A DNA stretch of 64,000 nucleotides, from contig CP154954.1 of assembly GCA_039621445.1 (NCBI GenBank), forward strand, positions 15,395,805 to 15,459,804, written 5' to 3'. This document shows positions 1 to 64,000 of the stretch, piece after piece. Below the pieces are notes generated by a model, which had not been told where the DNA came from, searched no databases, and saw only the letters and a program-made list of their open reading frames with translations. Origin of the DNA: Euglena gracilis. Its lineage: Eukaryota. The position numbers and the translations under genes are program-made. Numbering within the stretch: position 1 is the first letter of the stretch; each line of letters begins with the position of its first letter.

Positions 1-2802
1 CCGGGGAAAAGTATTGGACGAATCCTTAAAATGCCGGGAAAAATCCTGAACGCTCGCTTAAACCAAGTGGGAAAAAATATTGGACAGCTGAAAAAAAACC
101 GCAGAGGTTTTGCGCCAACCAGCAGTTGAACGAGAAAGCATGGCTGCACCTGGTGAAACCAAACAGAAAGCTTACATTCCGCTGGGGTGATAAGACTGCC
201 GTGTTGACAGACACAAAGCGGTTTCTGGCACACAACTTATGCACAGGGTCTCTTTGGGGTGGAGTGCACGCTGTGGGCTAACGCACGCTTCAAAAGGGTT
301 TGGGGCGGTTGGGAAGGACAGCTTCCTGGCAGGGTTGTTTTTTTTCTGTCCCTTGGGTTTTGATTGCAAGCAGACATAAAAAAAATGAAATTTACAAAAT
401 AATTTTGAAGAGCAGAGGCAGGAGGTACAACAACGATTCCTGAGAGGAAGAAGAATTCCTGCTGCAAATCGGCGCGCAGCGCCGAAGATTTTTTTTGGGG
501 GTCATTCACTGGAGGAAATTTGTCTTTCCTTAAATCTGCCAGGAAAAATCCTGGACGGATCCTTAAAACGGCGGGAAAAATCCTGGACAAAATTTCGTCC
601 AGAATTTTTCCCACAACATTTTTTCCCGTACAAGTTTTTTCCCCCTCCGGTAAGTGAATCTATGGTGAGGAGGCCACGAGCCCCAATTCTCCCTTTTTTT
701 GCGCAAGCCCGCTGAATGCAGTGCCACTTCATTTCGCCTTATTCCCCTCCCCCCGTGCACCCCTCCCCCCACCATATCCAGGGATGCAGGAGCTAACCCT
801 GCGGGACTCAACAGCTGTTCAATCAAGGGGCTCTGGGCACTTCACAGTCTCTGCGTGGGTGGGGGATTTGTGTGCGGATCGGGAACACGAAAATCGAAAC
901 ATCTGTGCATATTTTCAGATTTCATGTCCAAAGCCTTTTTTTTATACCCTGCCTTTCCAGCATTTGGGGAGTCTCACGCCAGAAATGTTCCATTTTTTTT
1001 CTGTTCATTTTTTCTTGATTTGTCAAAAAACACCACCTGTAAACATATTTGTATGGCATTTTTGAACCTTTTTTCCAAACATTTTCATGGAAGACACCAC
1101 AGTTTTTTCCTCCACTTTGTAATTTCTTCCCCTTTGGAGGGGTCTGGAACCCCCCCCCCCCACAAAGGCTGTACAGGAAGGTTTGGTGGGGGGGACGCCA
1201 CCATGGCAACACCCAATAAAATTCCTTCGGCACTGAAGGCACCGAAGGAAGATTTCGACCTACAAATCGGTGCCCGCGGAAGTGCGGGAAGGGGTGGGGG
1301 CGGTCGACCCCACCCTCACAGGGTTTCGGGGATTTCGTATGGTACAGGTTCGAGATGAGCTGGTGAGGTCCCCGTTGAAACCCCAGGCCCCCAGACATCG
1401 AGCCCCCTGGCCGGCGCAGTGTAGGACCCCCCCCCACCCGTGCCGCGCCTTGCTTCGCCCGAGAGCCCAGGGAGGCAGCACAGCCTTCTCCCAGCCTGGA
1501 GCCGGTTCGCAGTGAGCTTGGGTTCTGAGCCTTCATTAGATTCAGTGCAGAAGGTGCCCAGCCGGGCTCCCAAGGAAATGCCCAGGCATGTGATGCGACT
1601 GCGAACTGCAACAATGGTCCATCAAAAGGGTTTCTTGTTGAATGTCCGGTGGCATGGTCCACCTGCGATTAGCTCTTTCTCTCCTTTGTTTGTGGTATGG
1701 CTCACAAAGGGTACTCAGGAATTTGGAGTTCAACTCCTCCCTCAAATAGCCCTCGGTCTGCTTTCTGGGTGGTTGCTGAAAACACCAAGGTTTGTAATTT
1801 TGGGGGTCCAAAAAGTTTTTTTGGGGGGAGTTTTGCTACCCCTCATGTCCAACAACTACCTTTTGCTACCCCCCCCCCTATGATTATCCCCCCCGCCCAG
1901 TCGAGGGACTTCTTTCGAAGGTTTGGCTGGTCCATGTATTTTTTTGACGTCTTATCTGACGACGGTCCCCCAGTCGGAGGACACCTTCTGGTGTCATAAC
2001 CCTATGCCCAACAACCATCCCCCCGGCAGGACTGTTCGGGAACCGTATGGGTGGTGAACGGGGGGGGGGGGGGTGGGGGGTCTGACCCCCCACGTCTCCC
2101 ATGTGTCGATTTTTGGGTCAAAATTTCCTTTGGCCCCAAAGGAGAATTTTACTTGCCCGGTTTCATGCTGGGCGGGGGGGTCGACCCCCCACCTCCCAGA
2201 TTGGGGTGACCCCCCCCCCACAGGCCTTCCTGTGCAGCCCTAACCCCGGTCGGGGGGGGGGACTTTGGCTGGAAAAGTCTTCCTGTGGGCCGAAAACAGG
2301 TCTGATGTGCAAGATTTTTCAAATGAACAAATAATTATCGCAAAAAACCCAGTTATGATGCAAAAAAAAGTGGATACAAATCTGATCCAAAAAATATATA
2401 AAGTATATAATAAAAATAGAAAATAATAATAATAATAAATAAAAAAATAAAAAAATAAAGTGGATATAAATCCAAAAAATATCGGAAAAAGATATATTTC
2501 ATATTTAAGCATTTCCACAGTCACAAGGGTGTTGTTTAAAGCTTATCTTTTTTCTGTGGTTTGCAGAGGGAGTGCTGGAAGGCGTTACAAACATTGATTA
2601 TGCCCATGGATCAACTCAACTCAACTCAACCCTGCGGTTGCGGCGAAGGCCGGGATGGAAAGAAAATTCAAGGGTTTTTGACTGATTTTGGGTGGGTGGA
2701 TGGGTGGGTGTGACCTGGGGGGGCTGTTGGCCTGGGGAAACGCTGCCACGAGGGGGGGAACTCAGTGAGTATGTGGTGGTGCCTTGCCTGGGGGGTTGGC
2801 TG

Positions 2803-3393
2803 GGGGGTTACCATAAGGAGGTTCAAGCTCAAACCTCCTCCAACGTTTTTAATTCCCCCCCCGAACGTGCCTCGAACGTGCCTCGAACGCATTCAAAGAA
2901 GCTATCAAGCCTCCTTGAACGTGCCTGGAACGCGTTCGAGGAGGCTCCACCTACGTACATGCACAGAGGTGTCTTCAGGCTCTTTGTGAAAAGTTGCCCA
3001 CACAGAGGCCTTGCACAACAAATTGGAGATGCACGCACAGGATGTATGCAACTTAGAGGATATTGCTTTTTTGACCCTCCGAACAGTTGCGTACAAAACG
3101 ACATGGGCACCAAATGGGAGTTGCACACACAGGCATGTGAAACATAAGAGATTTTGTCATTTTGGAGTCCTCCGAACATTTGTTTACAAAAGAACATGGC
3201 AACAAAGCGAGTTTTCATGCAGGTAATTAGTTGGAAATTTCTCTTCAGCCTAATCATGTTCGAAGCACGTTCAGGAGACTCCTGAGCCTCCTCGAGACTG
3301 CCTCGAATGTGTTCGAGGATATTTTCGAGGAGGCTGAACTGTGCCTTGAACGCGTCTGAGGAGGCTCGAGAGCCTCCTCCTACCGTAACCCTG
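2803..3393. mobile_element. Degenerate MITE (hAT-like ends) with CCTCGAACG/CGTTCGAGG subterminal repeats
   Basis: Left GGGTTACCATAAGGAGG is roughly the reverse complement of right CCTCCTACCGTAACCCTG. TCGAAC motifs cluster at both ends. GGTTGG(C) on both flanks is a possible decayed TSD. Confidence 0.45.
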
Positions 3394-3832
3394 TCGGTTG
3401 GCCAGCCCCATCCTGGTGGGGTGTTTCCGCCCCCCCCCCCCTTCGGGCAGAATCTTCTTCCAAGAGGAAAAATATTAAAAGCAATTTTTTCTTGCAATTT
3501 TCAATGGTGGGCGGACCCGGGTCCATCAGTGCCTTCACGCACACCAAATTTTCCCCTGAAGGTGGAGGTGCATTTGTGGTGTGGAGCCCAAGGCACAAAA
3601 TTGCATGGGCATTGGACCCAGAAGGTTTTTTGAAGTTTGGTGACCTAGGGCAGGGAGGGGGGGGGTGGATGGGTCTGGGCCGAGCACCCCCCCCCTCCGG
3701 GAGCAGGGATGGATGGGAAGCCTTTCGGTATTGAGGTAGGTGGTAGGGGGGGGGCCCGACCACCCCCCCCCCCCTGGGGGGGGGTAAGGTGGTGGGGGGG
3801 GGGAGATCCCGACCCCCCCCCCAGATGTTGGA

Positions 3833-5896
3833 GTCTGTGGTGTTCATCAAACCGAACTCCTTCTGGGGCCATCCAACAAGTCTGTGGTGTTCATCCAAAC
3901 GAATTTCTTCTGGGGCCGTCCAACAAGTCTGTGGTGTTCATCCAACCGAACTTCAACTGGGGCCGTCCAACAAGACTGTGGTGCTCATCCAACCGATCTT
4001 CTTCTGGGGCCGTCCAACACGTCTGTGGTGTTCATCCAACCGAACTTCTTCTGGGGCCATCCAACACGTCTGTGTTGGATATCAAACCGAACTTCCACTG
4101 GGGCTTTCCAACAAGTCTGTGGTGTTCATCCAACCGTACTTCATCTAGGGCCGTCCAACAAGTCTGTGGTGTTCATCCAACCGAACTCCTCTGCAGCCGT
4201 CCAACCAGTGTCTGGTGTTCATCCGACCGAACTTCATCTGGGGCTGTCCAACAAGTCTGTGGTGTTCATCCAACCGACCTTCATCTGGGGCTGTCCAACA
4301 GGTCTGTGGTGTTCGTCAAACGGAATTTCTTCTGGGGCTGTCCATCAAGTTTGTGGTGTTCATCCGACGAAACTTCATCTGGGGCCGTCCAACAAGTCTG
4401 TGGTGTTCATCCAACCGAACTTCTTCTGGGGCCGTCCAACAAGTCTGTGGTGTTCATCAAACCGAATTCCTTCTGGGGCCGTCCAACAAGTCTGTGGTGT
4501 TCATCCGACCGAAGTTCAATTGGGGCCGTCCAATAAGACTGTGGTGTTCATCCGACCGAACTTCAACTGGGGCCGTCGAACAAGTCTGTGGTGTTCATCC
4601 GACCGTACTTCTTCTGGGGCCATCCAACAAGTCTGTGGTGTTCATCCGACGAAACTTCATCTGGGGCTGTCCAACACGTCTGTGGTGTTCATCCAACCGA
4701 ACTTCTTCTGGGGCCGTCCAACAAGTCTGTGGTGTTCATCAAACCGAATTCCTTCTGGGGCCGTCCAACAAGTCTGTGGTGTTCATCAAACCGAATTCCT
4801 TCTGGGGCCGTCCAACAATTCTGTGGTGTTCATCCGACCGTACTTCATCTGGGGCCGTCCAACAAGTCTGTGGTGTTCATCCAACCGAACTCCTCTGCAG
4901 CCGTCCAACCAGTGTCTGGTGTTCATCCGACCGAACTTCATCTGGGGCTGTCCAACAAGTCTGTGGTGTTCATCCAACCGACCTTCATCTGGGGCTGTCC
5001 AACAAGACTGTGTTGTTCATCCGACCGAACTTCATCTGGGGCTGTCCAACAAGTCTGTGGTGTTCATCCAACCGAACTTCATCTGGGGCTGTCCATCAAG
5101 TCTGTGGTGTTCATCCGACCGAACTTCAACTGGGGGCCGTCCAACCAGTCTGTGGTGTTCATCCGACGAAACTTCATCTGGGGCCGTCCAACAAGTCTGT
5201 GGTGTTCATCCAACCGAACTTCAACTGGGGCCGTCCAACAAGTCTGTGGTGTTCATCCAACCGACCTTCATCTAGGGCCGTCGAACAAGTCTGTGGTGTT
5301 CATCCAACCGAACTTCATCTGGGGCTGTCCAACAAGTCTGTGGTGTTCATCCAACCGAACTTCATCTGGGGCTGTCCAACAAGTCTGTGGTGTTCATCCA
5401 ACCGAACTTCATCTGGGGCCGTCCAACAAGTCTGTGGTGTTCATCCAACCGAATTTCATCTGGGGCTGTCCAACAAGTCTGTGGTGTTCATCCAACCGAA
5501 CTTCATCTGGGGCCGTCCAACAAGTCTGTGGTGTTCATCCGACCGAACTTCATCTGGGGCTGTCCAACAAGTCTGTGGTGTTCATCCAACCGACCTTCAT
5601 CTGGGGCCGTCCAACAAGTCTGCGGTGTTCATCCGACCGAACTCCTCTGGGGCTGTCCAACATGTGCCTGGTGTTCATCCGACCGAACTTCAACTGGGGC
5701 CGTCCAACATGACTGTGGTGTTCTTCCAACTGAACTTCATCTGGGGCCGTCCAACAAGTCTGCGGTGTTCGTCAAACCGAACTTCCTCTGGGGCTGTCCA
5801 ACAAGTGTCTGGTGTTCATCCGACTGAACTTCATCTGGGGCTGTCCAACATGACTGTGGTGTTCTTCCGACCGCACTTCTCCTGGGGCCGTCCAAC
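3833..5896. repeat. 47-bp tandem satellite, about 44 copies
   Basis: Unit GTCTGTGGTGTTCATCCAACCGAACTTCATCTGGGGCCGTCCAACAA, period 47 (3833, 3880, ...). No unique spacers. Confidence 0.97.
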
Positions 5897-8800
5897 AGAA
5901 CCACCATTTGCCGCAACGCAGCGCAGCTTGCCTTGCAGCGCAGCTGCTGCCCCCACCATCACCCCTCCCCCTGGGCTCACTGGAGCGCCACGGAGTAATT
6001 TCACTCCTGTCGCTGAAATCCGCCTTGCCACAATACTACTGAGGTAATGCCCGCTCCCGTGGGCACTGCTACAGCCCTCTTTTGAGTCCCTGTTGCCCCT
6101 GTGGTCTTCATGGAAGGAGGGATAGGTCGCTCGCCATCCCCAGGAGTGGTGCCGATGTCCGGCACTCGACATGGAGCAGATCATTCTGCTGCACATCCTT
6201 GACGCACATGGCACCATGCACTAATGCTGGCTGGTTATCGCGCGCCTACTGCGACCCTCTGGCCCTAGTAGCAGCTCCTGACGGACTCGCTGTGCACCCT
6301 GCACCTGTTGTGTGTGCAGCCGCCAGCTGAGCTTCCCCGATTAGGTTGGGTCCGATAATATCTTGCAGCTGTGTGGTTCTGTATCTGCCCCTCTGATTTC
6401 GGAAGGTGCGCCGATGGCAACGCTGTCCTGACTCTTGGACAGTTGGCAACAATGCTGTGGACGTCCAATCTAAATCCTCGCTGATTGGCGAGACCCTCCC
6501 CCCCATTTCAAACTGCCGGCCTTGCCCTGGTGCTGGGGTGTGAAGGCTCTCCTGTGCTGGTCACCAACCTGCTCCGTGCCTCTTGCCTCGTGGGCCAGTG
6601 AGTGCTTCTCGGCGAGATGACCCCCAGCTGGACCTGCTGTTTCTTCCGGACCGATCGTTCGACTGACCAGACTCCTCTGGGTGTTTTGGAGCTGGTGGTC
6701 CACCCTGACTTATTCACCGACTGTGCCGTGCCGGTGAAGAAGTGGATTCCTTGGGCCTGCATTATTTCGGTTGTGCCACCTCTGCTTTATGACCTGGGCC
6801 ACCCACAGGCAAAGTCGGCGTTTGACTTGGTTGGATTTAAATTCATTTTCCTCCCGAATCCCGCTGGAGTAATACATTTCAATCCAGGGTCAATCCAGAC
6901 CGAGGCATCACTCAAATCAAGCATTGCACAGTGTTTAAACAGTTAAAGGTCCCCCTTTTGGAGTTCTCCTCGGGTCAAATGCTTCATGATGAGGGGCATC
7001 CCAGGTGTGTGTCAGTACTGGCAATTTCATTGCCCTCAACTGTGGGTCTGTGTTCAAAGTTGTGCTTGTTGAAGGCGTGCAAAGTAAACTGGAGCTACCA
7101 GTTTATTTTGCACCCCTTGAGATTTCTTTCTCTGTCAGGGCTAAACCTTAAGAGCTGCCGTCCAGCGCCACAAATACAATCTCTTGAAAAATTACCTGCC
7201 AACCCACCAGCTCCGTGGGATGGGGTTAGGCATTTCTATGGGCCCGGTCCAGTTTTCGAGCAATTTTAGTACTTCAAAAATAAAAAAAATAAGAAACAAT
7301 AAAGGATGCCATATCGGCACACTGCAAATGTTCCTTGGGGAAGTGGCATAGTGGTTCGGTCCTGCTGTCTGCCCACTCCCTGCCCTGTGCCTTTGTTTGA
7401 GGGGTCACATTTATTTTTTCCTGCCCCCACCATGGAGTCCAGTAGCTGCTGACATCACAGACGGCGGGGGCCCCTGCTCCAGTGGTGTGGCGGACATGGC
7501 CACCGCCCGCTGCCAACTGCCCACCGCCCACCGTCGCATATGCTGTTGTCGTCTTCTCGAAGCTTCTTTCTGGCCGCCCCAGAGGAAGTATTGCCAATGA
7601 CCCTTGCAGTCCCCAGATGCGCCGGGAGGGGGTGTGTGGGTTGAAGCTTTGGCTGAGCGCGTCCCGGCAAACTGAAAAAACCCGTTCTTGCCTCTGCACC
7701 CATGCAGAGGTTGGTAAATTGGGTTGGCTGCTAGCTGAACCGGTGCACCAGCAGGTTGAACAAGGTTTGGTGCCAGCCTGCACACCGGCAGTGCAGGAAT
7801 TCCTACCAGTGGCAGAGGTGGAGGCACAGCTGTCACCGCACCGCATGTCGACGAGAGGTACCCATTCCACGGTGCAGGGGCAGTGTGAGTTGCATGCTAC
7901 AGGTTGAGACAGTCCCGTGTCGGCTGGCAGGTGTGAAGCTTAGCAGCCCAGGTGCTGGAGAGCAGCACCTGCACGAGAGCCCGCCCCATCCCGCCAGCAG
8001 CCCATGGCGCACCCGCACAGCTGGCTACAAGATTGCCTCCGCATGCCAGTTGAGCAGTGCCCTCCAGGCGGCTGGCAGGGTTCGATGGCTTTTTGGGCTA
8101 CGTCGTCAAGGATGGTGGCAAACTGGGGAAACACATGCACAACGCTTCAAAGCCACGCAGCCAGCCATGGCGCCTCTTTCGGCTGGGGGGGGGGACAGTG
8201 GCTTCCATCAGCCGGGCCAGCAGCTGCCCGGGATCCCTGGGGGGGAGGAGATCCATGAGGCTTCGGGGGGGAGGGGTGTGAGGGATTGGGGTGCACGCAC
8301 GTTCAAAATGGGTGTGTAGAGTCCTCTGTTCCCGGCGACCTGGGTCGAACCAGTCGATTTCACTGGGACATTGGGAGATACAGCATGTGCTGGAAGCGTC
8401 GTCCTTGGCGTGCACCAACGTTGTCCACTACAGGCAGGAGGTGCGTGTTTCGTGCTGGCCGGCACAGCTGCGCTGGCAACTTCCGTTTTAGGGCGAGCTC
8501 ATGCCGTCCATTCTGCGGTGGGGGGAGATTTTGTTCTGCCCACGGTGAGAGAAAAGGTTGGCAGCCCCGGCATCAGCGGCAGGGGGTCATCTGTCCCACC
8601 TGCCGAGCGGACAGCTCATCGTCGCGCTCGACATGGCTGCAGATCCATTCGCCGTCTGCCACTGGACACCCGTCGCAGTGGATCAGGGCGAAGATCACGC
8701 CCCTCATCCTGCGGGGGGAGGTGGACCACGGCCAGCCATCCCCCTCCACCATGGGCGCCGCCAAGTCCTGGGGTTGGGCTGCACCCGCCGGCTGCAACAC

Positions 8801-10384
8801 CCAGCACCGCCCCGACTGTGTGCTTCACTGGAGTGGTATCCTTGGCCAGCTGCTGCTCTGAGGTCTGCCATTAACTCGCCATAAACCCACCTCTGAGCCA
8901 CCCCCCACAGGGCAACAACGCCAGCACAATTTTTTCGCTACTAGTAACATGATCCACTGAAGAATTCTCATGAAGGACACCCTGAAAGTCACAGCCAGGC
9001 TCGTTTCCACAAGAGTGGCATCGCACGTATGCCCAAAAGAATGCAAAACATAAAGCTTGCCAATTTCAGCGGAAGACATTAGAATCTGGTCCAGTTCATG
9101 CAGCCACATGCTGCCTCCCCGCGGCGCAGCCGTCAACTTGGGCAGCTCGATAACCACATTTTTCTGTGTTTTTTTATTCTGTCTCCCAACAATGTGTTGT
9201 CCCCCCTGAATTTCATTGTACCATCCCTCGGCCTGCCCTCATGGGCATGCTTCCACCCCTCCCCTGAAGCCTTCTGGGCTGCTGGGCTGCTGGGCTGCTG
9301 GATGTCACAGTTTCCTGCTCCGGTGTTCAAGTGTGCCCGGGCCCTGGGTGTGCCCCACGGAAGCTGGCCTGGCGCTCATGCTGGGTCTGCTGACCGTGGG
9401 CTCTGCGCGTCAGCAGGGCAAAGCAAACCCAAACCCAAACCCCCAGATGTTGGGAGGGGGTCCGGACCCCCCCCACCCCCCTCCGTGTCAGGAGGGGGGG
9501 GGGGTCCGACCCACCCCCCCCCCCCCAGGAGGGGGTTCGGGCTGAGTGGATTACACCCCCCCATTTAAGTGCACAGGGTGCGCACATCATTGGACCCAAG
9601 TTTCGGACCAGGGTGTGACACTTGGGTACTATGCGAAAGCAGTTGATGTAAAATGGATTTTTTTTTGGTTGGTGCGCACTTTTTTGGATTCCACTTTCGG
9701 ACCCTCGGGGGTGTGACACTTATCTGGGCATCACACATTTTGGGGCCGCACACTGGGCACTGGTACCGCACACTCAAATGGGGGGGTTTACCCCGCCAAA
9801 GACAGGGTTTCCCTCAGTTTTCGGTTCTTTGTGCCAAAAAAATTTTGACACCGTTGACAATTCCGCTGCACGCAAGAATTTGTCAACAGAACAAACCCGT
9901 CTTGTTCTCCTGTACCGAGAACACAGTGCATTGCACAGTGGTGCAATGGTCCACTACTCCAACAGATTTAACCGCACCATCGAATATGTGTAATTTGAGT
10001 TGGACCGCCTCATTTTTATTTATTTTCTGGGATTCGGATTGTTACTTCAATTTTGTTCTACGTTCTGTTTCTGGATAAATTCTCTCTCTGAATTTTTGTT
10101 TTTCGAAGTGATGAGTGTGTAACATTGACCCCAGAATGGGTCCCAGATTTTGGCCCCCATTTTGCCCAAGTATTGTGAGACAGCTGCAAAGGAACAGGTA
10201 AGCCAGAGGAGTGCGTGCCAGTTTCATAACCATGGGTGAATTTGCTGCCGTCGGAATATTATTGTGTGTTCATAGTGGATATATATTCATGTGTAGTTTC
10301 CATCAAGGTAAACCCCCCAAATATAAAGCCACCCGGCTTTATATAGGACGATACCGACCCCCCCCCCCCCCGGGAAATTGTCAC

Positions 10385-10650
10385 CTGACAGGTTGGCCAG
10401 TACCGGGGACCCTGACAACTTCCTATACTGACAGGTTGGCCAGTACCGGGGACCCTGACAGTTTCCCGGGCGGGACCCTGACAGTTTCCCGGGTAGGGCA
10501 TTTCAAGGGAAAGTCAATGAAAAATGACCCTGACAGGTTGGCCGGTACCGGGGACCCTGACAGCTTCTTATACTGACAGGTTGGCCGGTACCTGGGACCC
10601 TGACAGTTTCCCGGGCGGGACCCTGACAGGTTCTCGGGCATGACAGTTTC
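10385..10650. repeat. Cluster of GACCCTGACAG / GGTTGGCC(A/G)GTACC repeats inside a probable MITE
   Basis: About 10 (C)CTGACAG motifs, bracketed by inverted CCCCCCAAATATAAAGCC (~10313) and GGCTTTATATTTGGGGGG (~10687). Confidence 0.6.
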
Positions 10651-12932
10651 CCGGGGGGGGGGTAGGTATTTCAATTGGGGGGGGGGGGCTTTATATTTGG
10701 GGGGGATCAAACGTTTTCGGGTGGCCTCTATGACCTCTGGGCTTTCAATTGTAAACACCAATTTTATGCCAAATTTGTTGTGTACCCAGAAACGTGAAAT
10801 TCTTATTCAAAATGGAGCATCTCTGGTGAATAAAAAAAATTACATCCCCCCAAAATTTTTCTATTTTTTCTTGAATGGCTCCACTCCACGTCAGGGGGGG
10901 CTTTATATTTAGGGGGGGGGGGCTTTTATTTGTGGGGGGGTTACTCTTTCCAATTGGGGGGAGGGTAACAAAATGGATTTACTGGCATGGGATGTGATCC
11001 TTTTTCTGAAACCAGCTAACAGGTTCTAAGGGTTATTGAAGGAAAAGTTTAGGGCTGTCATTTGGGCCCAGTGTGAAAGTTTTACGCCAAGAACGTCAGG
11101 AAGAGGGCTAGGCCCAAGCTGACAACTTCCTGGGTACCAACCCAGGAAACCTTCCACTTGGGGAGGAGGCATTTCTCGATTTTCTTTTCCCCCCAACCAT
11201 CTTTTTTTTTAACCGGCAGAATAAGAGGTGTTTTTGGGAGCGTCTCAGAAACATTTAACGCGAGGTTTTCACAAACTTGGGAGCTTTCAAAATCCAAATC
11301 TTCCATCTCCAAACTGGCCCCAACTCCAGCGGTTCCCCGCTCGGACTTGTTTCTCCCCCGAAGGCTGTCCAGTGGGATTCTGTGCTCCTCCACTGCATGT
11401 GCACCCCCCTAATCCCTCCTAATGAGGCATTTGGCCCAGACTTCTCCTTGAACAATTGTCGAGCTCCCACCTTCCCCAGCAACTGTCCCCCTCCAGCCAG
11501 TGTTTTTCCCCCGGCATTCGCCACCTTGCTTCCGGCAAGGGGGGTTTACATTAATAGTGCTTTCTGAGAATTGACAGTTTCTCAGATACTGCAGGCTTGT
11601 TGTTTTCCAGCTGCTCATTTTTTTCTCCATCCCCCCCCAATTTTGACAGAATCAGCCATTTTTGGCAGTTTTGTTATTTATCCCCCTTGAGTTCTGCTGA
11701 AAAAAAAATTATACTCAGAATTTTTTTGTTTGAACCAGATTTTTCCTTGAGACCACATTTTCCTCATTTTTTTCTGCTTGTTTTTGGGGGGGGCAACCCA
11801 CCCATAGTTTGGAATAGCATGTTCCCAAAACAACAAAATCATGGTTTGGCCCTTTTCATTGGAATGACAACTCAAAACATCCATCATGTTGCAAAATGAA
11901 AAGAATTGAGGGCTGATTTTTTCCAATTCCTCTCCAGTTGAAATGAATGCATTCCCGATGCCATTTCCCGCAATATCTCACAATTTCCACAATTTTTCTG
12001 CAATTTTTTTGGCAATATTTTTGAGAACAAAGAAATGCCCCCTTTCCCACTACAGGAAGGAGGCACATTTTTGGAGAATTTTTGAATCTTCCCTCTTCAA
12101 TTTTTTTTACATTTTTCCGGGGTGGCTTCAATTTGAATGTTGCCCTGGTTCCCAGGGGGTTGCTCAAAATGTCCCTTGGATGACTGGCTGAATTTCACGC
12201 TGGGAACTTCTCTTTGGACCATTTGGTCCAAATTTCAGTGACCTTCTGGCCTGTCTTGTGAAGAACTTAAGCAACCCTTTGAGCAGTTTGGCTTAAATGG
12301 GTTGTTTAAATTTTTTGGGGGGGTATCTTCCCCCCCCCCCAGGAAACTGCCAACTGACAAGCCAGTGAGAACAACGATGCCAGAAATGATTTTTCTTCAC
12401 GGCGTTGGCTAGTTGTTGCCGAGATTTTGCAATTTTGTTTTTGTTCTGGAGAGAATTCTGCCCGTCCGTTAAGGCAGGAAAGCGTTATAAGGCATTTTGA
12501 CCAAAAAATTAAGGCAGTTTTAAAGGTATTTTAAGGTTTTTAAGGCGGCATAAAATTCCTGATGCCTGCTGGCCAACCCCCGAGGATGGTGACTAGTTTT
12601 TTTCAGAGTAACTGACTGGTTTTGGCCCGGACCTCCTCCCCCTGGGGGGGGGGGGTCGGCAAAAAAACCCGCAAAAGTGACCCACTGCCGAAGGCGCTGG
12701 AAAATTTTTGCTTTTTTTTCCACGTTTGTGGTCAAATTTCCATTGTATTCCAGAGTGGCCTACCTCCCCCCTGGGGGGTAGGGTAGTGACTGACTGTTTT
12801 TCTGGAAAGTGACTGACTGGTTTTTGAAATGGTGGAAGCCCCCCCCCCCGGGTCGGTAAAACATCGTGTGGCCCCTTCCCCCTAGGTTGGTTGGTGCCAT
12901 GGTCAGGCAGGGGGGGGATCAACCCTCAGGGG

Positions 12933-13367
12933 CAGGCATTTGCTTAAGGGATTGCAGTTCCCCCCCCCCCCCCGGGGGGGGGCTGGACTGCAGCTAGTCC
13001 AAATTTGGCTAGTGGGTTTTCTAGTAGACCCCCCCCGTGGGGGGGGCTGCTAGCAGGGCTAGCTAGTGGAAAAAATTTTTCCAGTGACCGGCGCGAAGCG
13101 CCGAAATTTTTTTTGGGACCCCCAAAAATGGCCAAAAATGCCCGTTTTTGGCCATTTTTGGAAATTTTTGGAACAAAATCAGCCAAAAACCTATTAAAAA
13201 CCTCATTTTTCCTCTGGCGCACAGCGCCGGAGGAAATTTTTTTTCCCGGTCCGGGGGACCCCCGGACCCCCCCCCCTAGCTAGTCTAGCTAGTCCACTTT
13301 TTCCAGTGTCTAGCCGATTGGCTAGCCAGTACCCCCCCCCCCCCGGGGGTCCTTAAGCAAAAGCCTG
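12933..13367. mobile_element. hAT-family MITE
   Basis: 17-bp TIRs CAGGCATTTGCTTAAGG / CCTTAAGCAAAAGCCTG (1 mismatch). Perfect 8-bp TSD CTCAGGGG at 12925-12932 and 13368-13375. (G)CTAG subterminal repeats. Confidence 0.9.
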
Positions 13368-16300
13368 CTCAGGGGTCTTTGTGGTGTGTCACCGGGGGGC
13401 CAGAGAATGCCTTATCTAAGGGTATGTGCCTTGGCCGGACCAGCCAGGGCCTAAAAAAAACGACCAGGGGGGAGACAGGTGTATTTGTGTGGAAAGGCAT
13501 CCCAGAGTCCAAGGCACCCCGGTGCCGACATGCTGGGAACAGCTGCCGGGGGAGCGCCGTTCCTCATCAAATCCCGTCGTAACCTGTCACTGTGGTTGTT
13601 GTTTTGCCCCGACCTGCTCCCGCCTTCTTCGGAAGGGCATCGCTCATGGACTCGCTTCATGGATCAAGTGCACAGTGCATATACCTTCACCACAAGTGTC
13701 TCAATGGTGAAACAATCGGCATCTCTTTCGCAATCTCGCTCGTTTCTTGTGTTCAAATGTCTGTGTCTGGGTTTTTGATGTCGTAAACCTTGCCCGAAAG
13801 AGACAAAAACAGGGTCAGCTTCAAAACACCCAGAGACGACAGACAATTTAATCACCCCCCTCGGTCTGAGCATCTCAAAGCGAACCCCTGGTCCAGTTTT
13901 TCGAGGTCATCTTTCTGAAAGTTTTCCGTACATTTTCTGTGCAGATGAGGAGCAGTTGGAATGCCAAAATTTCATTGTGGCTGGGAGGTGTACCAGGTGT
14001 ACCAACTAGCAAACCCCCCCCTCCCCCATTGACGCGAGTGCAGTTTCCATATTTTCCAGGGAGATATCACAATTGGGTGAATTTTTGGCTGTGCCCCACC
14101 CCCCACCCACTGGACCATGTGCTTAGTCGGGTGCCTACCCCATCCGACCCCCCTCCCTGGGGGGAGGGTTTTGGGGAGGTGCCTGCCCATAGCAGGCACC
14201 CCCTCCGACCCCGGCGCCAAAGGCGCCAGGGGCCTGGAAAAGGCCATTTTAAATGACAATTTTCTTGGTCCCCCGGACCCCCCCGGGGAGGCAGGCACCC
14301 CCCCCCCCCGGTCGGTAAGCACAGGCCTGGTCTACTCATGTCCTATTTTGAATACCAGCCGACCAAGGCCCATGCCCGACTGGCCGGCCTCAGGCAGGAG
14401 GAGGTGCGGTGCGTCCCTTCCTATCCCTATACGTATTGCTCCACCCTCGATGTCCCGCCGTGCGGCCGCGTGCGAAGCCTGTTTTTCCCTATCGATTGGT
14501 ATGCGCGGTTTGGGCCAACTCCGCTGGGCCCGAGATATGGTCGTTTTGTGGTTTTGGGCCAGTTTTGCCAGTTTTGCCCATTTCAGGTCTATTCGGGCCA
14601 GAAACTGTAAATTGGCCATATCTCGGGCTAAACATCTGATTCAATCGAGGCTGATGCAATTCTGCCTGCCGTTATTTGACGGTGATCCTCTGGTGGGACA
14701 GCCAAATCAGTTTTGAAATGGACAGCGAGCGAAACTATGAAAACACAGGTATTTCGGCGGTTACAAATGTGGGGGTATTTTCCATGCAGCATTGGAAACA
14801 TTGGAAACAGTTGAAACAGAGATGCTTTGGTCCAAACAACAGAATTTTCATTCACCCCCCCCCCCCGGGCTTGGTGCTGGACGTGGCGGCTTCTTTCCCA
14901 TTCCTATATTCCTGAAGGGAATATTGGCCCTGGTTTGGTGAGGAGGGCTGTGGTGTCGATGTGAATAGGGTTCATAAGTTATGGCTTAATGTGTTTGAAA
15001 GAGTTCACAGATGGATCCCCGTTTATTTTATTAAGGGGATCCTCACAACATACTTTCCTAGATTTCATCTCCATTCATTCCTAATGGTGCAATGGTGTGT
15101 CTCCTCGGAGGCTTTCGCAGCACGTTGCCGACTCTCCACAGCCCGATTCTCCCATCTGAGATGTTGAGATGTGAGGCCAGCGTAGAACATGTGGACCAGA
15201 GTTTGATATCAGTGACATAAGGAGGGAGTCCCGGCTTCAGGTGGGGGCAGCCACCCCATACCATTTTTTGATGTATTTCTGACCCCACATCATTGATTCA
15301 TTTAAGACTCGTGTGACCCACTCCCCGGGGGGATTTCCAGAGTTGGTGGGTGGGTTGGAACCGCTGGACCCACCCCCCCTCCGGGTGCACCATCGGGTGT
15401 GTGGGGCATATAGATCCACTTGTGACCCCTTTGGGGGAACTTTTCCCAGGCCAAGCTCACACCCTTTTTTTGCTCGAAGAAACCCCCCCCCCCCCCCCCC
15501 GACCTCCCCCCCCCCCCGGGAGTCAATCCACCCACCCACCACCCACCCACCCAAAACCCACCCGAAATAAGCCGAAATATCTGGGATGGTCTCTTCCATG
15601 TGACTGACTGATTATTGGCCCCCCCCCTCCGAAGTGGGTTTCGGCCAGGACTGGCCAACAGCGCCCCCCCCCCCCCGGCGTCTTTCGGATTTCATTTGAC
15701 TACGGCCCAAAGTCTATTGATTTTGAGCCATTTTGGCTAAAAGTGGAGGCCCCTTCCCCCTGGTCGGCGTCGGAAGTGAGCGACTGCTTTTCGAAAGTGA
15801 GTTTTTTTTTTTGAAAGTGGAAAGTGACCATATGGTATTCCCCCTGACCGAGGGGGAGGGGCGACTCCCCCCACCTGCCTCACATCAAACCCTGATGCCG
15901 ACCCTTTGGGCCACCGGGCCCCAGCAGGCCTCCCGGGCCGACCCGGGGCAAGGCCTGCCGGGAAAAGGGGCAGCATCTCCCGTCGTGACTCTTGGCTGCC
16001 ACCCCGCCTGGCCGTCAAGAGTTGTCGTGCGCCGGACCACAACGCAAGCATGCCTGCCGGGGTTGATTGTTCCTGAGAGTCATTTCCCAACACCGAGTCA
16101 TTTAGGGTGAAGTAAAATGTAAATGTCCCTTGCTCGAATCAGGGACGTCACATTGTATTATTTTTTTTGAAATTGCTTTGCATGATTTCGTTTTTGTTTC
16201 AGTTTTCTGCGAAGTTAATAAAAATATGTGTGCACCTCAAATGTTTCCTCCTGATTGTGGTGCACCCATGGTGCAGCATGGTGCAAACAACCCGGTGTCA

Positions 16301-16619
16301 TTTACCGTGGTTTGTTTTGCATTTCAAGCAGTGCCGATGGTGTGTTCATGGTAATACGGTTATTGGTGCTCAAGGGTTATAAGTTCAGGCTTAGTGTGCA
16401 CCCAGAAGGGGTCCAAAAAATGCTGACCTTGCTGCAAGCGAAGTATATAAGGTACTTTGAGAATTTTTATGATTTTTTTTGAAATCCAAAAGTTATCACT
16501 CGAATCCTGTCACTTTTTATTCCCTCCTTTTTTCTGTGACTTTTGGCACATTTTGGTTGTTTCTTCATCATTTTCCCCTTTGGGGAGCCCGAGGGAGGGA
16601 TAAAAAACAACGGGGAAAT

Positions 16620-16762
16620 ATAATATTATATATTATGTGTGATATATATTATCATGTATGTATAGTATATTTCCATTATATATATCATATATATATATCA
16701 TATATATGTATATATTATAAATATTAACCAAATAATATATATAAAATTACCATTAATATAAA
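16620..16762. repeat. Degenerate (TA)n / AT-rich tract
   Basis: Directly visible low-complexity TATA run. Confidence 0.8.
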
Positions 16763-17278
16763 TGGGGGTTTAAACCCGTTTGTTCTGGATGGTGGGGCTG
16801 GGATAAGAAAACAAGGATGTTTCCATGGTGTTATGTCTTGCACGAAAGAGCGGAGGGAAAGGTGTTGCAATTTGCATTGGTGTCCGCATCCAGTTGCCCG
16901 AGGTTAGCACCGCAGCTGTAAGTTCATCAACACCCGCTGCCCCGTGTTCCGGTTTAATCTCAGATTCGACAACACTTCCGGACCTTTTCCTGTCCCCCTC
17001 CCCCTCCAAAAGGTGCGGGCAAGCACCTTTGTTGTCCCCAAAAGTCTCTCCTCCCTCCCACCTGCTGTCCACCACAGCCCCAAGTTGCTGCTCATATCGT
17101 CAGTATGGCCGTGATGCTTGCACAGCAACAGCTGTGCAGTTTTATGTTCGGTGTTGACCATTTTTTGAGGTCCGAAAAGTCAAGTCAAGAAAATGGTCAA
17201 AAAAGGAATCAAATCAAAGAAATTCGGACATCAAGAAAAATGCTTCTTCTTCTCTTCCCGGGGCCAATTTTCGCTTCG

Positions 17279-17348
17279 GACACCTCGGGCCCGCTGCGGG
17301 CTCAACATTTTTCCCGGGCTCGCCAGCGGTTTGTTTTGCGGATTGTGA
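17279..17348 (+). mobile_element. Remnant left end of an older B-like DIRS element (B0)
   Basis: Starts GACACCTCGGGC. GCTCGCCAGCGG...GCGGATTGT matches the B left ITR (compare 17422-17447). Confidence 0.5.
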
Positions 17349-17536
17349 CCTGCTGGCAAACCGCAAAAGGAAGGAAGGGACACCTCGGGCTCCGCACTTT
17401 GCCCTTGTGAGGCCATGCCTTGCTCGCCGGCGGTGCTGTGCGGATTGTTCTGGTGCGCTTTGGTTAGGAGGTCCCGCTTTCGGACTCCCACGACAGAGGA
17501 AGGGGGAGGAAGGGACCAAGAGGGCGAAGCACAAGA

Positions 17537-17636
17537 AGATGGTGAGGTCCTGCTTTCCTTGCCGGCTGTTCTGTTCTGGTGTGTTTGTGCGTGCGCGGGG
17601 GGTGCCTCTTACTGCGCCTTTGTTGCCGGAGTTGGC
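17537..17636. repeat. Right ITR of element A (inverted partner 21974-22072)
   Basis: ~100-bp near-perfect inverted match: AGATGGTGAGG...GGAGTTGGC versus GCCAACTCC...CCTCACCATCT. Confidence 0.93.
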
Positions 17637-20600
17637 GATGATGAGGCCTCCTCCGACACCTTGGCGAAGCTGAACCGCCGTGGCCCCGCCCCCCTCCTCT
17701 CCCATGGTCGCTTGGTGGGGGCCCCCCCCCCTGATGGGGATGGTGGTCTCTTTCTGTGTTTCTGGGTGGGTGGTTGGGGCTGCTTGGTCGGGGGTCCCCT
17801 TTCTGGTTGGGATGTCTTTCGTTTTCTGCTGATTTTTTGGGTGGGAGGGTTGGGCTCACCATCTTCTTGTGCTTCGCCCTCTTGGTCCCTTCCTCCCCCT
17901 TCCTCTGTCGTGGGAGTCCGAGACCACTCGGGCTCCGCACTGCGAGATGGTGAGGTACTGTGCACCCCCCTTTGGGCCATAATATTTTGAATTTTTGATA
18001 CGACCCCAAGTCGCAAATAATGGGCTTGGAAGGCCCCAAAATTTTTCCACTGACCCAGCTGCTGGACTTCTTCCACTTGCAAACCAGCATTTTTCCACCA
18101 TAAGACCCCAGCCCCTCTGGTGCTGTGGGGTTTCCAATGGGTGGTGTCCACCCCCCCCTCTTGCAGAATTTCTTTGGTAAGGGAATTCACCCTTTCTGAT
18201 GTCAAAGGTCTTTTACCATCCAAAGACCATAACAAATTATTTTTGTGTCCAACCATGTGGGCTGTCCTTTCCACATATTCTTTCAATAAATGCCAGGGGC
18301 TGATGAGGGGGGTGTGTGGCAAATTCAAAATCTCCTCCCATCTTGGGAATTGCCACCCTTTCCTTTGCAATAAAATGAAAATTTTTTCTCACACGAAACT
18401 GATTTTTCGCTGGGTTCTGGCTAAATCAACCCCCCTGTGGAGGGCTAACAGCCTCCAACAGATGATGAGTCTGTTTCTGAGCTCTTTCACAGACAGGTCT
18501 GAGAGGGGTTTGGATTTCCTGATGATGTTTTCTAAGAAATCAGTGGGGTCCCAGAAATGGGCATACTTGCAGACATTGGAATTCCACTTCCTTTTCAATG
18601 GAGACAAAAGAGGGGAAAACCTCAATGACCCAAACCCTGGGAGTAATAAAACTGCTGCATATGCATTTCGTGCAGTGTTGAGGCTGTGGGCAGCCAAATC
18701 AAGGATGGCCTCGGCCATCTTGTGGACTGTGCAGTCCTGCAGGGGCACCCCTTTGTGCAACAATTGGCCCACCAATGTCCTGAAGGCTGAATCATATCTT
18801 TTGACATTTCCCAGATTTTTTATGTAAGTGTCGATACTGGACATCGAAACTTCCTGGGATTGTAATATTTGCCTGACACAATCAAGCAGGCCAATTTCCA
18901 CCTTGGGGGGGGGCATCTCCTCCCCCCAGCAGTTGGTGAATAGACCCCATTGGGGGGGTACCAACAAAACTTTGCTGCCTGGCTTTCTGATTGCCATTAA
19001 TTGGCGCCACCATGATGTTGAAGCCCAGTGGGGTACGATCAACAGACAAGTCAGGTCTGGGTTTACCATTAATCTCTGAACCCATTGGGGAATGATGCTC
19101 CAGGGGGGGTTTGCATAAACTGGGGGGAGGCCCCTCAAATCTGCCTTCAAGGCATCCACCAGCAAAGCCCCTTGGTGGGGGTATCGACAAACAAACTTGG
19201 GGAATTTTTTGTTGCTGGGTGTGCAAAACATGTCCACCTCTGGGGTGATGTCCTGTCTGAAAAATTTCAGGATTTGGTGAAAGATATGTAGGTTTAGGGT
19301 ATAATCCCCTGGGTCCTTTTGCTCCCTGGTCAGGGAGTCTGCCAATTGCTCTTTTGTGGGAACCCAAACCACCTGCAAATTGATTTGCTTTTCTTGGCAA
19401 TGATACAGCAGGGGTTTTAAAAATGCAATTTAGGTAGGGCTTTTTGCCTCCCCATTTTGTTAGATAACTTACAGCCACTTGGCTGTCCACATGAAGCATT
19501 ATGGTTTGTTTTGGTTTTGCCAGACTTTTTACTGTCTCCACTGCTGACATCAATTCTTTTTGGTTGATGTGAAGGATGTGCAGGTCCCTCCAAAAATCCT
19601 GCACTTTTTGGCCTGAGTTTTTGTCCAGCCCCCCCCACTGCCAGGTGCTGCTGTCTGAAAACAGATCCCGAGAGGCCTGGGATTGAAAGGCTCTGCCCAC
19701 ACCTGGCTGCAAAAACGCTTTTAACTCCACAATTTGATCTTTGACCCCTTGGGGAATGGTTAGGGTGTGGTCCCAACCCCACTTTGTGTGCAAATCCACC
19801 ATTTTGCAAAGTTGATCTGTCAGAATTCTGAGAAATGGCATGGAGACTAAATAGCTTCTGACTTGCCCCACAATAGAGCTGAGTTTTCTGCAGCTCATTT
19901 TTTGTGCTGTGAGCACTTTTCCCAGCTCCTTTCTTAAGGATTTTAATTTTTCCTGTGGGATTTCCAGCTGGCCCTTTTTCAAATTGACCCACTGGCCCAA
20001 ATGTTTTATTTCCTGTGTGGGTTCCAGACAGGATTTGGGGAGGTTTAATCTGAAACCTGCCAATAAAAGGTCCTGCTTTATTTCTGCCAAATGTTGGGCT
20101 GCAGTCTTTTTGCTGGGGGCTAACAGCAAAATGTCGTCTAGGTAGATGAAAACTACCTTTCCCTCCTTTCTCCACTTCCTTTCCCAGACTCTCATGAGAG
20201 TCATAAACTTTTGTGGCAGGCTGCTTATACCAAAACATGCAGCTTGAAACTGCCAAGTTTCCCCCCCCACTTGCATGCAGACATGTTTTTCCAGGCTGCT
20301 GTGCAGTTTTAGGTGAAAATAAGCATCTTTCAGATCTATTTTTCCACAGAACCATCCTTTTCTTAGGTATGGGAAAATGTTTCCCATGTGTTCCAGCCTG
20401 AACTTCTGGGGGGTGAAATAGTGATTTAACTGTCGACAATCTGAAATCAGTCTTTCCTTGGTCTTTTCCCCTTCTTTTTTGGAAATTATGAAGTAAGGGA
20501 CAAAATGTTTTGCCTCCTCTGGGGGGATTTGCCTGGTTGCCCCTGCACATTCGTATTCTCTCAGAATTTTTTGGGCAGTCATTACTTCCTGGGGAGTTTT

Positions 20601-21297
20601 GAAGGGAACTTTTAAGGACATTTGAGGGGGGAGGGGAAGATCTGCCATAACTCCCTCCCTTATCAGGTTTAATACCTCTCTGCTGGCTCCTGCCTTGACC
20701 CAATGGGGGATGCTGGTCTGCAGGGCTTTGTAAGGGGGTACCCCTGGGTGTAATGTGTCTGGGGACTCCACAGGCCCCATCACTGGGGTCACCCCTGGTT
20801 GCCCCATCACTGGGGCTGTAGCTGGCCCTGCCATAGGGCTTTCCAAAGACAGGCTTTCCCCCTGTTTGTGAATGATGGGGGAAGGTCTGTGCCTGAAATG
20901 AGGGGGTATATACAAGGCTGGGCTGATTATCTTCTGGGGGGGGCCTGTCTGAGCCAATCTTGGGCCTCCCCCCCAAGGGCTGATGTGGTGATTGCCTTGG
21001 CCACCATTTGCCTTCTGGCCTCCCCTGGCACTCAGGCCTGCTTGGCCACCATTTGCCTTCTGGCCTCCCTTGGCTCTCAGGCTTGCTTGGCCTCCATTGG
21101 CCTTTTCTCTGGGACTGTCTCTTCTCTGTCCCTCTTGATTTCCCATAAAGGCCACCATGGCCTGTTCTTGGCATTGGCTTGCCACTCCTGGGGGGTTTGT
21201 GTCTGAAATTGCTGGGGGGAAAGTTGGACACACCTTTCCCCAATGGGCTCTTTCCAGGTTGGGGTACTGGCTGCCATAGCCTGTCCCCTGGGCCCAC
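17609..21297 (-). CDS. Tyrosine recombinase ORF of element A (reconstructed; YR domain ~17990-18900; long N-terminal part overlaps RT)
   Basis: Catalytic motifs LALHRGVDL (R), HSTR, LGQW, FQAHY. ORFs 18389..19378 and 17609..18370 share a frame, split by one TGA. They join ORF 19417..21297 after removing two 1-bp insertions (~19420, ~18910). Confidence 0.85.
17855..17955. repeat. Internal complementary region (ICR) of element A
   Basis: Reverse complement of the outer right end (17480-17546) joined to the reverse complement of the outer left end (22062-22095). Junction ...GGGAGTCCGA|GACCACTCGG... at 17921/17922. Confidence 0.93.
18820..21233 (-). CDS. Reverse transcriptase - RNase H - adenine-methyltransferase-like polyprotein of element A (two 1-bp frameshifts)
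   Basis: RT: KIDLKDAYFH, CFG, FIYLDD. RNase H: FSDSS, HINQKEL, HVDSQVA, LADSLTR. MT: VDMFCT...VYANPPW. Predicted end PPPRWKLACLIVSGKYY...* resembles the B copies (PPPRWPLVCMISS). Confidence 0.92.
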
Positions 21298-21841
21298 TGC
21301 CCTCTTGATTAATGGCTTCCATAGCCTTGAATTTGGACCCCAGGTCCTTTTTGTTGATGGCTGCCATAGCCATGATAATTTGAATCCTTTGGATTTGTTG
21401 AAAGGCTGTCATAGCCTTTGTCTTGACCCCTGGAAGGGGGTGGACATAGAAAAGGGGGGTTGAGTCTGTTGGACCTGTGATGGTATTCCCCTTCTGTCTT
21501 CTCTTCCTGACCACAGTTGTCCATGGTCCATGGCCATTCTCATGTTGAGAGGGGGATTTGAAAATCTCAGAAGCCTTGGGGGGTGGGGGGGTTGCGATGG
21601 CCACGGACTGGCTAGTTGCTGCCGCCCCTCCAGCTTCTGCAGCTGCTGCTGTGACTCCACCTTCCCCAGCTTCAGCTGACTTCTTGAAAGTTCTTTGCAG
21701 TTCTTCTTGAGATTCAGAGTTTCTTTGAAATTCATTCTTCATGGAAATCCAGTTGTCGATATCTGTTGTGTTTCTTGTTCTTCTTTCTTGAATTTCTTCC
21801 AGTTCCAGTTGAATTCTTCCTGCAGGAAGTTGAAGTTCCAC
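21077..21841 (-). CDS. ORF1 / putative gag-like protein of element A
   Basis: First ORF after the left ITR, with a coiled-coil-like N-terminus. Motif (N/D)GHGPWxTVV is shared with B-family ORF1. Confidence 0.6.
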   Translation of the reverse strand: MELQLPAGRIQLELEEIQERRTRNTTDIDNWISMKNEFQRNSESQEELQRTFKKSAEAGEGGVTAAAAEAGGAAATSQSVAIATPPPPKASEIFKSPSQHENGHGPWTTVVRKRRQKGNTITGPTDSTPLFYVHPLPGVKTKAMTAFQQIQRIQIIMAMAAINKKDLGSKFKAMEAINQEGSGPRGQAMAASTPTWKEPIGERCVQLSPQQFQTQTPQEWQANAKNRPWWPLWEIKRDREETVPEKRPMEAKQA

Positions 21842-24800
21842 AGAAAGTTCGGTCCACCAGTTGGTAAGAGTATTGGTTCTCGGGAAGGTAGAACTCCTCG
21901 AAAAACGATTCCACTTGAACTCGTAGTAGTAAAACTCTTTCTCCTTGAGGTCGAAGGGCAGAAATAGGAATCAGCCAACTCCGGCAACAAAAAGCAGTAA
22001 GAAGCACCCCCCGCGCACGCACAAACACACCAGAACAGAACAGCCGGCAAGGAAAGCAGGACCTCACCATCTCGCAGTGCGGAGCCCGAGTGGTCAGTGC
22101 CTTTTTTTCGCCGGAGTTGGCTGATTCCTAATTTGCCCTTCAACACCCAGAAGACAGGAACTTCAAATACCTCACCAATTGAGAAAAGAAGAAGACAATC
22201 AATCCACTCAAATTATCAAGAAAGTCACGGTCGCGCAGAACTTCAAATCAAAAGTTGTTGATTTTTTCGAAAGAATTCAATGAAAGATGCAACTTCAAAG
22301 AAGCAAAGCCCTGGAGTACTTCAAGAGGGAGAAGCAGCAACAGCTGGACAACCTGAAGGCGCGGGTCAACTGTGGCGAGCCGTGGTTGCCCCTACCCGAA
22401 AAAGAAATTTCCCCCACAGAAAATTCCAGAACTCAAACCCTGCAAAGTGATGGCCACGGACCCTGGCAGACAGTGGTCGGAAGACCCTGAACGGGAAAGA
22501 AACAACGACCAGCAGGCCACTACGGCCACTGGAGCCAGGGCCATTGCGGCCAAAATTCTGCCAGTTCCACCAATACCTTGTTCAAGCTGGGCCATGGCGG
22601 CCACAATAGCAAGCTGGGCAATGGCGGCCACAATAGCAAGCTGGGCCATGGCGGCCAAAACAGCAATGGCCATGGCGGCCGATGGAACAAAGGCCAGGGT
22701 GGCCAACAATGCCAAGGCCAGGGTGACCAATTCCACAAACAGAGGCCCAGTGGCAGGGGCAGGACAGGTCAACAACACCCCAATCATTTCTTCATCTCAA
22801 ACCCCATCAGGGGTACAGGATGGGCCGCCAGTGGTCCCCCAAGATTTTCAATGGGCATGGAACCCAACATCCAAAAGAAGTTAATGGGGACTATCAAAAT
22901 TTTAAGAGTGGAGCCAACATCAAGAGGGCCAGGGGGCCAGATTTATCATCAACAACATCAACAATTTCAAGGCCTCTGGGGCCATCAATTATCAGAAGGG
23001 GAAAAACCCCAGAATCTAACAGGCTGTCCCCCAGCAGGGGGTTTCAATGTCCGGTGGCAGCCCCAGGAGGATGCCCCCAAAGGGGCAGTGGAGGACAAGG
23101 GGGCAACCCCCCCTCTACATTTTCTGTCAGTGCCCATGGCAGGGGCAAACCAAAACAAGCGGGAGACCCAAAAAGGGGCCCCTATGGTATGTCAATCGAC
23201 AACACCAATGACAAAGTGGAGGATCAGAGAACCTGTGAGAAGAGCATGCACCCCCCCCCCAGTCACCTTTGGAGAATGCTCAATCCCCAGGGGCACCAGC
23301 GGTGCAATGTCAAAAACCCCCCACCCAGCACCCAGAAAATCAGCTAGTTGGGAAAATACATTCCATGGAGGAGAATTGGGAGACACCCCTTGTACCAGAG
23401 ACTTCAAAAAAAGACTAAAATGGTGGACAAAAAATGCCTCCCCAGCAACATGTCAATTGAAAAAAAAATGTAATTCAACCACCCTGGGTGAATCCCCCAA
23501 AATTGTCCACCCACCCAAAACCCAGGGCCAACCTGGACATGAACCAGACAGAAAAAATTCTGCTGGATTACAAAAAAATGGGGTCAGTGAAATGAGTTTG
23601 GGATTCAGAAACCCAGTATTTGATCGCATGGTTTTTAATTTCAAAACCAGAAGGGGGAACAACCAAATGGATAATCATCAGCGACTGCAGAGAAAAAAAA
23701 AGCAGTTTCAAGTAAAACCTTTCAAGCTGGATGATATTTGGAAAAAGGCCACTGGGCAGCAAAAATAGACCGAAAGGATGCCTGTTTTCATATTCCAGTA
23801 AGTCCAGGCCTCAGGCCATTTTTAAGGCATCAGGTAGGGGGGCAGTCCTGGGAATTTCAAAGAGGCTGATTTGGGCTAAATGTAATGCCCCAAATTTTAA
23901 TGTCAGTGATGAAATCATTAGAAAAGCTGTGGAGAAAAAGGGGCATCCAGGTGTTTATTTACCTGGACGACATTCTGCTGGTGGCCCCCACCCAAATCAA
24001 TTTACAAAGTCACCTGAAAACAGTTGTCAAAGATTTGCTGGATTCTGGGTTCAAAATCAATGTGAAAAAGTCTACCCTGCAGCCCACCCAAGTGGTAACC
24101 CATCTGGTTTTTCAACTGAACTTCCAGGAAGGAAAACTACAGGTCCCCCCAGAAAGTCAAAAACATAAAAAAGGAGCTGGGAAAATTGTGAAAAAAGATT
24201 ACATGTCAAAAAGGCAAATGGCCGCCATTTTGAGACAAATAAGGTGCAAACTAATGGGCCTGCCCTTTTTAAGGGCTTTTACGGACACCCTGGCAAATTT
24301 TTTGGTGGCAAAGGCCACAGCCCCCTGGGTGGATCTTTACGCAAACCCCCCCTGGTCAATAATTCAACAATTTCTACCCAGGTTGAAAATTTTCCCCCAA
24401 ACCAAAGTTTTGATGGTCACCTCCTACTGGGATCCAGCCACCTGGTGGGCACAATTAATAAAAATGAAAGTTCCAGGGACCCCCGCCTGAAAATCACCCC
24501 CTACAGGGGCATGTTCACCAACTGCAGGGGGGAGCAAATGCCACCGCCCAGGTGGCCCCTGGTTTGCATGATTTCCTCCAGAAAATTGTGGAGGAGAAAC
24601 AAATTAAGGTTGAGACCATAAAAAAATGATTTTCTGGGAATAAACCCCAGCTTAAAACGTTATCAGAGTGCTTGTGCACTTCTGTGGGTAATTTTGGAAC
24701 ACATGGGCGTCCCCTCCCCCTGAAGCCACCAAAGACCAATTGGCTGACGCTTTAATACAATTATTACAATTTTCTAAGGCCCAAGCCCGTAATGCCTACA

Positions 24801-25913
24801 GTGCTATGCTTTTGATTCCTGGGTTTGGTGGGCTGAGATTCCACACCCCTACAAAAGGCTTTGGAACCAAAACGTGGAGAAGTACGGGACATTTTGGGAT
24901 CCCGTCCCAATCCTCCTGGGGCTGGCAAAGGCGTTCATGCCCACTGATATTTGTACATTGCGTACACAACTGATTTTTTGCTCACGAGTCCTCTGTTTAT
25001 ACTGATCCTCAGGCTTATCGCAAGTCAAACAAACCAGCAGTGTGTTGCGTAGGGCGCCCTACATCACGATTAAGCGTAAAGGACAGATATTCCATAAGTG
25101 GGAAATGGTTGTGTCCTTTCCCCAGTGTCCCCAAATAAGCCCATTTCACTTGATGATGTGCTATGTGGCTGCTACATGTTCAGTCTTCAGAACTGAGACC
25201 CCCCTTCTGATCTCATTAAAACCCCCCTTCAGTGCCATAAGTGCAGACACCGTTGCTTCCATCACAAAAGACTTTTTGGCCAAACGTAGGGTAACCCCCC
25301 AGGTGGGGGGCCCACAACACCAGGGGGGCAGGGGTTGGTTTACTCAAAAACTTGGGCGTTTCTGCCCAAGCAAGTTTGTGAAATTGGTCAGTTGAGGGGG
25401 GTGGAGGCTTTTACAGCCCACTACCAACGACTTGGTGCCCAAGGTGCCCTGGAAAATGCCCTGGCCCACCGAATTTCAGTGCACAAACTGGCCTCTCAAG
25501 GGCAAAGTGCGGAGCCCGAGGTGCCTCGTACTCCCTCGAGGACAACAGAAAAGGGAGGAAGGGAAACCGAGGGCGAAGCACAAAGACCTTGTGAGCCCAA
25601 CCCCCCCCCCCCACCCGCAAAAGAAAATTTGTGTTCAAAGGCCGTCGGTCAGAGAGTGGGGGCCAGGGGGGGAGAGGGGGGAGACACCCCCCAGGGGCAA
25701 GAAGCCACGTCGCCCAGTCGGAGCAGCATCGTCAGCCAACTCCAGCGAGGCAGCACTAAGCGGGACCTCCTAACCAAGCACACCAGAACAATCCAAACAA
25801 CACCGCCGGCGAGCAAGGCATGGTCTCACAAGGTCTTTGTGCTTCTCCCTCGGTGTCCCTTCCTCCCTTGTCGGTTTTCCTCGAAGGAGCACGAGACACC
25901 CACGGCGAAGCAC

Positions 25914-28900
25914 GACACCTCGGGCTCCGCACTTTCCCCTTGTGAGGCCATGCCTTGCTCGCCAGCGGTGCTGTGTGGATTGTTCTGGTGCGCTTTGGTT
26001 AGGAGGTCCCGCTTAGTGCCTTTTTTTCGCCAGAGTTGGCTGATTCATAATTTTGCCTTCAACACCCAGAAGACAGGAACTTCAAATACCTCACCAATTG
26101 AGAAAAGAAGAAGACAATCAATCCACTCAAATTATCAAGAAAGTCACGGTCGCGCAGAACTTCAAATCAAAAGTTGTTGATTTTTTCGAAAGAATTCAAT
26201 GAAAGATGCAAATTCAAAGAAGCAAAGCCCTGGAGTACTTCAAGAGGGAGCAGCAGCAGCAGCTGGACAACCTGAAGGCGCGGGTCAACTGTGGAGAACC
26301 GTGATGTCCCCTACCCGAAAAAGAAATTTCCCCCACAGAAATTTCCAGAATTCAAACCCTGCAAAGTGATGGCCACGGACCCTGGCAGACAGTGGTCGGA
26401 AGACCCTGAACGGGAAAGAAACAACAACCAGCAGGCCACTACGGCCATTGGAGCCAGGGCCATTGCGGCCAACATTCTGCCAGTTACACAAATACCTTGT
26501 TCAAGCTGGGCCATGGCGGCCACAATAGCAAGCTGGGCAATGGCGGCCACAATAGCAAGCTGGGCCATGGCGGCCAAAACAGCAATGGCCATGGCGGCCG
26601 ATGGAACAAAGGCCAGGGTGGCCAACAATGCCAAGGCCAGGGTGGCCAATTCCATAAACAGAGGCCCAGTGGCAGGGGCAGGACAGGTCAACAACACCCC
26701 AATCATTTCTTCATCTCAAACCCCATCAGGGGTACAGGATGGGCCGCCAGTGGTCCCCCAAGATTTTCAATGGGCATGGCACCCAACGTCCAAAAGAAGT
26801 TAATGGGGACTATCAAAATTTTAAGAGTGGAGCCAACATCAAGAGGGCCAGGGGGCCAGATTTATCATCAACAACATCAACAATTTCAAGGCCTCTGGGG
26901 CCATCAATTATCAGAAGGGGAAAAACCCCAGAATCTAACAGGCTGTCCCCCAGCAGGGGTTTCAATGTACGGTGGCAGCCCCAGGAGGATGCCTCCAAAG
27001 GGGCAGTGGAGGACAAGGGGGCAACCCCCCCTCAACATTCTCTGTCAGTGCCCATGGCAGGGGCAAACCAAAACAAGCGGGAGACCCAAAAAGGGACCCC
27101 TATGGTATGTCAATCGACAACACCAATGACAAAGTGGAGGATCAGAGAACCTGTGAGAAGAGCATGCACACCCCCCCCCAGTCACCTTTGGAGAATGCTC
27201 AATCCCCAGGGGCACCAGCGGTGCAATGTCAAAAACCCCCCACCCAGCACCCAGAAAATCAGCTAGTTGTGAAAATACATTCCATGGAGGAGAATTGGGA
27301 TACACCCCTTGTACCAGAGACTTCAAAAAAAGACTAAAATGGTGGACAAAAAATGCCCCCCCCCCAGCAACATGTCAATTCAAAAAAAAATGGAATTCAA
27401 CCACCCTGGGTGAATCCCCCAAAATTGTCCACCCACCCAAAACCCAGGCCTCAGGCCATTTTTAAGGCATCAGGTAGGGGGGCAGTCCTGGGAATTTCAA
27501 AGAGGCGGATTTGGGCAAAATGTAATGCCCAAAATTTTAATGTCAGTGATGAAATCATTCGAAAAGCTGTAGAGAAAAAGGGGCATCCAGGTGTTTATTT
27601 ACCTGGACGACATTTTGCTGGTGGCCCCCACCCAAATCAATTTACAAAGTCACCTGAAAACAGTTGTCAAAGATTTGCTGGATTCTGGGTTCAAAATCAA
27701 TGTGAAAAAGTCTACCCTGCAGCCCACCCAAGTGGTAACCCATCTGGTTTTTCAACTGAACTTCCAGGAAGGAAAACTACAGGTCCCCCAGAAAGTCAAA
27801 ACCATAAAAAAGGAGCTGGGAAAAATTGTGAAAAAAGATTACATGTCAAAAAGGCAATTGGCCGCCATTTTGAGCCAAATAAGGTGCAACCTAATGGCCC
27901 TGCCCTTTTTAAGGGCTTTTACGGACACCCTGGCAAATTTTTTGGTGGCAAAGGCCACAGCCCCCTGGGACTCAAAACACCCCATTTCCCAGGAAATCAA
28001 AGCCCAATTAAGGGAAATAAAAATTCTGCCGGACACCTGGGGGGCAGACCCTTCCCCCAAAATGCAAGCAGAGTGTTGCACTCAGAGGGCAGCACCCATG
28101 CCTGGGGGGGGGGGGCTAGACATCCACACAGCAGAAATTGTGCAGGAATTTTGGAGAAAAAACTCCATTTTGCAAATGAATGTAAAGGAGCTCAGTGCAG
28201 CAATCAGCACTGTGAAAAGTTTGAGCAAACCTGGGGAAACCGTTTCCTTGTCAGTGGACAACCAGGTAATTTACCTTTACCTAACAAAAGGTGGGGGCAG
28301 AAAGGACCCCTTCAACAAAATGCTGAGACCATGTTTCAAGTGGCGCATTGAGCACCAAGTAAACCTCCAAGTCAACTGGGTACCTTCAAAAGAATGCCTA
28401 GCAGACCACGTCAGCAGATGGGAAATGGACAGGGGGGATTATTCTTCAGAACCCAACTTTTTCAACGGCTCAAACAACAGTTGAAAATTTTCAAAAGTCT
28501 GGAAACAGATTTATTTGCCTCCCGAAGGCAACAAAAAACTGCCAAATTTTGTGGCCAGGTGGCCCCACTGGGATGCCACAGCAGTAAATACATTACAATG
28601 TCCACTGGACAACGTGGTGGATCTTTATGCAAACCCCCCCTGGTCAATAATTCAACAATTTCTACCCAGGTTGAAAATTTTCCCCCAAACCAAAGTTTTG
28701 ATGGTCACCTCCTACTGGGATCCAGCCACGTGGTGGGCACAATTAATAAAAATGAAAGTTCCAGGGACCCCCCGCCTGAAAATCACCCCCTACAGGGGCA
28801 TGTTCACCAACTGCAGGGGGGAGCAAATGCCACCGCCTAGGTGGCCCCTGGTTTGCATGATTTCCTCCAGAAAATTTTGGAGGGGAAACAAATTCAGGTT

Positions 28901-30178
28901 GAGACCATAAAAAATGATTTTCTGGGAATAAACCCCAGCTTAAAACGTTATCAGAGTGCTTGTGCACTTCTGTGGGTAATTTTGGAACACATGGGCGTCC
29001 CCCCCCCCTGAAGCCCCCAAAGACCAAGTGGCTGACGCTTTAATACAATTGTTACAATTTTCTAAGGCCCAAGCCCGTAATGCCTACAGTGCTATGCTTT
29101 TGATTCCTGGGTTTGGTGGGCTGAGATTCCACACCCCTACAAAAGGCTTTGGAACCAAAACGTGGAGAAGTATGGGACATTTTGGGATCCCGTCCCAATC
29201 CTCATGGGGCTGGCAAAGGCGTTCATGCCCACTGATATTTGTACATTGCGTACACAACTGATTTTTTGCTCACGAGTCCTCTGTTTATACTGATCCTCAG
29301 GCTTATCGCAAGTCAAACAAACCAGCAGTGTGTTGCGTAGGGCGCCCTACATCACGATTAAGCGTAAAGGACAGATATTCCATAAGTGGGAAATGGTTGT
29401 GTCCTTTCCCCAGTGTCCCCAAATAAGCCCATTTCACTTGATGATGTGCTATGTGGCTGCTACATGTTCAGTCTTCAGAACTGAGACCCCCCTTCTGATC
29501 TCATTAAAACCCCCCTTCAGTGCCATAAGTGCAGACACCATTGCTTCCATCACAAAAGACTTTTTGGCCAAACGTAGGGTAACCCCCCAGGTGGGGGGCC
29601 CACAACACCAGGGGGGCAGGGGTTGGTTTACTCAAAAACTTGGGCCTTTCTGCCCAAGCAAGTTTGTGAAATTGGTCAGTTGAGGGGGGTGGAGGCTTTT
29701 ACAGCCCACTACCAACGACTTGGTGCCCAAGGTGCCCTGGAAAATGCCCTGGCCCACCGAATTTCAGTGCACAAACTGGCCTCTCAAGGGCAAAGTGCGG
29801 AGCCCGAGGTGCCTCGTACTCCCTCGAGGACAACAGAAAAGGGAGGAAGGGAAACTGAGGGCGAAGCACAAAGACCTTGTGAGCCCAACCCCCCCCACCC
29901 GTAAAAGAAAATTTGTGTTCAAAGGCCGTCGGTCAGAGAGTGGGGGCCAGGGGGGGAGAGGGGGGGGACACCCCCCAGGGGCAAGAAGCCACGTCGCCCA
30001 GTCGGAGCAGCATCGTCAGCCAACTCCAGCGAGGCAGCACTAAGCGGGACCTCCTAACCAAGCACACCAGAACAATCCAAACAACACCGCCGGCGAGCAA
30101 GGCATGGTCTCACAAGGTCTTTGTGCTTCGCCCTCGGTGTCCCTTCCTCCCTTGTCGGTTTTCCTCGAAGGAGCACGA
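25914..30178 (+). mobile_element. DIRS1-like element B2 (degenerate)
   Basis: Same termini, ICR and RT (27591..28484) / MT / YR fragments as B1. ~290-bp deletion near 27447. Confidence 0.95.
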
Positions 30179-30197
30179 GACTCCCACGGCGAAGCAC

Positions 30198-33100
30198 GAC
30201 ACCTCGGGCTCCGCACTTTCCCCTTGTGAGGCCATGCCTTGCTCGCCAGCGGTGCTGTGTGGATTGTTCTGGTGCGCTTTGGTTAGGAGGTCCCGCTTAG
30301 TGCCTTTTTTTCGCCAGAGTTGGCTGATTCATAATTTTGCCTTCAACACCCAGAAGACAGGAACTTCAAATACCTCACCAATTGAGAAAAGAAGAAGACA
30401 ATCAATCCACTCAAATTATCAAGAAAGTCACGGTCGCGCAGAACTTCAAATCAAAAGTTGTTGATTTTTTCGAAAGAATTCAATGAAAGATGCAACCTCA
30501 AAGAAGCAAAGCCCTGGAGTACTTCAAGAGGGAGCAGCAGCAGCAGCTGGACAACCTGAAGGCGCGGGTCAACTGTGGCGAACCGTGGTTGCCCCTACCC
30601 GAAAAAGAAATTTCCCCCACAGAAATTTCCAGAACTCAAACCCTGCAAAGTGATGGCCACGGACCCTGGCAGACAGTGGTCGGAAGACCCTGAACGGGAA
30701 AGAAACAACAACCAGCAGGCCACTACGGCCATTGGAGCCAGGGCCATTGCGGCCAACATTCTGCCAGTTACACCAATACCTTGTTCAAGCTGGGCCATGG
30801 CGGCCACAATAGCAAGCTGGGCAATGGCGGCCACAATAGCAAGCTGGGCCATGGCGGCCAAAACAGCAATGGCCATGGCGGCCGATGGAACAAAGGCCAG
30901 GGTGGCCAACAATGCCAAGGCCAGGGTGGCCAATTCCATAAACAGAGGCCCAGTGGCAGGGGCAGGACAGGTCAACAACACCCCAATCATTTCTTCATCT
31001 CAAACCCCATCAGGGGTACAGGATGGGCCGCCAATGGTCCCCCAAGATTTTCAATGGGCATGGCACCCAACGTCCAAAAGAAGTTAATGGGGACTATCAA
31101 AATTTTAAGAGTGGAGCCAACATCAAGAGGGCCAGGGGGCCAGATTTATCATCAACAACATCAACAATTTCAAGGCCTCTGGGGCCATCAATTATCAGAA
31201 GGGGAAAAACCCCAGAATCTAACAGGCTGTCCCCCAGCAGGGGTTTCAATGTACGGTGGCAGCCCCAGGAGGATGCCCCCAAAGGGGCAGTGGAGGACAA
31301 GGGGGCAACCCCCCCTCAACATTCTCTGTCAGTGCCCATGGCAGGGGCAAACCAAAACAAGCGGGAGACCCAAAAAGGGGCCCCTATGGTATGTCAATCG
31401 ACAACACCAATGACAAAGTGGAGGATCAGAGAACCTGTGAGAAGAGCATGCACCCCCCCCAGTCACCTTTGGAGAATGCTCAATCCCCAGGGGCACCAGC
31501 GGTGCAATGTCAAAAAACCCCCACCCAGCACCCAGAAAATCAGCTAGTTGGGAAAATACATTCCATGGAGGAGAATTGGGAAACACCCCTTGTACCAGAG
31601 ACTTCAAAAAAAGACTAAAATGGTGGACAAAAAATGCCCCCCCCCAGCAACATGTCAATTCAAAAAAAAATGGAATTCAACCACCCTGGGTGAATCCCCC
31701 AAAATTGTCCACCCACCCAAAACCCAGGCCTCAGGCCATTTTTAAGGCATCAGGTAGGGGGGCAGTCCTGGGAATTTCAAAGAAGCTGATTTGGGCTAAA
31801 TGTAATGCCCAAAATTTTAATGTCAGTGATGAAATCATTCGAAAAGCTGTAGAGAAAAAGGGGCATCCAGGTGTTTATTTACCTGGACGACATTTTGCTG
31901 GTGGCCCCCACCCAAATCAATTTACAAAGTCACCTGAAAACAGTTGTCAAAGATTTGCTGGATTCTGGGTTCAAAATCAATGTGAAAAAGTCTACCCTGC
32001 AGCCCACCCAAGTGGTAACCCATCTGGTTTTTCAACTGAACTTCCAGGAAGGAAAACTACAGGTCCCCCCAGAAAGTCAAAACGATAAAAAAGGAGCTGG
32101 GAAAAATTGTGAAAAAAGATTACATGTCAAAAAGGCAATTGGCCGCCATTTTGAGCCAAAGAAGGTGCAACCTAATGGGCCTGCCCTTTTTAAGGGCTTT
32201 TATGGACACCCTGGCAAATTTTTTGGTGGCAAAGGCCACAGCCCCCTGGGACTCAAAACACCCCATTTCCCAGGAAATCAAAGCCCAATTAAGGGAAATA
32301 AAAATTCTGCCGGACACCTGGGGGGCAGACCCTTCCCCCAAAATGCAAGCAGAGTGTTGCACTCAGAGGGCAGCACCCATGCCTGGGGGGGGGGGCTAGA
32401 CATCCACACAGCAGAAATTGTGCAGGAATTCTGGAGGAAAAAACTCCATTTTGCACATGAATGTAAAGGAGCTCAGTGCAGCAATCAGCACTGTGAAAAG
32501 TTTGAGCAAACCTGGGGAAACCGTTTCCTTGTCAGTGGACAACCAGGTAATTTACTTTTACCTAACAAAAGGTAAGGGCAGAAAGGACCCCTTCAACAAA
32601 ATGCTGAGACCATTTTTCAAGTGGCGCACTGAGCACCAAGTAAACCTCCAAGTCAACTGGGTACCTTCAAAAGAATGCCTAGCAGACCACGTCAGCAGAT
32701 GGGAAATGGACAGGGGGTATTATTCTTCAGAACCCCAACTTTTTCAACGGCTCAAGCAACAGTTGAAAATTTTCAAATGTCTGGAAACAGATTTATTTGC
32801 CTCCCGAAGGCAACAAAAAACTGCCAAATTTTGTGGCCAGGTGGCCCCACTGGGATGCCACAGCAGTAAATACATTACAATGTCCACTGGACAACATGGT
32901 GGATCTTTATGCAACCCCCCCCCTGGTCAATAATTCAACAATTTCTACCCAGGTTGAAAAATTTCCCCCCAAACCAAAGTTTTGATGGTCACCTCCTACT
33001 GGGATCCAGCCACCTGGTGGGCACAATTAATAAAAATGAAAGTTCCAGGGACCCCCGCCTGAAAATCACCCCCTACAGGGGCATGTTCACCAACTGCAGG

Positions 33101-34479
33101 GGGGAGCAAATGCCACCGCCCAGGTGGCCCCTGGTTTGCATGATTTCCTCCAGAAAATTTTGGAGGGGAAACAAATTCAGGTTGAGACAACCAAAAAAAA
33201 ACGATTATCTGGGGATAAACCCCAGCTTAAAACGTTATCAGAGTGCTTGTGCACTTCTGTGGGTAATTTTGGAACACATGGGCGTGCCCCCCCCCTGAAG
33301 CCACCAAAGACCAAGTGGCTGACGCTTTAATACAATTATTACAATTTTCTAATGCCCAAGCCCGTAATGCCTACAGTGCTATGCTTTTGATTCCTGGGTT
33401 TGGTGGGCTGAGATTCCACACTCTGTTAACCCCCTACAAGAGGCTTTGGAACCAAAACGTGGAGAAGTACGGGACATTTTGGGATCCCGTCCCAATCCTC
33501 CTGGGGCTGGCAAAGGCGTTCATGCCCACTGATATTTGTACATTGCGTACACAACTGACTTTTTGCTCACGAGTCCTCTGTTTATACCGATCCTCAGGCT
33601 TATCGCAAGTCAAACGAACCACCAGTGTGTTGGGTAGGGCGCCCTACATCACGATTTAGTGTAAAGGACAGATATTCCATAAGTGGGAAAGGGTTGTGTC
33701 CGTTCCCCAGTGTCCCCAAATAAACCCATTTCACTTGATGATGTGCTATGTGGCTGCTACATGTTCAGTCTTCAGACCTGAGGGCCCCCTTCTGATCTCA
33801 TTAAAACCCCCCTTCAGTGCCATAAGTGCAGACACCGTTACTTCCATCACAAAAGACTTTTTGGCCAAACGTAGGGTAACCCCCCAGGTGGGGGGCCCAC
33901 AACACCAGGGGGGCAGGGGTTGGTTTACTCAAAAACTTGGGCGTTTCTGCCCAATCAAGTTTGTGAAATTGGTCAGTTGAGGGGGGTGGAGGCTTTTACA
34001 GCCCATTAACGACGACTTGGTGCCCAAGGTGCCCTGGAAAATGCCCTGGCCCACCGAATTTCAGTGCACAAACTGGCCTCTCAAGGGCAAAGTGCGGAGC
34101 CCGAGGTGTCTCGTACTCCCTCGAGGACAACAGACAAGGGAGGAAGGGAAACCGAGGGCGAAGCACAAAGACCTTGTGAGCCCAACCCCCCGCCCCCACC
34201 CGTAAAAGAAAATTTGTGTTCAAAAGCCCTCGGTCAGAGAGTGGGGGCCAGGGGGGTAGAGGGTGGGGACACCCCCCAGGGGCAAGAAGCCACGTCGCCC
34301 AGTCGGAGCAGCATCGTCAGCCAACTCCAGCGATGCAGCACTAAGCGGGACCTCCTAACCAAGCACACCAGAACAATCCAAACAACACCGCCGGCGAGCA
34401 AGGCATGGTCTCACAAGGACTTTGTGCTTCGCCCTCGGTGTCCCTTCCTCCCTTGTCGGTTTTCCTCGAAGGAGCACGA
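30198..34479 (+). mobile_element. DIRS1-like element B3 (degenerate)
   Basis: Starts 4284 bp after B2. Same ~290-bp deletion near 31727. ICR junction at 34096-34119. Confidence 0.95.
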
Positions 34480-34498
34480 GACTCCCACGGCGAAGCAC

Positions 34499-37400
34499 GA
34501 CACCTCGGGCTCCGCACTCTCCCCTTGTGAGGCCATGCCTTGCTCGCCAGCGGTGCTGTGTGGATTGTTCTGGTGCGCTTTGGTTAGGAGGTCCCGCTTA
34601 GTGCCTTTTTTTCCGCCGGAGTTGGCTGATTCATAATTTGCCCTTCAACACCCAGAAGACAGGAACTTCAAATACCTCACCACTTGAGAAAAGAAGAAGA
34701 CAATCAATCCACTCAAATTATCGAGAAAGTCACGGTCGCGCAGAACTTCAAATCAAAAGTTGTTGATTTTTTCGAAAGAATTCAATGAAAGATGCCACTT
34801 CAAAGAAGCGATGCCCTGGAGTACTTCAAGAGGGAGCAGTAGCAGCAGCTGGACAACCTGAAGGCGCGGGTCAACTGTGGAGAACCGTGATGTCCCCTAC
34901 CCGAAAAAGAAATTTCCCCCACAGAAATTTTCAGAATTCAAACCCTGCAAAGTGATGGCCACGGACCCTGGCAGACAGTGGTCGGAAGACCCTGAACGGG
35001 AAAGAAACAACAACCAGCAGGCCACTACGGCCATTGGAGCCAGGGCCATTGCGGCCAACATTCTGCCAGTTACACAAATACCTTGTTCAAGCTGGGCCAT
35101 GGCGGCCACAATAGCAAGCTGGGAAATGGCGGCCACAATAGCAAGCTGGGCCATGGCGGCCAAAACAGCAGTGGCCATGGCGGCCGATGGAACAAAGGCC
35201 AGGGTTGCCAACAATGCCAAGGCCAGGTTGGCCAATTCCACAAACAGAGGCCCAGTGGCAGGGGCAGGACAGGTCAACAACACCCCAATCATTTCTTCGT
35301 CTCAAACCCCATCAGGGGTACAGGATGGGCCGCCAGTGGTCCCCCAAGATTTTCAATGGGCATGGCACCCAACATCCAAAATAAGTTAATGGGGACTATC
35401 AAAATTTTAAGAGATGAGCCAACATCAAGAGGGCCAGGGGGCCAGATTTATCATCAACAACATCAACAATTTCAAGGCCTCTTGGGCCATCAATTATCAG
35501 AAGGGGAAAAACCCCAGAATCTAACAGGCTGTCCCCCAGCAGGGGTTTCAATGTACGGTGGCAGCCTCAGGAGGATGCCCCCAAAGGGGCAGTGGAGGAC
35601 AAGGGGGCAACCCCCCCCTCAACACTCTCTGTCAAAGGCCATGGCAGGGGCAAACCAAGAACAAGCGGCAGACCCAAAAAGGGACCCCTATGGTATGTCA
35701 ATCGACAACACCAATGACAAAGTGGAGGATCAGAGAACCTGTGAGAAGAGCATGCCCCCCCCCAGCCACCTTTAGAGAATGCTCAATCCCCAGGGGCACC
35801 AGCGGTGCAATGTCAAAAACCCCCCACCCAGCACCCAGAAAATCAGCTAGTTGGGAAAATACATTCCATGGTGGAAAATGGGGAGACACCCCTTTTACCA
35901 GAGACTTCAAAAAAAGACTAAAATGGTGGACAAAAAAATGCCTCCCCAGCAACATGTCAATTGAAACAAAAATGTAATTCAACCACCCTGGGTGAATCCC
36001 CCAAAATTGTCCACCCACCCAAAACCCAGGGCCAACCTGGACATGAACCAGGCAGAAAACATTCTGCTGGGATACGAAAAAACTGGGTCAATGAAATGAG
36101 TTTGGGATTCAGAAACCCAGTATTTGATCCCATGGTTTTTTATTTCAAAATCAGAAGGAGGAACAACCAAATGGATAATCATCAGCGACTGAAGAGAAAA
36201 AAAGCAGTTTCAAGTAAAACCTTTCAAGCTGGATGATATTTGGAAAAAGGCCACTGGGCAGCAAAAATTGACCGAAAGGATGCCTGTTTTCATATTCCAG
36301 TAAGTCCAGGCCTCAGGCCATTTTGAAGGCATCGGGTAGGGGGGCAGTCCTGGGAATTTCAAAGAGACTGATTTGGGCTAAATGTAATGCCCCAAATTTT
36401 AATGTCAGTGATGAAATCATTCGAAAAGCTGTAGAGAAAAAGGGGCATCCAGGTGTTTATTTACCTGGAGGACATTTTGCTGGTGGCCCCCACCCAAATG
36501 AATTTACAAAGTCACCTGAAAACATGTTGTCACATATTTGTTGGATTCTGGGTTCAAAATCAATGTGAAAAAGGCTACCCTGCAGCCCACCCAAGTGGTA
36601 ACCCATCTGGTTTTTCAACTGAACTTCCAGGAAGGAAAACTACAGGTCCCCCCAGAAAGTCAAAACGATAAAAAAGGAGCTGGGAAAAATTGTGAAAAAA
36701 GATTACATGTCAAAAAGGCAATTGGCTGCCATTTTGAGCCAAATAAGGTGCAACCTAATGGCCCTGCCCTTTTTAAGGGCTTTTACGGACACCCTGGCAC
36801 ATTTTTTGGTGGCAAAGGCCACAGCCCCCTGGGACTCAAAACACCCCATTTCCCAGGAAATCAAAGCCCAATTAAGGGAAATAAAAATTCTGCCGGACAC
36901 CTGGGGGGCAGACCCTTCCCCCAAAATGCAAGCAGAGTGTTGCACTCAGAGGGCAGCACCCATGCCTGGGGGGGGGGGGGGGCTAGACATCCACACAGCA
37001 GAAATTGTGCAGGAATTTTGGAGAAAAAACTCCATTTTGCACATGAATGTAAAGGAGCTCAGTGCAGCAATCAGCACTGTGAAAAGTTTGAGCAAACCTG
37101 GGGAACCCGTTTCCTTGTCAGTGGACAACCAGGTAATTTACTTTTACCTAACAAAAGGTGGGGGCAGAAAGGACCCCTTCAACAAAATGCTGAGACCATT
37201 TTCCAAGTGGCACATTGAGCACAAAGTAAACCTCCAAGTCAACTGGGTACCTTCAAAAGAATGCCTAGCAGACCCCATCAGCAGATGGGAAATGGACAGG
37301 GGGGATTATTCTTCAGAACCCCAACTTTTTCAACGGCTCAAACAACAGTTGAAAATTTTCAAAAGTCTGGAAACAGATTTATTTGCCTCCCGAAGGCAAC

Positions 37401-39059
37401 AAAAAACTGCCAAATTTTGTGGCCAGGTGGCCCCACTGGGATGCCACAGCAGTAAATACATTACAATGTCCACTGGACAACAAGGGAAATCTTTATGCAA
37501 ACCCTCCCTGGTCAATAATTCAACAATTTCTACCCAGGTTGAAGATTTTCGCCCAAACCAAAGCTTTGATGGTCACCTCCAACTGGGATCCAGCCACCTG
37601 GTGGGCACAATTAATAAAAATGAAAGTTCCAGGGACCCCCCGCCTGAAAATCACCCCCTACAGGGGCATGTTCACCAACTGCAGGGGGGAGCAAATGCCA
37701 CCGCCCAGGTGGCCCCTGGTTTGCATGATTTCCTCCAGAAAATTTTGGAGGGGAAACAAATTCAGGTTGAGACCATTAACGATTTTCTGGGGATAAACCC
37801 CAGCTTAAAACGTTATCAGAGTGCTTGTGCACTTCTGTGGGTAATTTTGGAACACATGGGCGTGCCCCCCCCCCTGAAGCCACCACAGACCAAGTGTCTG
37901 ACGCTTTAATACAATTATTACAATTTTCTAAGGCCCAAGCCCGTAATGCCTACAGTGCTATGCTTTTGATTCCTGGGTTTGGTGGGCTGAGATTCCACAC
38001 CCTGTTAACCCCCAACAAGAGGCTTTGGAACCAAAACGTGGAGAAGTACGGGACATTTTGGGATCCCGTCCCAATCCTCCTGGGGCTGGCAAAGGCGTTC
38101 ATGCCCACTGATATTTGTACATTGCGTACACAACTGATTTTTTGCTCACGAGTCCTCTGTTTATACCGATCCTCAGGCTTATCGCAAGTCTAACAAACCA
38201 CCAGTGTGTTGGGTAGGGCGCCCTACATCACGATTAAGCGTAAAGGACAGATATTCCATAAGTGGGAAATGGTTGTGTCCTTTCCCCAGTGTCCCCAAAT
38301 AAGCCCATTTCACTTGATGATGTGCTATGTGGCTGCTACATGTTCAGTCGTCAGACCTGAGGGCCCCCTTCTGATCTCATTAAAACCCCCCTTCAGTGTC
38401 ATAAGTGCAGACACCATTGCTTCCATCACAAAAGACTTTTTGGCCAAACATAGTGTAACCCCCCAGGTGGGGGGCCCACAACACCAGGGGGGCAGGGGTT
38501 GGTTTACTCAAAAACTTGGGCGTTTCTGCCCAAGCAAGTTTGTGAAATTGGTCAGTTGAGGGGGGTGGAGGCTTTTACAGCCCATTAACAACAACTTGGT
38601 GCCCAAGGTGCCCTGGAAAATGCCCTGGCCCACCGAATTTCACTGCACAAACTGGCCTCTCAAGATCAAAGTGCGGAGCCCGAGGTGTCTCGTACTCCTT
38701 CGAGGACAACAGACAAGGGAGGAAGGGAAACCGAGGGCGAAGCACAAAGACCTTGTGAGCCCGACCCCCCGCCACCACCCGTAAAAGAAAATTTGTGTTC
38801 AAAAGCCCTCGGTCAGAGAGTGGGGGCCAGTGGTGGGAGAGGGGGGAGACACCACCAAGGGGCAAGTAGCCACGTCGCCCAGTTGGAGCAGCATCGTCAG
38901 CCAACTCCGGCGAGGCAGCACTAAGCGGGACGTCCTAACCAAGCGCACCAGAACAATCCAAACAACACCGCCGGCGAGCAAGGCATGGTCTCACAAGGTC
39001 TTTGTGCTTCACCCTCGGTGTCCCTTCCTCCCTTGTCGGTTTTCCTCGAAGGAGTACGA
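34499..39059 (+). mobile_element. DIRS1-like element B4 (degenerate, longest uninterrupted copy)
   Basis: Same termini. RT motif mutated to YLED. RH/MT in 36692..37909 and 37383..37796. YR fragments 37825-38700. Confidence 0.95.
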
Positions 39060-39078
39060 GACACCGACGGCGAAGCAC

Positions 39079-42000
39079 GACACCTCGGGCTCCGCACTTT
39101 GCCCTTGTGAGGCCATGCCTTGCTCACCAGCGGTGTGGTTTGGATTGTTTTGCTGCGTTGGGTTAGGAGGTCCCGCCTAGTGCCATTTTTCACCGGAGTT
39201 GGATAATTCTTAATTTTGCCTTCGACACCAAGAAGAAAGGAACGCCAAATACCTTATCAATTGGAGGAAGAAGAAGTCAATCAAACAATTCAAATTATCC
39301 TGGTAAAGACGCTGGTGCAGAACCTCAACGCAGAAATTGTTGAAGCATCTGAAAGATTTCAATAAAAAATGCAATTTCCAAGACGAACAGCGATGGAGAA
39401 TTTCAAGAGGGAGCAGCAGACAACTTGACAACCTGACAACCGGACAACCTGACGGCGCGGTTCCAGTGTGGTCAGCCGTGGCTGCCCCTTCCACAAAAGA
39501 AATTTCCCCAAAAGAACTTCCACAACCCCCCCCAAAGTGATGGCAACAGACCCTGGCAGACAGTTGGCAGAAGACCCCGCAAGGGGCAGAAGCAACAATC
39601 AGCAGGCCACTACGGCCATTGCAACCAGGGGCATGGGGGCCAACATTCCACAACACAATGCACATCAAAGCGGGGCTATGGTAGCCAGAACCGCACAGGC
39701 CGTTAAGGCAACAAAGGCCATGGCGGCACAAAACGGCCATGAACGCGTGTGCATTTACAAATGTCGCTGGAACAAAGGCCAAGGTGGCCACCAGCACCAA
39801 GACCCCACAGCACATGGCAGGGGCAGACAAGGCCTTACACAACATCCCCACCACTTCTCAATCACACCACCCCTCAGGGGTCAGGGTGGGGGACCCAAGA
39901 ACCCCTCAAGATTTCAAATGGGCATGGCGACCCAGAAACAAATCAGGCCATTGGGGCCTTTCAATTTATCATCCAGGACATTGGGGCCAGAAATATCAAC
40001 AAGCAGATCAACAATCACAACAACACCACAGGAGAGGTCCCTCACAGGCCCCCCAGAAGCTAAGGGACGGCCCTGCAAGGGATTTAAATTAAAATTGGCA
40101 GCCCCCTGTCCAGCCCCAGAAGGAATATGGCCCCCCAACTGCCAGCAAGGAGGAACAGGAAGGGGGAGGCTCCCCACCAGCATTTTTTCCAATTCAATCA
40201 ACAAGGGGGGACCCACAGAGGCCCCCTATGGTACGGCTACCAACCCCATCAACATCAAGCCAGATAGGCAAAGCAGGGGCAGTAAGTCCTATGGTATGGA
40301 AACAACCCAAGAACAAGATCCTCCAGAGAGCGTGTGAGCGGAGAGGGAGAGGCTGCATGCAAATCCTCCCAGGAACACTTACTTTTTCAGAGGGCTCAAG
40401 CCCTAGGGGCTTTAGGGGCTGTGAAATGTCCAACACCCCCCACCCAGCACCCAGAAAATCATCTAGTTGGGAAAATACATTCCATGGAGGAAAAATGGGG
40501 AGACACCCCTTGTACCAGAGCCTTCAAAAAAAGACTAAAATGGTGGACAAAAAATGCCCCCCCAGCAACATGTCGAATGATAAAAAAGAGTGGAATTCAA
40601 CCACCCCGGGTAAATCCCCCCAAATTGTCCACCCACCCAAAACCGGGATCCAACTTGGACCTGAAACAGGCAGAAAAAATTCTGCTGGATTGCGAAAAAA
40701 TTGGGTCAGTGAAACGAGTTTGAGATTTAGAAACCCAGCATTTGATCGCATGGTTTTTAATTTCAAAACCAGAAGGGGGAACAACCAAATGGAGAATCAT
40801 CAGCGACTGCAGAGAAATAAACAAGCAGTTTCAGTTAAAACCTTTCAAGCTGGATCATATCCAAAACATTTTTCAAGTTTTGGGAAAGGCCACTGGGCAG
40901 CAAAAATATGACCGAAAGGATGCCTGTTATCATATTCCAGTAAGTCCTTGCCTCAGGCCATTTTTAAGGCATCAGGTAGGGGACAGATCTGGGAATTTCA
41001 AACAGGCTGCTTTGGGCTAAATGTAATGCCCCAAAATTTCATGTCAGTAATGAAAACATTCGAACAGGAGTAGAGAAAAAGGCGCATCCAGGTGTTTATT
41101 TACCTGGACGACATTTTGCTGGTGGCCCCCACACGAGTTTTTTACAAAATAACCCGAACACAGCTGTCAAAGATTTTCTGAATTGAGGGTTCAAAATCAA
41201 CCTGAAAAAGTCCACCCTGCAGCCCACCCAAGTGGTAACCCATCTGGGTTTTCAACTAAACTTCCAGGAAGGAAAGTTACACGTACCCTCCGGAAAGTCA
41301 AAACCATAAAAAATGAGCTTGGAAAACTTGTGAAAAAAGATTACATGTCAAAAAGGCAGTTGGCTGCCATTTTGTGTCAAATAAGATGCAAACTAATAGC
41401 CCTGCCCGTTTTAATGGCTTTTATGGACACCCTGGCAATTTTTAGATGGCAAAGTCCACAGCCACCTGGGACTCAAAACACCCCATTTCCCAGGAAATCA
41501 AGTCCCAATTAAGGGAAATAATAAATTCTGCTGGACACCTGGGGGGCGGACCTTTCCCCCAAAATGCAACCAGAGAGTTCCACTCAGACAGCATCAGCCA
41601 TACCAGGGGGGAGGCGGGGCTGGACATCATCACAGGAGAAATTGTGCAGGAAATTTGGAGAGAAAAACTCCATTTTGCACATGAATGTAAAGGAGCTCAG
41701 TGCAGCAATCAGCACTGTGAAAAGTTTGAGCAAACCTGGGGCAACAGTTTCTTTGTCAGTGGACAACCAGGTCATTTACTATTACCTGACAATATGACAA
41801 AAATGGGGAGCAGAAAAGACCCATTCAACAAAAAGCTAAGACCGTTCTTCCAATGGTGCATCACAAAAACAGGTAAACCTCCTGGTCAGCTGCGTTCCTT
41901 CAAAAGAATGCCCCCATCAGCAGATTGGAAATGGACAGGGGGGATTACTCCCTGGACCCCCAGATTTTTCACTGGCTAAGACAGCATTTCAAGAATCTCA

Positions 42001-44519
42001 ATCACTTGCAAACAGATTTATTTGCCTCCACAGGCAACAAAAAAACTGCCCAATTTCGTGGCCAGATGGCCCCACTGGGAGGCCACAGCAGTAAGCGCAC
42101 TACAATGTCCACTGGACAACATGGGGGATCTTTGTGGAAAACCCCCCTGCTCAATAGTTCAAAATTTCTGCCCAGGTTGGAAATGTTTCCCCAGACCAAA
42201 GTTTTGATGGTCACCCCCTACTGGGAGTCAGCCAAATGGTGGCCCTAATCAATAAAGATGAAAGTTCCAGGGACCACCAGCCTGAAAATCACCACCTACA
42301 GGGGTAGGTTCACCAATTGCATGGGGGAACAAATGCCACCCCAAGATTGGCAGCATGTTTTTGCATGACATGCTGAGGAAAATTTTGGAGGAGAAAAAAA
42401 TTCAGGTGCAAACCATTGACGATTTCCTGGGGAGAAAGCACAGTTTAAAACGTTGTGAGAGTGCTTTTGCACTTCTGTGGGAAATTTTGGAACACATGGG
42501 CGTGCCCCCTCCCTGAAGCCACCACAGACCAGGTGGCTGAAGCATTAATACAATTATTCCAATTTTATAAGTCCCAAGGTCGTAATGCATACGGTGCTAT
42601 GCTTTTGATTCCTGGGTTTGGTGGACAAAGATTCCACACCCTGTTAACCCCTTACAAGAGCCTTTGGAACCAACGTGTGGAGAAGCATGGGGCATTTTTG
42701 GATCCCGTCCCAATCCTCCTGTGTGGGCGGCCCGGTGCCCTGCAGCCAGAAAAACCAAATTTCAGGTTCAGAGCCACAAATTAGGAGCGGAGCCTCCTAA
42801 TTCAAGGGGGAAATCACACAATTTCACACAGGCCGCAACCAGCCTGAACACAATGACTCAGAAAGCCACAAGCATTTGAATTGGTGCTGTGTATCAATAC
42901 TATCACTTTGTGGGGGGGGGACAATTTTGCCAAAATGGCCATTGTGAGGGAGGGGACACTTTGGGGGGGGGCGCATTTTGTCCCAGAGAAAGTGACCACT
43001 TTCGTGGGGGAACAAATTTGCCAAAAAATTTTGGCCACTCTGGGGGGGCACTTTGAAGGGGGGGTGAGGGTGTTTTTTTGTCCCAAATAGCCCAGAGGGT
43101 GGTTCCCCAAAAATATCACCATTCAAGATTAGTGGGTGGGTGCAGCGCCCAGAGCATTTCAATTAACGTCACAAAGTGCACCAGAAAAAATGGAGGCAAA
43201 ATGGGGTAGCAAAAGAAGAATACGATGTGAATATTTTGTCATCTTTCACATATGTCCCCCATGTTTAACGGTAGTGTTACCACTATTTCGAAATGATTCT
43301 AGTTCGGTACACCACAGACGGCGGCCAAAATCTGCCAGGCGGTCACACATTCTGATTCCGAGGTTTCCGGCCCTCCAGGTCTGTGCAGCGGATCCTAATT
43401 CAGCTTCGGTTTGTCCAAAAAAATCTCTCGTCAGTCTGCCGTCCGTCGTCGAGGTTGAGAAACACAGACTTTGACCAAAGCCATGTTGCTTTATAAACAC
43501 AGCCTTAAATAACTGCGACTTAAACACAGACTCTGACCTGAGTCTGCGTTTCGAAACGCAGACTCAGGTCAGAGTCTGCGTTTAAGACGCAGTTCTTGAT
43601 ATAATGCAGGTCCTCAGACTTGGCACAGATTAAACGAACCACCATTGTGTTGGGCACCCTACACAAAAATTAATTGTAAAGGCCAGAAGTGTCACACGTG
43701 GGAGAGAGTGGTGTTAATTCCCCCATGTCCAGAAATAAGCGCCTTTCATTTAATGATGTCTTATGTGACTGCCACACGTTCAGTCGTCAGACCTGGGGGC
43801 CCCTTCTGATTTCGTTAAAACCCCCCTTCAGGGCTGTGGGGGCAGATACCGTTGCTTCTATCACAATAGGATTTTTGGCCAGGCATGTGGTAACCACCCA
43901 GGTGGGGGGCCCACTCCACAAGAGGGGCGGGTTTGGTTTACTCAAAAAATTGGGCCTTTCTGTGCAAGAAGTTTGTGAAATTGTGGAGGGGGGTGGAGGC
44001 TTTTACAGCCCTCAATCAAAGACTTGGTGTTCAAGGTGCCCTGGAAAATGCCCTGGCCCCCCTAATTTTAGTGCAAAATCTGGCCTCACAAGGGCAAAGT
44101 GCGGAGCCCGTGGTGTCTCGTACTCCCTTGAGGCAGACCGACAAAGGAGGAATGGAAACCGAGGACGAAGAACAAATACCTTGTTAGCCCGACACCCCCA
44201 CCCGAAAAAAAATGTCTTCAAATGCACTCGGTCAGAAAACGGGGGCCAGGGGGGGCAGAGGGGGGGGGGACTCCCCACAAGGGGCAAGAAGCCACGTCGC
44301 CAACTCGGAGCAGAATCGTCAGCCATCTCCGGCGAGGCAGCACTAAGGGGCACCTCCTATCACAACGCAGCAAACAATTCGAACAACACCGCCGGCGAGC
44401 AAGGCATGGCCTCACAAGGTCTTCGTGCTTCGCCCTCGGTGTCCCTTTGTCCCTTGTTGGTCTGCCCCTCGGTGTCCCTTCCTCCCTTGTTGGTCTGCCT
44501 CGAGGGACAGGGAGTACGA
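39079..44519 (+). mobile_element. DIRS1-like element B5 (diverged subfamily; interrupted ~42722-43590)
   Basis: Left end GACACCTCGGGCTCC, right end GGGAGTACGA, YLDD at ~41101, ICR ~44080-44185. ORF1 region clearly diverged from B1-B4. Confidence 0.9.
42722..43594. mobile_element. Composite insertion into the YR region of B5, starting TGTGGGCGG and ending in an 84-bp palindrome
   Basis: B5 homology stops at CCAATCCTCCTG and resumes near 43600. First 9 nt equal the start of the 49721 insert. Confidence 0.6.
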
Positions 44520-44538
44520 AAAGGCCTTGTGGATCCCT

Positions 44539-45150
44539 GACACCTCAGGCTCCGCGCTTTGTCCTTGCGACACATGTCCCGTCTTAGTGCCTATTGCCGC
44601 CGGAGTTGGTGGATTAATAATTTGCCATTCGACACCGGATAAAGGAGTCAAGCTTCAAACGAAGAAGGTTCAAGAAGAGCCACAAATTCCATTTCAATTT
44701 CCAAATGAGCACGGACCAGACTAATGCCGCCTAACAAGCCAATCAACTAATTGCCAATTTGGGTCTCACTGGACGATCACATTATAAAGAATGGTTCAAT
44801 ATGCAATACCGAGGCCAAATACCACAATGGTGACCCAGAAACCAGAACACAATATTGCCAGAACCTGGGAAGATGGAATCAAAGCCGAGGAGGACTTCAC
44901 CACCACAGGGGCCATGGTGGCCAATTCTGCAAGCAGCTACTCCCGGGAACGGGCAGAAACGTTCTGTCAAACGCACCAAATTTCCATAACGCCACACGCC
45001 CGACCAAGGGGAAGAGGGGGGGGGCACTAGAGCCCCCTAGATTTCAGCTGGAGCTGGATACAAACGTCAATAAATGTATTCCCCGGCCATGGAGGCCGAA
45101 TTTATATCCAAGGCCCTGGAGGCCATGCTCAAGTGAAAGGCCAGAAAGGC
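44539..45150 (+). mobile_element. 5' remnant of a further diverged DIRS relative (B6); right limit uncertain
   Basis: GACACCTCAGGCTCCGCGCTTTGTCCTTG followed by CTTAGTGCC...GCCGGAGTTGG. CCCCCTAGATTTCA (~45033) resembles B CCCCAAGATTTTCA. Confidence 0.65.
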
Positions 45151-45649
45151 CAGATTGAACGGGAAGGACACGGCAGCCAGGTGTAGAAGCCAGAATGCGG
45201 GTGGAGACAAGCCAGGATACCCCGGATGGGACTCCTCTGCCTGAGGCACAGGAGGCGATCAGCCGGCCCTGTGGCCATAATGCCGCCGCTAATCCCTCCG
45301 GTATGGAAGAAACCGCGACCACCGAAGCCAAGCCCACGCCAGGCAACCCATCACCTTGGTTTGAAGCAGAGCGGCAGGGTCCCTCCCCAGAGATTGAATG
45401 GGGAGGAACCGAGCCGGACTCCTGCCACACCGAGTACCCGACAGGTGTTCGGCAGATGGGGAACCGGCAAGGGAGTGGGCATAGGCAAGGGAGAACTCAA
45501 AGGCGTGGCCAGCAAGGGTAAAGGTGAAGGCACAGGTAAGGGACACGGAAGGCAGGAGGAAGAGGAAGGACCTGAGGAAGCCCCTTCGGACTTTTGAGCA
45601 TGTGCTCAGGTTCAAGGAGGAGTTGGAGGGTAACGGCTAGCGGATGCAA

Positions 45650-46863
45650 GATGGATCCCACGTGGCAAAAAAAATACAGTCACTCCTCCACATGCCCTCA
45701 TTGATGCGGTATTGTACCGCACCGAGGACAGAACCAGAAAATTCCTTCATAGAATTGATCTGTACGCCTTCGAAGGTGACCTGCAAGTCGAGAGACCCTT
45801 GCTGGATGCCCAGCCCGTTTTTTGGGAGCTCTGCTTTTATCTAGGATACATGTTAGCTCGGAGATTGAAGGCCTACTTCGGTTGTATTTATTCAATCGGC
45901 CCCTCGGAGTACAGTGGGAATACTACTCACTGCACCCCGCCATTGAACGCCTGGTCGATGGTCGAGGTGTTTTGGATGCAAAACTCCAGGTGTGGCTGGA
46001 GAGCCATTACGGCTCGACGTTCCACGTCCTGCGCGTTTCACTGGCTTACCCACAGAGGTAGGACCCCTTGTGTAAGTTTTGTGGGCAGGAATTTTCTGTC
46101 GAATTTTGGGGATTCGGCGTACGCGGACGACCTCCACCGCCTCAGTATAACCCGAAAGTGGAGGTGGGACGCCAAAAGCTTATGAATGCGTGGCGCGACA
46201 CACCTGTTTTTTCCGGCGCAAGATTCAACGCGTCGTTAAGTGTATTTTATGCTGCAACGGTTCTGGTGGCGGGCTTGGACCACCTACGTTATAGACGTGC
46301 ATATACATCTCCGTTACAACCTGGACGACAGGCCAGAGTTGAATAGCCCGCCGCTGCAATCTGCCTTCCCTAATAGACGTCAGCCGTTCACCAACTTGCG
46401 TCCCGCTTGGCACCCGGCAGATATGAGGCTGGAGGATCACTTGCGGCGCCGGGTCGGCGGAACGCTGCAGCGGGAGGTATTCCTCCCGTACATGCCAAAA
46501 ACGACATAAATCCTTGGCATGTGCATTCCTATTCTGGCATGCGTTCGGGAGATCGAAGATGGACTATTCGATGTCTGGGACGCAATTCCCCACAGACACC
46601 TCGGTGGCCCGAATGTTCCGGCCAATGCATGGGTGCGAACATTCCCCAACAGCACAGAAGCACCAGCCTTGAATTTTGCAGCCACTCCAAAGATCCTGGA
46701 TCTCTCCAGAAACTTGCGCGCCTACATCGTGCCAGAGGATGAACCTCTGGGGCGGAGGAGACGTGAAGCGTCTGTCGCTTCAACCACCGCGATTCCGCGC
46801 CGTAAGGAACGCGAGCAGAGGCATTTTCTGTCACCATTCAGGAGGCAGCGCTGCCGCTTGTGA
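45650..46863 (+). pseudogene. Possible disrupted protein-coding region of unknown function
   Basis: Successive overlapping ORFs (45712, 45822, 46068, 46240, 46519) with protein-like composition and normal CpG content. No motif recognised. Confidence 0.3.
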
Positions 46864-47076
46864 CAGGAACAGCAGAGTCCTTCGTCTCTGCCACGCGAGC
46901 GGCAGGGGGACGATCGGTCCCCCCTGCACCTTCGGTGGCCACTTCGGTGTGCCCACCGGCAGGTGGACATGAAGAACACCTGCAGAGTGAAGGCGAGGGT
47001 GAAGGAGCGGATAATGTCCTCTGCGCTGCTCTTCCCACTCCTTCTCAGCCCCAACCAGACGACGCATCCGCAGGAG

Positions 47077-47356
47077 CTTTCTGAGATAACTCTTTTCTGG
47101 GAATTCACTTGGATTTTCTGGCTTCATCGCTACAAAATACCACTTTTTTGTAATCCTTCCGCCGGAACTTCCACCAGTAAAACCGAATGCAAGGCACCAA
47201 AACAAAGTCTTCCAACACGTTTTGAACAAGGTATTCAGCTTATTACCACCTACAAAGTGAAATGGCAATTTTTTTAATTAGGCTTCGCTCTTCCTAATTT
47301 TTGCTTTGGCCAGCCGCCCTCCCACGCACCCCTCCCAGGCCAATGCCGACAACCTA
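47077..47356 (+). repeat. ~280-bp dispersed repeat; second copy split into 48054-48153, 49702-49720 and 50935-51105
   Basis: Direct alignment of the two copies. The first copy is the empty-site reference for two insertions in the second. Confidence 0.88.
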
Positions 47357-48153
47357 CGAAGTTAGGCGGCTGGCATTCATCTGGGGTTTTTGCTCTGAGG
47401 GTAGTTTTTTTTGGGGGGGGCGCTGTCGCGGACGTAATGTGCAACAAAAACCAATTAAAGCGTAAAGCAGCTGCTGCCAGCAATCCCAGCAAATACAAGA
47501 CAAATCCATGACCCCCCCTTGCCCACTCCTGGGGAAATTTGGGACGCTATCTGAGGAACCTGCGGTTTCCTCCAGAAACCACAAGTTATCCCATATTGAC
47601 ATTGAAATTTTGACAATTGATTCTGCATATCTTTTTTTTTGACATGGACATGTTGAACTTTCCTCTGCCCAAATTGTGTGCATTGATCCGAGCCGAATCA
47701 GGTACCATTGACTGCCCAAAGGATTTGCAACACAAATGGACAATTGAAACTGATTTGCACAGTGTGTGGTGTGGCATAAGGGGCAGCTGGGCCCAAAAAT
47801 GCTAAAGCATTTGCCTCCCAACCCATCACAGCAGTACATAACTTTGGGACTGGAAATGACATGTGCATTTTGCCTGGTGTGTCCTGGGGCTGCTGGGCCC
47901 AAATTTGCTTCTGGAAAGTGCCTCCCAATCCAAAATGGTGTGGCAAAAGGGGCTGCGTGGCCCGAACTTTCCAGCAACGGACTCCCAACCCAAACAAAAG
48001 CACAAACTGCATACATTGAACCTGAACAGCTTGACTTAACTGAATACCTTGAGTTTTCTGAGATGTCTCTTTTCTGGAAATTCACTTGGATTTTCTGGCT
48101 TCAGCGCTTCAAAATACCACTTTTTTGTAATCCTTCCGCCGGAACTTCCACTA

Positions 48154-49701
48154 AAGGGGGTAGTTTAAAGGTGCCGGGTACTTAATACGTAGGGATTAAA
48201 GGCGCTCGGATTAAATTCGGTTTCGGAACCAAACCTCGGCGGATTAATTTCGGTTCGGGCCAAGGGAGGCTGGTAAATGTCCAGGGGGCGACGTTTTTTT
48301 GCAACTCTTTTCAGTCAAACGAACAGGCTGCACTTGATACTCGCTGCCGGGGGGAAACAGTTTTGCACCCCCAAAACATCAAAAAAAATTGGAATCCCCA
48401 GAAAAAACGAAAAGGTGCAAAAAAAAGATTCAGTTCAATTGCCGATTTACCCACATGCGCCCAAGGCATTTTCAAAAAAACAAGCCAGCCTGGACAAAGC
48501 CCGCCTGAAAGAACATTTTGCCAAACACCATTGAAAAGAAGGTTCACAGGAAATTAAAACACAAATTTGCGCAAAAACACAACCCACTGAAACCGAAACA
48601 AACAGCGCTATATTACAAAAAACTGCAACAGTTGAAAACAACTTTACTTTCACCCTGGGCCCCCCAAATTTGGAAAAAAAAGAAAAAATTCCGGATAAGT
48701 AAACATTTTTTCTGAAATCATCCAATGTGTCTGGTACAAAAATTTTGTCCATTGAACTGAAAACAGAAATGCTCGTGCAAATAAACTGCAGTTCGATCAG
48801 TAGTTTAAATCTCAACTTCGGTCCACAACTCCCTGACGAATAACCTGGTGATGCCAGGACCATCACTTCCAGGGTTTGACAGCGTCCACGGCTGTAGACA
48901 TATTCGGGGGGGGGGACTCAAAGCAGGAACTCATGTCGGGGGGGGGGGCAGATCGGGACTTTCTGGAGGGCAGAACTGGGGTAAAAACGGGACTTGGTTC
49001 AGGGGGGGGCTGAAACAGGATTATCTGGGAGGACAAACAAAAACACCTGTGGGAATTTGCTTGGCAAATCCTGAGTCCTGATTGTTCCCCACGGAAGGCA
49101 CAAGTCAATCTTCGTCTGGATGGTGAACTTGCAGTAATGTGGTACTCCAGCACGGGGGCATGACCGTTGCCAATCTGATCTTGCACTTCAGAATGATGAA
49201 CTGAAGAAACATGAATGTGAAAAAAAAAACAGCCGACAGAAACAAGCCAGACAGAAAAACATTGAAGAGAGGCTTAGCTGGGCAGTGAAGTCAGCAGCCT
49301 CCTTGGTGTCGAGGCCACATAACAACGGCGAATATCCTTGACAGACACGTTCTTCACGTTGAAACCAAGGTTGTCGTCAGGGACAGCTTCCCTCAGAGCC
49401 TCGTGGTCTCCATAGACTTGACTTCAGTGGTCAAGTTGTTGGGTGCGAAAGTGACCAAATCACATCAGTTCCAATACCTAAAAGTTTTTTAAAGCCTTTT
49501 AAACCGCTTTTAAACACTCCCCTGTATGGTACCTTGCCCAAAGCTGTCTCTTGCAAATTAGGAGTTACCTCGATAGCGGTTTCACTCGCTGGATTAAATC
49601 CGGTCTGAAACCCGAACCTCGCTGGATTAAAACGGATTTAATCCAGACCGAGTTAAATATCAAACCGAATTAAGTGTCCTACGATTTAAAGCTACCCCCT
49701 G
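48154..49701. mobile_element. Non-autonomous Tc1/mariner-type DNA transposon (TA TSD) carrying a host gene fragment
   Basis: TIRs AAGGGGGTAG-TTTAAA / TTTAAAGCTACCCCCTG. TA at 48152-53 and 49702-03. CTCG(N)nGGATTAA subterminal repeats. Empty site at ~47171 (CCACCAGTAAAACC). Confidence 0.85.
49100..49460 (-). pseudogene. EEF1A: Elongation factor 1-alpha fragment (two partial exons and a 77-bp intron, 49201-49277)
   Basis: Translates to [56 protein letters not shown] / (F)IIL..QIGNGHAPVLEYH..CKF..IQTKID, with several small deletions. Confidence 0.92.
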
Positions 49702-49720
49702 TAGTAAAACCGAATGCAAG

Positions 49721-50934
49721 TGTGGGCGGCGGGAGGCGGCCTGGCGCCTGCGCACTGGAATTAGCGAATATTCTGCCCCATTCCGCTACTTTTTTTACCT
49801 GTGTACTTTTCTCCCCCAAATTCTCTCTTCCGAATGTTTCATTCAAAGAATTGTGCATGCTGAATCAAGAAGAATCAAAATATCAATCTGATTTCAATAA
49901 AACAATTGTCCAAGAAATTCAAAAAAGTCAATCCGGAAAGCCAAGAAAAAGGGGAAACCAAGGCAGCAATTCAAATTCAAAAAAGAAGGGCAACCGGCGG
50001 TGGGAAGCAAGGTGAAGGTGTTCTTCCCCCCCCCCCGCTACCCTTTTTTTAAAATTCAACCAAGGCTTTTCCTCCCCCCCCCTCCTACTGCTTCTGAGGC
50101 ACCCCCAAGGAGTTGGCCAAACATACCGTCCCCCCCCCCATTTTTTGAATTATTTGGCTGCCGGAACCCAGGTTCTGGCGGAATTCAGGCACCGAAAGAC
50201 ACACAAAAAAGGAATTTTTGGGGCGCGTGTGCCTATTTTACCGGAGCGCCGGGTGACTGTTTTCCCCCACTCGGCCTGACGGGGAGCCCATTCCGTGCAC
50301 GGTCACCGAACCGGCGAGAGGGGAAAACTGGTAGCAGAGGTTGATTCCGGAGGAAGGGGAGTGTGGCCGGTTCGAGGCCGGCCAACTCCCCCAAGCGAAC
50401 ACGGGCGGACCACCTGGCGGTAATCGGGGCGACAGCCCAGGGTCGAGACCGGAGAAGGCCCTATAGGCGGCACGCCTTATTATCGCCACCGGTACCCGAG
50501 TGGATCTGGCACTACTCGGCTGTGGTCCCAAATTGAGTCCCGGCGGGCACCCCCAAGGGGGTAAAAAGAAAGGCCCGACCGGAGAGAAAGAGAATTCGAT
50601 CCTACACCCCACGTAACAGCGGTGGAACTGGTAGCAGAGGTTGATTCCCGAGGAAGGGGAGTGTGGCCGGTTCGTAGCCGGCCAACTACCCCAAGCGAAC
50701 ACGGGCGGACCACCTGGCGGTAATCGGGCGACAGCCCAGGGTCGAGACCGGAGAAGGCCCTGAAGGCGGCACACCTTGTTATCGCCACCGGTACACGAGT
50801 GGATCTGGCACTCGGTTGTGGTCCCAAAGATCACGGTTCGAGTCCCGGCGGGCACCCCCAAGGGGGTAAAAAGAAAGGCCCGACCGGAGAGAAGGAGAAT
50901 TCGATCCTACGCCCCAGGCAACAGCCGTGGAACT
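49721..50934 (+). mobile_element. Non-coding LTR/TRIM-like insert (TGT...ACT) with two 300-bp units, each starting with a tRNA-iMet PBS-like motif
   Basis: Inserted in the 280-bp repeat. Flanks CAAG/AAAG. TGGTAGCAGAGG at 50329 and 50629. Confidence 0.65.
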
Positions 50935-51140
50935 AAAGGCATCAAAACAAAGTCTTCCAAGACGTTTTGAACAAGATATTCAACTTATTGCCACCTACAA
51001 AGTGAAATGGCAATTTTTGCTGTGAATTAAGCTTCGCTCTTCCTAATTTTTGCTGTAGCCGGCCGCCTCCCACACACCTTTCCCAGGCCAATACCGACAA
51101 CCTACAAAGAAGGGTTATAAGAACAAGTTGCCACACTTCA

Positions 51141-51665
51141 AGTTACAAGGTTCAAGGTCCAGGTGTTTTGCTTGAAAGTTGAGTACGTCGAAAGAAAAGT
51201 TAATGAACAGCTTGAGCAGAGTTTTTTGAGGAGGTGATTCAGAAGTTCATCGTGCTGTGCTGCAGAAGTTATTGGTACCTTGGTTCCGTTTATGTTTCAG
51301 CTGTGTTTTGCCTTGCCCAAATGTGAAGAAAAAAAATATCTTTCAAACTGTTTTTGTTTTGTCAAACCAGCAACTGCAACATTCACCCCCCTCCCCATTT
51401 TGGTGCCGCATATTGGAGGCCACACCTTTGCCACAGAGGGGGAAACATTTTGGGTCCAGCTTGTTGGCACATTTTGGGGACATTTTGGTGCACATCTTGG
51501 CGGCAGTTTGGTGCCTCAGCTGGGAACCAAATCCGGAACGGGGGAGAAGGAAAACAAACAAAGGAATAAGAATACAACAGAATACCACCTGTGGAGAGAG
51601 AAGGGGCTCACGCGGCCTAGGAGGGACACTCCGAGCCGAAGTTCATGGCGGGTGAGATATTTACA
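51141..51665 (-). mobile_element. Probable solo LTR (TGTAA...GTAACT on the minus strand)
   Basis: Flanks TTCA/TTAA. Shares the 18-mer AATACCACCTGTGGAGAG (51581) with the LTR at 56039. Confidence 0.5.
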
Positions 51666-52229
51666 TTAAATTGTCCGCAGATGCAGTGGGGACTGTGGGA
51701 GGTGCGAGAGTCGAAGGTGAAGTAGATGAAGGGCGGTGAGGGGCACAGTACGGAGGGGAGACAGCGAGTGTGAGAGGAAAGTGTACAGCGGCAGGGAAGG
51801 TTCAATAGAAGGGAAGGTTCAATAGAAACGGCCATGGGGACTGTTGAGTGTTGAGTGTTGAGGTTGTGGCAGCGACATGTTTAGGTTTGGGTTTAGGGGA
51901 GTTGGCGCAGGGAAGGCTCTGTTTTCAGTGCGGTTAGGGTTTGGTCGTCTTTTTAGACTTGTGGTTGGTTATGCGTACGGTTGGTGTGTCATGGAGTCTT
52001 CGACCCTGTGGTCAAATTGCTTACTCCGTCTGAAATGGGCAATGGGTGGTGGGATCCACCGTTCCAGATGGCTCCACCGCTGTTCGACAAGCCAATTGAC
52101 GGCCACTTCTCTTGTCAATGTGGGACACAGGTTGCTGATGGTTGGGTACCGTTGTTTACTTTATTGACAAGTTGTGAATGGTGTAAGGACAAATGTTTGT
52201 TCTGGGTCTAGGGGTCGTAATGGTCTTCT

Positions 52230-55200
52230 TTACAGACAATACGGTTGGTGTATGGTGTTGGTTACGTCTGGATCTGTGTCGTTGCCTGCATACCGTCCCC
52301 AGATTACTTGTCGCGCGATCTCTCGCGCAACAGTGATTGATAGAAGTTGCCATGTGTCGGCTTCAGTTTTGCGTTTTGACCATGCATCTTGTTGACCGAG
52401 GAGAAGCTTCATCAGTGTTGACATTAAGGTTAGCGCTTCTTGGCCTAAGCCGCCATAGCAGTCAACAACAAATGGAATGCAGGTCCATCCCATCCTCCCA
52501 CAGGTGGCATCATATTTTGAATGTTTTTCCTTCTCTTGGCGTTCATACCATTCAGTTAGTTCAGCTGCGTCACGCAACGGTCTGTACGGTGCTGCTGTGT
52601 GTCTCACTGTGATATCCACTGCTCCAAGACCATTGGCGTCAAGTCTGCTAATGAGCACATCGCCCGGGCGTGTTCTCTCTGGACCTCCTTGTTCTTTTTT
52701 TGCTGTAAACCCAGCATCATGTGCTAGTTGGAACACAAAGTCCTGGATTGCACCATGTCGCCGCGTGATGCCATTTGAGCTGCAGCATACAAGGTGATTA
52801 CCCAGGTTGTCCATTGGCTTGGTGCAGCGTGGGCACGTTGATCCCGTTGGTGGGCAAACTGGTGCTCCCAGTGACCACTTTAGAAATCCTTTGAATTCGG
52901 CAGAAGCAACCAATGTTTTCAGTCCAGAGGATGGTGTGACAGAAGCCCAGGCCATTGCGTGGGGCCGCTGTTGGCTTGCGAAGCGGACAGCGTCTTGACC
53001 GTGAAGGTTGGAGGATAATACCTTTTGTCGTTGTTTCGCAAAGCATTCACCCCACCACTTCTGTTGAATGTGAGGGCTTTGGGCTTCGTTCAAGAGTGAT
53101 ACATCCGCGGCCCATGTTTGCGTTGGGGGAGTTCCTTCGAGGATGGAGTTGGCAGAGGACAGGCACTTAACAGTGTCTTTCGGTACTCCTCGGTCTGCCA
53201 GACCCAGGGTGCGTCTGCCATTGCTGACAAACGTCACAATGCCGGATATCCGTGCTGGGAGACGTTCCCGTGATGGGTCCCGAATTCCGAGTCCGCCATG
53301 ACGCACAGGTAGGGTGGCATGAGCCCATTGATTGTCATCGACGGGGGATCCGACAATGTTGCTCATTGTGTTCCTGATTTCTTTGGTCAACAAAGCACAT
53401 GCGTCATTTGCCTGCCCCAGTTCTGTTGCACGCATGAGGTCATTAACTTTGCATGCATCTAGGCAGGTTCGTAAGAGGCAGAACTGAATTTGGGCCTGCG
53501 GCAGGTTCAAAAGGGCCCGGCAAGCTTTCTGCACACTTGTTGCACGTTCAGCCCACACTTCCCCCGCAAAGCCTCCGCTTTGTGGACAGCATACCGGGAT
53601 TCCCAGGGCCCGTATACCAGAATCGGGGGAGTAGTTCACGATTGGGACCGCACGAAGTGGGCTGTTTTGCGGCATTTCAGCACGATTGGCTTCTGTTGCG
53701 GCAGGGCCCCACAGGCGGCATTTTTTTGCGTTGAGGTGTATGCCTAGTAGCGTCCCCTGTCGTTGAATTTCTGTAATTGCTGCATGTAATTGTGGGAGGG
53801 TTCCCAGGATGTGTCCATCATCCAAATACCACAATTGGAGTGGCACAACCTCTTGCAAGGACTCAACGAGGGGTTGCAAAGCCAAGGCGAATCCGGCTGG
53901 GCCACAAGGGTCCCCTTGTTGTACGCCAGAGGCACTCCGAAGGTGTGATGACCCACAAAAGAGCGGGCTGTGTTCGGCGTAGCAACTCTCGAACCAAACA
54001 TACGCCTCCGGACAGCGTTTAGCCACTTCAGCAAGGACTGTCTTTCTTTTTACGCAATTAAAAGCATTGCTGACATCTACCTGTAACAAAGCCCAGGTGC
54101 TGTCCTGTTGCATGTGCAGGTGATTTACTTCTTGCTGCAGTCCCATAGCAATGAGTTCACATGCCCCCTGGACCCCTACACCGCATTGTAGTGGCTGCAG
54201 TTCTTTAAGGCGGTCCCTGATTTTAGGGTGTCTCATCAAATATTTGCCCACCAATCGACGCAGGCATTCCCCAGCTGCAATTGGTCGCGTGCCATCCTTC
54301 TTTGGGTCAGGAATGGGGTTGGCATTGCCAAGCTCATCAAGGTTTTCGCTTGGATTGCAGGGTTTTCGAAGAGGAGTCAAACTGGCACCAGCGAAAATCC
54401 ATGCCACTGAGTTGTGAATTCCGTTTGTCAAACATGTTCGGATGAATTGGTCCAAAATTGTGAGGAGTTGTTCAGATTGTGTCCCCAGGGGATCAGAGAG
54501 CATGTCTTTGAGATGATCTGGACGAAGTCCAGACGGTCCCGGTGAGGATTCCTTCGGGAAAGACATGACTGCTTTCCGTATTTCAATTAGGCGCTCCCTG
54601 GTTGCTTCTTCACTGAGATCGAATTCGAGGCGACGGAAGTCCGGAGGCAGGTTTTGCCTTCCAGGTTGGGGTTCAGGAGGGTGCAAGGCAGCCAACCGTT
54701 CAAAGATTAGCGGGTCATCTGCATCTTGGATTCCATCAGAAGTCAGCATGCGGCAGGCTTTACTGACTGCCCCATGGGTGACAAGGCTTTGAACACGGTT
54801 GCACAATCTTTCTTGGCTTTCTGCCTCGAAATTTTTTGTCTGAACTTCGTGTTCTCTTCTTTGGGTTTTGAGCATCGCGAGTTTGGCGAGTCTCATCCCA
54901 CGAATCTTCGGTGGACCGGTTGAGGTAGGCATTGGCTCTCTCAGTAATTTTCCGTCCAACTGCAGCCCAATGGCTTTTCCCGCTGCGCTTCAATGGAGCA
55001 AGCACAGCTTTTGGGAAGCACCAAAGTGCGTGTAGGGTCTCCCATCCTGGCTTGGACACAAAGCGACTGAGGGTGCTGCAAAAGGCGAGCCCTACGTTTC
55101 GCAACGCTCCCCGTGGGATATGGACCAACGTGCCTCGACTGTCTTGGGAAATTTCTTCCCAAGATGGGTGCAGTGGTGGGCAAGGTTGCGAAAAGGGGGT

Positions 55201-55755
55201 GACTTGCATCGTATCAGCGTTCATCGAGGATTGCGCTGGTGCTGGGGCAACGGGGGCCTGCGGCCTTCGACCATTCTGGCACTCTAGCTCTTGCCTTTGT
55301 GGAAAGGACGGCACAAAATTCTCAGTCAAGCCCTGGCCCTGCGGCGCATGCCCGTGAATTTCGGAAATCGCTGAGCGCACCCGGGACTCTAGTTCGTCAA
55401 TGACCATGATTTGCTCAGCTGCGGGTGCCCCGGGGCCCCCATTCAAACTGGGAAACGGCATTACAGCCTGGGACAAAGTAGGCGAGAACAGCGGCGTCGA
55501 GTGCATTGGAAACCAAGATCCAAGGAGTGGTCGCTGCGTCGGCGGCACAGCGGAGGTCTGTGCGGCTGAGGCCATTTCAACGTCTTCCTGCTGGGGAGGG
55601 CGGGTTTCTGTGGGACCTGGGTTGCTTTCAATGTCGCCACAACTGGCAAGGCTTTTACCCCTGCCACAGCGGGGGGGACTGTACCCATACCGCGGTTTTC
55701 CCTGGTCAATCAGTTGCCGTACATGGTTGGCGTGCCCTGGGGCCACGTTGGACAA
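52230..55755 (-). CDS. CRE-like non-LTR retrotransposon ORF: RT, CCHC finger and restriction-like endonuclease (one frameshift near 54835; 5' end cut by the LTR insertion)
   Basis: RT: SPGPSGLR, RPIAAGE, VDVSNAFN, GVQQGDPCGP, WYLDDG. C-terminus: CPRC-x8-H-x3-C, RRH, RPGD..D..EKEKHSKY. Confidence 0.93.
55612..55650 (-). other. 2A-like ribosomal skipping (StopGo) motif LASCGDIESNPGP
   Basis: Exact match to the D(V/I)ExNPGP consensus near the start of the retrotransposon ORF. Confidence 0.85.
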
Positions 55756-55770
55756 TTTAAAAGGCCCTGG

Positions 55771-56215
55771 AGTATACGTCCCCTGACTCTATTCCCACTG
55801 CCTGTCGGCCTACTTACACCCTCCCGTGGGAACAGAACCAGGAGAGTAACAAAAAGAAAATCTTTTACTTAACTATTAGTTTTTATTGCCTTTGGGCTTA
55901 TGCAGAGCACAAGGCAGGTGGAGGAGCCCTATGGGCTACGGAAATCGATGCCAAGTTCTTGGCTGTCCTTTCAGGACTTCAAATCAGAAAAATCAAACTT
56001 GAAACAGAAGTCTTGAATCAAAGACCAGAATGGAATAAAATACCACCTGTGGAGAGGAGAACCAGAATTAGGCTTAGGTATTCCTAATTCAGGCCGTTGG
56101 CCATCTGTAGGCATACCACCTAGCATAGTACTGTGTATGGGGCTCAGAGCTATATCTGGCCGTAGGCTTATACCTACATACACAGTACCATGGCCTTACG
56201 GCTGCCTGGTACACA
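55771..56215 (-). repeat. 3' LTR (TGTGTAC...GTATACT, ~445 bp)
   Basis: Preceded on the minus strand by the purine tract GGGAGGGGGA (56216-56225). Distal 69 bp identical to the window end. Confidence 0.75.
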
Positions 56216-59200
56216 TCCCCCTCCCAGGGCTATGCCCGATTTCCCTACTGGACCAGGCCAGTCGGAATGCCAGACACAGTCCTGGGGACGGGGACCTGTC
56301 ACAGCGCCGTTTGCGGCTTTTGGTTCTCCTGTCACCAGGGGTGTGGGAAGGAAATTGCGAAATAACGCAAAAACGCGCAAAAGTGGTTAACCGCTTATGC
56401 GGTGCCTACTTATTGCGGCAAAGGGGTGGAAGTGGAAGAGCCCATTGAAAAATGGGGCTGGAAGGTTTCCATTCCAGAAAGTCCCGTCCACCCGGTTTGG
56501 GGTGTGTCTATGACACGCGGGGAGGTCTCGTTCCATAATCGGAAAAGATTGAAGGGTAGGGTGTGGAAGGAGGAGGCACCTGGCCAGTCATACCTGACCA
56601 TTGAAGAAAGCCTATTTACAAAACCAACTGCCGTCGACAGCGATTTTGCCCGGGGGGGGAAAGGGGAGAGGAGTGGGGGATGGTCTAAAGACCTTACAAA
56701 GAAATTTTTGCTGTCTGGCAGTCTTATGGGGGCCTTAAGGCCGAAAAGTAACAAGTTGGGAACTATTATTACGGTGTGCGCGCTGTGCGCTGTGCGTCTT
56801 CTTAATGGCGGCCTATACCGCTGGGGAAGACTTAAGACTTCGCAGCGCGGCACGGACACGATGTTGTCGATGGGGTATCCCCAGAGGCGTATACCTCAGA
56901 ATAGAGGGCAGTAGCCCTAAAAACTGTAGATTTCTCTTTTTTTGCCTTGGGTGTGCAGCCTGTAGGCTGAAGGGTTGGCATTAGCCAAAAATAATGGGGG
57001 GGTAGGCTTTATCGCCAGAAACATTGCCTTGCGGAATATGCATGGCACAAAATACCACTGGGTGTATACCGGAATCAAAAAAAATTCGGCAGATTGCCAA
57101 AAAGATCATAATGAGGTGTACAACCGCATAAAAAATGCGGAATTGTGGCAGGCTGCTGCCAATTCACAGAACAACTGTGGTTGGTGTGGTTTATACCACT
57201 TTGAAAATCCGCAAATGAAATGTGAATGCACATAAAAGGATGGAACATTGTTCCAGTGCGGTGAAATTCATCACAAAAAGCTGGATTTCACCATTTTTGA
57301 GCGATGTTTCTTATAAACCTTGCAGAATGACACCATTGGTGTTGCCTTTGGGTCTTCCGAATTACATCGGTAAGGGGATCCCACTGAATGAAGTTGGGGG
57401 GGATCCGAATTATATCGGTAAGGGGGTCCCACTGAATAAAGTGGGGAGGGGTGCGGCAAGAATGCCGTCAGTGTGGTAAGCAGAAAAAAATACTGCAAAT
57501 ATGACAAAATCTCATCATTGGTGACTATGCCAATGAGAAATACTGACTTTTGTCAGATTTTTAGAGAAATCCCTATCAGGATTTAGGGCAGAAAAGCAGA
57601 TTCTTTGTCGAGAGTTGCATTTCTGTAACCAAAAGTGCAACTTTGTTGCATTTTGAGTCATTTAAAACTGCAAATTCGCCAAGTGCACATAGTGCTTGTT
57701 GAGAGTGTCCAATAACACTGCATGTTTGTTGTTTTTACAGATTTTGGGATTTGGGTGTCTAATAACACCACATCACCCAAAAAGCTGTAAAATTGTGCAA
57801 AAAAATATCGCAAAAAGCAAAAATAAGCTTGAGAATACAAGTAAAACATGTCTATGACATCTTGAGCAAAGGAAAAATTGCCGTTATCAGCAAATCCCTT
57901 TGCATTCCACTCTGGCATAGTGCCTCATGGTCACTCCCATTAGGGATATGAGTGCCAGGACGGAGAAAAATCACCAAAAATTGCAGAAAATCAATGATTT
58001 AGATGAAAATTTGCACATAAGTGCTCCTAAAAATGATTCTAGTGAGTCGAATTGGCTCCAAATTGTGGGCTATAGCCCTCTGAACTGTACCAGGCCTAAT
58101 AGCCCATACAGAGGGGGCAATGGGCAGAATGCTGCCAAAGGTACTAAAAATGGCCATTAGCCAATCTGGTAACCAATCGTAATTAGCCATCAGAAACGAT
58201 GTAGGGAACAGTATAGAAGCCTTTCAGGTTGATTTGCCAGTCTGGTACACGATCGTACAAGATCTGGCTCAAAATTTGGCTTTTGGCCGGATTGGCTGGG
58301 CTTAATTCAATTTTTCACGATCTCCTCAAATAAGAGTACCGTGCAGAGTTACAGCGATCTGTTTGCACCGCTGGACGGCTCATCGAACGAGCTTTCGAAT
58401 GAGGGGTAACATGGCCTATCGACCAGCTACAGGCGCTGAGATACGTCTTTGATCTTTTGCCTGTGTGAGTGAGCTTTTGCTATAAGCTCCCATAATTTAT
58501 TCTACAAAGACAACTTTTGGTTTCTATCTCATACGCACTACTACATACAGTCAAAACCTCATGGTACGAGGTGCCAGAAATTTTGAAGCTTTTGTGGTGG
58601 TTTTGGGCTATGCCAAAGTGACACTTATGCAAATCTGCATAAAACTAGCCTATTTGGCTTGTTTTGGCCAATTCAGCCACTTTCAGCCATGTAATATGGC
58701 TTTTTGTGCCATTTTTTGAGGTCCTATGGACTTTTCACTTTATAATATGGATTTGTGGACCTTTGGTCCTTTTGGTCCTTGCAATTTGTGCAAATACGTC
58801 CTATGGACCCATGGACCACATGGGTAATGGCCCATAGGCCTTGCACATCATAGGGTGTATTGGTCACATAGACCTAAGGCTAAGTGGTCAAGTCCACAAA
58901 AATGCATGTTTGAATGAAATATCTTCATTTTGGGGGGGGTGGGCAACTATGTTGCAGATTTTCTCAAGGAATTCAACTTATTTCCCCATCGGGATTCACT
59001 TCTGCAATATGAAAAAGGCCATTTTGTTCACAAAATAGCTGTTCTTCACAAAGCTGTGCAAGTTTATGGGAAAAATGCAGTATTTGCAATGTATCCCAAA
59101 AACTTATCACACACCTTGTGTTTTTGCAAATAACTTTGAAGTGGACGCAATTGTGCGCTTGAATGATCAAAACACCTTTGGTGTTCGCCAATTTGGCCAA

Positions 59201-60497
59201 CAAGTTCATGGTCAAAGAAGGGGGGATGGCTACTTTTGTTGCTTAAGTAAACCAAATCTGCATTTTGAGCATGTGGTTTGCAAATAAACAACAAAAGTGC
59301 CATTGTGAAATATGTACACAAACATCTTTGGGACTTATTCCCAAAAGAATATGGTTGCGTTGGGCAGATACCCATTTGTAAGAATACGCAGGGGGGGGCG
59401 CATCTTGTGGGGGGGGGGGCTGTTTGTGGGCTGCGCAATATGCGCGGTGGGCATGCGGTGGAGGTGTGCGCTATGCGCGGTGTGCAAAACAACATGCACG
59501 CGATGAGCGCTATGCGCGTGCGGAGCGCAATATGCGCGGGGGTGTGAGCCACATAGGCGCGGTGGTTGGGGCCGCCATATAGCGCGGGGGGGGGCATTAT
59601 GCGCTATGCGCGCGAGGGTGGGTGGCGCCATAGGCGCAGCGTCTGTGTTATACGCACTTTGCGCAATATGCGCAGGGAGGCGCCAAAGGCGAGGGGGGTG
59701 GTGGGTGCCATTGGCGCTCGAGTGGCGGGGGCGCCATAGGCGCGGGGCTGGTGGTAAGTTTGGTTTCGGTTATTTCCTTTTGTGTTTGGTTATTGGTTGT
59801 GTGGGAATTTCTCTATTAGTGCACTCTTTGGGGGGAGGTGCTGAGTAGTTGTCCTTGTCGCGCGTGTTGGTCTGGGGGGGTGGAGTGTGTAAGAAAACTT
59901 GTATGCGAATTTGAGCTGCGGGGGGTGTACAGGATTGTCTGCAATCGACAAACCTGGTGGAGAACGAAAAATGGAAGCAGCTGGGCGACTACTCGACACC
60001 ATTCGAATTTCAGGCCTTAGGGCTTTCGTCTTGGAACCCAGTGAAACGATGGGGGGTTAAGCTACTTGTTACCCCTACCGCATGTGGCACGTTTGTGGAT
60101 ATGCGGTGGGTAGGGGGGGCACTTTCTCTTTACCCCGGGTTGAAAACGGTGTTTGTGTTGTTGAAAACGGTGTTGCTGTCATCGAAAAAGGTGTGTAAAA
60201 GTGATGATTAGTGGGAGTTTTGGGGGGGGGGGAATAATTTTGCGGTGTTGTGTGCATTCTTGGAGCGGGAATCAATTCAACCACATGGACATTCATGGGG
60301 TATCCCATGATAAACCACAACCGGAAACACAAAACTGTCTATATGTCAAATGTTTGGCAGAATTTTGAGCGGGGACACCGGAAAATCCTGGAACGATGAC
60401 CAGAAAGGATACTGGGCAGGGGATGACTAGGGTCATGACTCCTGTCACCTCCTTTCTAGTAGCCTCTGTAGTCCGCATCCCTGGGTTTCGGGTGTCT

Positions 60498-63400
60498 TTA
60501 CTCAAAATCCGAACCGGTGGCCATATCAGCCCTTGACTTTTTGGACGCATATACGTCTCTGAATTTATGAGCCCTAAAGCAGGGATGATCCCTTTGGTTA
60601 CGTGGGGTATCATCCCCCTCCCTGCCCGAAGCCGGGTGATAACCCTCGATAGAGGTTGTTCTTTGACCTACCATATGCCTTTTGGCGGAAGTATGACCTT
60701 TTGAACTGCGAGTCATATCGCGATGGCTATGGCTTGGGTGGGGAGGAGTCGCATAGCGACATTTGGGTGAGGGGTGGTTGGTGGATCCGCACAGTGAACA
60801 TGTGGATCGTGATCGATATTTTGATTTTTGCGAATGCACGTCTTGTGAAAAACGAGAACTGCATTGTGAGGCTGATCCTCTTGGGCTTGCGTTGCGCTTT
60901 CGCGCTGCGGGATTTGGACAATGGCAAGATATATGACCCTTTTTGTTACACAAAAAGCACAGTTTGTCCAAAAATTCATCTAAAGAGCGCGAATCACGCA
61001 ATTTGGATTCCGCTATAGCGGTATGTGATAAGCGTGACACTTTTTTCAAAGAACTGACTTGGATAGCGGGTATTCCTGCTGTGGGGTGGCTCGTATAAGC
61101 CGACTGGATTTGTCCTAGAAGCTGTGATAGCTTCAACTGTTTGGAAACATAGTTCCATCGCTCATCGAGCGTCAAAATATGTCCTGCGAGTTCCTCGCGG
61201 TGAATATCTTTGATGAGTTTGGGTATAAAGTGCAGTAATACTGCATCAAATTGCTCTTTCATTTGCGTCTACTTCGGCTGCCAAAGAAAGCCATTTTGAG
61301 TACCATAGGTCTATCGACCTCCATTTTCGGTCATGGGGGGCACATTGCCGCCATTTTTTTCCAGAATGATTCTGGAAACTAAACTGGAACATGATGAAGC
61401 ATATTGCTCAACCAAATCCTGAAAAGAAATGCGCCCGCGAATGACCAATTGTCTGGCGCGTTCCTTTTCATCTTTTGGTAGACAATCTACGAATTCCATT
61501 TTGATCACCTCTGGGTTTCCATTGTGGGTTGATCCTTTCAGATCCCAATAATATTCCCAATCACGGAAAAACTGTTTCCATGTTGTTGGGTCACCGTCCC
61601 ATTGGGGCTTTACCTTTTTCGCGATAGCGATGATTCCTTTTATATCTTTCTGAGTCTCCCATGGCCCTTTGGTGGTATTCAAGGAGGTTGGGCCTGGGCG
61701 CAAAGCCGCACCATGCGCGGGTACCTCGGTGGTTGCACCAAGTGTACTTTTGGGTGTATTTTGTGAATGCGCATTCAATTTTCCACTTGGTGTACCATAG
61801 GTACCTTGCAAACTTGGTGAATCGCGAATGCGCGAATGGTGATGCTGATGCATCTCAGGATCAATACCATGTGCGGGAGTGCGGCTCATACCGGGTTTTT
61901 GTTGTAATAAACGCAATTGTGCGTGTACTTGATCCAAATTTTCTGTAAAGTCACCAAAATTTTTCTCCAAATCATCGAGAATTTTCAGATGATCGGTGAT
62001 TGCACCAATATCTTCCTGCAAACGCTTAATACGCCTGCGGTGTTTGGACATATCGTCCAAAAGAGGGATTTTGTCAGAAAAAGACCGGAAATCTTGCGAA
62101 ATTTTTCCAAAACCACCTTCCAATTCCCGTAGTCGCACAGCTAGAGTGTGCACCGCTTCGGAAATAGATTCCAGTTGTGGAGGTGGTTTGGAAGGAGGGG
62201 TATTTTGCGGATTCCGCACGTTTTCAGCCATTGGCTGTTCCAAACACACAGAAACTTGCGCAGATAGCGCTAAGAAATCTTTTTGCAAGTTTTTGACTTG
62301 CTGATTTACTGTTTCCTCGGTCCGTATCGGACTGTCACAAAATTTTCTCCTGACTTGGTGATTTTCATTACGCATATCTGCAGAAAATCGCTGAAATTCT
62401 AAATTTTGTGAACATGGTACCGTATTGCGGTTTTGCAACTCCGCAATTGCGGTTTGGATGTCAACAATATTATTCTGCCACCGTTGGTGGTAAGCATCCT
62501 GCCTGCTTGCGATATTCGCGATATGGGCGTAAAAACTTGTTATATCAGCAGAATTTTCACCACACCTACATGATTTTCGCTCCAACTTGGAAAGTCTTTC
62601 CTCCAGTTGCTGCACATAAGTGCTGGAAGCGAAACCTTCACCAGGTTGGGTGTGCACATGGTGAAAATTTGCCGATTCACGGCTCAGTTGCATAATGCGC
62701 TGTTGCGCTTCCTGGAATGCAGCAGCTAGGGTATCGAACTGCTTCAAGGTAACAAAATCTCCCATATCAGGATTTTTGTGGTCAAAAAGTGCCATTATTG
62801 GCTCCACTTTTGTCAACAAATTTTGCAAACTATGTTGCATGTGCAAAAATGCCGCATCATCGCTGGATTGCACCTCACACAAATTTTCGCTCAGTCTCTG
62901 AGAGTTTTGTGCGGGTGTGTCCTCCGTTGGAGGACATGCCAGCATGTGGTGAACCACATCAGTGGGTTGTTTGTCAATTGTGCCTGTAGGCACCGTTGCG
63001 ACATCCTGATGCAGGGAAATACAACAAGATGCGTGACTTTTATAATCACACTGGGCGATGGGTTGCTCGATGGAGCCACACGCCGATAGGCGTTGCACAC
63101 ATTGCGCAGCAGGGTTATCGCCTAAATCAAACACCGTTAGGTGTGGAAACTCCTGGGTGGGGAGATGCTCGATGGAGCTTGATACCTTTAGGCGTTGCAC
63201 CCTTTGGGTGTTGGAATGCTCGATAGAGCTGGGAACGGTGGGAGAATGCTCCATAGAGCTGGGGGTTGGACGTAATTGCTCGATAGAGCTGTCCACTGTG
63301 GCGGGATGCTCGATAGAGCGGGACACCGTTAGGTGTGGCACCCATTGGGTGGGGGGTTGCTCGATAGAGCTGTGGGGGGAATGCTCAATAGAGCTGGAAA

Positions 63401-63686
63401 ACGGGGTGGGGGAATGCTTGATAGAGCTCGAAAGCGGGGTGGGGGAATGCTCGGTAGAGCTGAAAATTATGGTAAGGGGATGCTCAATAGAGCTGAAAAC
63501 TGGGGTGTGGGGATGCTCAATAGAGCTGGAAACCACTGGGGTGGGGGAATGCTCAATAGAGCTGGGAGTTGCCCCATATAGGGCCACACACCTGGGTTGG
63601 AGCATATACTCCTGCAACAAATCTTCATCAAAGTTTCTCAAAGAACCAATCAAAGCTTTTGATGTGTTGGTGCTTGAGCTCTGCAT
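60498..63686 (-). pseudogene. gag-like polyprotein (frameshifted ~61260-61360): SSIEH-repeat region, coiled coil, capsid-like region, CCHC knuckles
   Basis: ORF 61311..63737 has PQWDGDPTTWKQFFRDWE. ORF 60498..61262 has CFLCNKKGHISCHC and CSLCGSTNHPSPKC. Confidence 0.8.
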
Positions 63687-63921
63687 ATTTTTATTTATTT
63701 GCAGAAACAAGCACAAGAAAGCCCAAAAAGTAAGCAAAGGAACAAACTCAGAAGGATGTGGCAGCGTATACTGCCCAGAGCCTCCTGAAGCTCGTACCTG
63801 TGCTTAGAAGTTGGCTCCAAACAGCTCGTGGATGCTTTGTGGCCTATAGCCTCAACACCACTCACTGTTTGAAGTCACCTGTTAAGATGGGGGGAAGAAG
63901 GGGCGTAGGAAAGAAACCTAA

Positions 63922-63931
63922 TCTGCTACCA
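63922..63931 (-). promoter_or_regulatory. Primer-binding site TGGTAGCAGA (complement of the initiator tRNA-Met 3' end)
   Basis: Directly adjacent to the 5' LTR end at 63932. Matches the ...UCUGCUACCA 3' end found in many eukaryotic initiator tRNAs. Confidence 0.85.
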
Positions 63932-64000
63932 AGTATACGTCCCCTGACTCTATTCCCACTGCCTGTCGGCCTACTTACACCCTCCCGTGGGAACAGAACC
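63932..64000 (-). repeat. 5' LTR (partial)
   Basis: 69/69 identity with 55771-55839. Confidence 0.9.

What the first reader, a model, noticed from the sequence alone, without database searches (positions are those of the whole stretch)
17355..44560. Self-targeting DIRS array: distinct insertions exactly 19 bp apart in one DIRS-terminus-like target
Seen: the gap between B4 and B5 (39060-39078, GACACCGACGGCGAAGCAC) and the gap between B5 and B6 (44520-44538, AAAGGCCTTGTGGATCCCT) are both 19 nt but differ in sequence. Deleting the elements gives a continuous AAACCGCAAAAGGAAGGAAGG|GACACCGACGGCGAAGCAC|AAAGGCCTTGTGG. This aligns with the family's ICR / reverse-complemented right end (AAACCGACAAGGGAGGAAGGGACACCGAGGGCGAAGCACAAAGACCTTGTG). 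So three diverged subfamilies (B1-4 progenitor, B5, B6) entered one ~40-bp target in the same orientation, and decay increases downstream. Known: Dictyostelium DIRS-1 inserts into its own copies. Inference: each new element is placed at a fixed offset upstream of a resident left end, for example by YR bound to the resident TCGGGCTCC arm, giving a polarised, age-ordered array. I know of no fixed-distance rule described for DIRS. Only two independent spacers support it here.
Basis: partly seen in the sequence, partly recalled or inferred. Interest (0 to 1): 0.85.

Follow-up and report, generated by a model that had tools for sequence, protein, structure and literature searches.

The report
DIRS retrotransposons stacked in one terminus
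Several copies of a DIRS-type jumping gene (one that inserts with a tyrosine recombinase) have landed side by side inside the end of an older copy, which is the known homing habit of these elements; the two equal 19-base gaps are real, but the evidence does not show that the element measures a fixed distance.

Summary
Both 19-nt gaps sit exactly where stated. The element ends that define them are confirmed by each copy's internal complementary region (ICR) and by contigs from four public runs. The upstream flank plus the two gaps read as one continuous sequence, 48 of 59 identical to the reverse complement of the family's right terminus (P about 1e-19).

The locus is a nested cluster of DIRS1-like retrotransposons:
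- B1-B4 are tandem duplicates of one insertion and share one spacer.
- B5 is older.
- B6 is only a left-end fragment.
- A young, intact inverted element (A) sits inside B1.

The fixed-offset rule is not supported.
- Site 1 is where the target carries the same 6 bases (GACACC) as the spacer of the element's own 9-6-9 recombinase-type core site.
- Site 2 is hit again at another locus, in the opposite orientation and with no resident left end beside it.
- Three other DIRS-into-DIRS insertions ignore the rule.
- Only the second 19 (site 2 to site 3) stays unexplained. Three equally spaced points arise by chance with P about 0.01-0.04.

No genome was held, so the decisive gap-length census could not be run.

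Verdict: an ordinary self-homing DIRS nest with an unproven numerical curiosity.

The parts
17279..17356 (+). Z: remnant of an older left ITR. It starts with the family's left-end motif. My inference is that it is the outermost host of the nest.
   Evidence: Left-end motif hit with 2 mismatches at 17279. Alignment to the B2 left ITR.
17358..17378 (+). First piece of the target. It resembles the reverse complement of a right extension (rE). Homology may start near 17343. I infer it is the right terminus of an older inverted element, Y.
   Evidence: 16/21 identical to the rc right end of B2. Alignments.
17379..17479 (+). B1, 5' part (left ITR), cut off by element A.
   Evidence: 97% identical to B3 positions 1-101. 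Junction read.
17480..22095 (-). Element A: a 4616-bp DIRS1-like element of another subfamily, inverted, with long open frames. It has its own ITRs, ICR (about 17855-17950) and 34-nt right extension. It is the youngest element here.
   Evidence: Pfam: RVT_1 4e-14; Dam-like 6.3e-4 and Phage_integrase 2.6e-5, both below their cut-offs. HSTR motif in the YR frame. Conserved ITR 0 mismatches of 69.
22096..25894 (+). B1, 3' part.
   Evidence: 96-98% identical to B3.
25895..25913 (+). Spacer 1, copy between B1 and B2.
25914..30178 (+). B2.
   Evidence: 97.6% identical to B3 over 4288 columns.
30179..30197 (+). Spacer 1, copy between B2 and B3.
30198..34479 (+). B3.
34480..34498 (+). Spacer 1, copy between B3 and B4.
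34499..39059 (+). B4. It keeps a 276-nt segment that B2 and B3 lack. ICR junction at 38689|38690.
39060..39078 (+). Spacer 1, original copy. It is target positions 1-19 of the ITR-like part, and its first 6 nt equal the element's crossover spacer.
   Evidence: 18/19 identical to the rc right ITR of B2. 6/6 overlap identity.
39079..44519 (+). B5: an older, 5441-bp copy, 73-87% identical to B1-B4. ICR junction at 44117|44118. Its right end carries an internal duplication of about 37 nt.
44520..44538 (+). Spacer 2, target positions 20-38.
   Evidence: 14/19 identical to the rc right ITR of B2. Covered at single-copy depth by one contig in each of 4 runs (table 3, place 44533).
44539..44678 (+). 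B6: left-end fragment. ITR positions 1-32 are followed by the post-ITR leader, and about 58 nt of ITR interior are missing. No recognisable coding part follows.

Best explanation
This is a nest of DIRS1-like tyrosine-recombinase retrotransposons, built by the self-homing that is already known for DIRS elements.

Inferred history:
- An old element Z took an inverted element Y into its left ITR.
- The outer 60-95 nt of Y's right terminus (right extension plus the start of the ITR) then received three separate insertions in the same orientation, at ITR positions 0, +19 and +38.
- B6 went in at +38; its age is unknown.
- B5 went in at +19.
- A progenitor of B1-B4 went in at 0, later than B5.
- Unequal exchange between the left ends of the progenitor and B5, and then between progenitor copies, multiplied the unit of element plus 19-nt spacer into B1-B4.
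- Finally the young element A entered B1's left ITR in inverted orientation.

How each site is explained:
- Position 0 is a pseudo-attachment site. The element's circle junction, read from its ICR, is a recombinase-type core of two 9-bp inverted arms around a 6-bp spacer. The target carries the same 6 bp at position 0, so this insertion looks like ordinary site-specific recombination within an identical crossover region.
- Position +19 is a reusable spot inside DIRS termini that does not depend on a neighbouring left end.
- The equality of the second gap (+19 to +38) is most likely incidental.

Shown: the anatomy, the ends, the continuity of the target, the relative ages, and the reuse of site 2. 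Inferred: Y and Z, the exchange mechanism, and the role of the 6-bp identity.
For: - DIRS identity: RT, Dam-like MT and YR frames in A, and homologous frames in B1-B5. ITRs, ICRs and a 37-nt right extension are present.
- The target is terminus-like: 48/59 identical, P 1.6e-19.
- Ends are confirmed by 265-288 contigs per run with unrelated upstream letters and by 186 contigs behind the right end in X4.
- Core site: 9-6-9 with arm dyad identity 6-8 of 9 in all 6 elements. The site 1 target matches the spacer 6/6, while site 2 and A's site match only 2/6.
- Site 2 is reused elsewhere. The joint 39059->44425 appears in 4 of 4 runs and is absent from the window. There, a right end abuts the same phosphodiester of a right ITR in the other orientation.
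- B1-B4 are duplicates: one spacer in four variants, 96-98% identity, and a deletion shared by B2 and B3.
- Ages from the conserved ITR: A 0/69, B1-B4 6/78, B5 11/78 mismatches.
- Published context: preference of DIRS-1 for pre-existing DIRS-1, and the model of recombination at a short identical junction sequence. I read passages of PMC7192593 and PMC3266345.
Against: - Two equal gaps remain a nominally unlikely coincidence, 0.011-0.039, and I have no sequence reason for site 3.
- Sites 2 and 3 share no crossover identity with the element (2/6). The published model of an identical short sequence therefore explains only one of the three insertions.
- Reuse of site 2 rests on short contigs (22-28 nt on the shorter side, 1-2 contigs per run). 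These could all come from one other locus.
- Read laying showed only 15 of 1438 joints, so how often any site is used in the genome is unknown.
- Y and Z are inferred from weak alignments.
- B6's right end and the continuation of the target beyond it were not found.
Confidence: 0.6

Rival explanations
1. A recombinase bound to the arm of a resident left end places each new element exactly 19 bp upstream, building a polarised, age-ordered array: B6, then B5, then the B1-B4 progenitor.
For: - There are two independent gaps of exactly 19 nt with different sequences.
- The chance of equal spacing is 0.011-0.039.
- The upstream progenitor is younger than B5.
- All three elements share one orientation.
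Against: - The model must treat as coincidence that its first placement falls exactly on the target's 6/6 match to the crossover spacer, at the boundary between rE and ITR.
- Site 2 is used elsewhere in the opposite orientation without a resident left end.
- A's insertion and the joint 38925->39079 are DIRS-into-DIRS events with no left end 19 nt downstream.
- A 19-bp offset would make the 9-6-9 core of the new site overlap the core at the resident end by 5 bp. This is my geometric inference.
- Two of the five resident left ends in the window (Z and A) have nothing 19 bp upstream.
- n = 2.
Confidence: 0.12
2. A phasing that belongs to the target. Positions 0, +19 and +38 are the two ends and the midpoint of the roughly 38-nt part of the ITR that is complementary to the ICR. 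The integration machinery recognises this architecture in resident termini, so the spacing is real but is set by the terminus and not by a neighbouring element.
For: - Homology between the right ICR and the right terminus runs from the element end to about ITR position 37.
- Site 1 is the boundary between rE and ITR, and site 3 is at 38|39.
- Site 2 is reused at another locus in either orientation.
- The outer 23 nt of the ITR form a 'divergent ITR' module that is conserved between subfamilies A and B. This kind of module is described in PMC3266345 (passages).
Against: - Position +19 lies inside the 23-nt divergent part, not at its boundary.
- Single-strand folds of four termini are no better than shuffles, with z from -1.04 to +1.42.
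- Site 3 has a single example.
- No mechanism is known.
Confidence: 0.2
3. The gaps are not insertion scars. They would instead come from misassembly of a very abundant repeat, or from template switching or recombination during cDNA completion that added ICR-like letters to the ends.
For: - The family is extremely abundant: 62,048-87,739 contigs were laid per run, which makes assembly hard.
- Both spacers resemble successive parts of the ICR (45-46/59).
Against: - The ICR joins right and left end with no spacer, so it cannot template a gap.
- The upstream flank and the two gaps continue one another in register.
- The junction of gap 2 with B6 is covered at single-copy depth in 4 of 4 runs.
- The units differ by private substitutions and indels.
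Confidence: 0.04

Closest known systems
DIRS-1 of Dictyostelium discoideum and its clusters of nested copies
   Same: A YR retrotransposon with inverted terminal repeats and an ICR that is complementary to both ends. It inserts preferentially into pre-existing copies and leaves no target-site duplication (PMC7192593, passages). The window shows the same anatomy and the same habit.
   Different: Here three insertions fall within 40 bp of one resident terminus, in one orientation and with equal spacing. In searches I found no report of position-resolved insertion sites within DIRS termini. Subscription papers (Cappello 1985; Poulter and Goodwin 2005) and supplements were not seen.
DIRS1-like terminus architecture and the 3-bp circular-junction model (Piednoel et al. 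2011, PMC3266345; passages read)
   Same: - A right extension (37 nt in B, 34 nt in A).
- A divergent outer ITR of 23 nt, 13-15/23 identical between left and right.
- A conserved inner ITR.
- A short box (the CCTTGTGAG region) shared by both ITRs and both ICRs.
- Insertion at position 0 fits recombination at a sequence identical to the junction.
   Different: - The elements begin with GAC and end with CGA, and the ICR holds both without a 3-bp overlap.
- The identity at site 1 is 6 bp, not 3.
- B5 and A show no junction identity with their targets (2/6).
Core sites of tyrosine recombinases (loxP, FRT, dif) and heterology-tolerant integrases (Tn916, CTnDOT). These are named from my own knowledge, not from a call.
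   Same: The circle junction reads as two 9-bp inverted arms around a 6-bp asymmetric spacer. Insertions without spacer identity look like blunt insertions, as expected if the heteroduplex is resolved by replication.
   Different: No binding or cleavage data exist for any DIRS recombinase. PMC7192593 states that its specificity has not been tested. The arms of the three targets match poorly (1-5 of 9).
Elements that integrate at a measured distance from a bound landmark (TRE5-A and Ty3 at tRNA genes, Tn7 at attTn7).
   Same: A fixed offset from a protein-bound landmark would give equal gaps.
   Different: Those elements use DDE or target-primed integration with dedicated targeting proteins. 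Here the evidence for a measured distance is two gaps, one of which has another explanation.

Membership tests
DIRS1-like retrotransposons (order DIRS) | Reverse transcriptase | tested here: met
   RVT_1 at 4e-14 and 53.2 bits (cut-off 29.6) in A's 808-aa frame. Homologous frames are present in B1-B5. There are 54 relatives, the best at 72% identity.
DIRS1-like retrotransposons (order DIRS) | Tyrosine recombinase instead of a DDE integrase | tested here: met
   Phage_integrase at 2.6e-5 and 24.5 bits, just under the 27.1 cut-off. The frame carries an HSTR motif and a later HY. HSTR is the motif named in PMC3266345.
DIRS1-like retrotransposons (order DIRS) | Dam-like methyltransferase domain, which separates DIRS1-like and PAT from Ngaro and VIPER | tested here: inconclusive
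   PF05869 at 6.3e-4 and 19.9 bits, below the 28.1 cut-off. Several database relatives carry PF05869.
DIRS1-like retrotransposons (order DIRS) | Inverted terminal repeats with a conserved inner part and a divergent outer part | tested here: met
   The left ITR aligns with the rc right ITR over 105-131 columns in all 6 elements. The outer 23 nt are 13-15/23 identical, and the inner part has 0-11 mismatches.
DIRS1-like retrotransposons (order DIRS) | ICR complementary to the left end and to the right end plus right extension | tested here: met
   Five B ICRs and A's ICR each read as rc(left end) directly followed by rc(right end).
DIRS1-like retrotransposons (order DIRS) | No target-site duplication | tested here: met
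   The flanks of the B1-B4 progenitor, B5 and A differ on the two sides, apart from the 6-bp crossover identity at site 1.
DIRS1-like retrotransposons (order DIRS) | Same trinucleotide at both ends, overlapped once in the ICR (3-bp circular junction) | tested here: not met
   The elements start with GAC and end with CGA, and the ICR contains both in full. Contigs diverge right after 39059 and right before 39079. PMC3266345 itself reports elements with unequal end trinucleotides in the Table 3 rows I saw, so this does not exclude membership.
   No genome is held. The metagenome pattern scan gave 10 matches, none with ITR sequence around it. Read laying lists only 15 of 1438 joints. Within the window there are 2 independent gaps, both 19 nt.
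   A's insertion and the joints 38925->39079 and 39059->44425 lie in resident termini with no left end 19 nt downstream.

The most novel reading that the evidence does not exclude
DIRS integration into resident copies is not diffuse homing. It uses a few discrete, phased positions in the outer terminus (0, +19, +38 from the start of the ITR). These would be set either by a recombinase complex on a neighbouring or resident end (a true 19-bp ruler) or by the architecture of the ICR-complementary segment. Repeated use would build polarised, age-ordered head-to-tail arrays. This would be the first positional rule for any eukaryotic tyrosine-recombinase retrotransposon, and it would give a defined substrate for in vitro work.
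Probability: 0.2. Interest if true: 0.7.

Novelty: new member of a known kind. Interest (0 to 1): 0.38.

Why it matters
The target specificity of DIRS recombinases has not been tested experimentally (PMC7192593, passage). Their clustering shapes centromeres and pericentromeres in some organisms, according to the abstracts of PMC7192593 and PMC3950715 seen in the listing and passages of PMC6387122.

This locus offers three things:
- a readable 9-6-9 candidate core site;
- one insertion with a perfect 6-bp crossover match;
- one terminus position hit at two loci.

If a census confirmed discrete sites, they would be concrete substrates for a first biochemical assay. As it stands, the array is an ordinary example of DIRS self-homing followed by tandem duplication.

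Tried and rejected
- Whole-genome census: impossible, because no genome is held.
- Metagenome scan for right end, 1-31 nt, left end. It gave 10 loci, two pairs of which are identical, with gaps of 3-28 nt and one of 19. GC is 0.53-0.73. None shows ITR or extension sequence around the pattern by eye. I take them as chance dyads, so they are uninformative.
- Earlier findings of this scan: nothing for this genome or sequence. Two unrelated Naegleria notes came up.
- Read laying. It confirmed the ends and gave two informative joints, but the tables are cut: 15 of 1438 joints, 24 of about 11,770 loose ends, and 12 of 800 inter-joint letter rows. No gap-length distribution can be drawn. Whether contigs bridge gap 1 was not shown.
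- Search for the rest of B6 and for the continuation of the target downstream. blastn with ITR, ICR and end probes found nothing outside 17279-44678. tblastn and tblastx gave only weak, low-complexity matches up to about 45200.
- Single-strand DNA folds of three right-terminus strands and one left terminus: z from -1.04 to +1.42, so no structure marks the sites.
- Arm similarity of the targets to the 9-bp arms: 1-5 of 9, so there is no evidence for arm recognition.
- Template switching on the ICR as the source of the gaps: rejected, because the ICR has no spacer.
- Hybrid origin of B2-B4 from B5 and the progenitor: rejected, because their 5' parts are 73-77% identical to B5 but 96-98% identical to B1.
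- Literature: searches found no fixed-distance rule or head-to-tail DIRS arrays. Supplements and subscription papers were not seen.
Full report
**What is there**

Region 17279-44678 is a nest of DIRS1-like retrotransposons.

Element A (17480-22095, minus strand, 4616 bp) has long open frames:
- a reverse transcriptase (RVT_1, 4e-14);
- a Dam-like domain (6.3e-4, below the cut-off);
- a tyrosine recombinase (Phage_integrase 2.6e-5, just below the cut-off, with an HSTR motif).

Its proteins find degenerate homologues in five plus-strand copies, B1 to B5, and nothing outside 17481-44208.

Every copy has inverted terminal repeats and a right extension (37 nt in B, 34 nt in A). [quoted passage not shown] That fixes the ends independently of the gaps.

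Contigs of four public runs laid on 38800-44800 give a second confirmation:
- 265-288 contigs per run carry unrelated letters immediately before 39079 (consensus agreement 0.31-0.32).
- In X4, 186 contigs carry unrelated letters immediately behind 39059 (0.33).
- The family is very abundant: 62,048-87,739 contigs were laid per run.
- Many flanks are unrelated to the laid stretch, so self-targeting is not exclusive.

**The array**

- B1 is 17379-17479 plus 22096-25894, split by A.
- B2, B3 and B4 follow, and then B5.
- The junctions B1|B2, B2|B3, B3|B4 and B4|B5 all carry one 19-nt spacer in slightly different versions.
- B1-B4 are 96-98% identical to each other but only 73-87% identical to B5.
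- B2 and B3 share a 276-nt deletion that B1 and B4 lack. B1 has a private 647-nt deletion.

B1-B4 therefore descend from one insertion. The unit of element plus spacer was multiplied by unequal exchange. That exchange was most simply seeded in the nearly identical first 47 nt of the left ITRs of the progenitor and B5, which is my inference.

B6 is only a left end. ITR positions 1-32 and the leader behind the ITR are recognisable, and about 58 nt of ITR interior are missing. No coding homology follows. One contig at single-copy depth covers the junction of gap 2 with B6 in each of the 4 runs, so the junction is not an assembly artefact.

**The target**

Flank 17358-17378, gap 1 and gap 2 continue one another in register. 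Together they match the reverse complement of the right terminus of B2 at 48 of 59 positions (P 1.6e-19; parts 16/21, 18/19 and 14/19). They match the ICRs of B1-B4 at 45-46 of 59.

Upstream lies a left-ITR-like remnant (Z, from 17279). I read the target as the right terminus of an older inverted element, Y, that had entered Z's left ITR, just as A later entered B1's left ITR. This is inferred from weak alignments.

In terminus coordinates the three insertion points are as follows:
- Position 0: the boundary between the right extension and the ITR.
- Position +19.
- Position +38: about where complementarity to the ICR ends.

**Ages**

The conserved parts of the left and right ITR are thought to be regenerated from one template at transposition (passages of PMC7192593 and PMC3266345). 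They differ at 0 of 69 positions in A, 6 of 78 in each of B1-B4, and 11 of 78 in B5.

B6 cannot be dated. One correct ordering out of two possibilities is weak support.

**Is there a 19-bp ruler?**

Four results argue against it.

1. The circle junction, read from the ICRs, has the form of a tyrosine-recombinase core site: two 9-bp inverted arms (6-8 of 9 complementary in all 6 elements) around a 6-bp spacer. At position 0 the target carries the identical 6 bp (6/6). At position +19 and at A's site the match is only 2/6. The progenitor's insertion is therefore explained by ordinary recombination at a pseudo-attachment site. This is an extension of the published model of recombination at an identical short junction sequence (PMC3266345). 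A ruler model must call this exact coincidence an accident.
2. Among the 15 joints that read laying showed, one (39059->44425, in 4 of 4 runs and absent from the window) joins a right end to a right ITR at the very phosphodiester of site 2. The inserted element there lies in the opposite relative orientation. The 19 nt beyond lead to the natural boundary between ITR and extension, not to a resident left end. The distance between sites 1 and 2 is therefore a property of the terminus.
3. A's insertion, at the inner edge of B1's left ITR, and the joint 38925->39079, a left end at the inner edge of a right ITR, are further DIRS-into-DIRS events with no left end 19 nt downstream.
4. A 19-bp offset would make the 24-bp core of the new site overlap the core at the resident end by 5 bp. 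This is my geometric inference.

What remains unexplained is the second 19, from site 2 to site 3. Three points in a target of 40-137 positions are equally spaced by chance with probability 0.039-0.011, and the pattern was noticed post hoc.

**A possible intrinsic phasing**

Positions 0, +19 and +38 are the ends and the midpoint of the ICR-complementary ITR segment, so a phasing set by the target itself cannot be excluded.
- For it: the outer 23 nt form a divergent-ITR module that is conserved between subfamilies A and B. Such a module is described by Piednoel et al..
- Against it: +19 lies inside that module, not at its edge. Single-strand folds of four termini are no better than shuffles.

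**What could not be done**

The decisive census of gap lengths needs the genome, which is not held. A pattern scan of metagenome contigs returned 10 matches with no ITR context. The read laying tables are truncated.

The literature searches and the passages I read show no fixed-distance rule. They also show no position-resolved map of DIRS insertions within DIRS termini. Subscription papers and supplements were not seen.

**Host**

The organism is not identified. The nearest named relative of A's RT is a EukProt record named EG_transcript_6737, at 48% identity. The other relatives are unnamed metagenome proteins, the best at 72% identity.

**Verdict**

- The self-targeting, the independent insertions, the duplication of B1-B4 and the relative age are supported.
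- The fixed-offset mechanism is not supported.
- The array is best seen as a well-preserved example of DIRS self-homing plus tandem duplication.
- Two details are worth a census: a 6-bp crossover identity at one site, and a terminus position hit at two loci.

Noticed in passing
window 17480-22095 (minus strand): Element A looks intact and recent. It has stop-free frames of 297, 808, 346 and 259 aa for gag, RT, MT and YR. The conserved parts of its two ITRs are identical (0 of 69). It could be an active master copy.
   Followed up: partly
window 3832-5897: A satellite of about 2 kb with a 47-bp period and 84-89% identity between copies, seen as a ladder of self-matches offset by multiples of 47.
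   Followed up: no
window 39113/39122 joined to 44405/44411 (joints; other loci of the genome): In all 4 runs, contigs join the first 35-49 nt of a left ITR directly to the mirror part of a right ITR, through 4-5 nt of shared letters. One of these joints makes a perfect palindrome around CCATGG. They look like internally deleted mini-DIRS or foldback derivatives.
   Followed up: no
window 44430-44519: B5's right terminus carries a tandem duplication of about 37 nt that covers the extension and the start of the ITR. B1-B4 and B5's own ICR lack it.
   Followed up: no
window 43508-43597 and the 42722-43610 region of B5: B5 contains about 0.9 kb with no counterpart in B1-B4, including a 90-nt inverted repeat at 93% identity. 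Depth in the runs is lowest here (bins 42820-43422), so it is probably a foreign insert.
   Followed up: no
window 52230-54989 (minus strand): A 919-aa open frame with a reverse transcriptase domain (RVT_1, 1.8e-13). It has no similarity to the DIRS proteins of element A, so it is another retroelement of a different kind. The 830-aa frame at 61311-63803 (minus strand) has no Pfam match.
   Followed up: partly
window 22096 and 17479 (A's target), compared with 39078|44520 (site 2): In the inserted element's orientation, the two insertions without crossover identity have similar flanks: GCAC or GCACT before the element, and AAAG or AAG after it. With only two cases, a weak target preference is possible.
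   Followed up: partly
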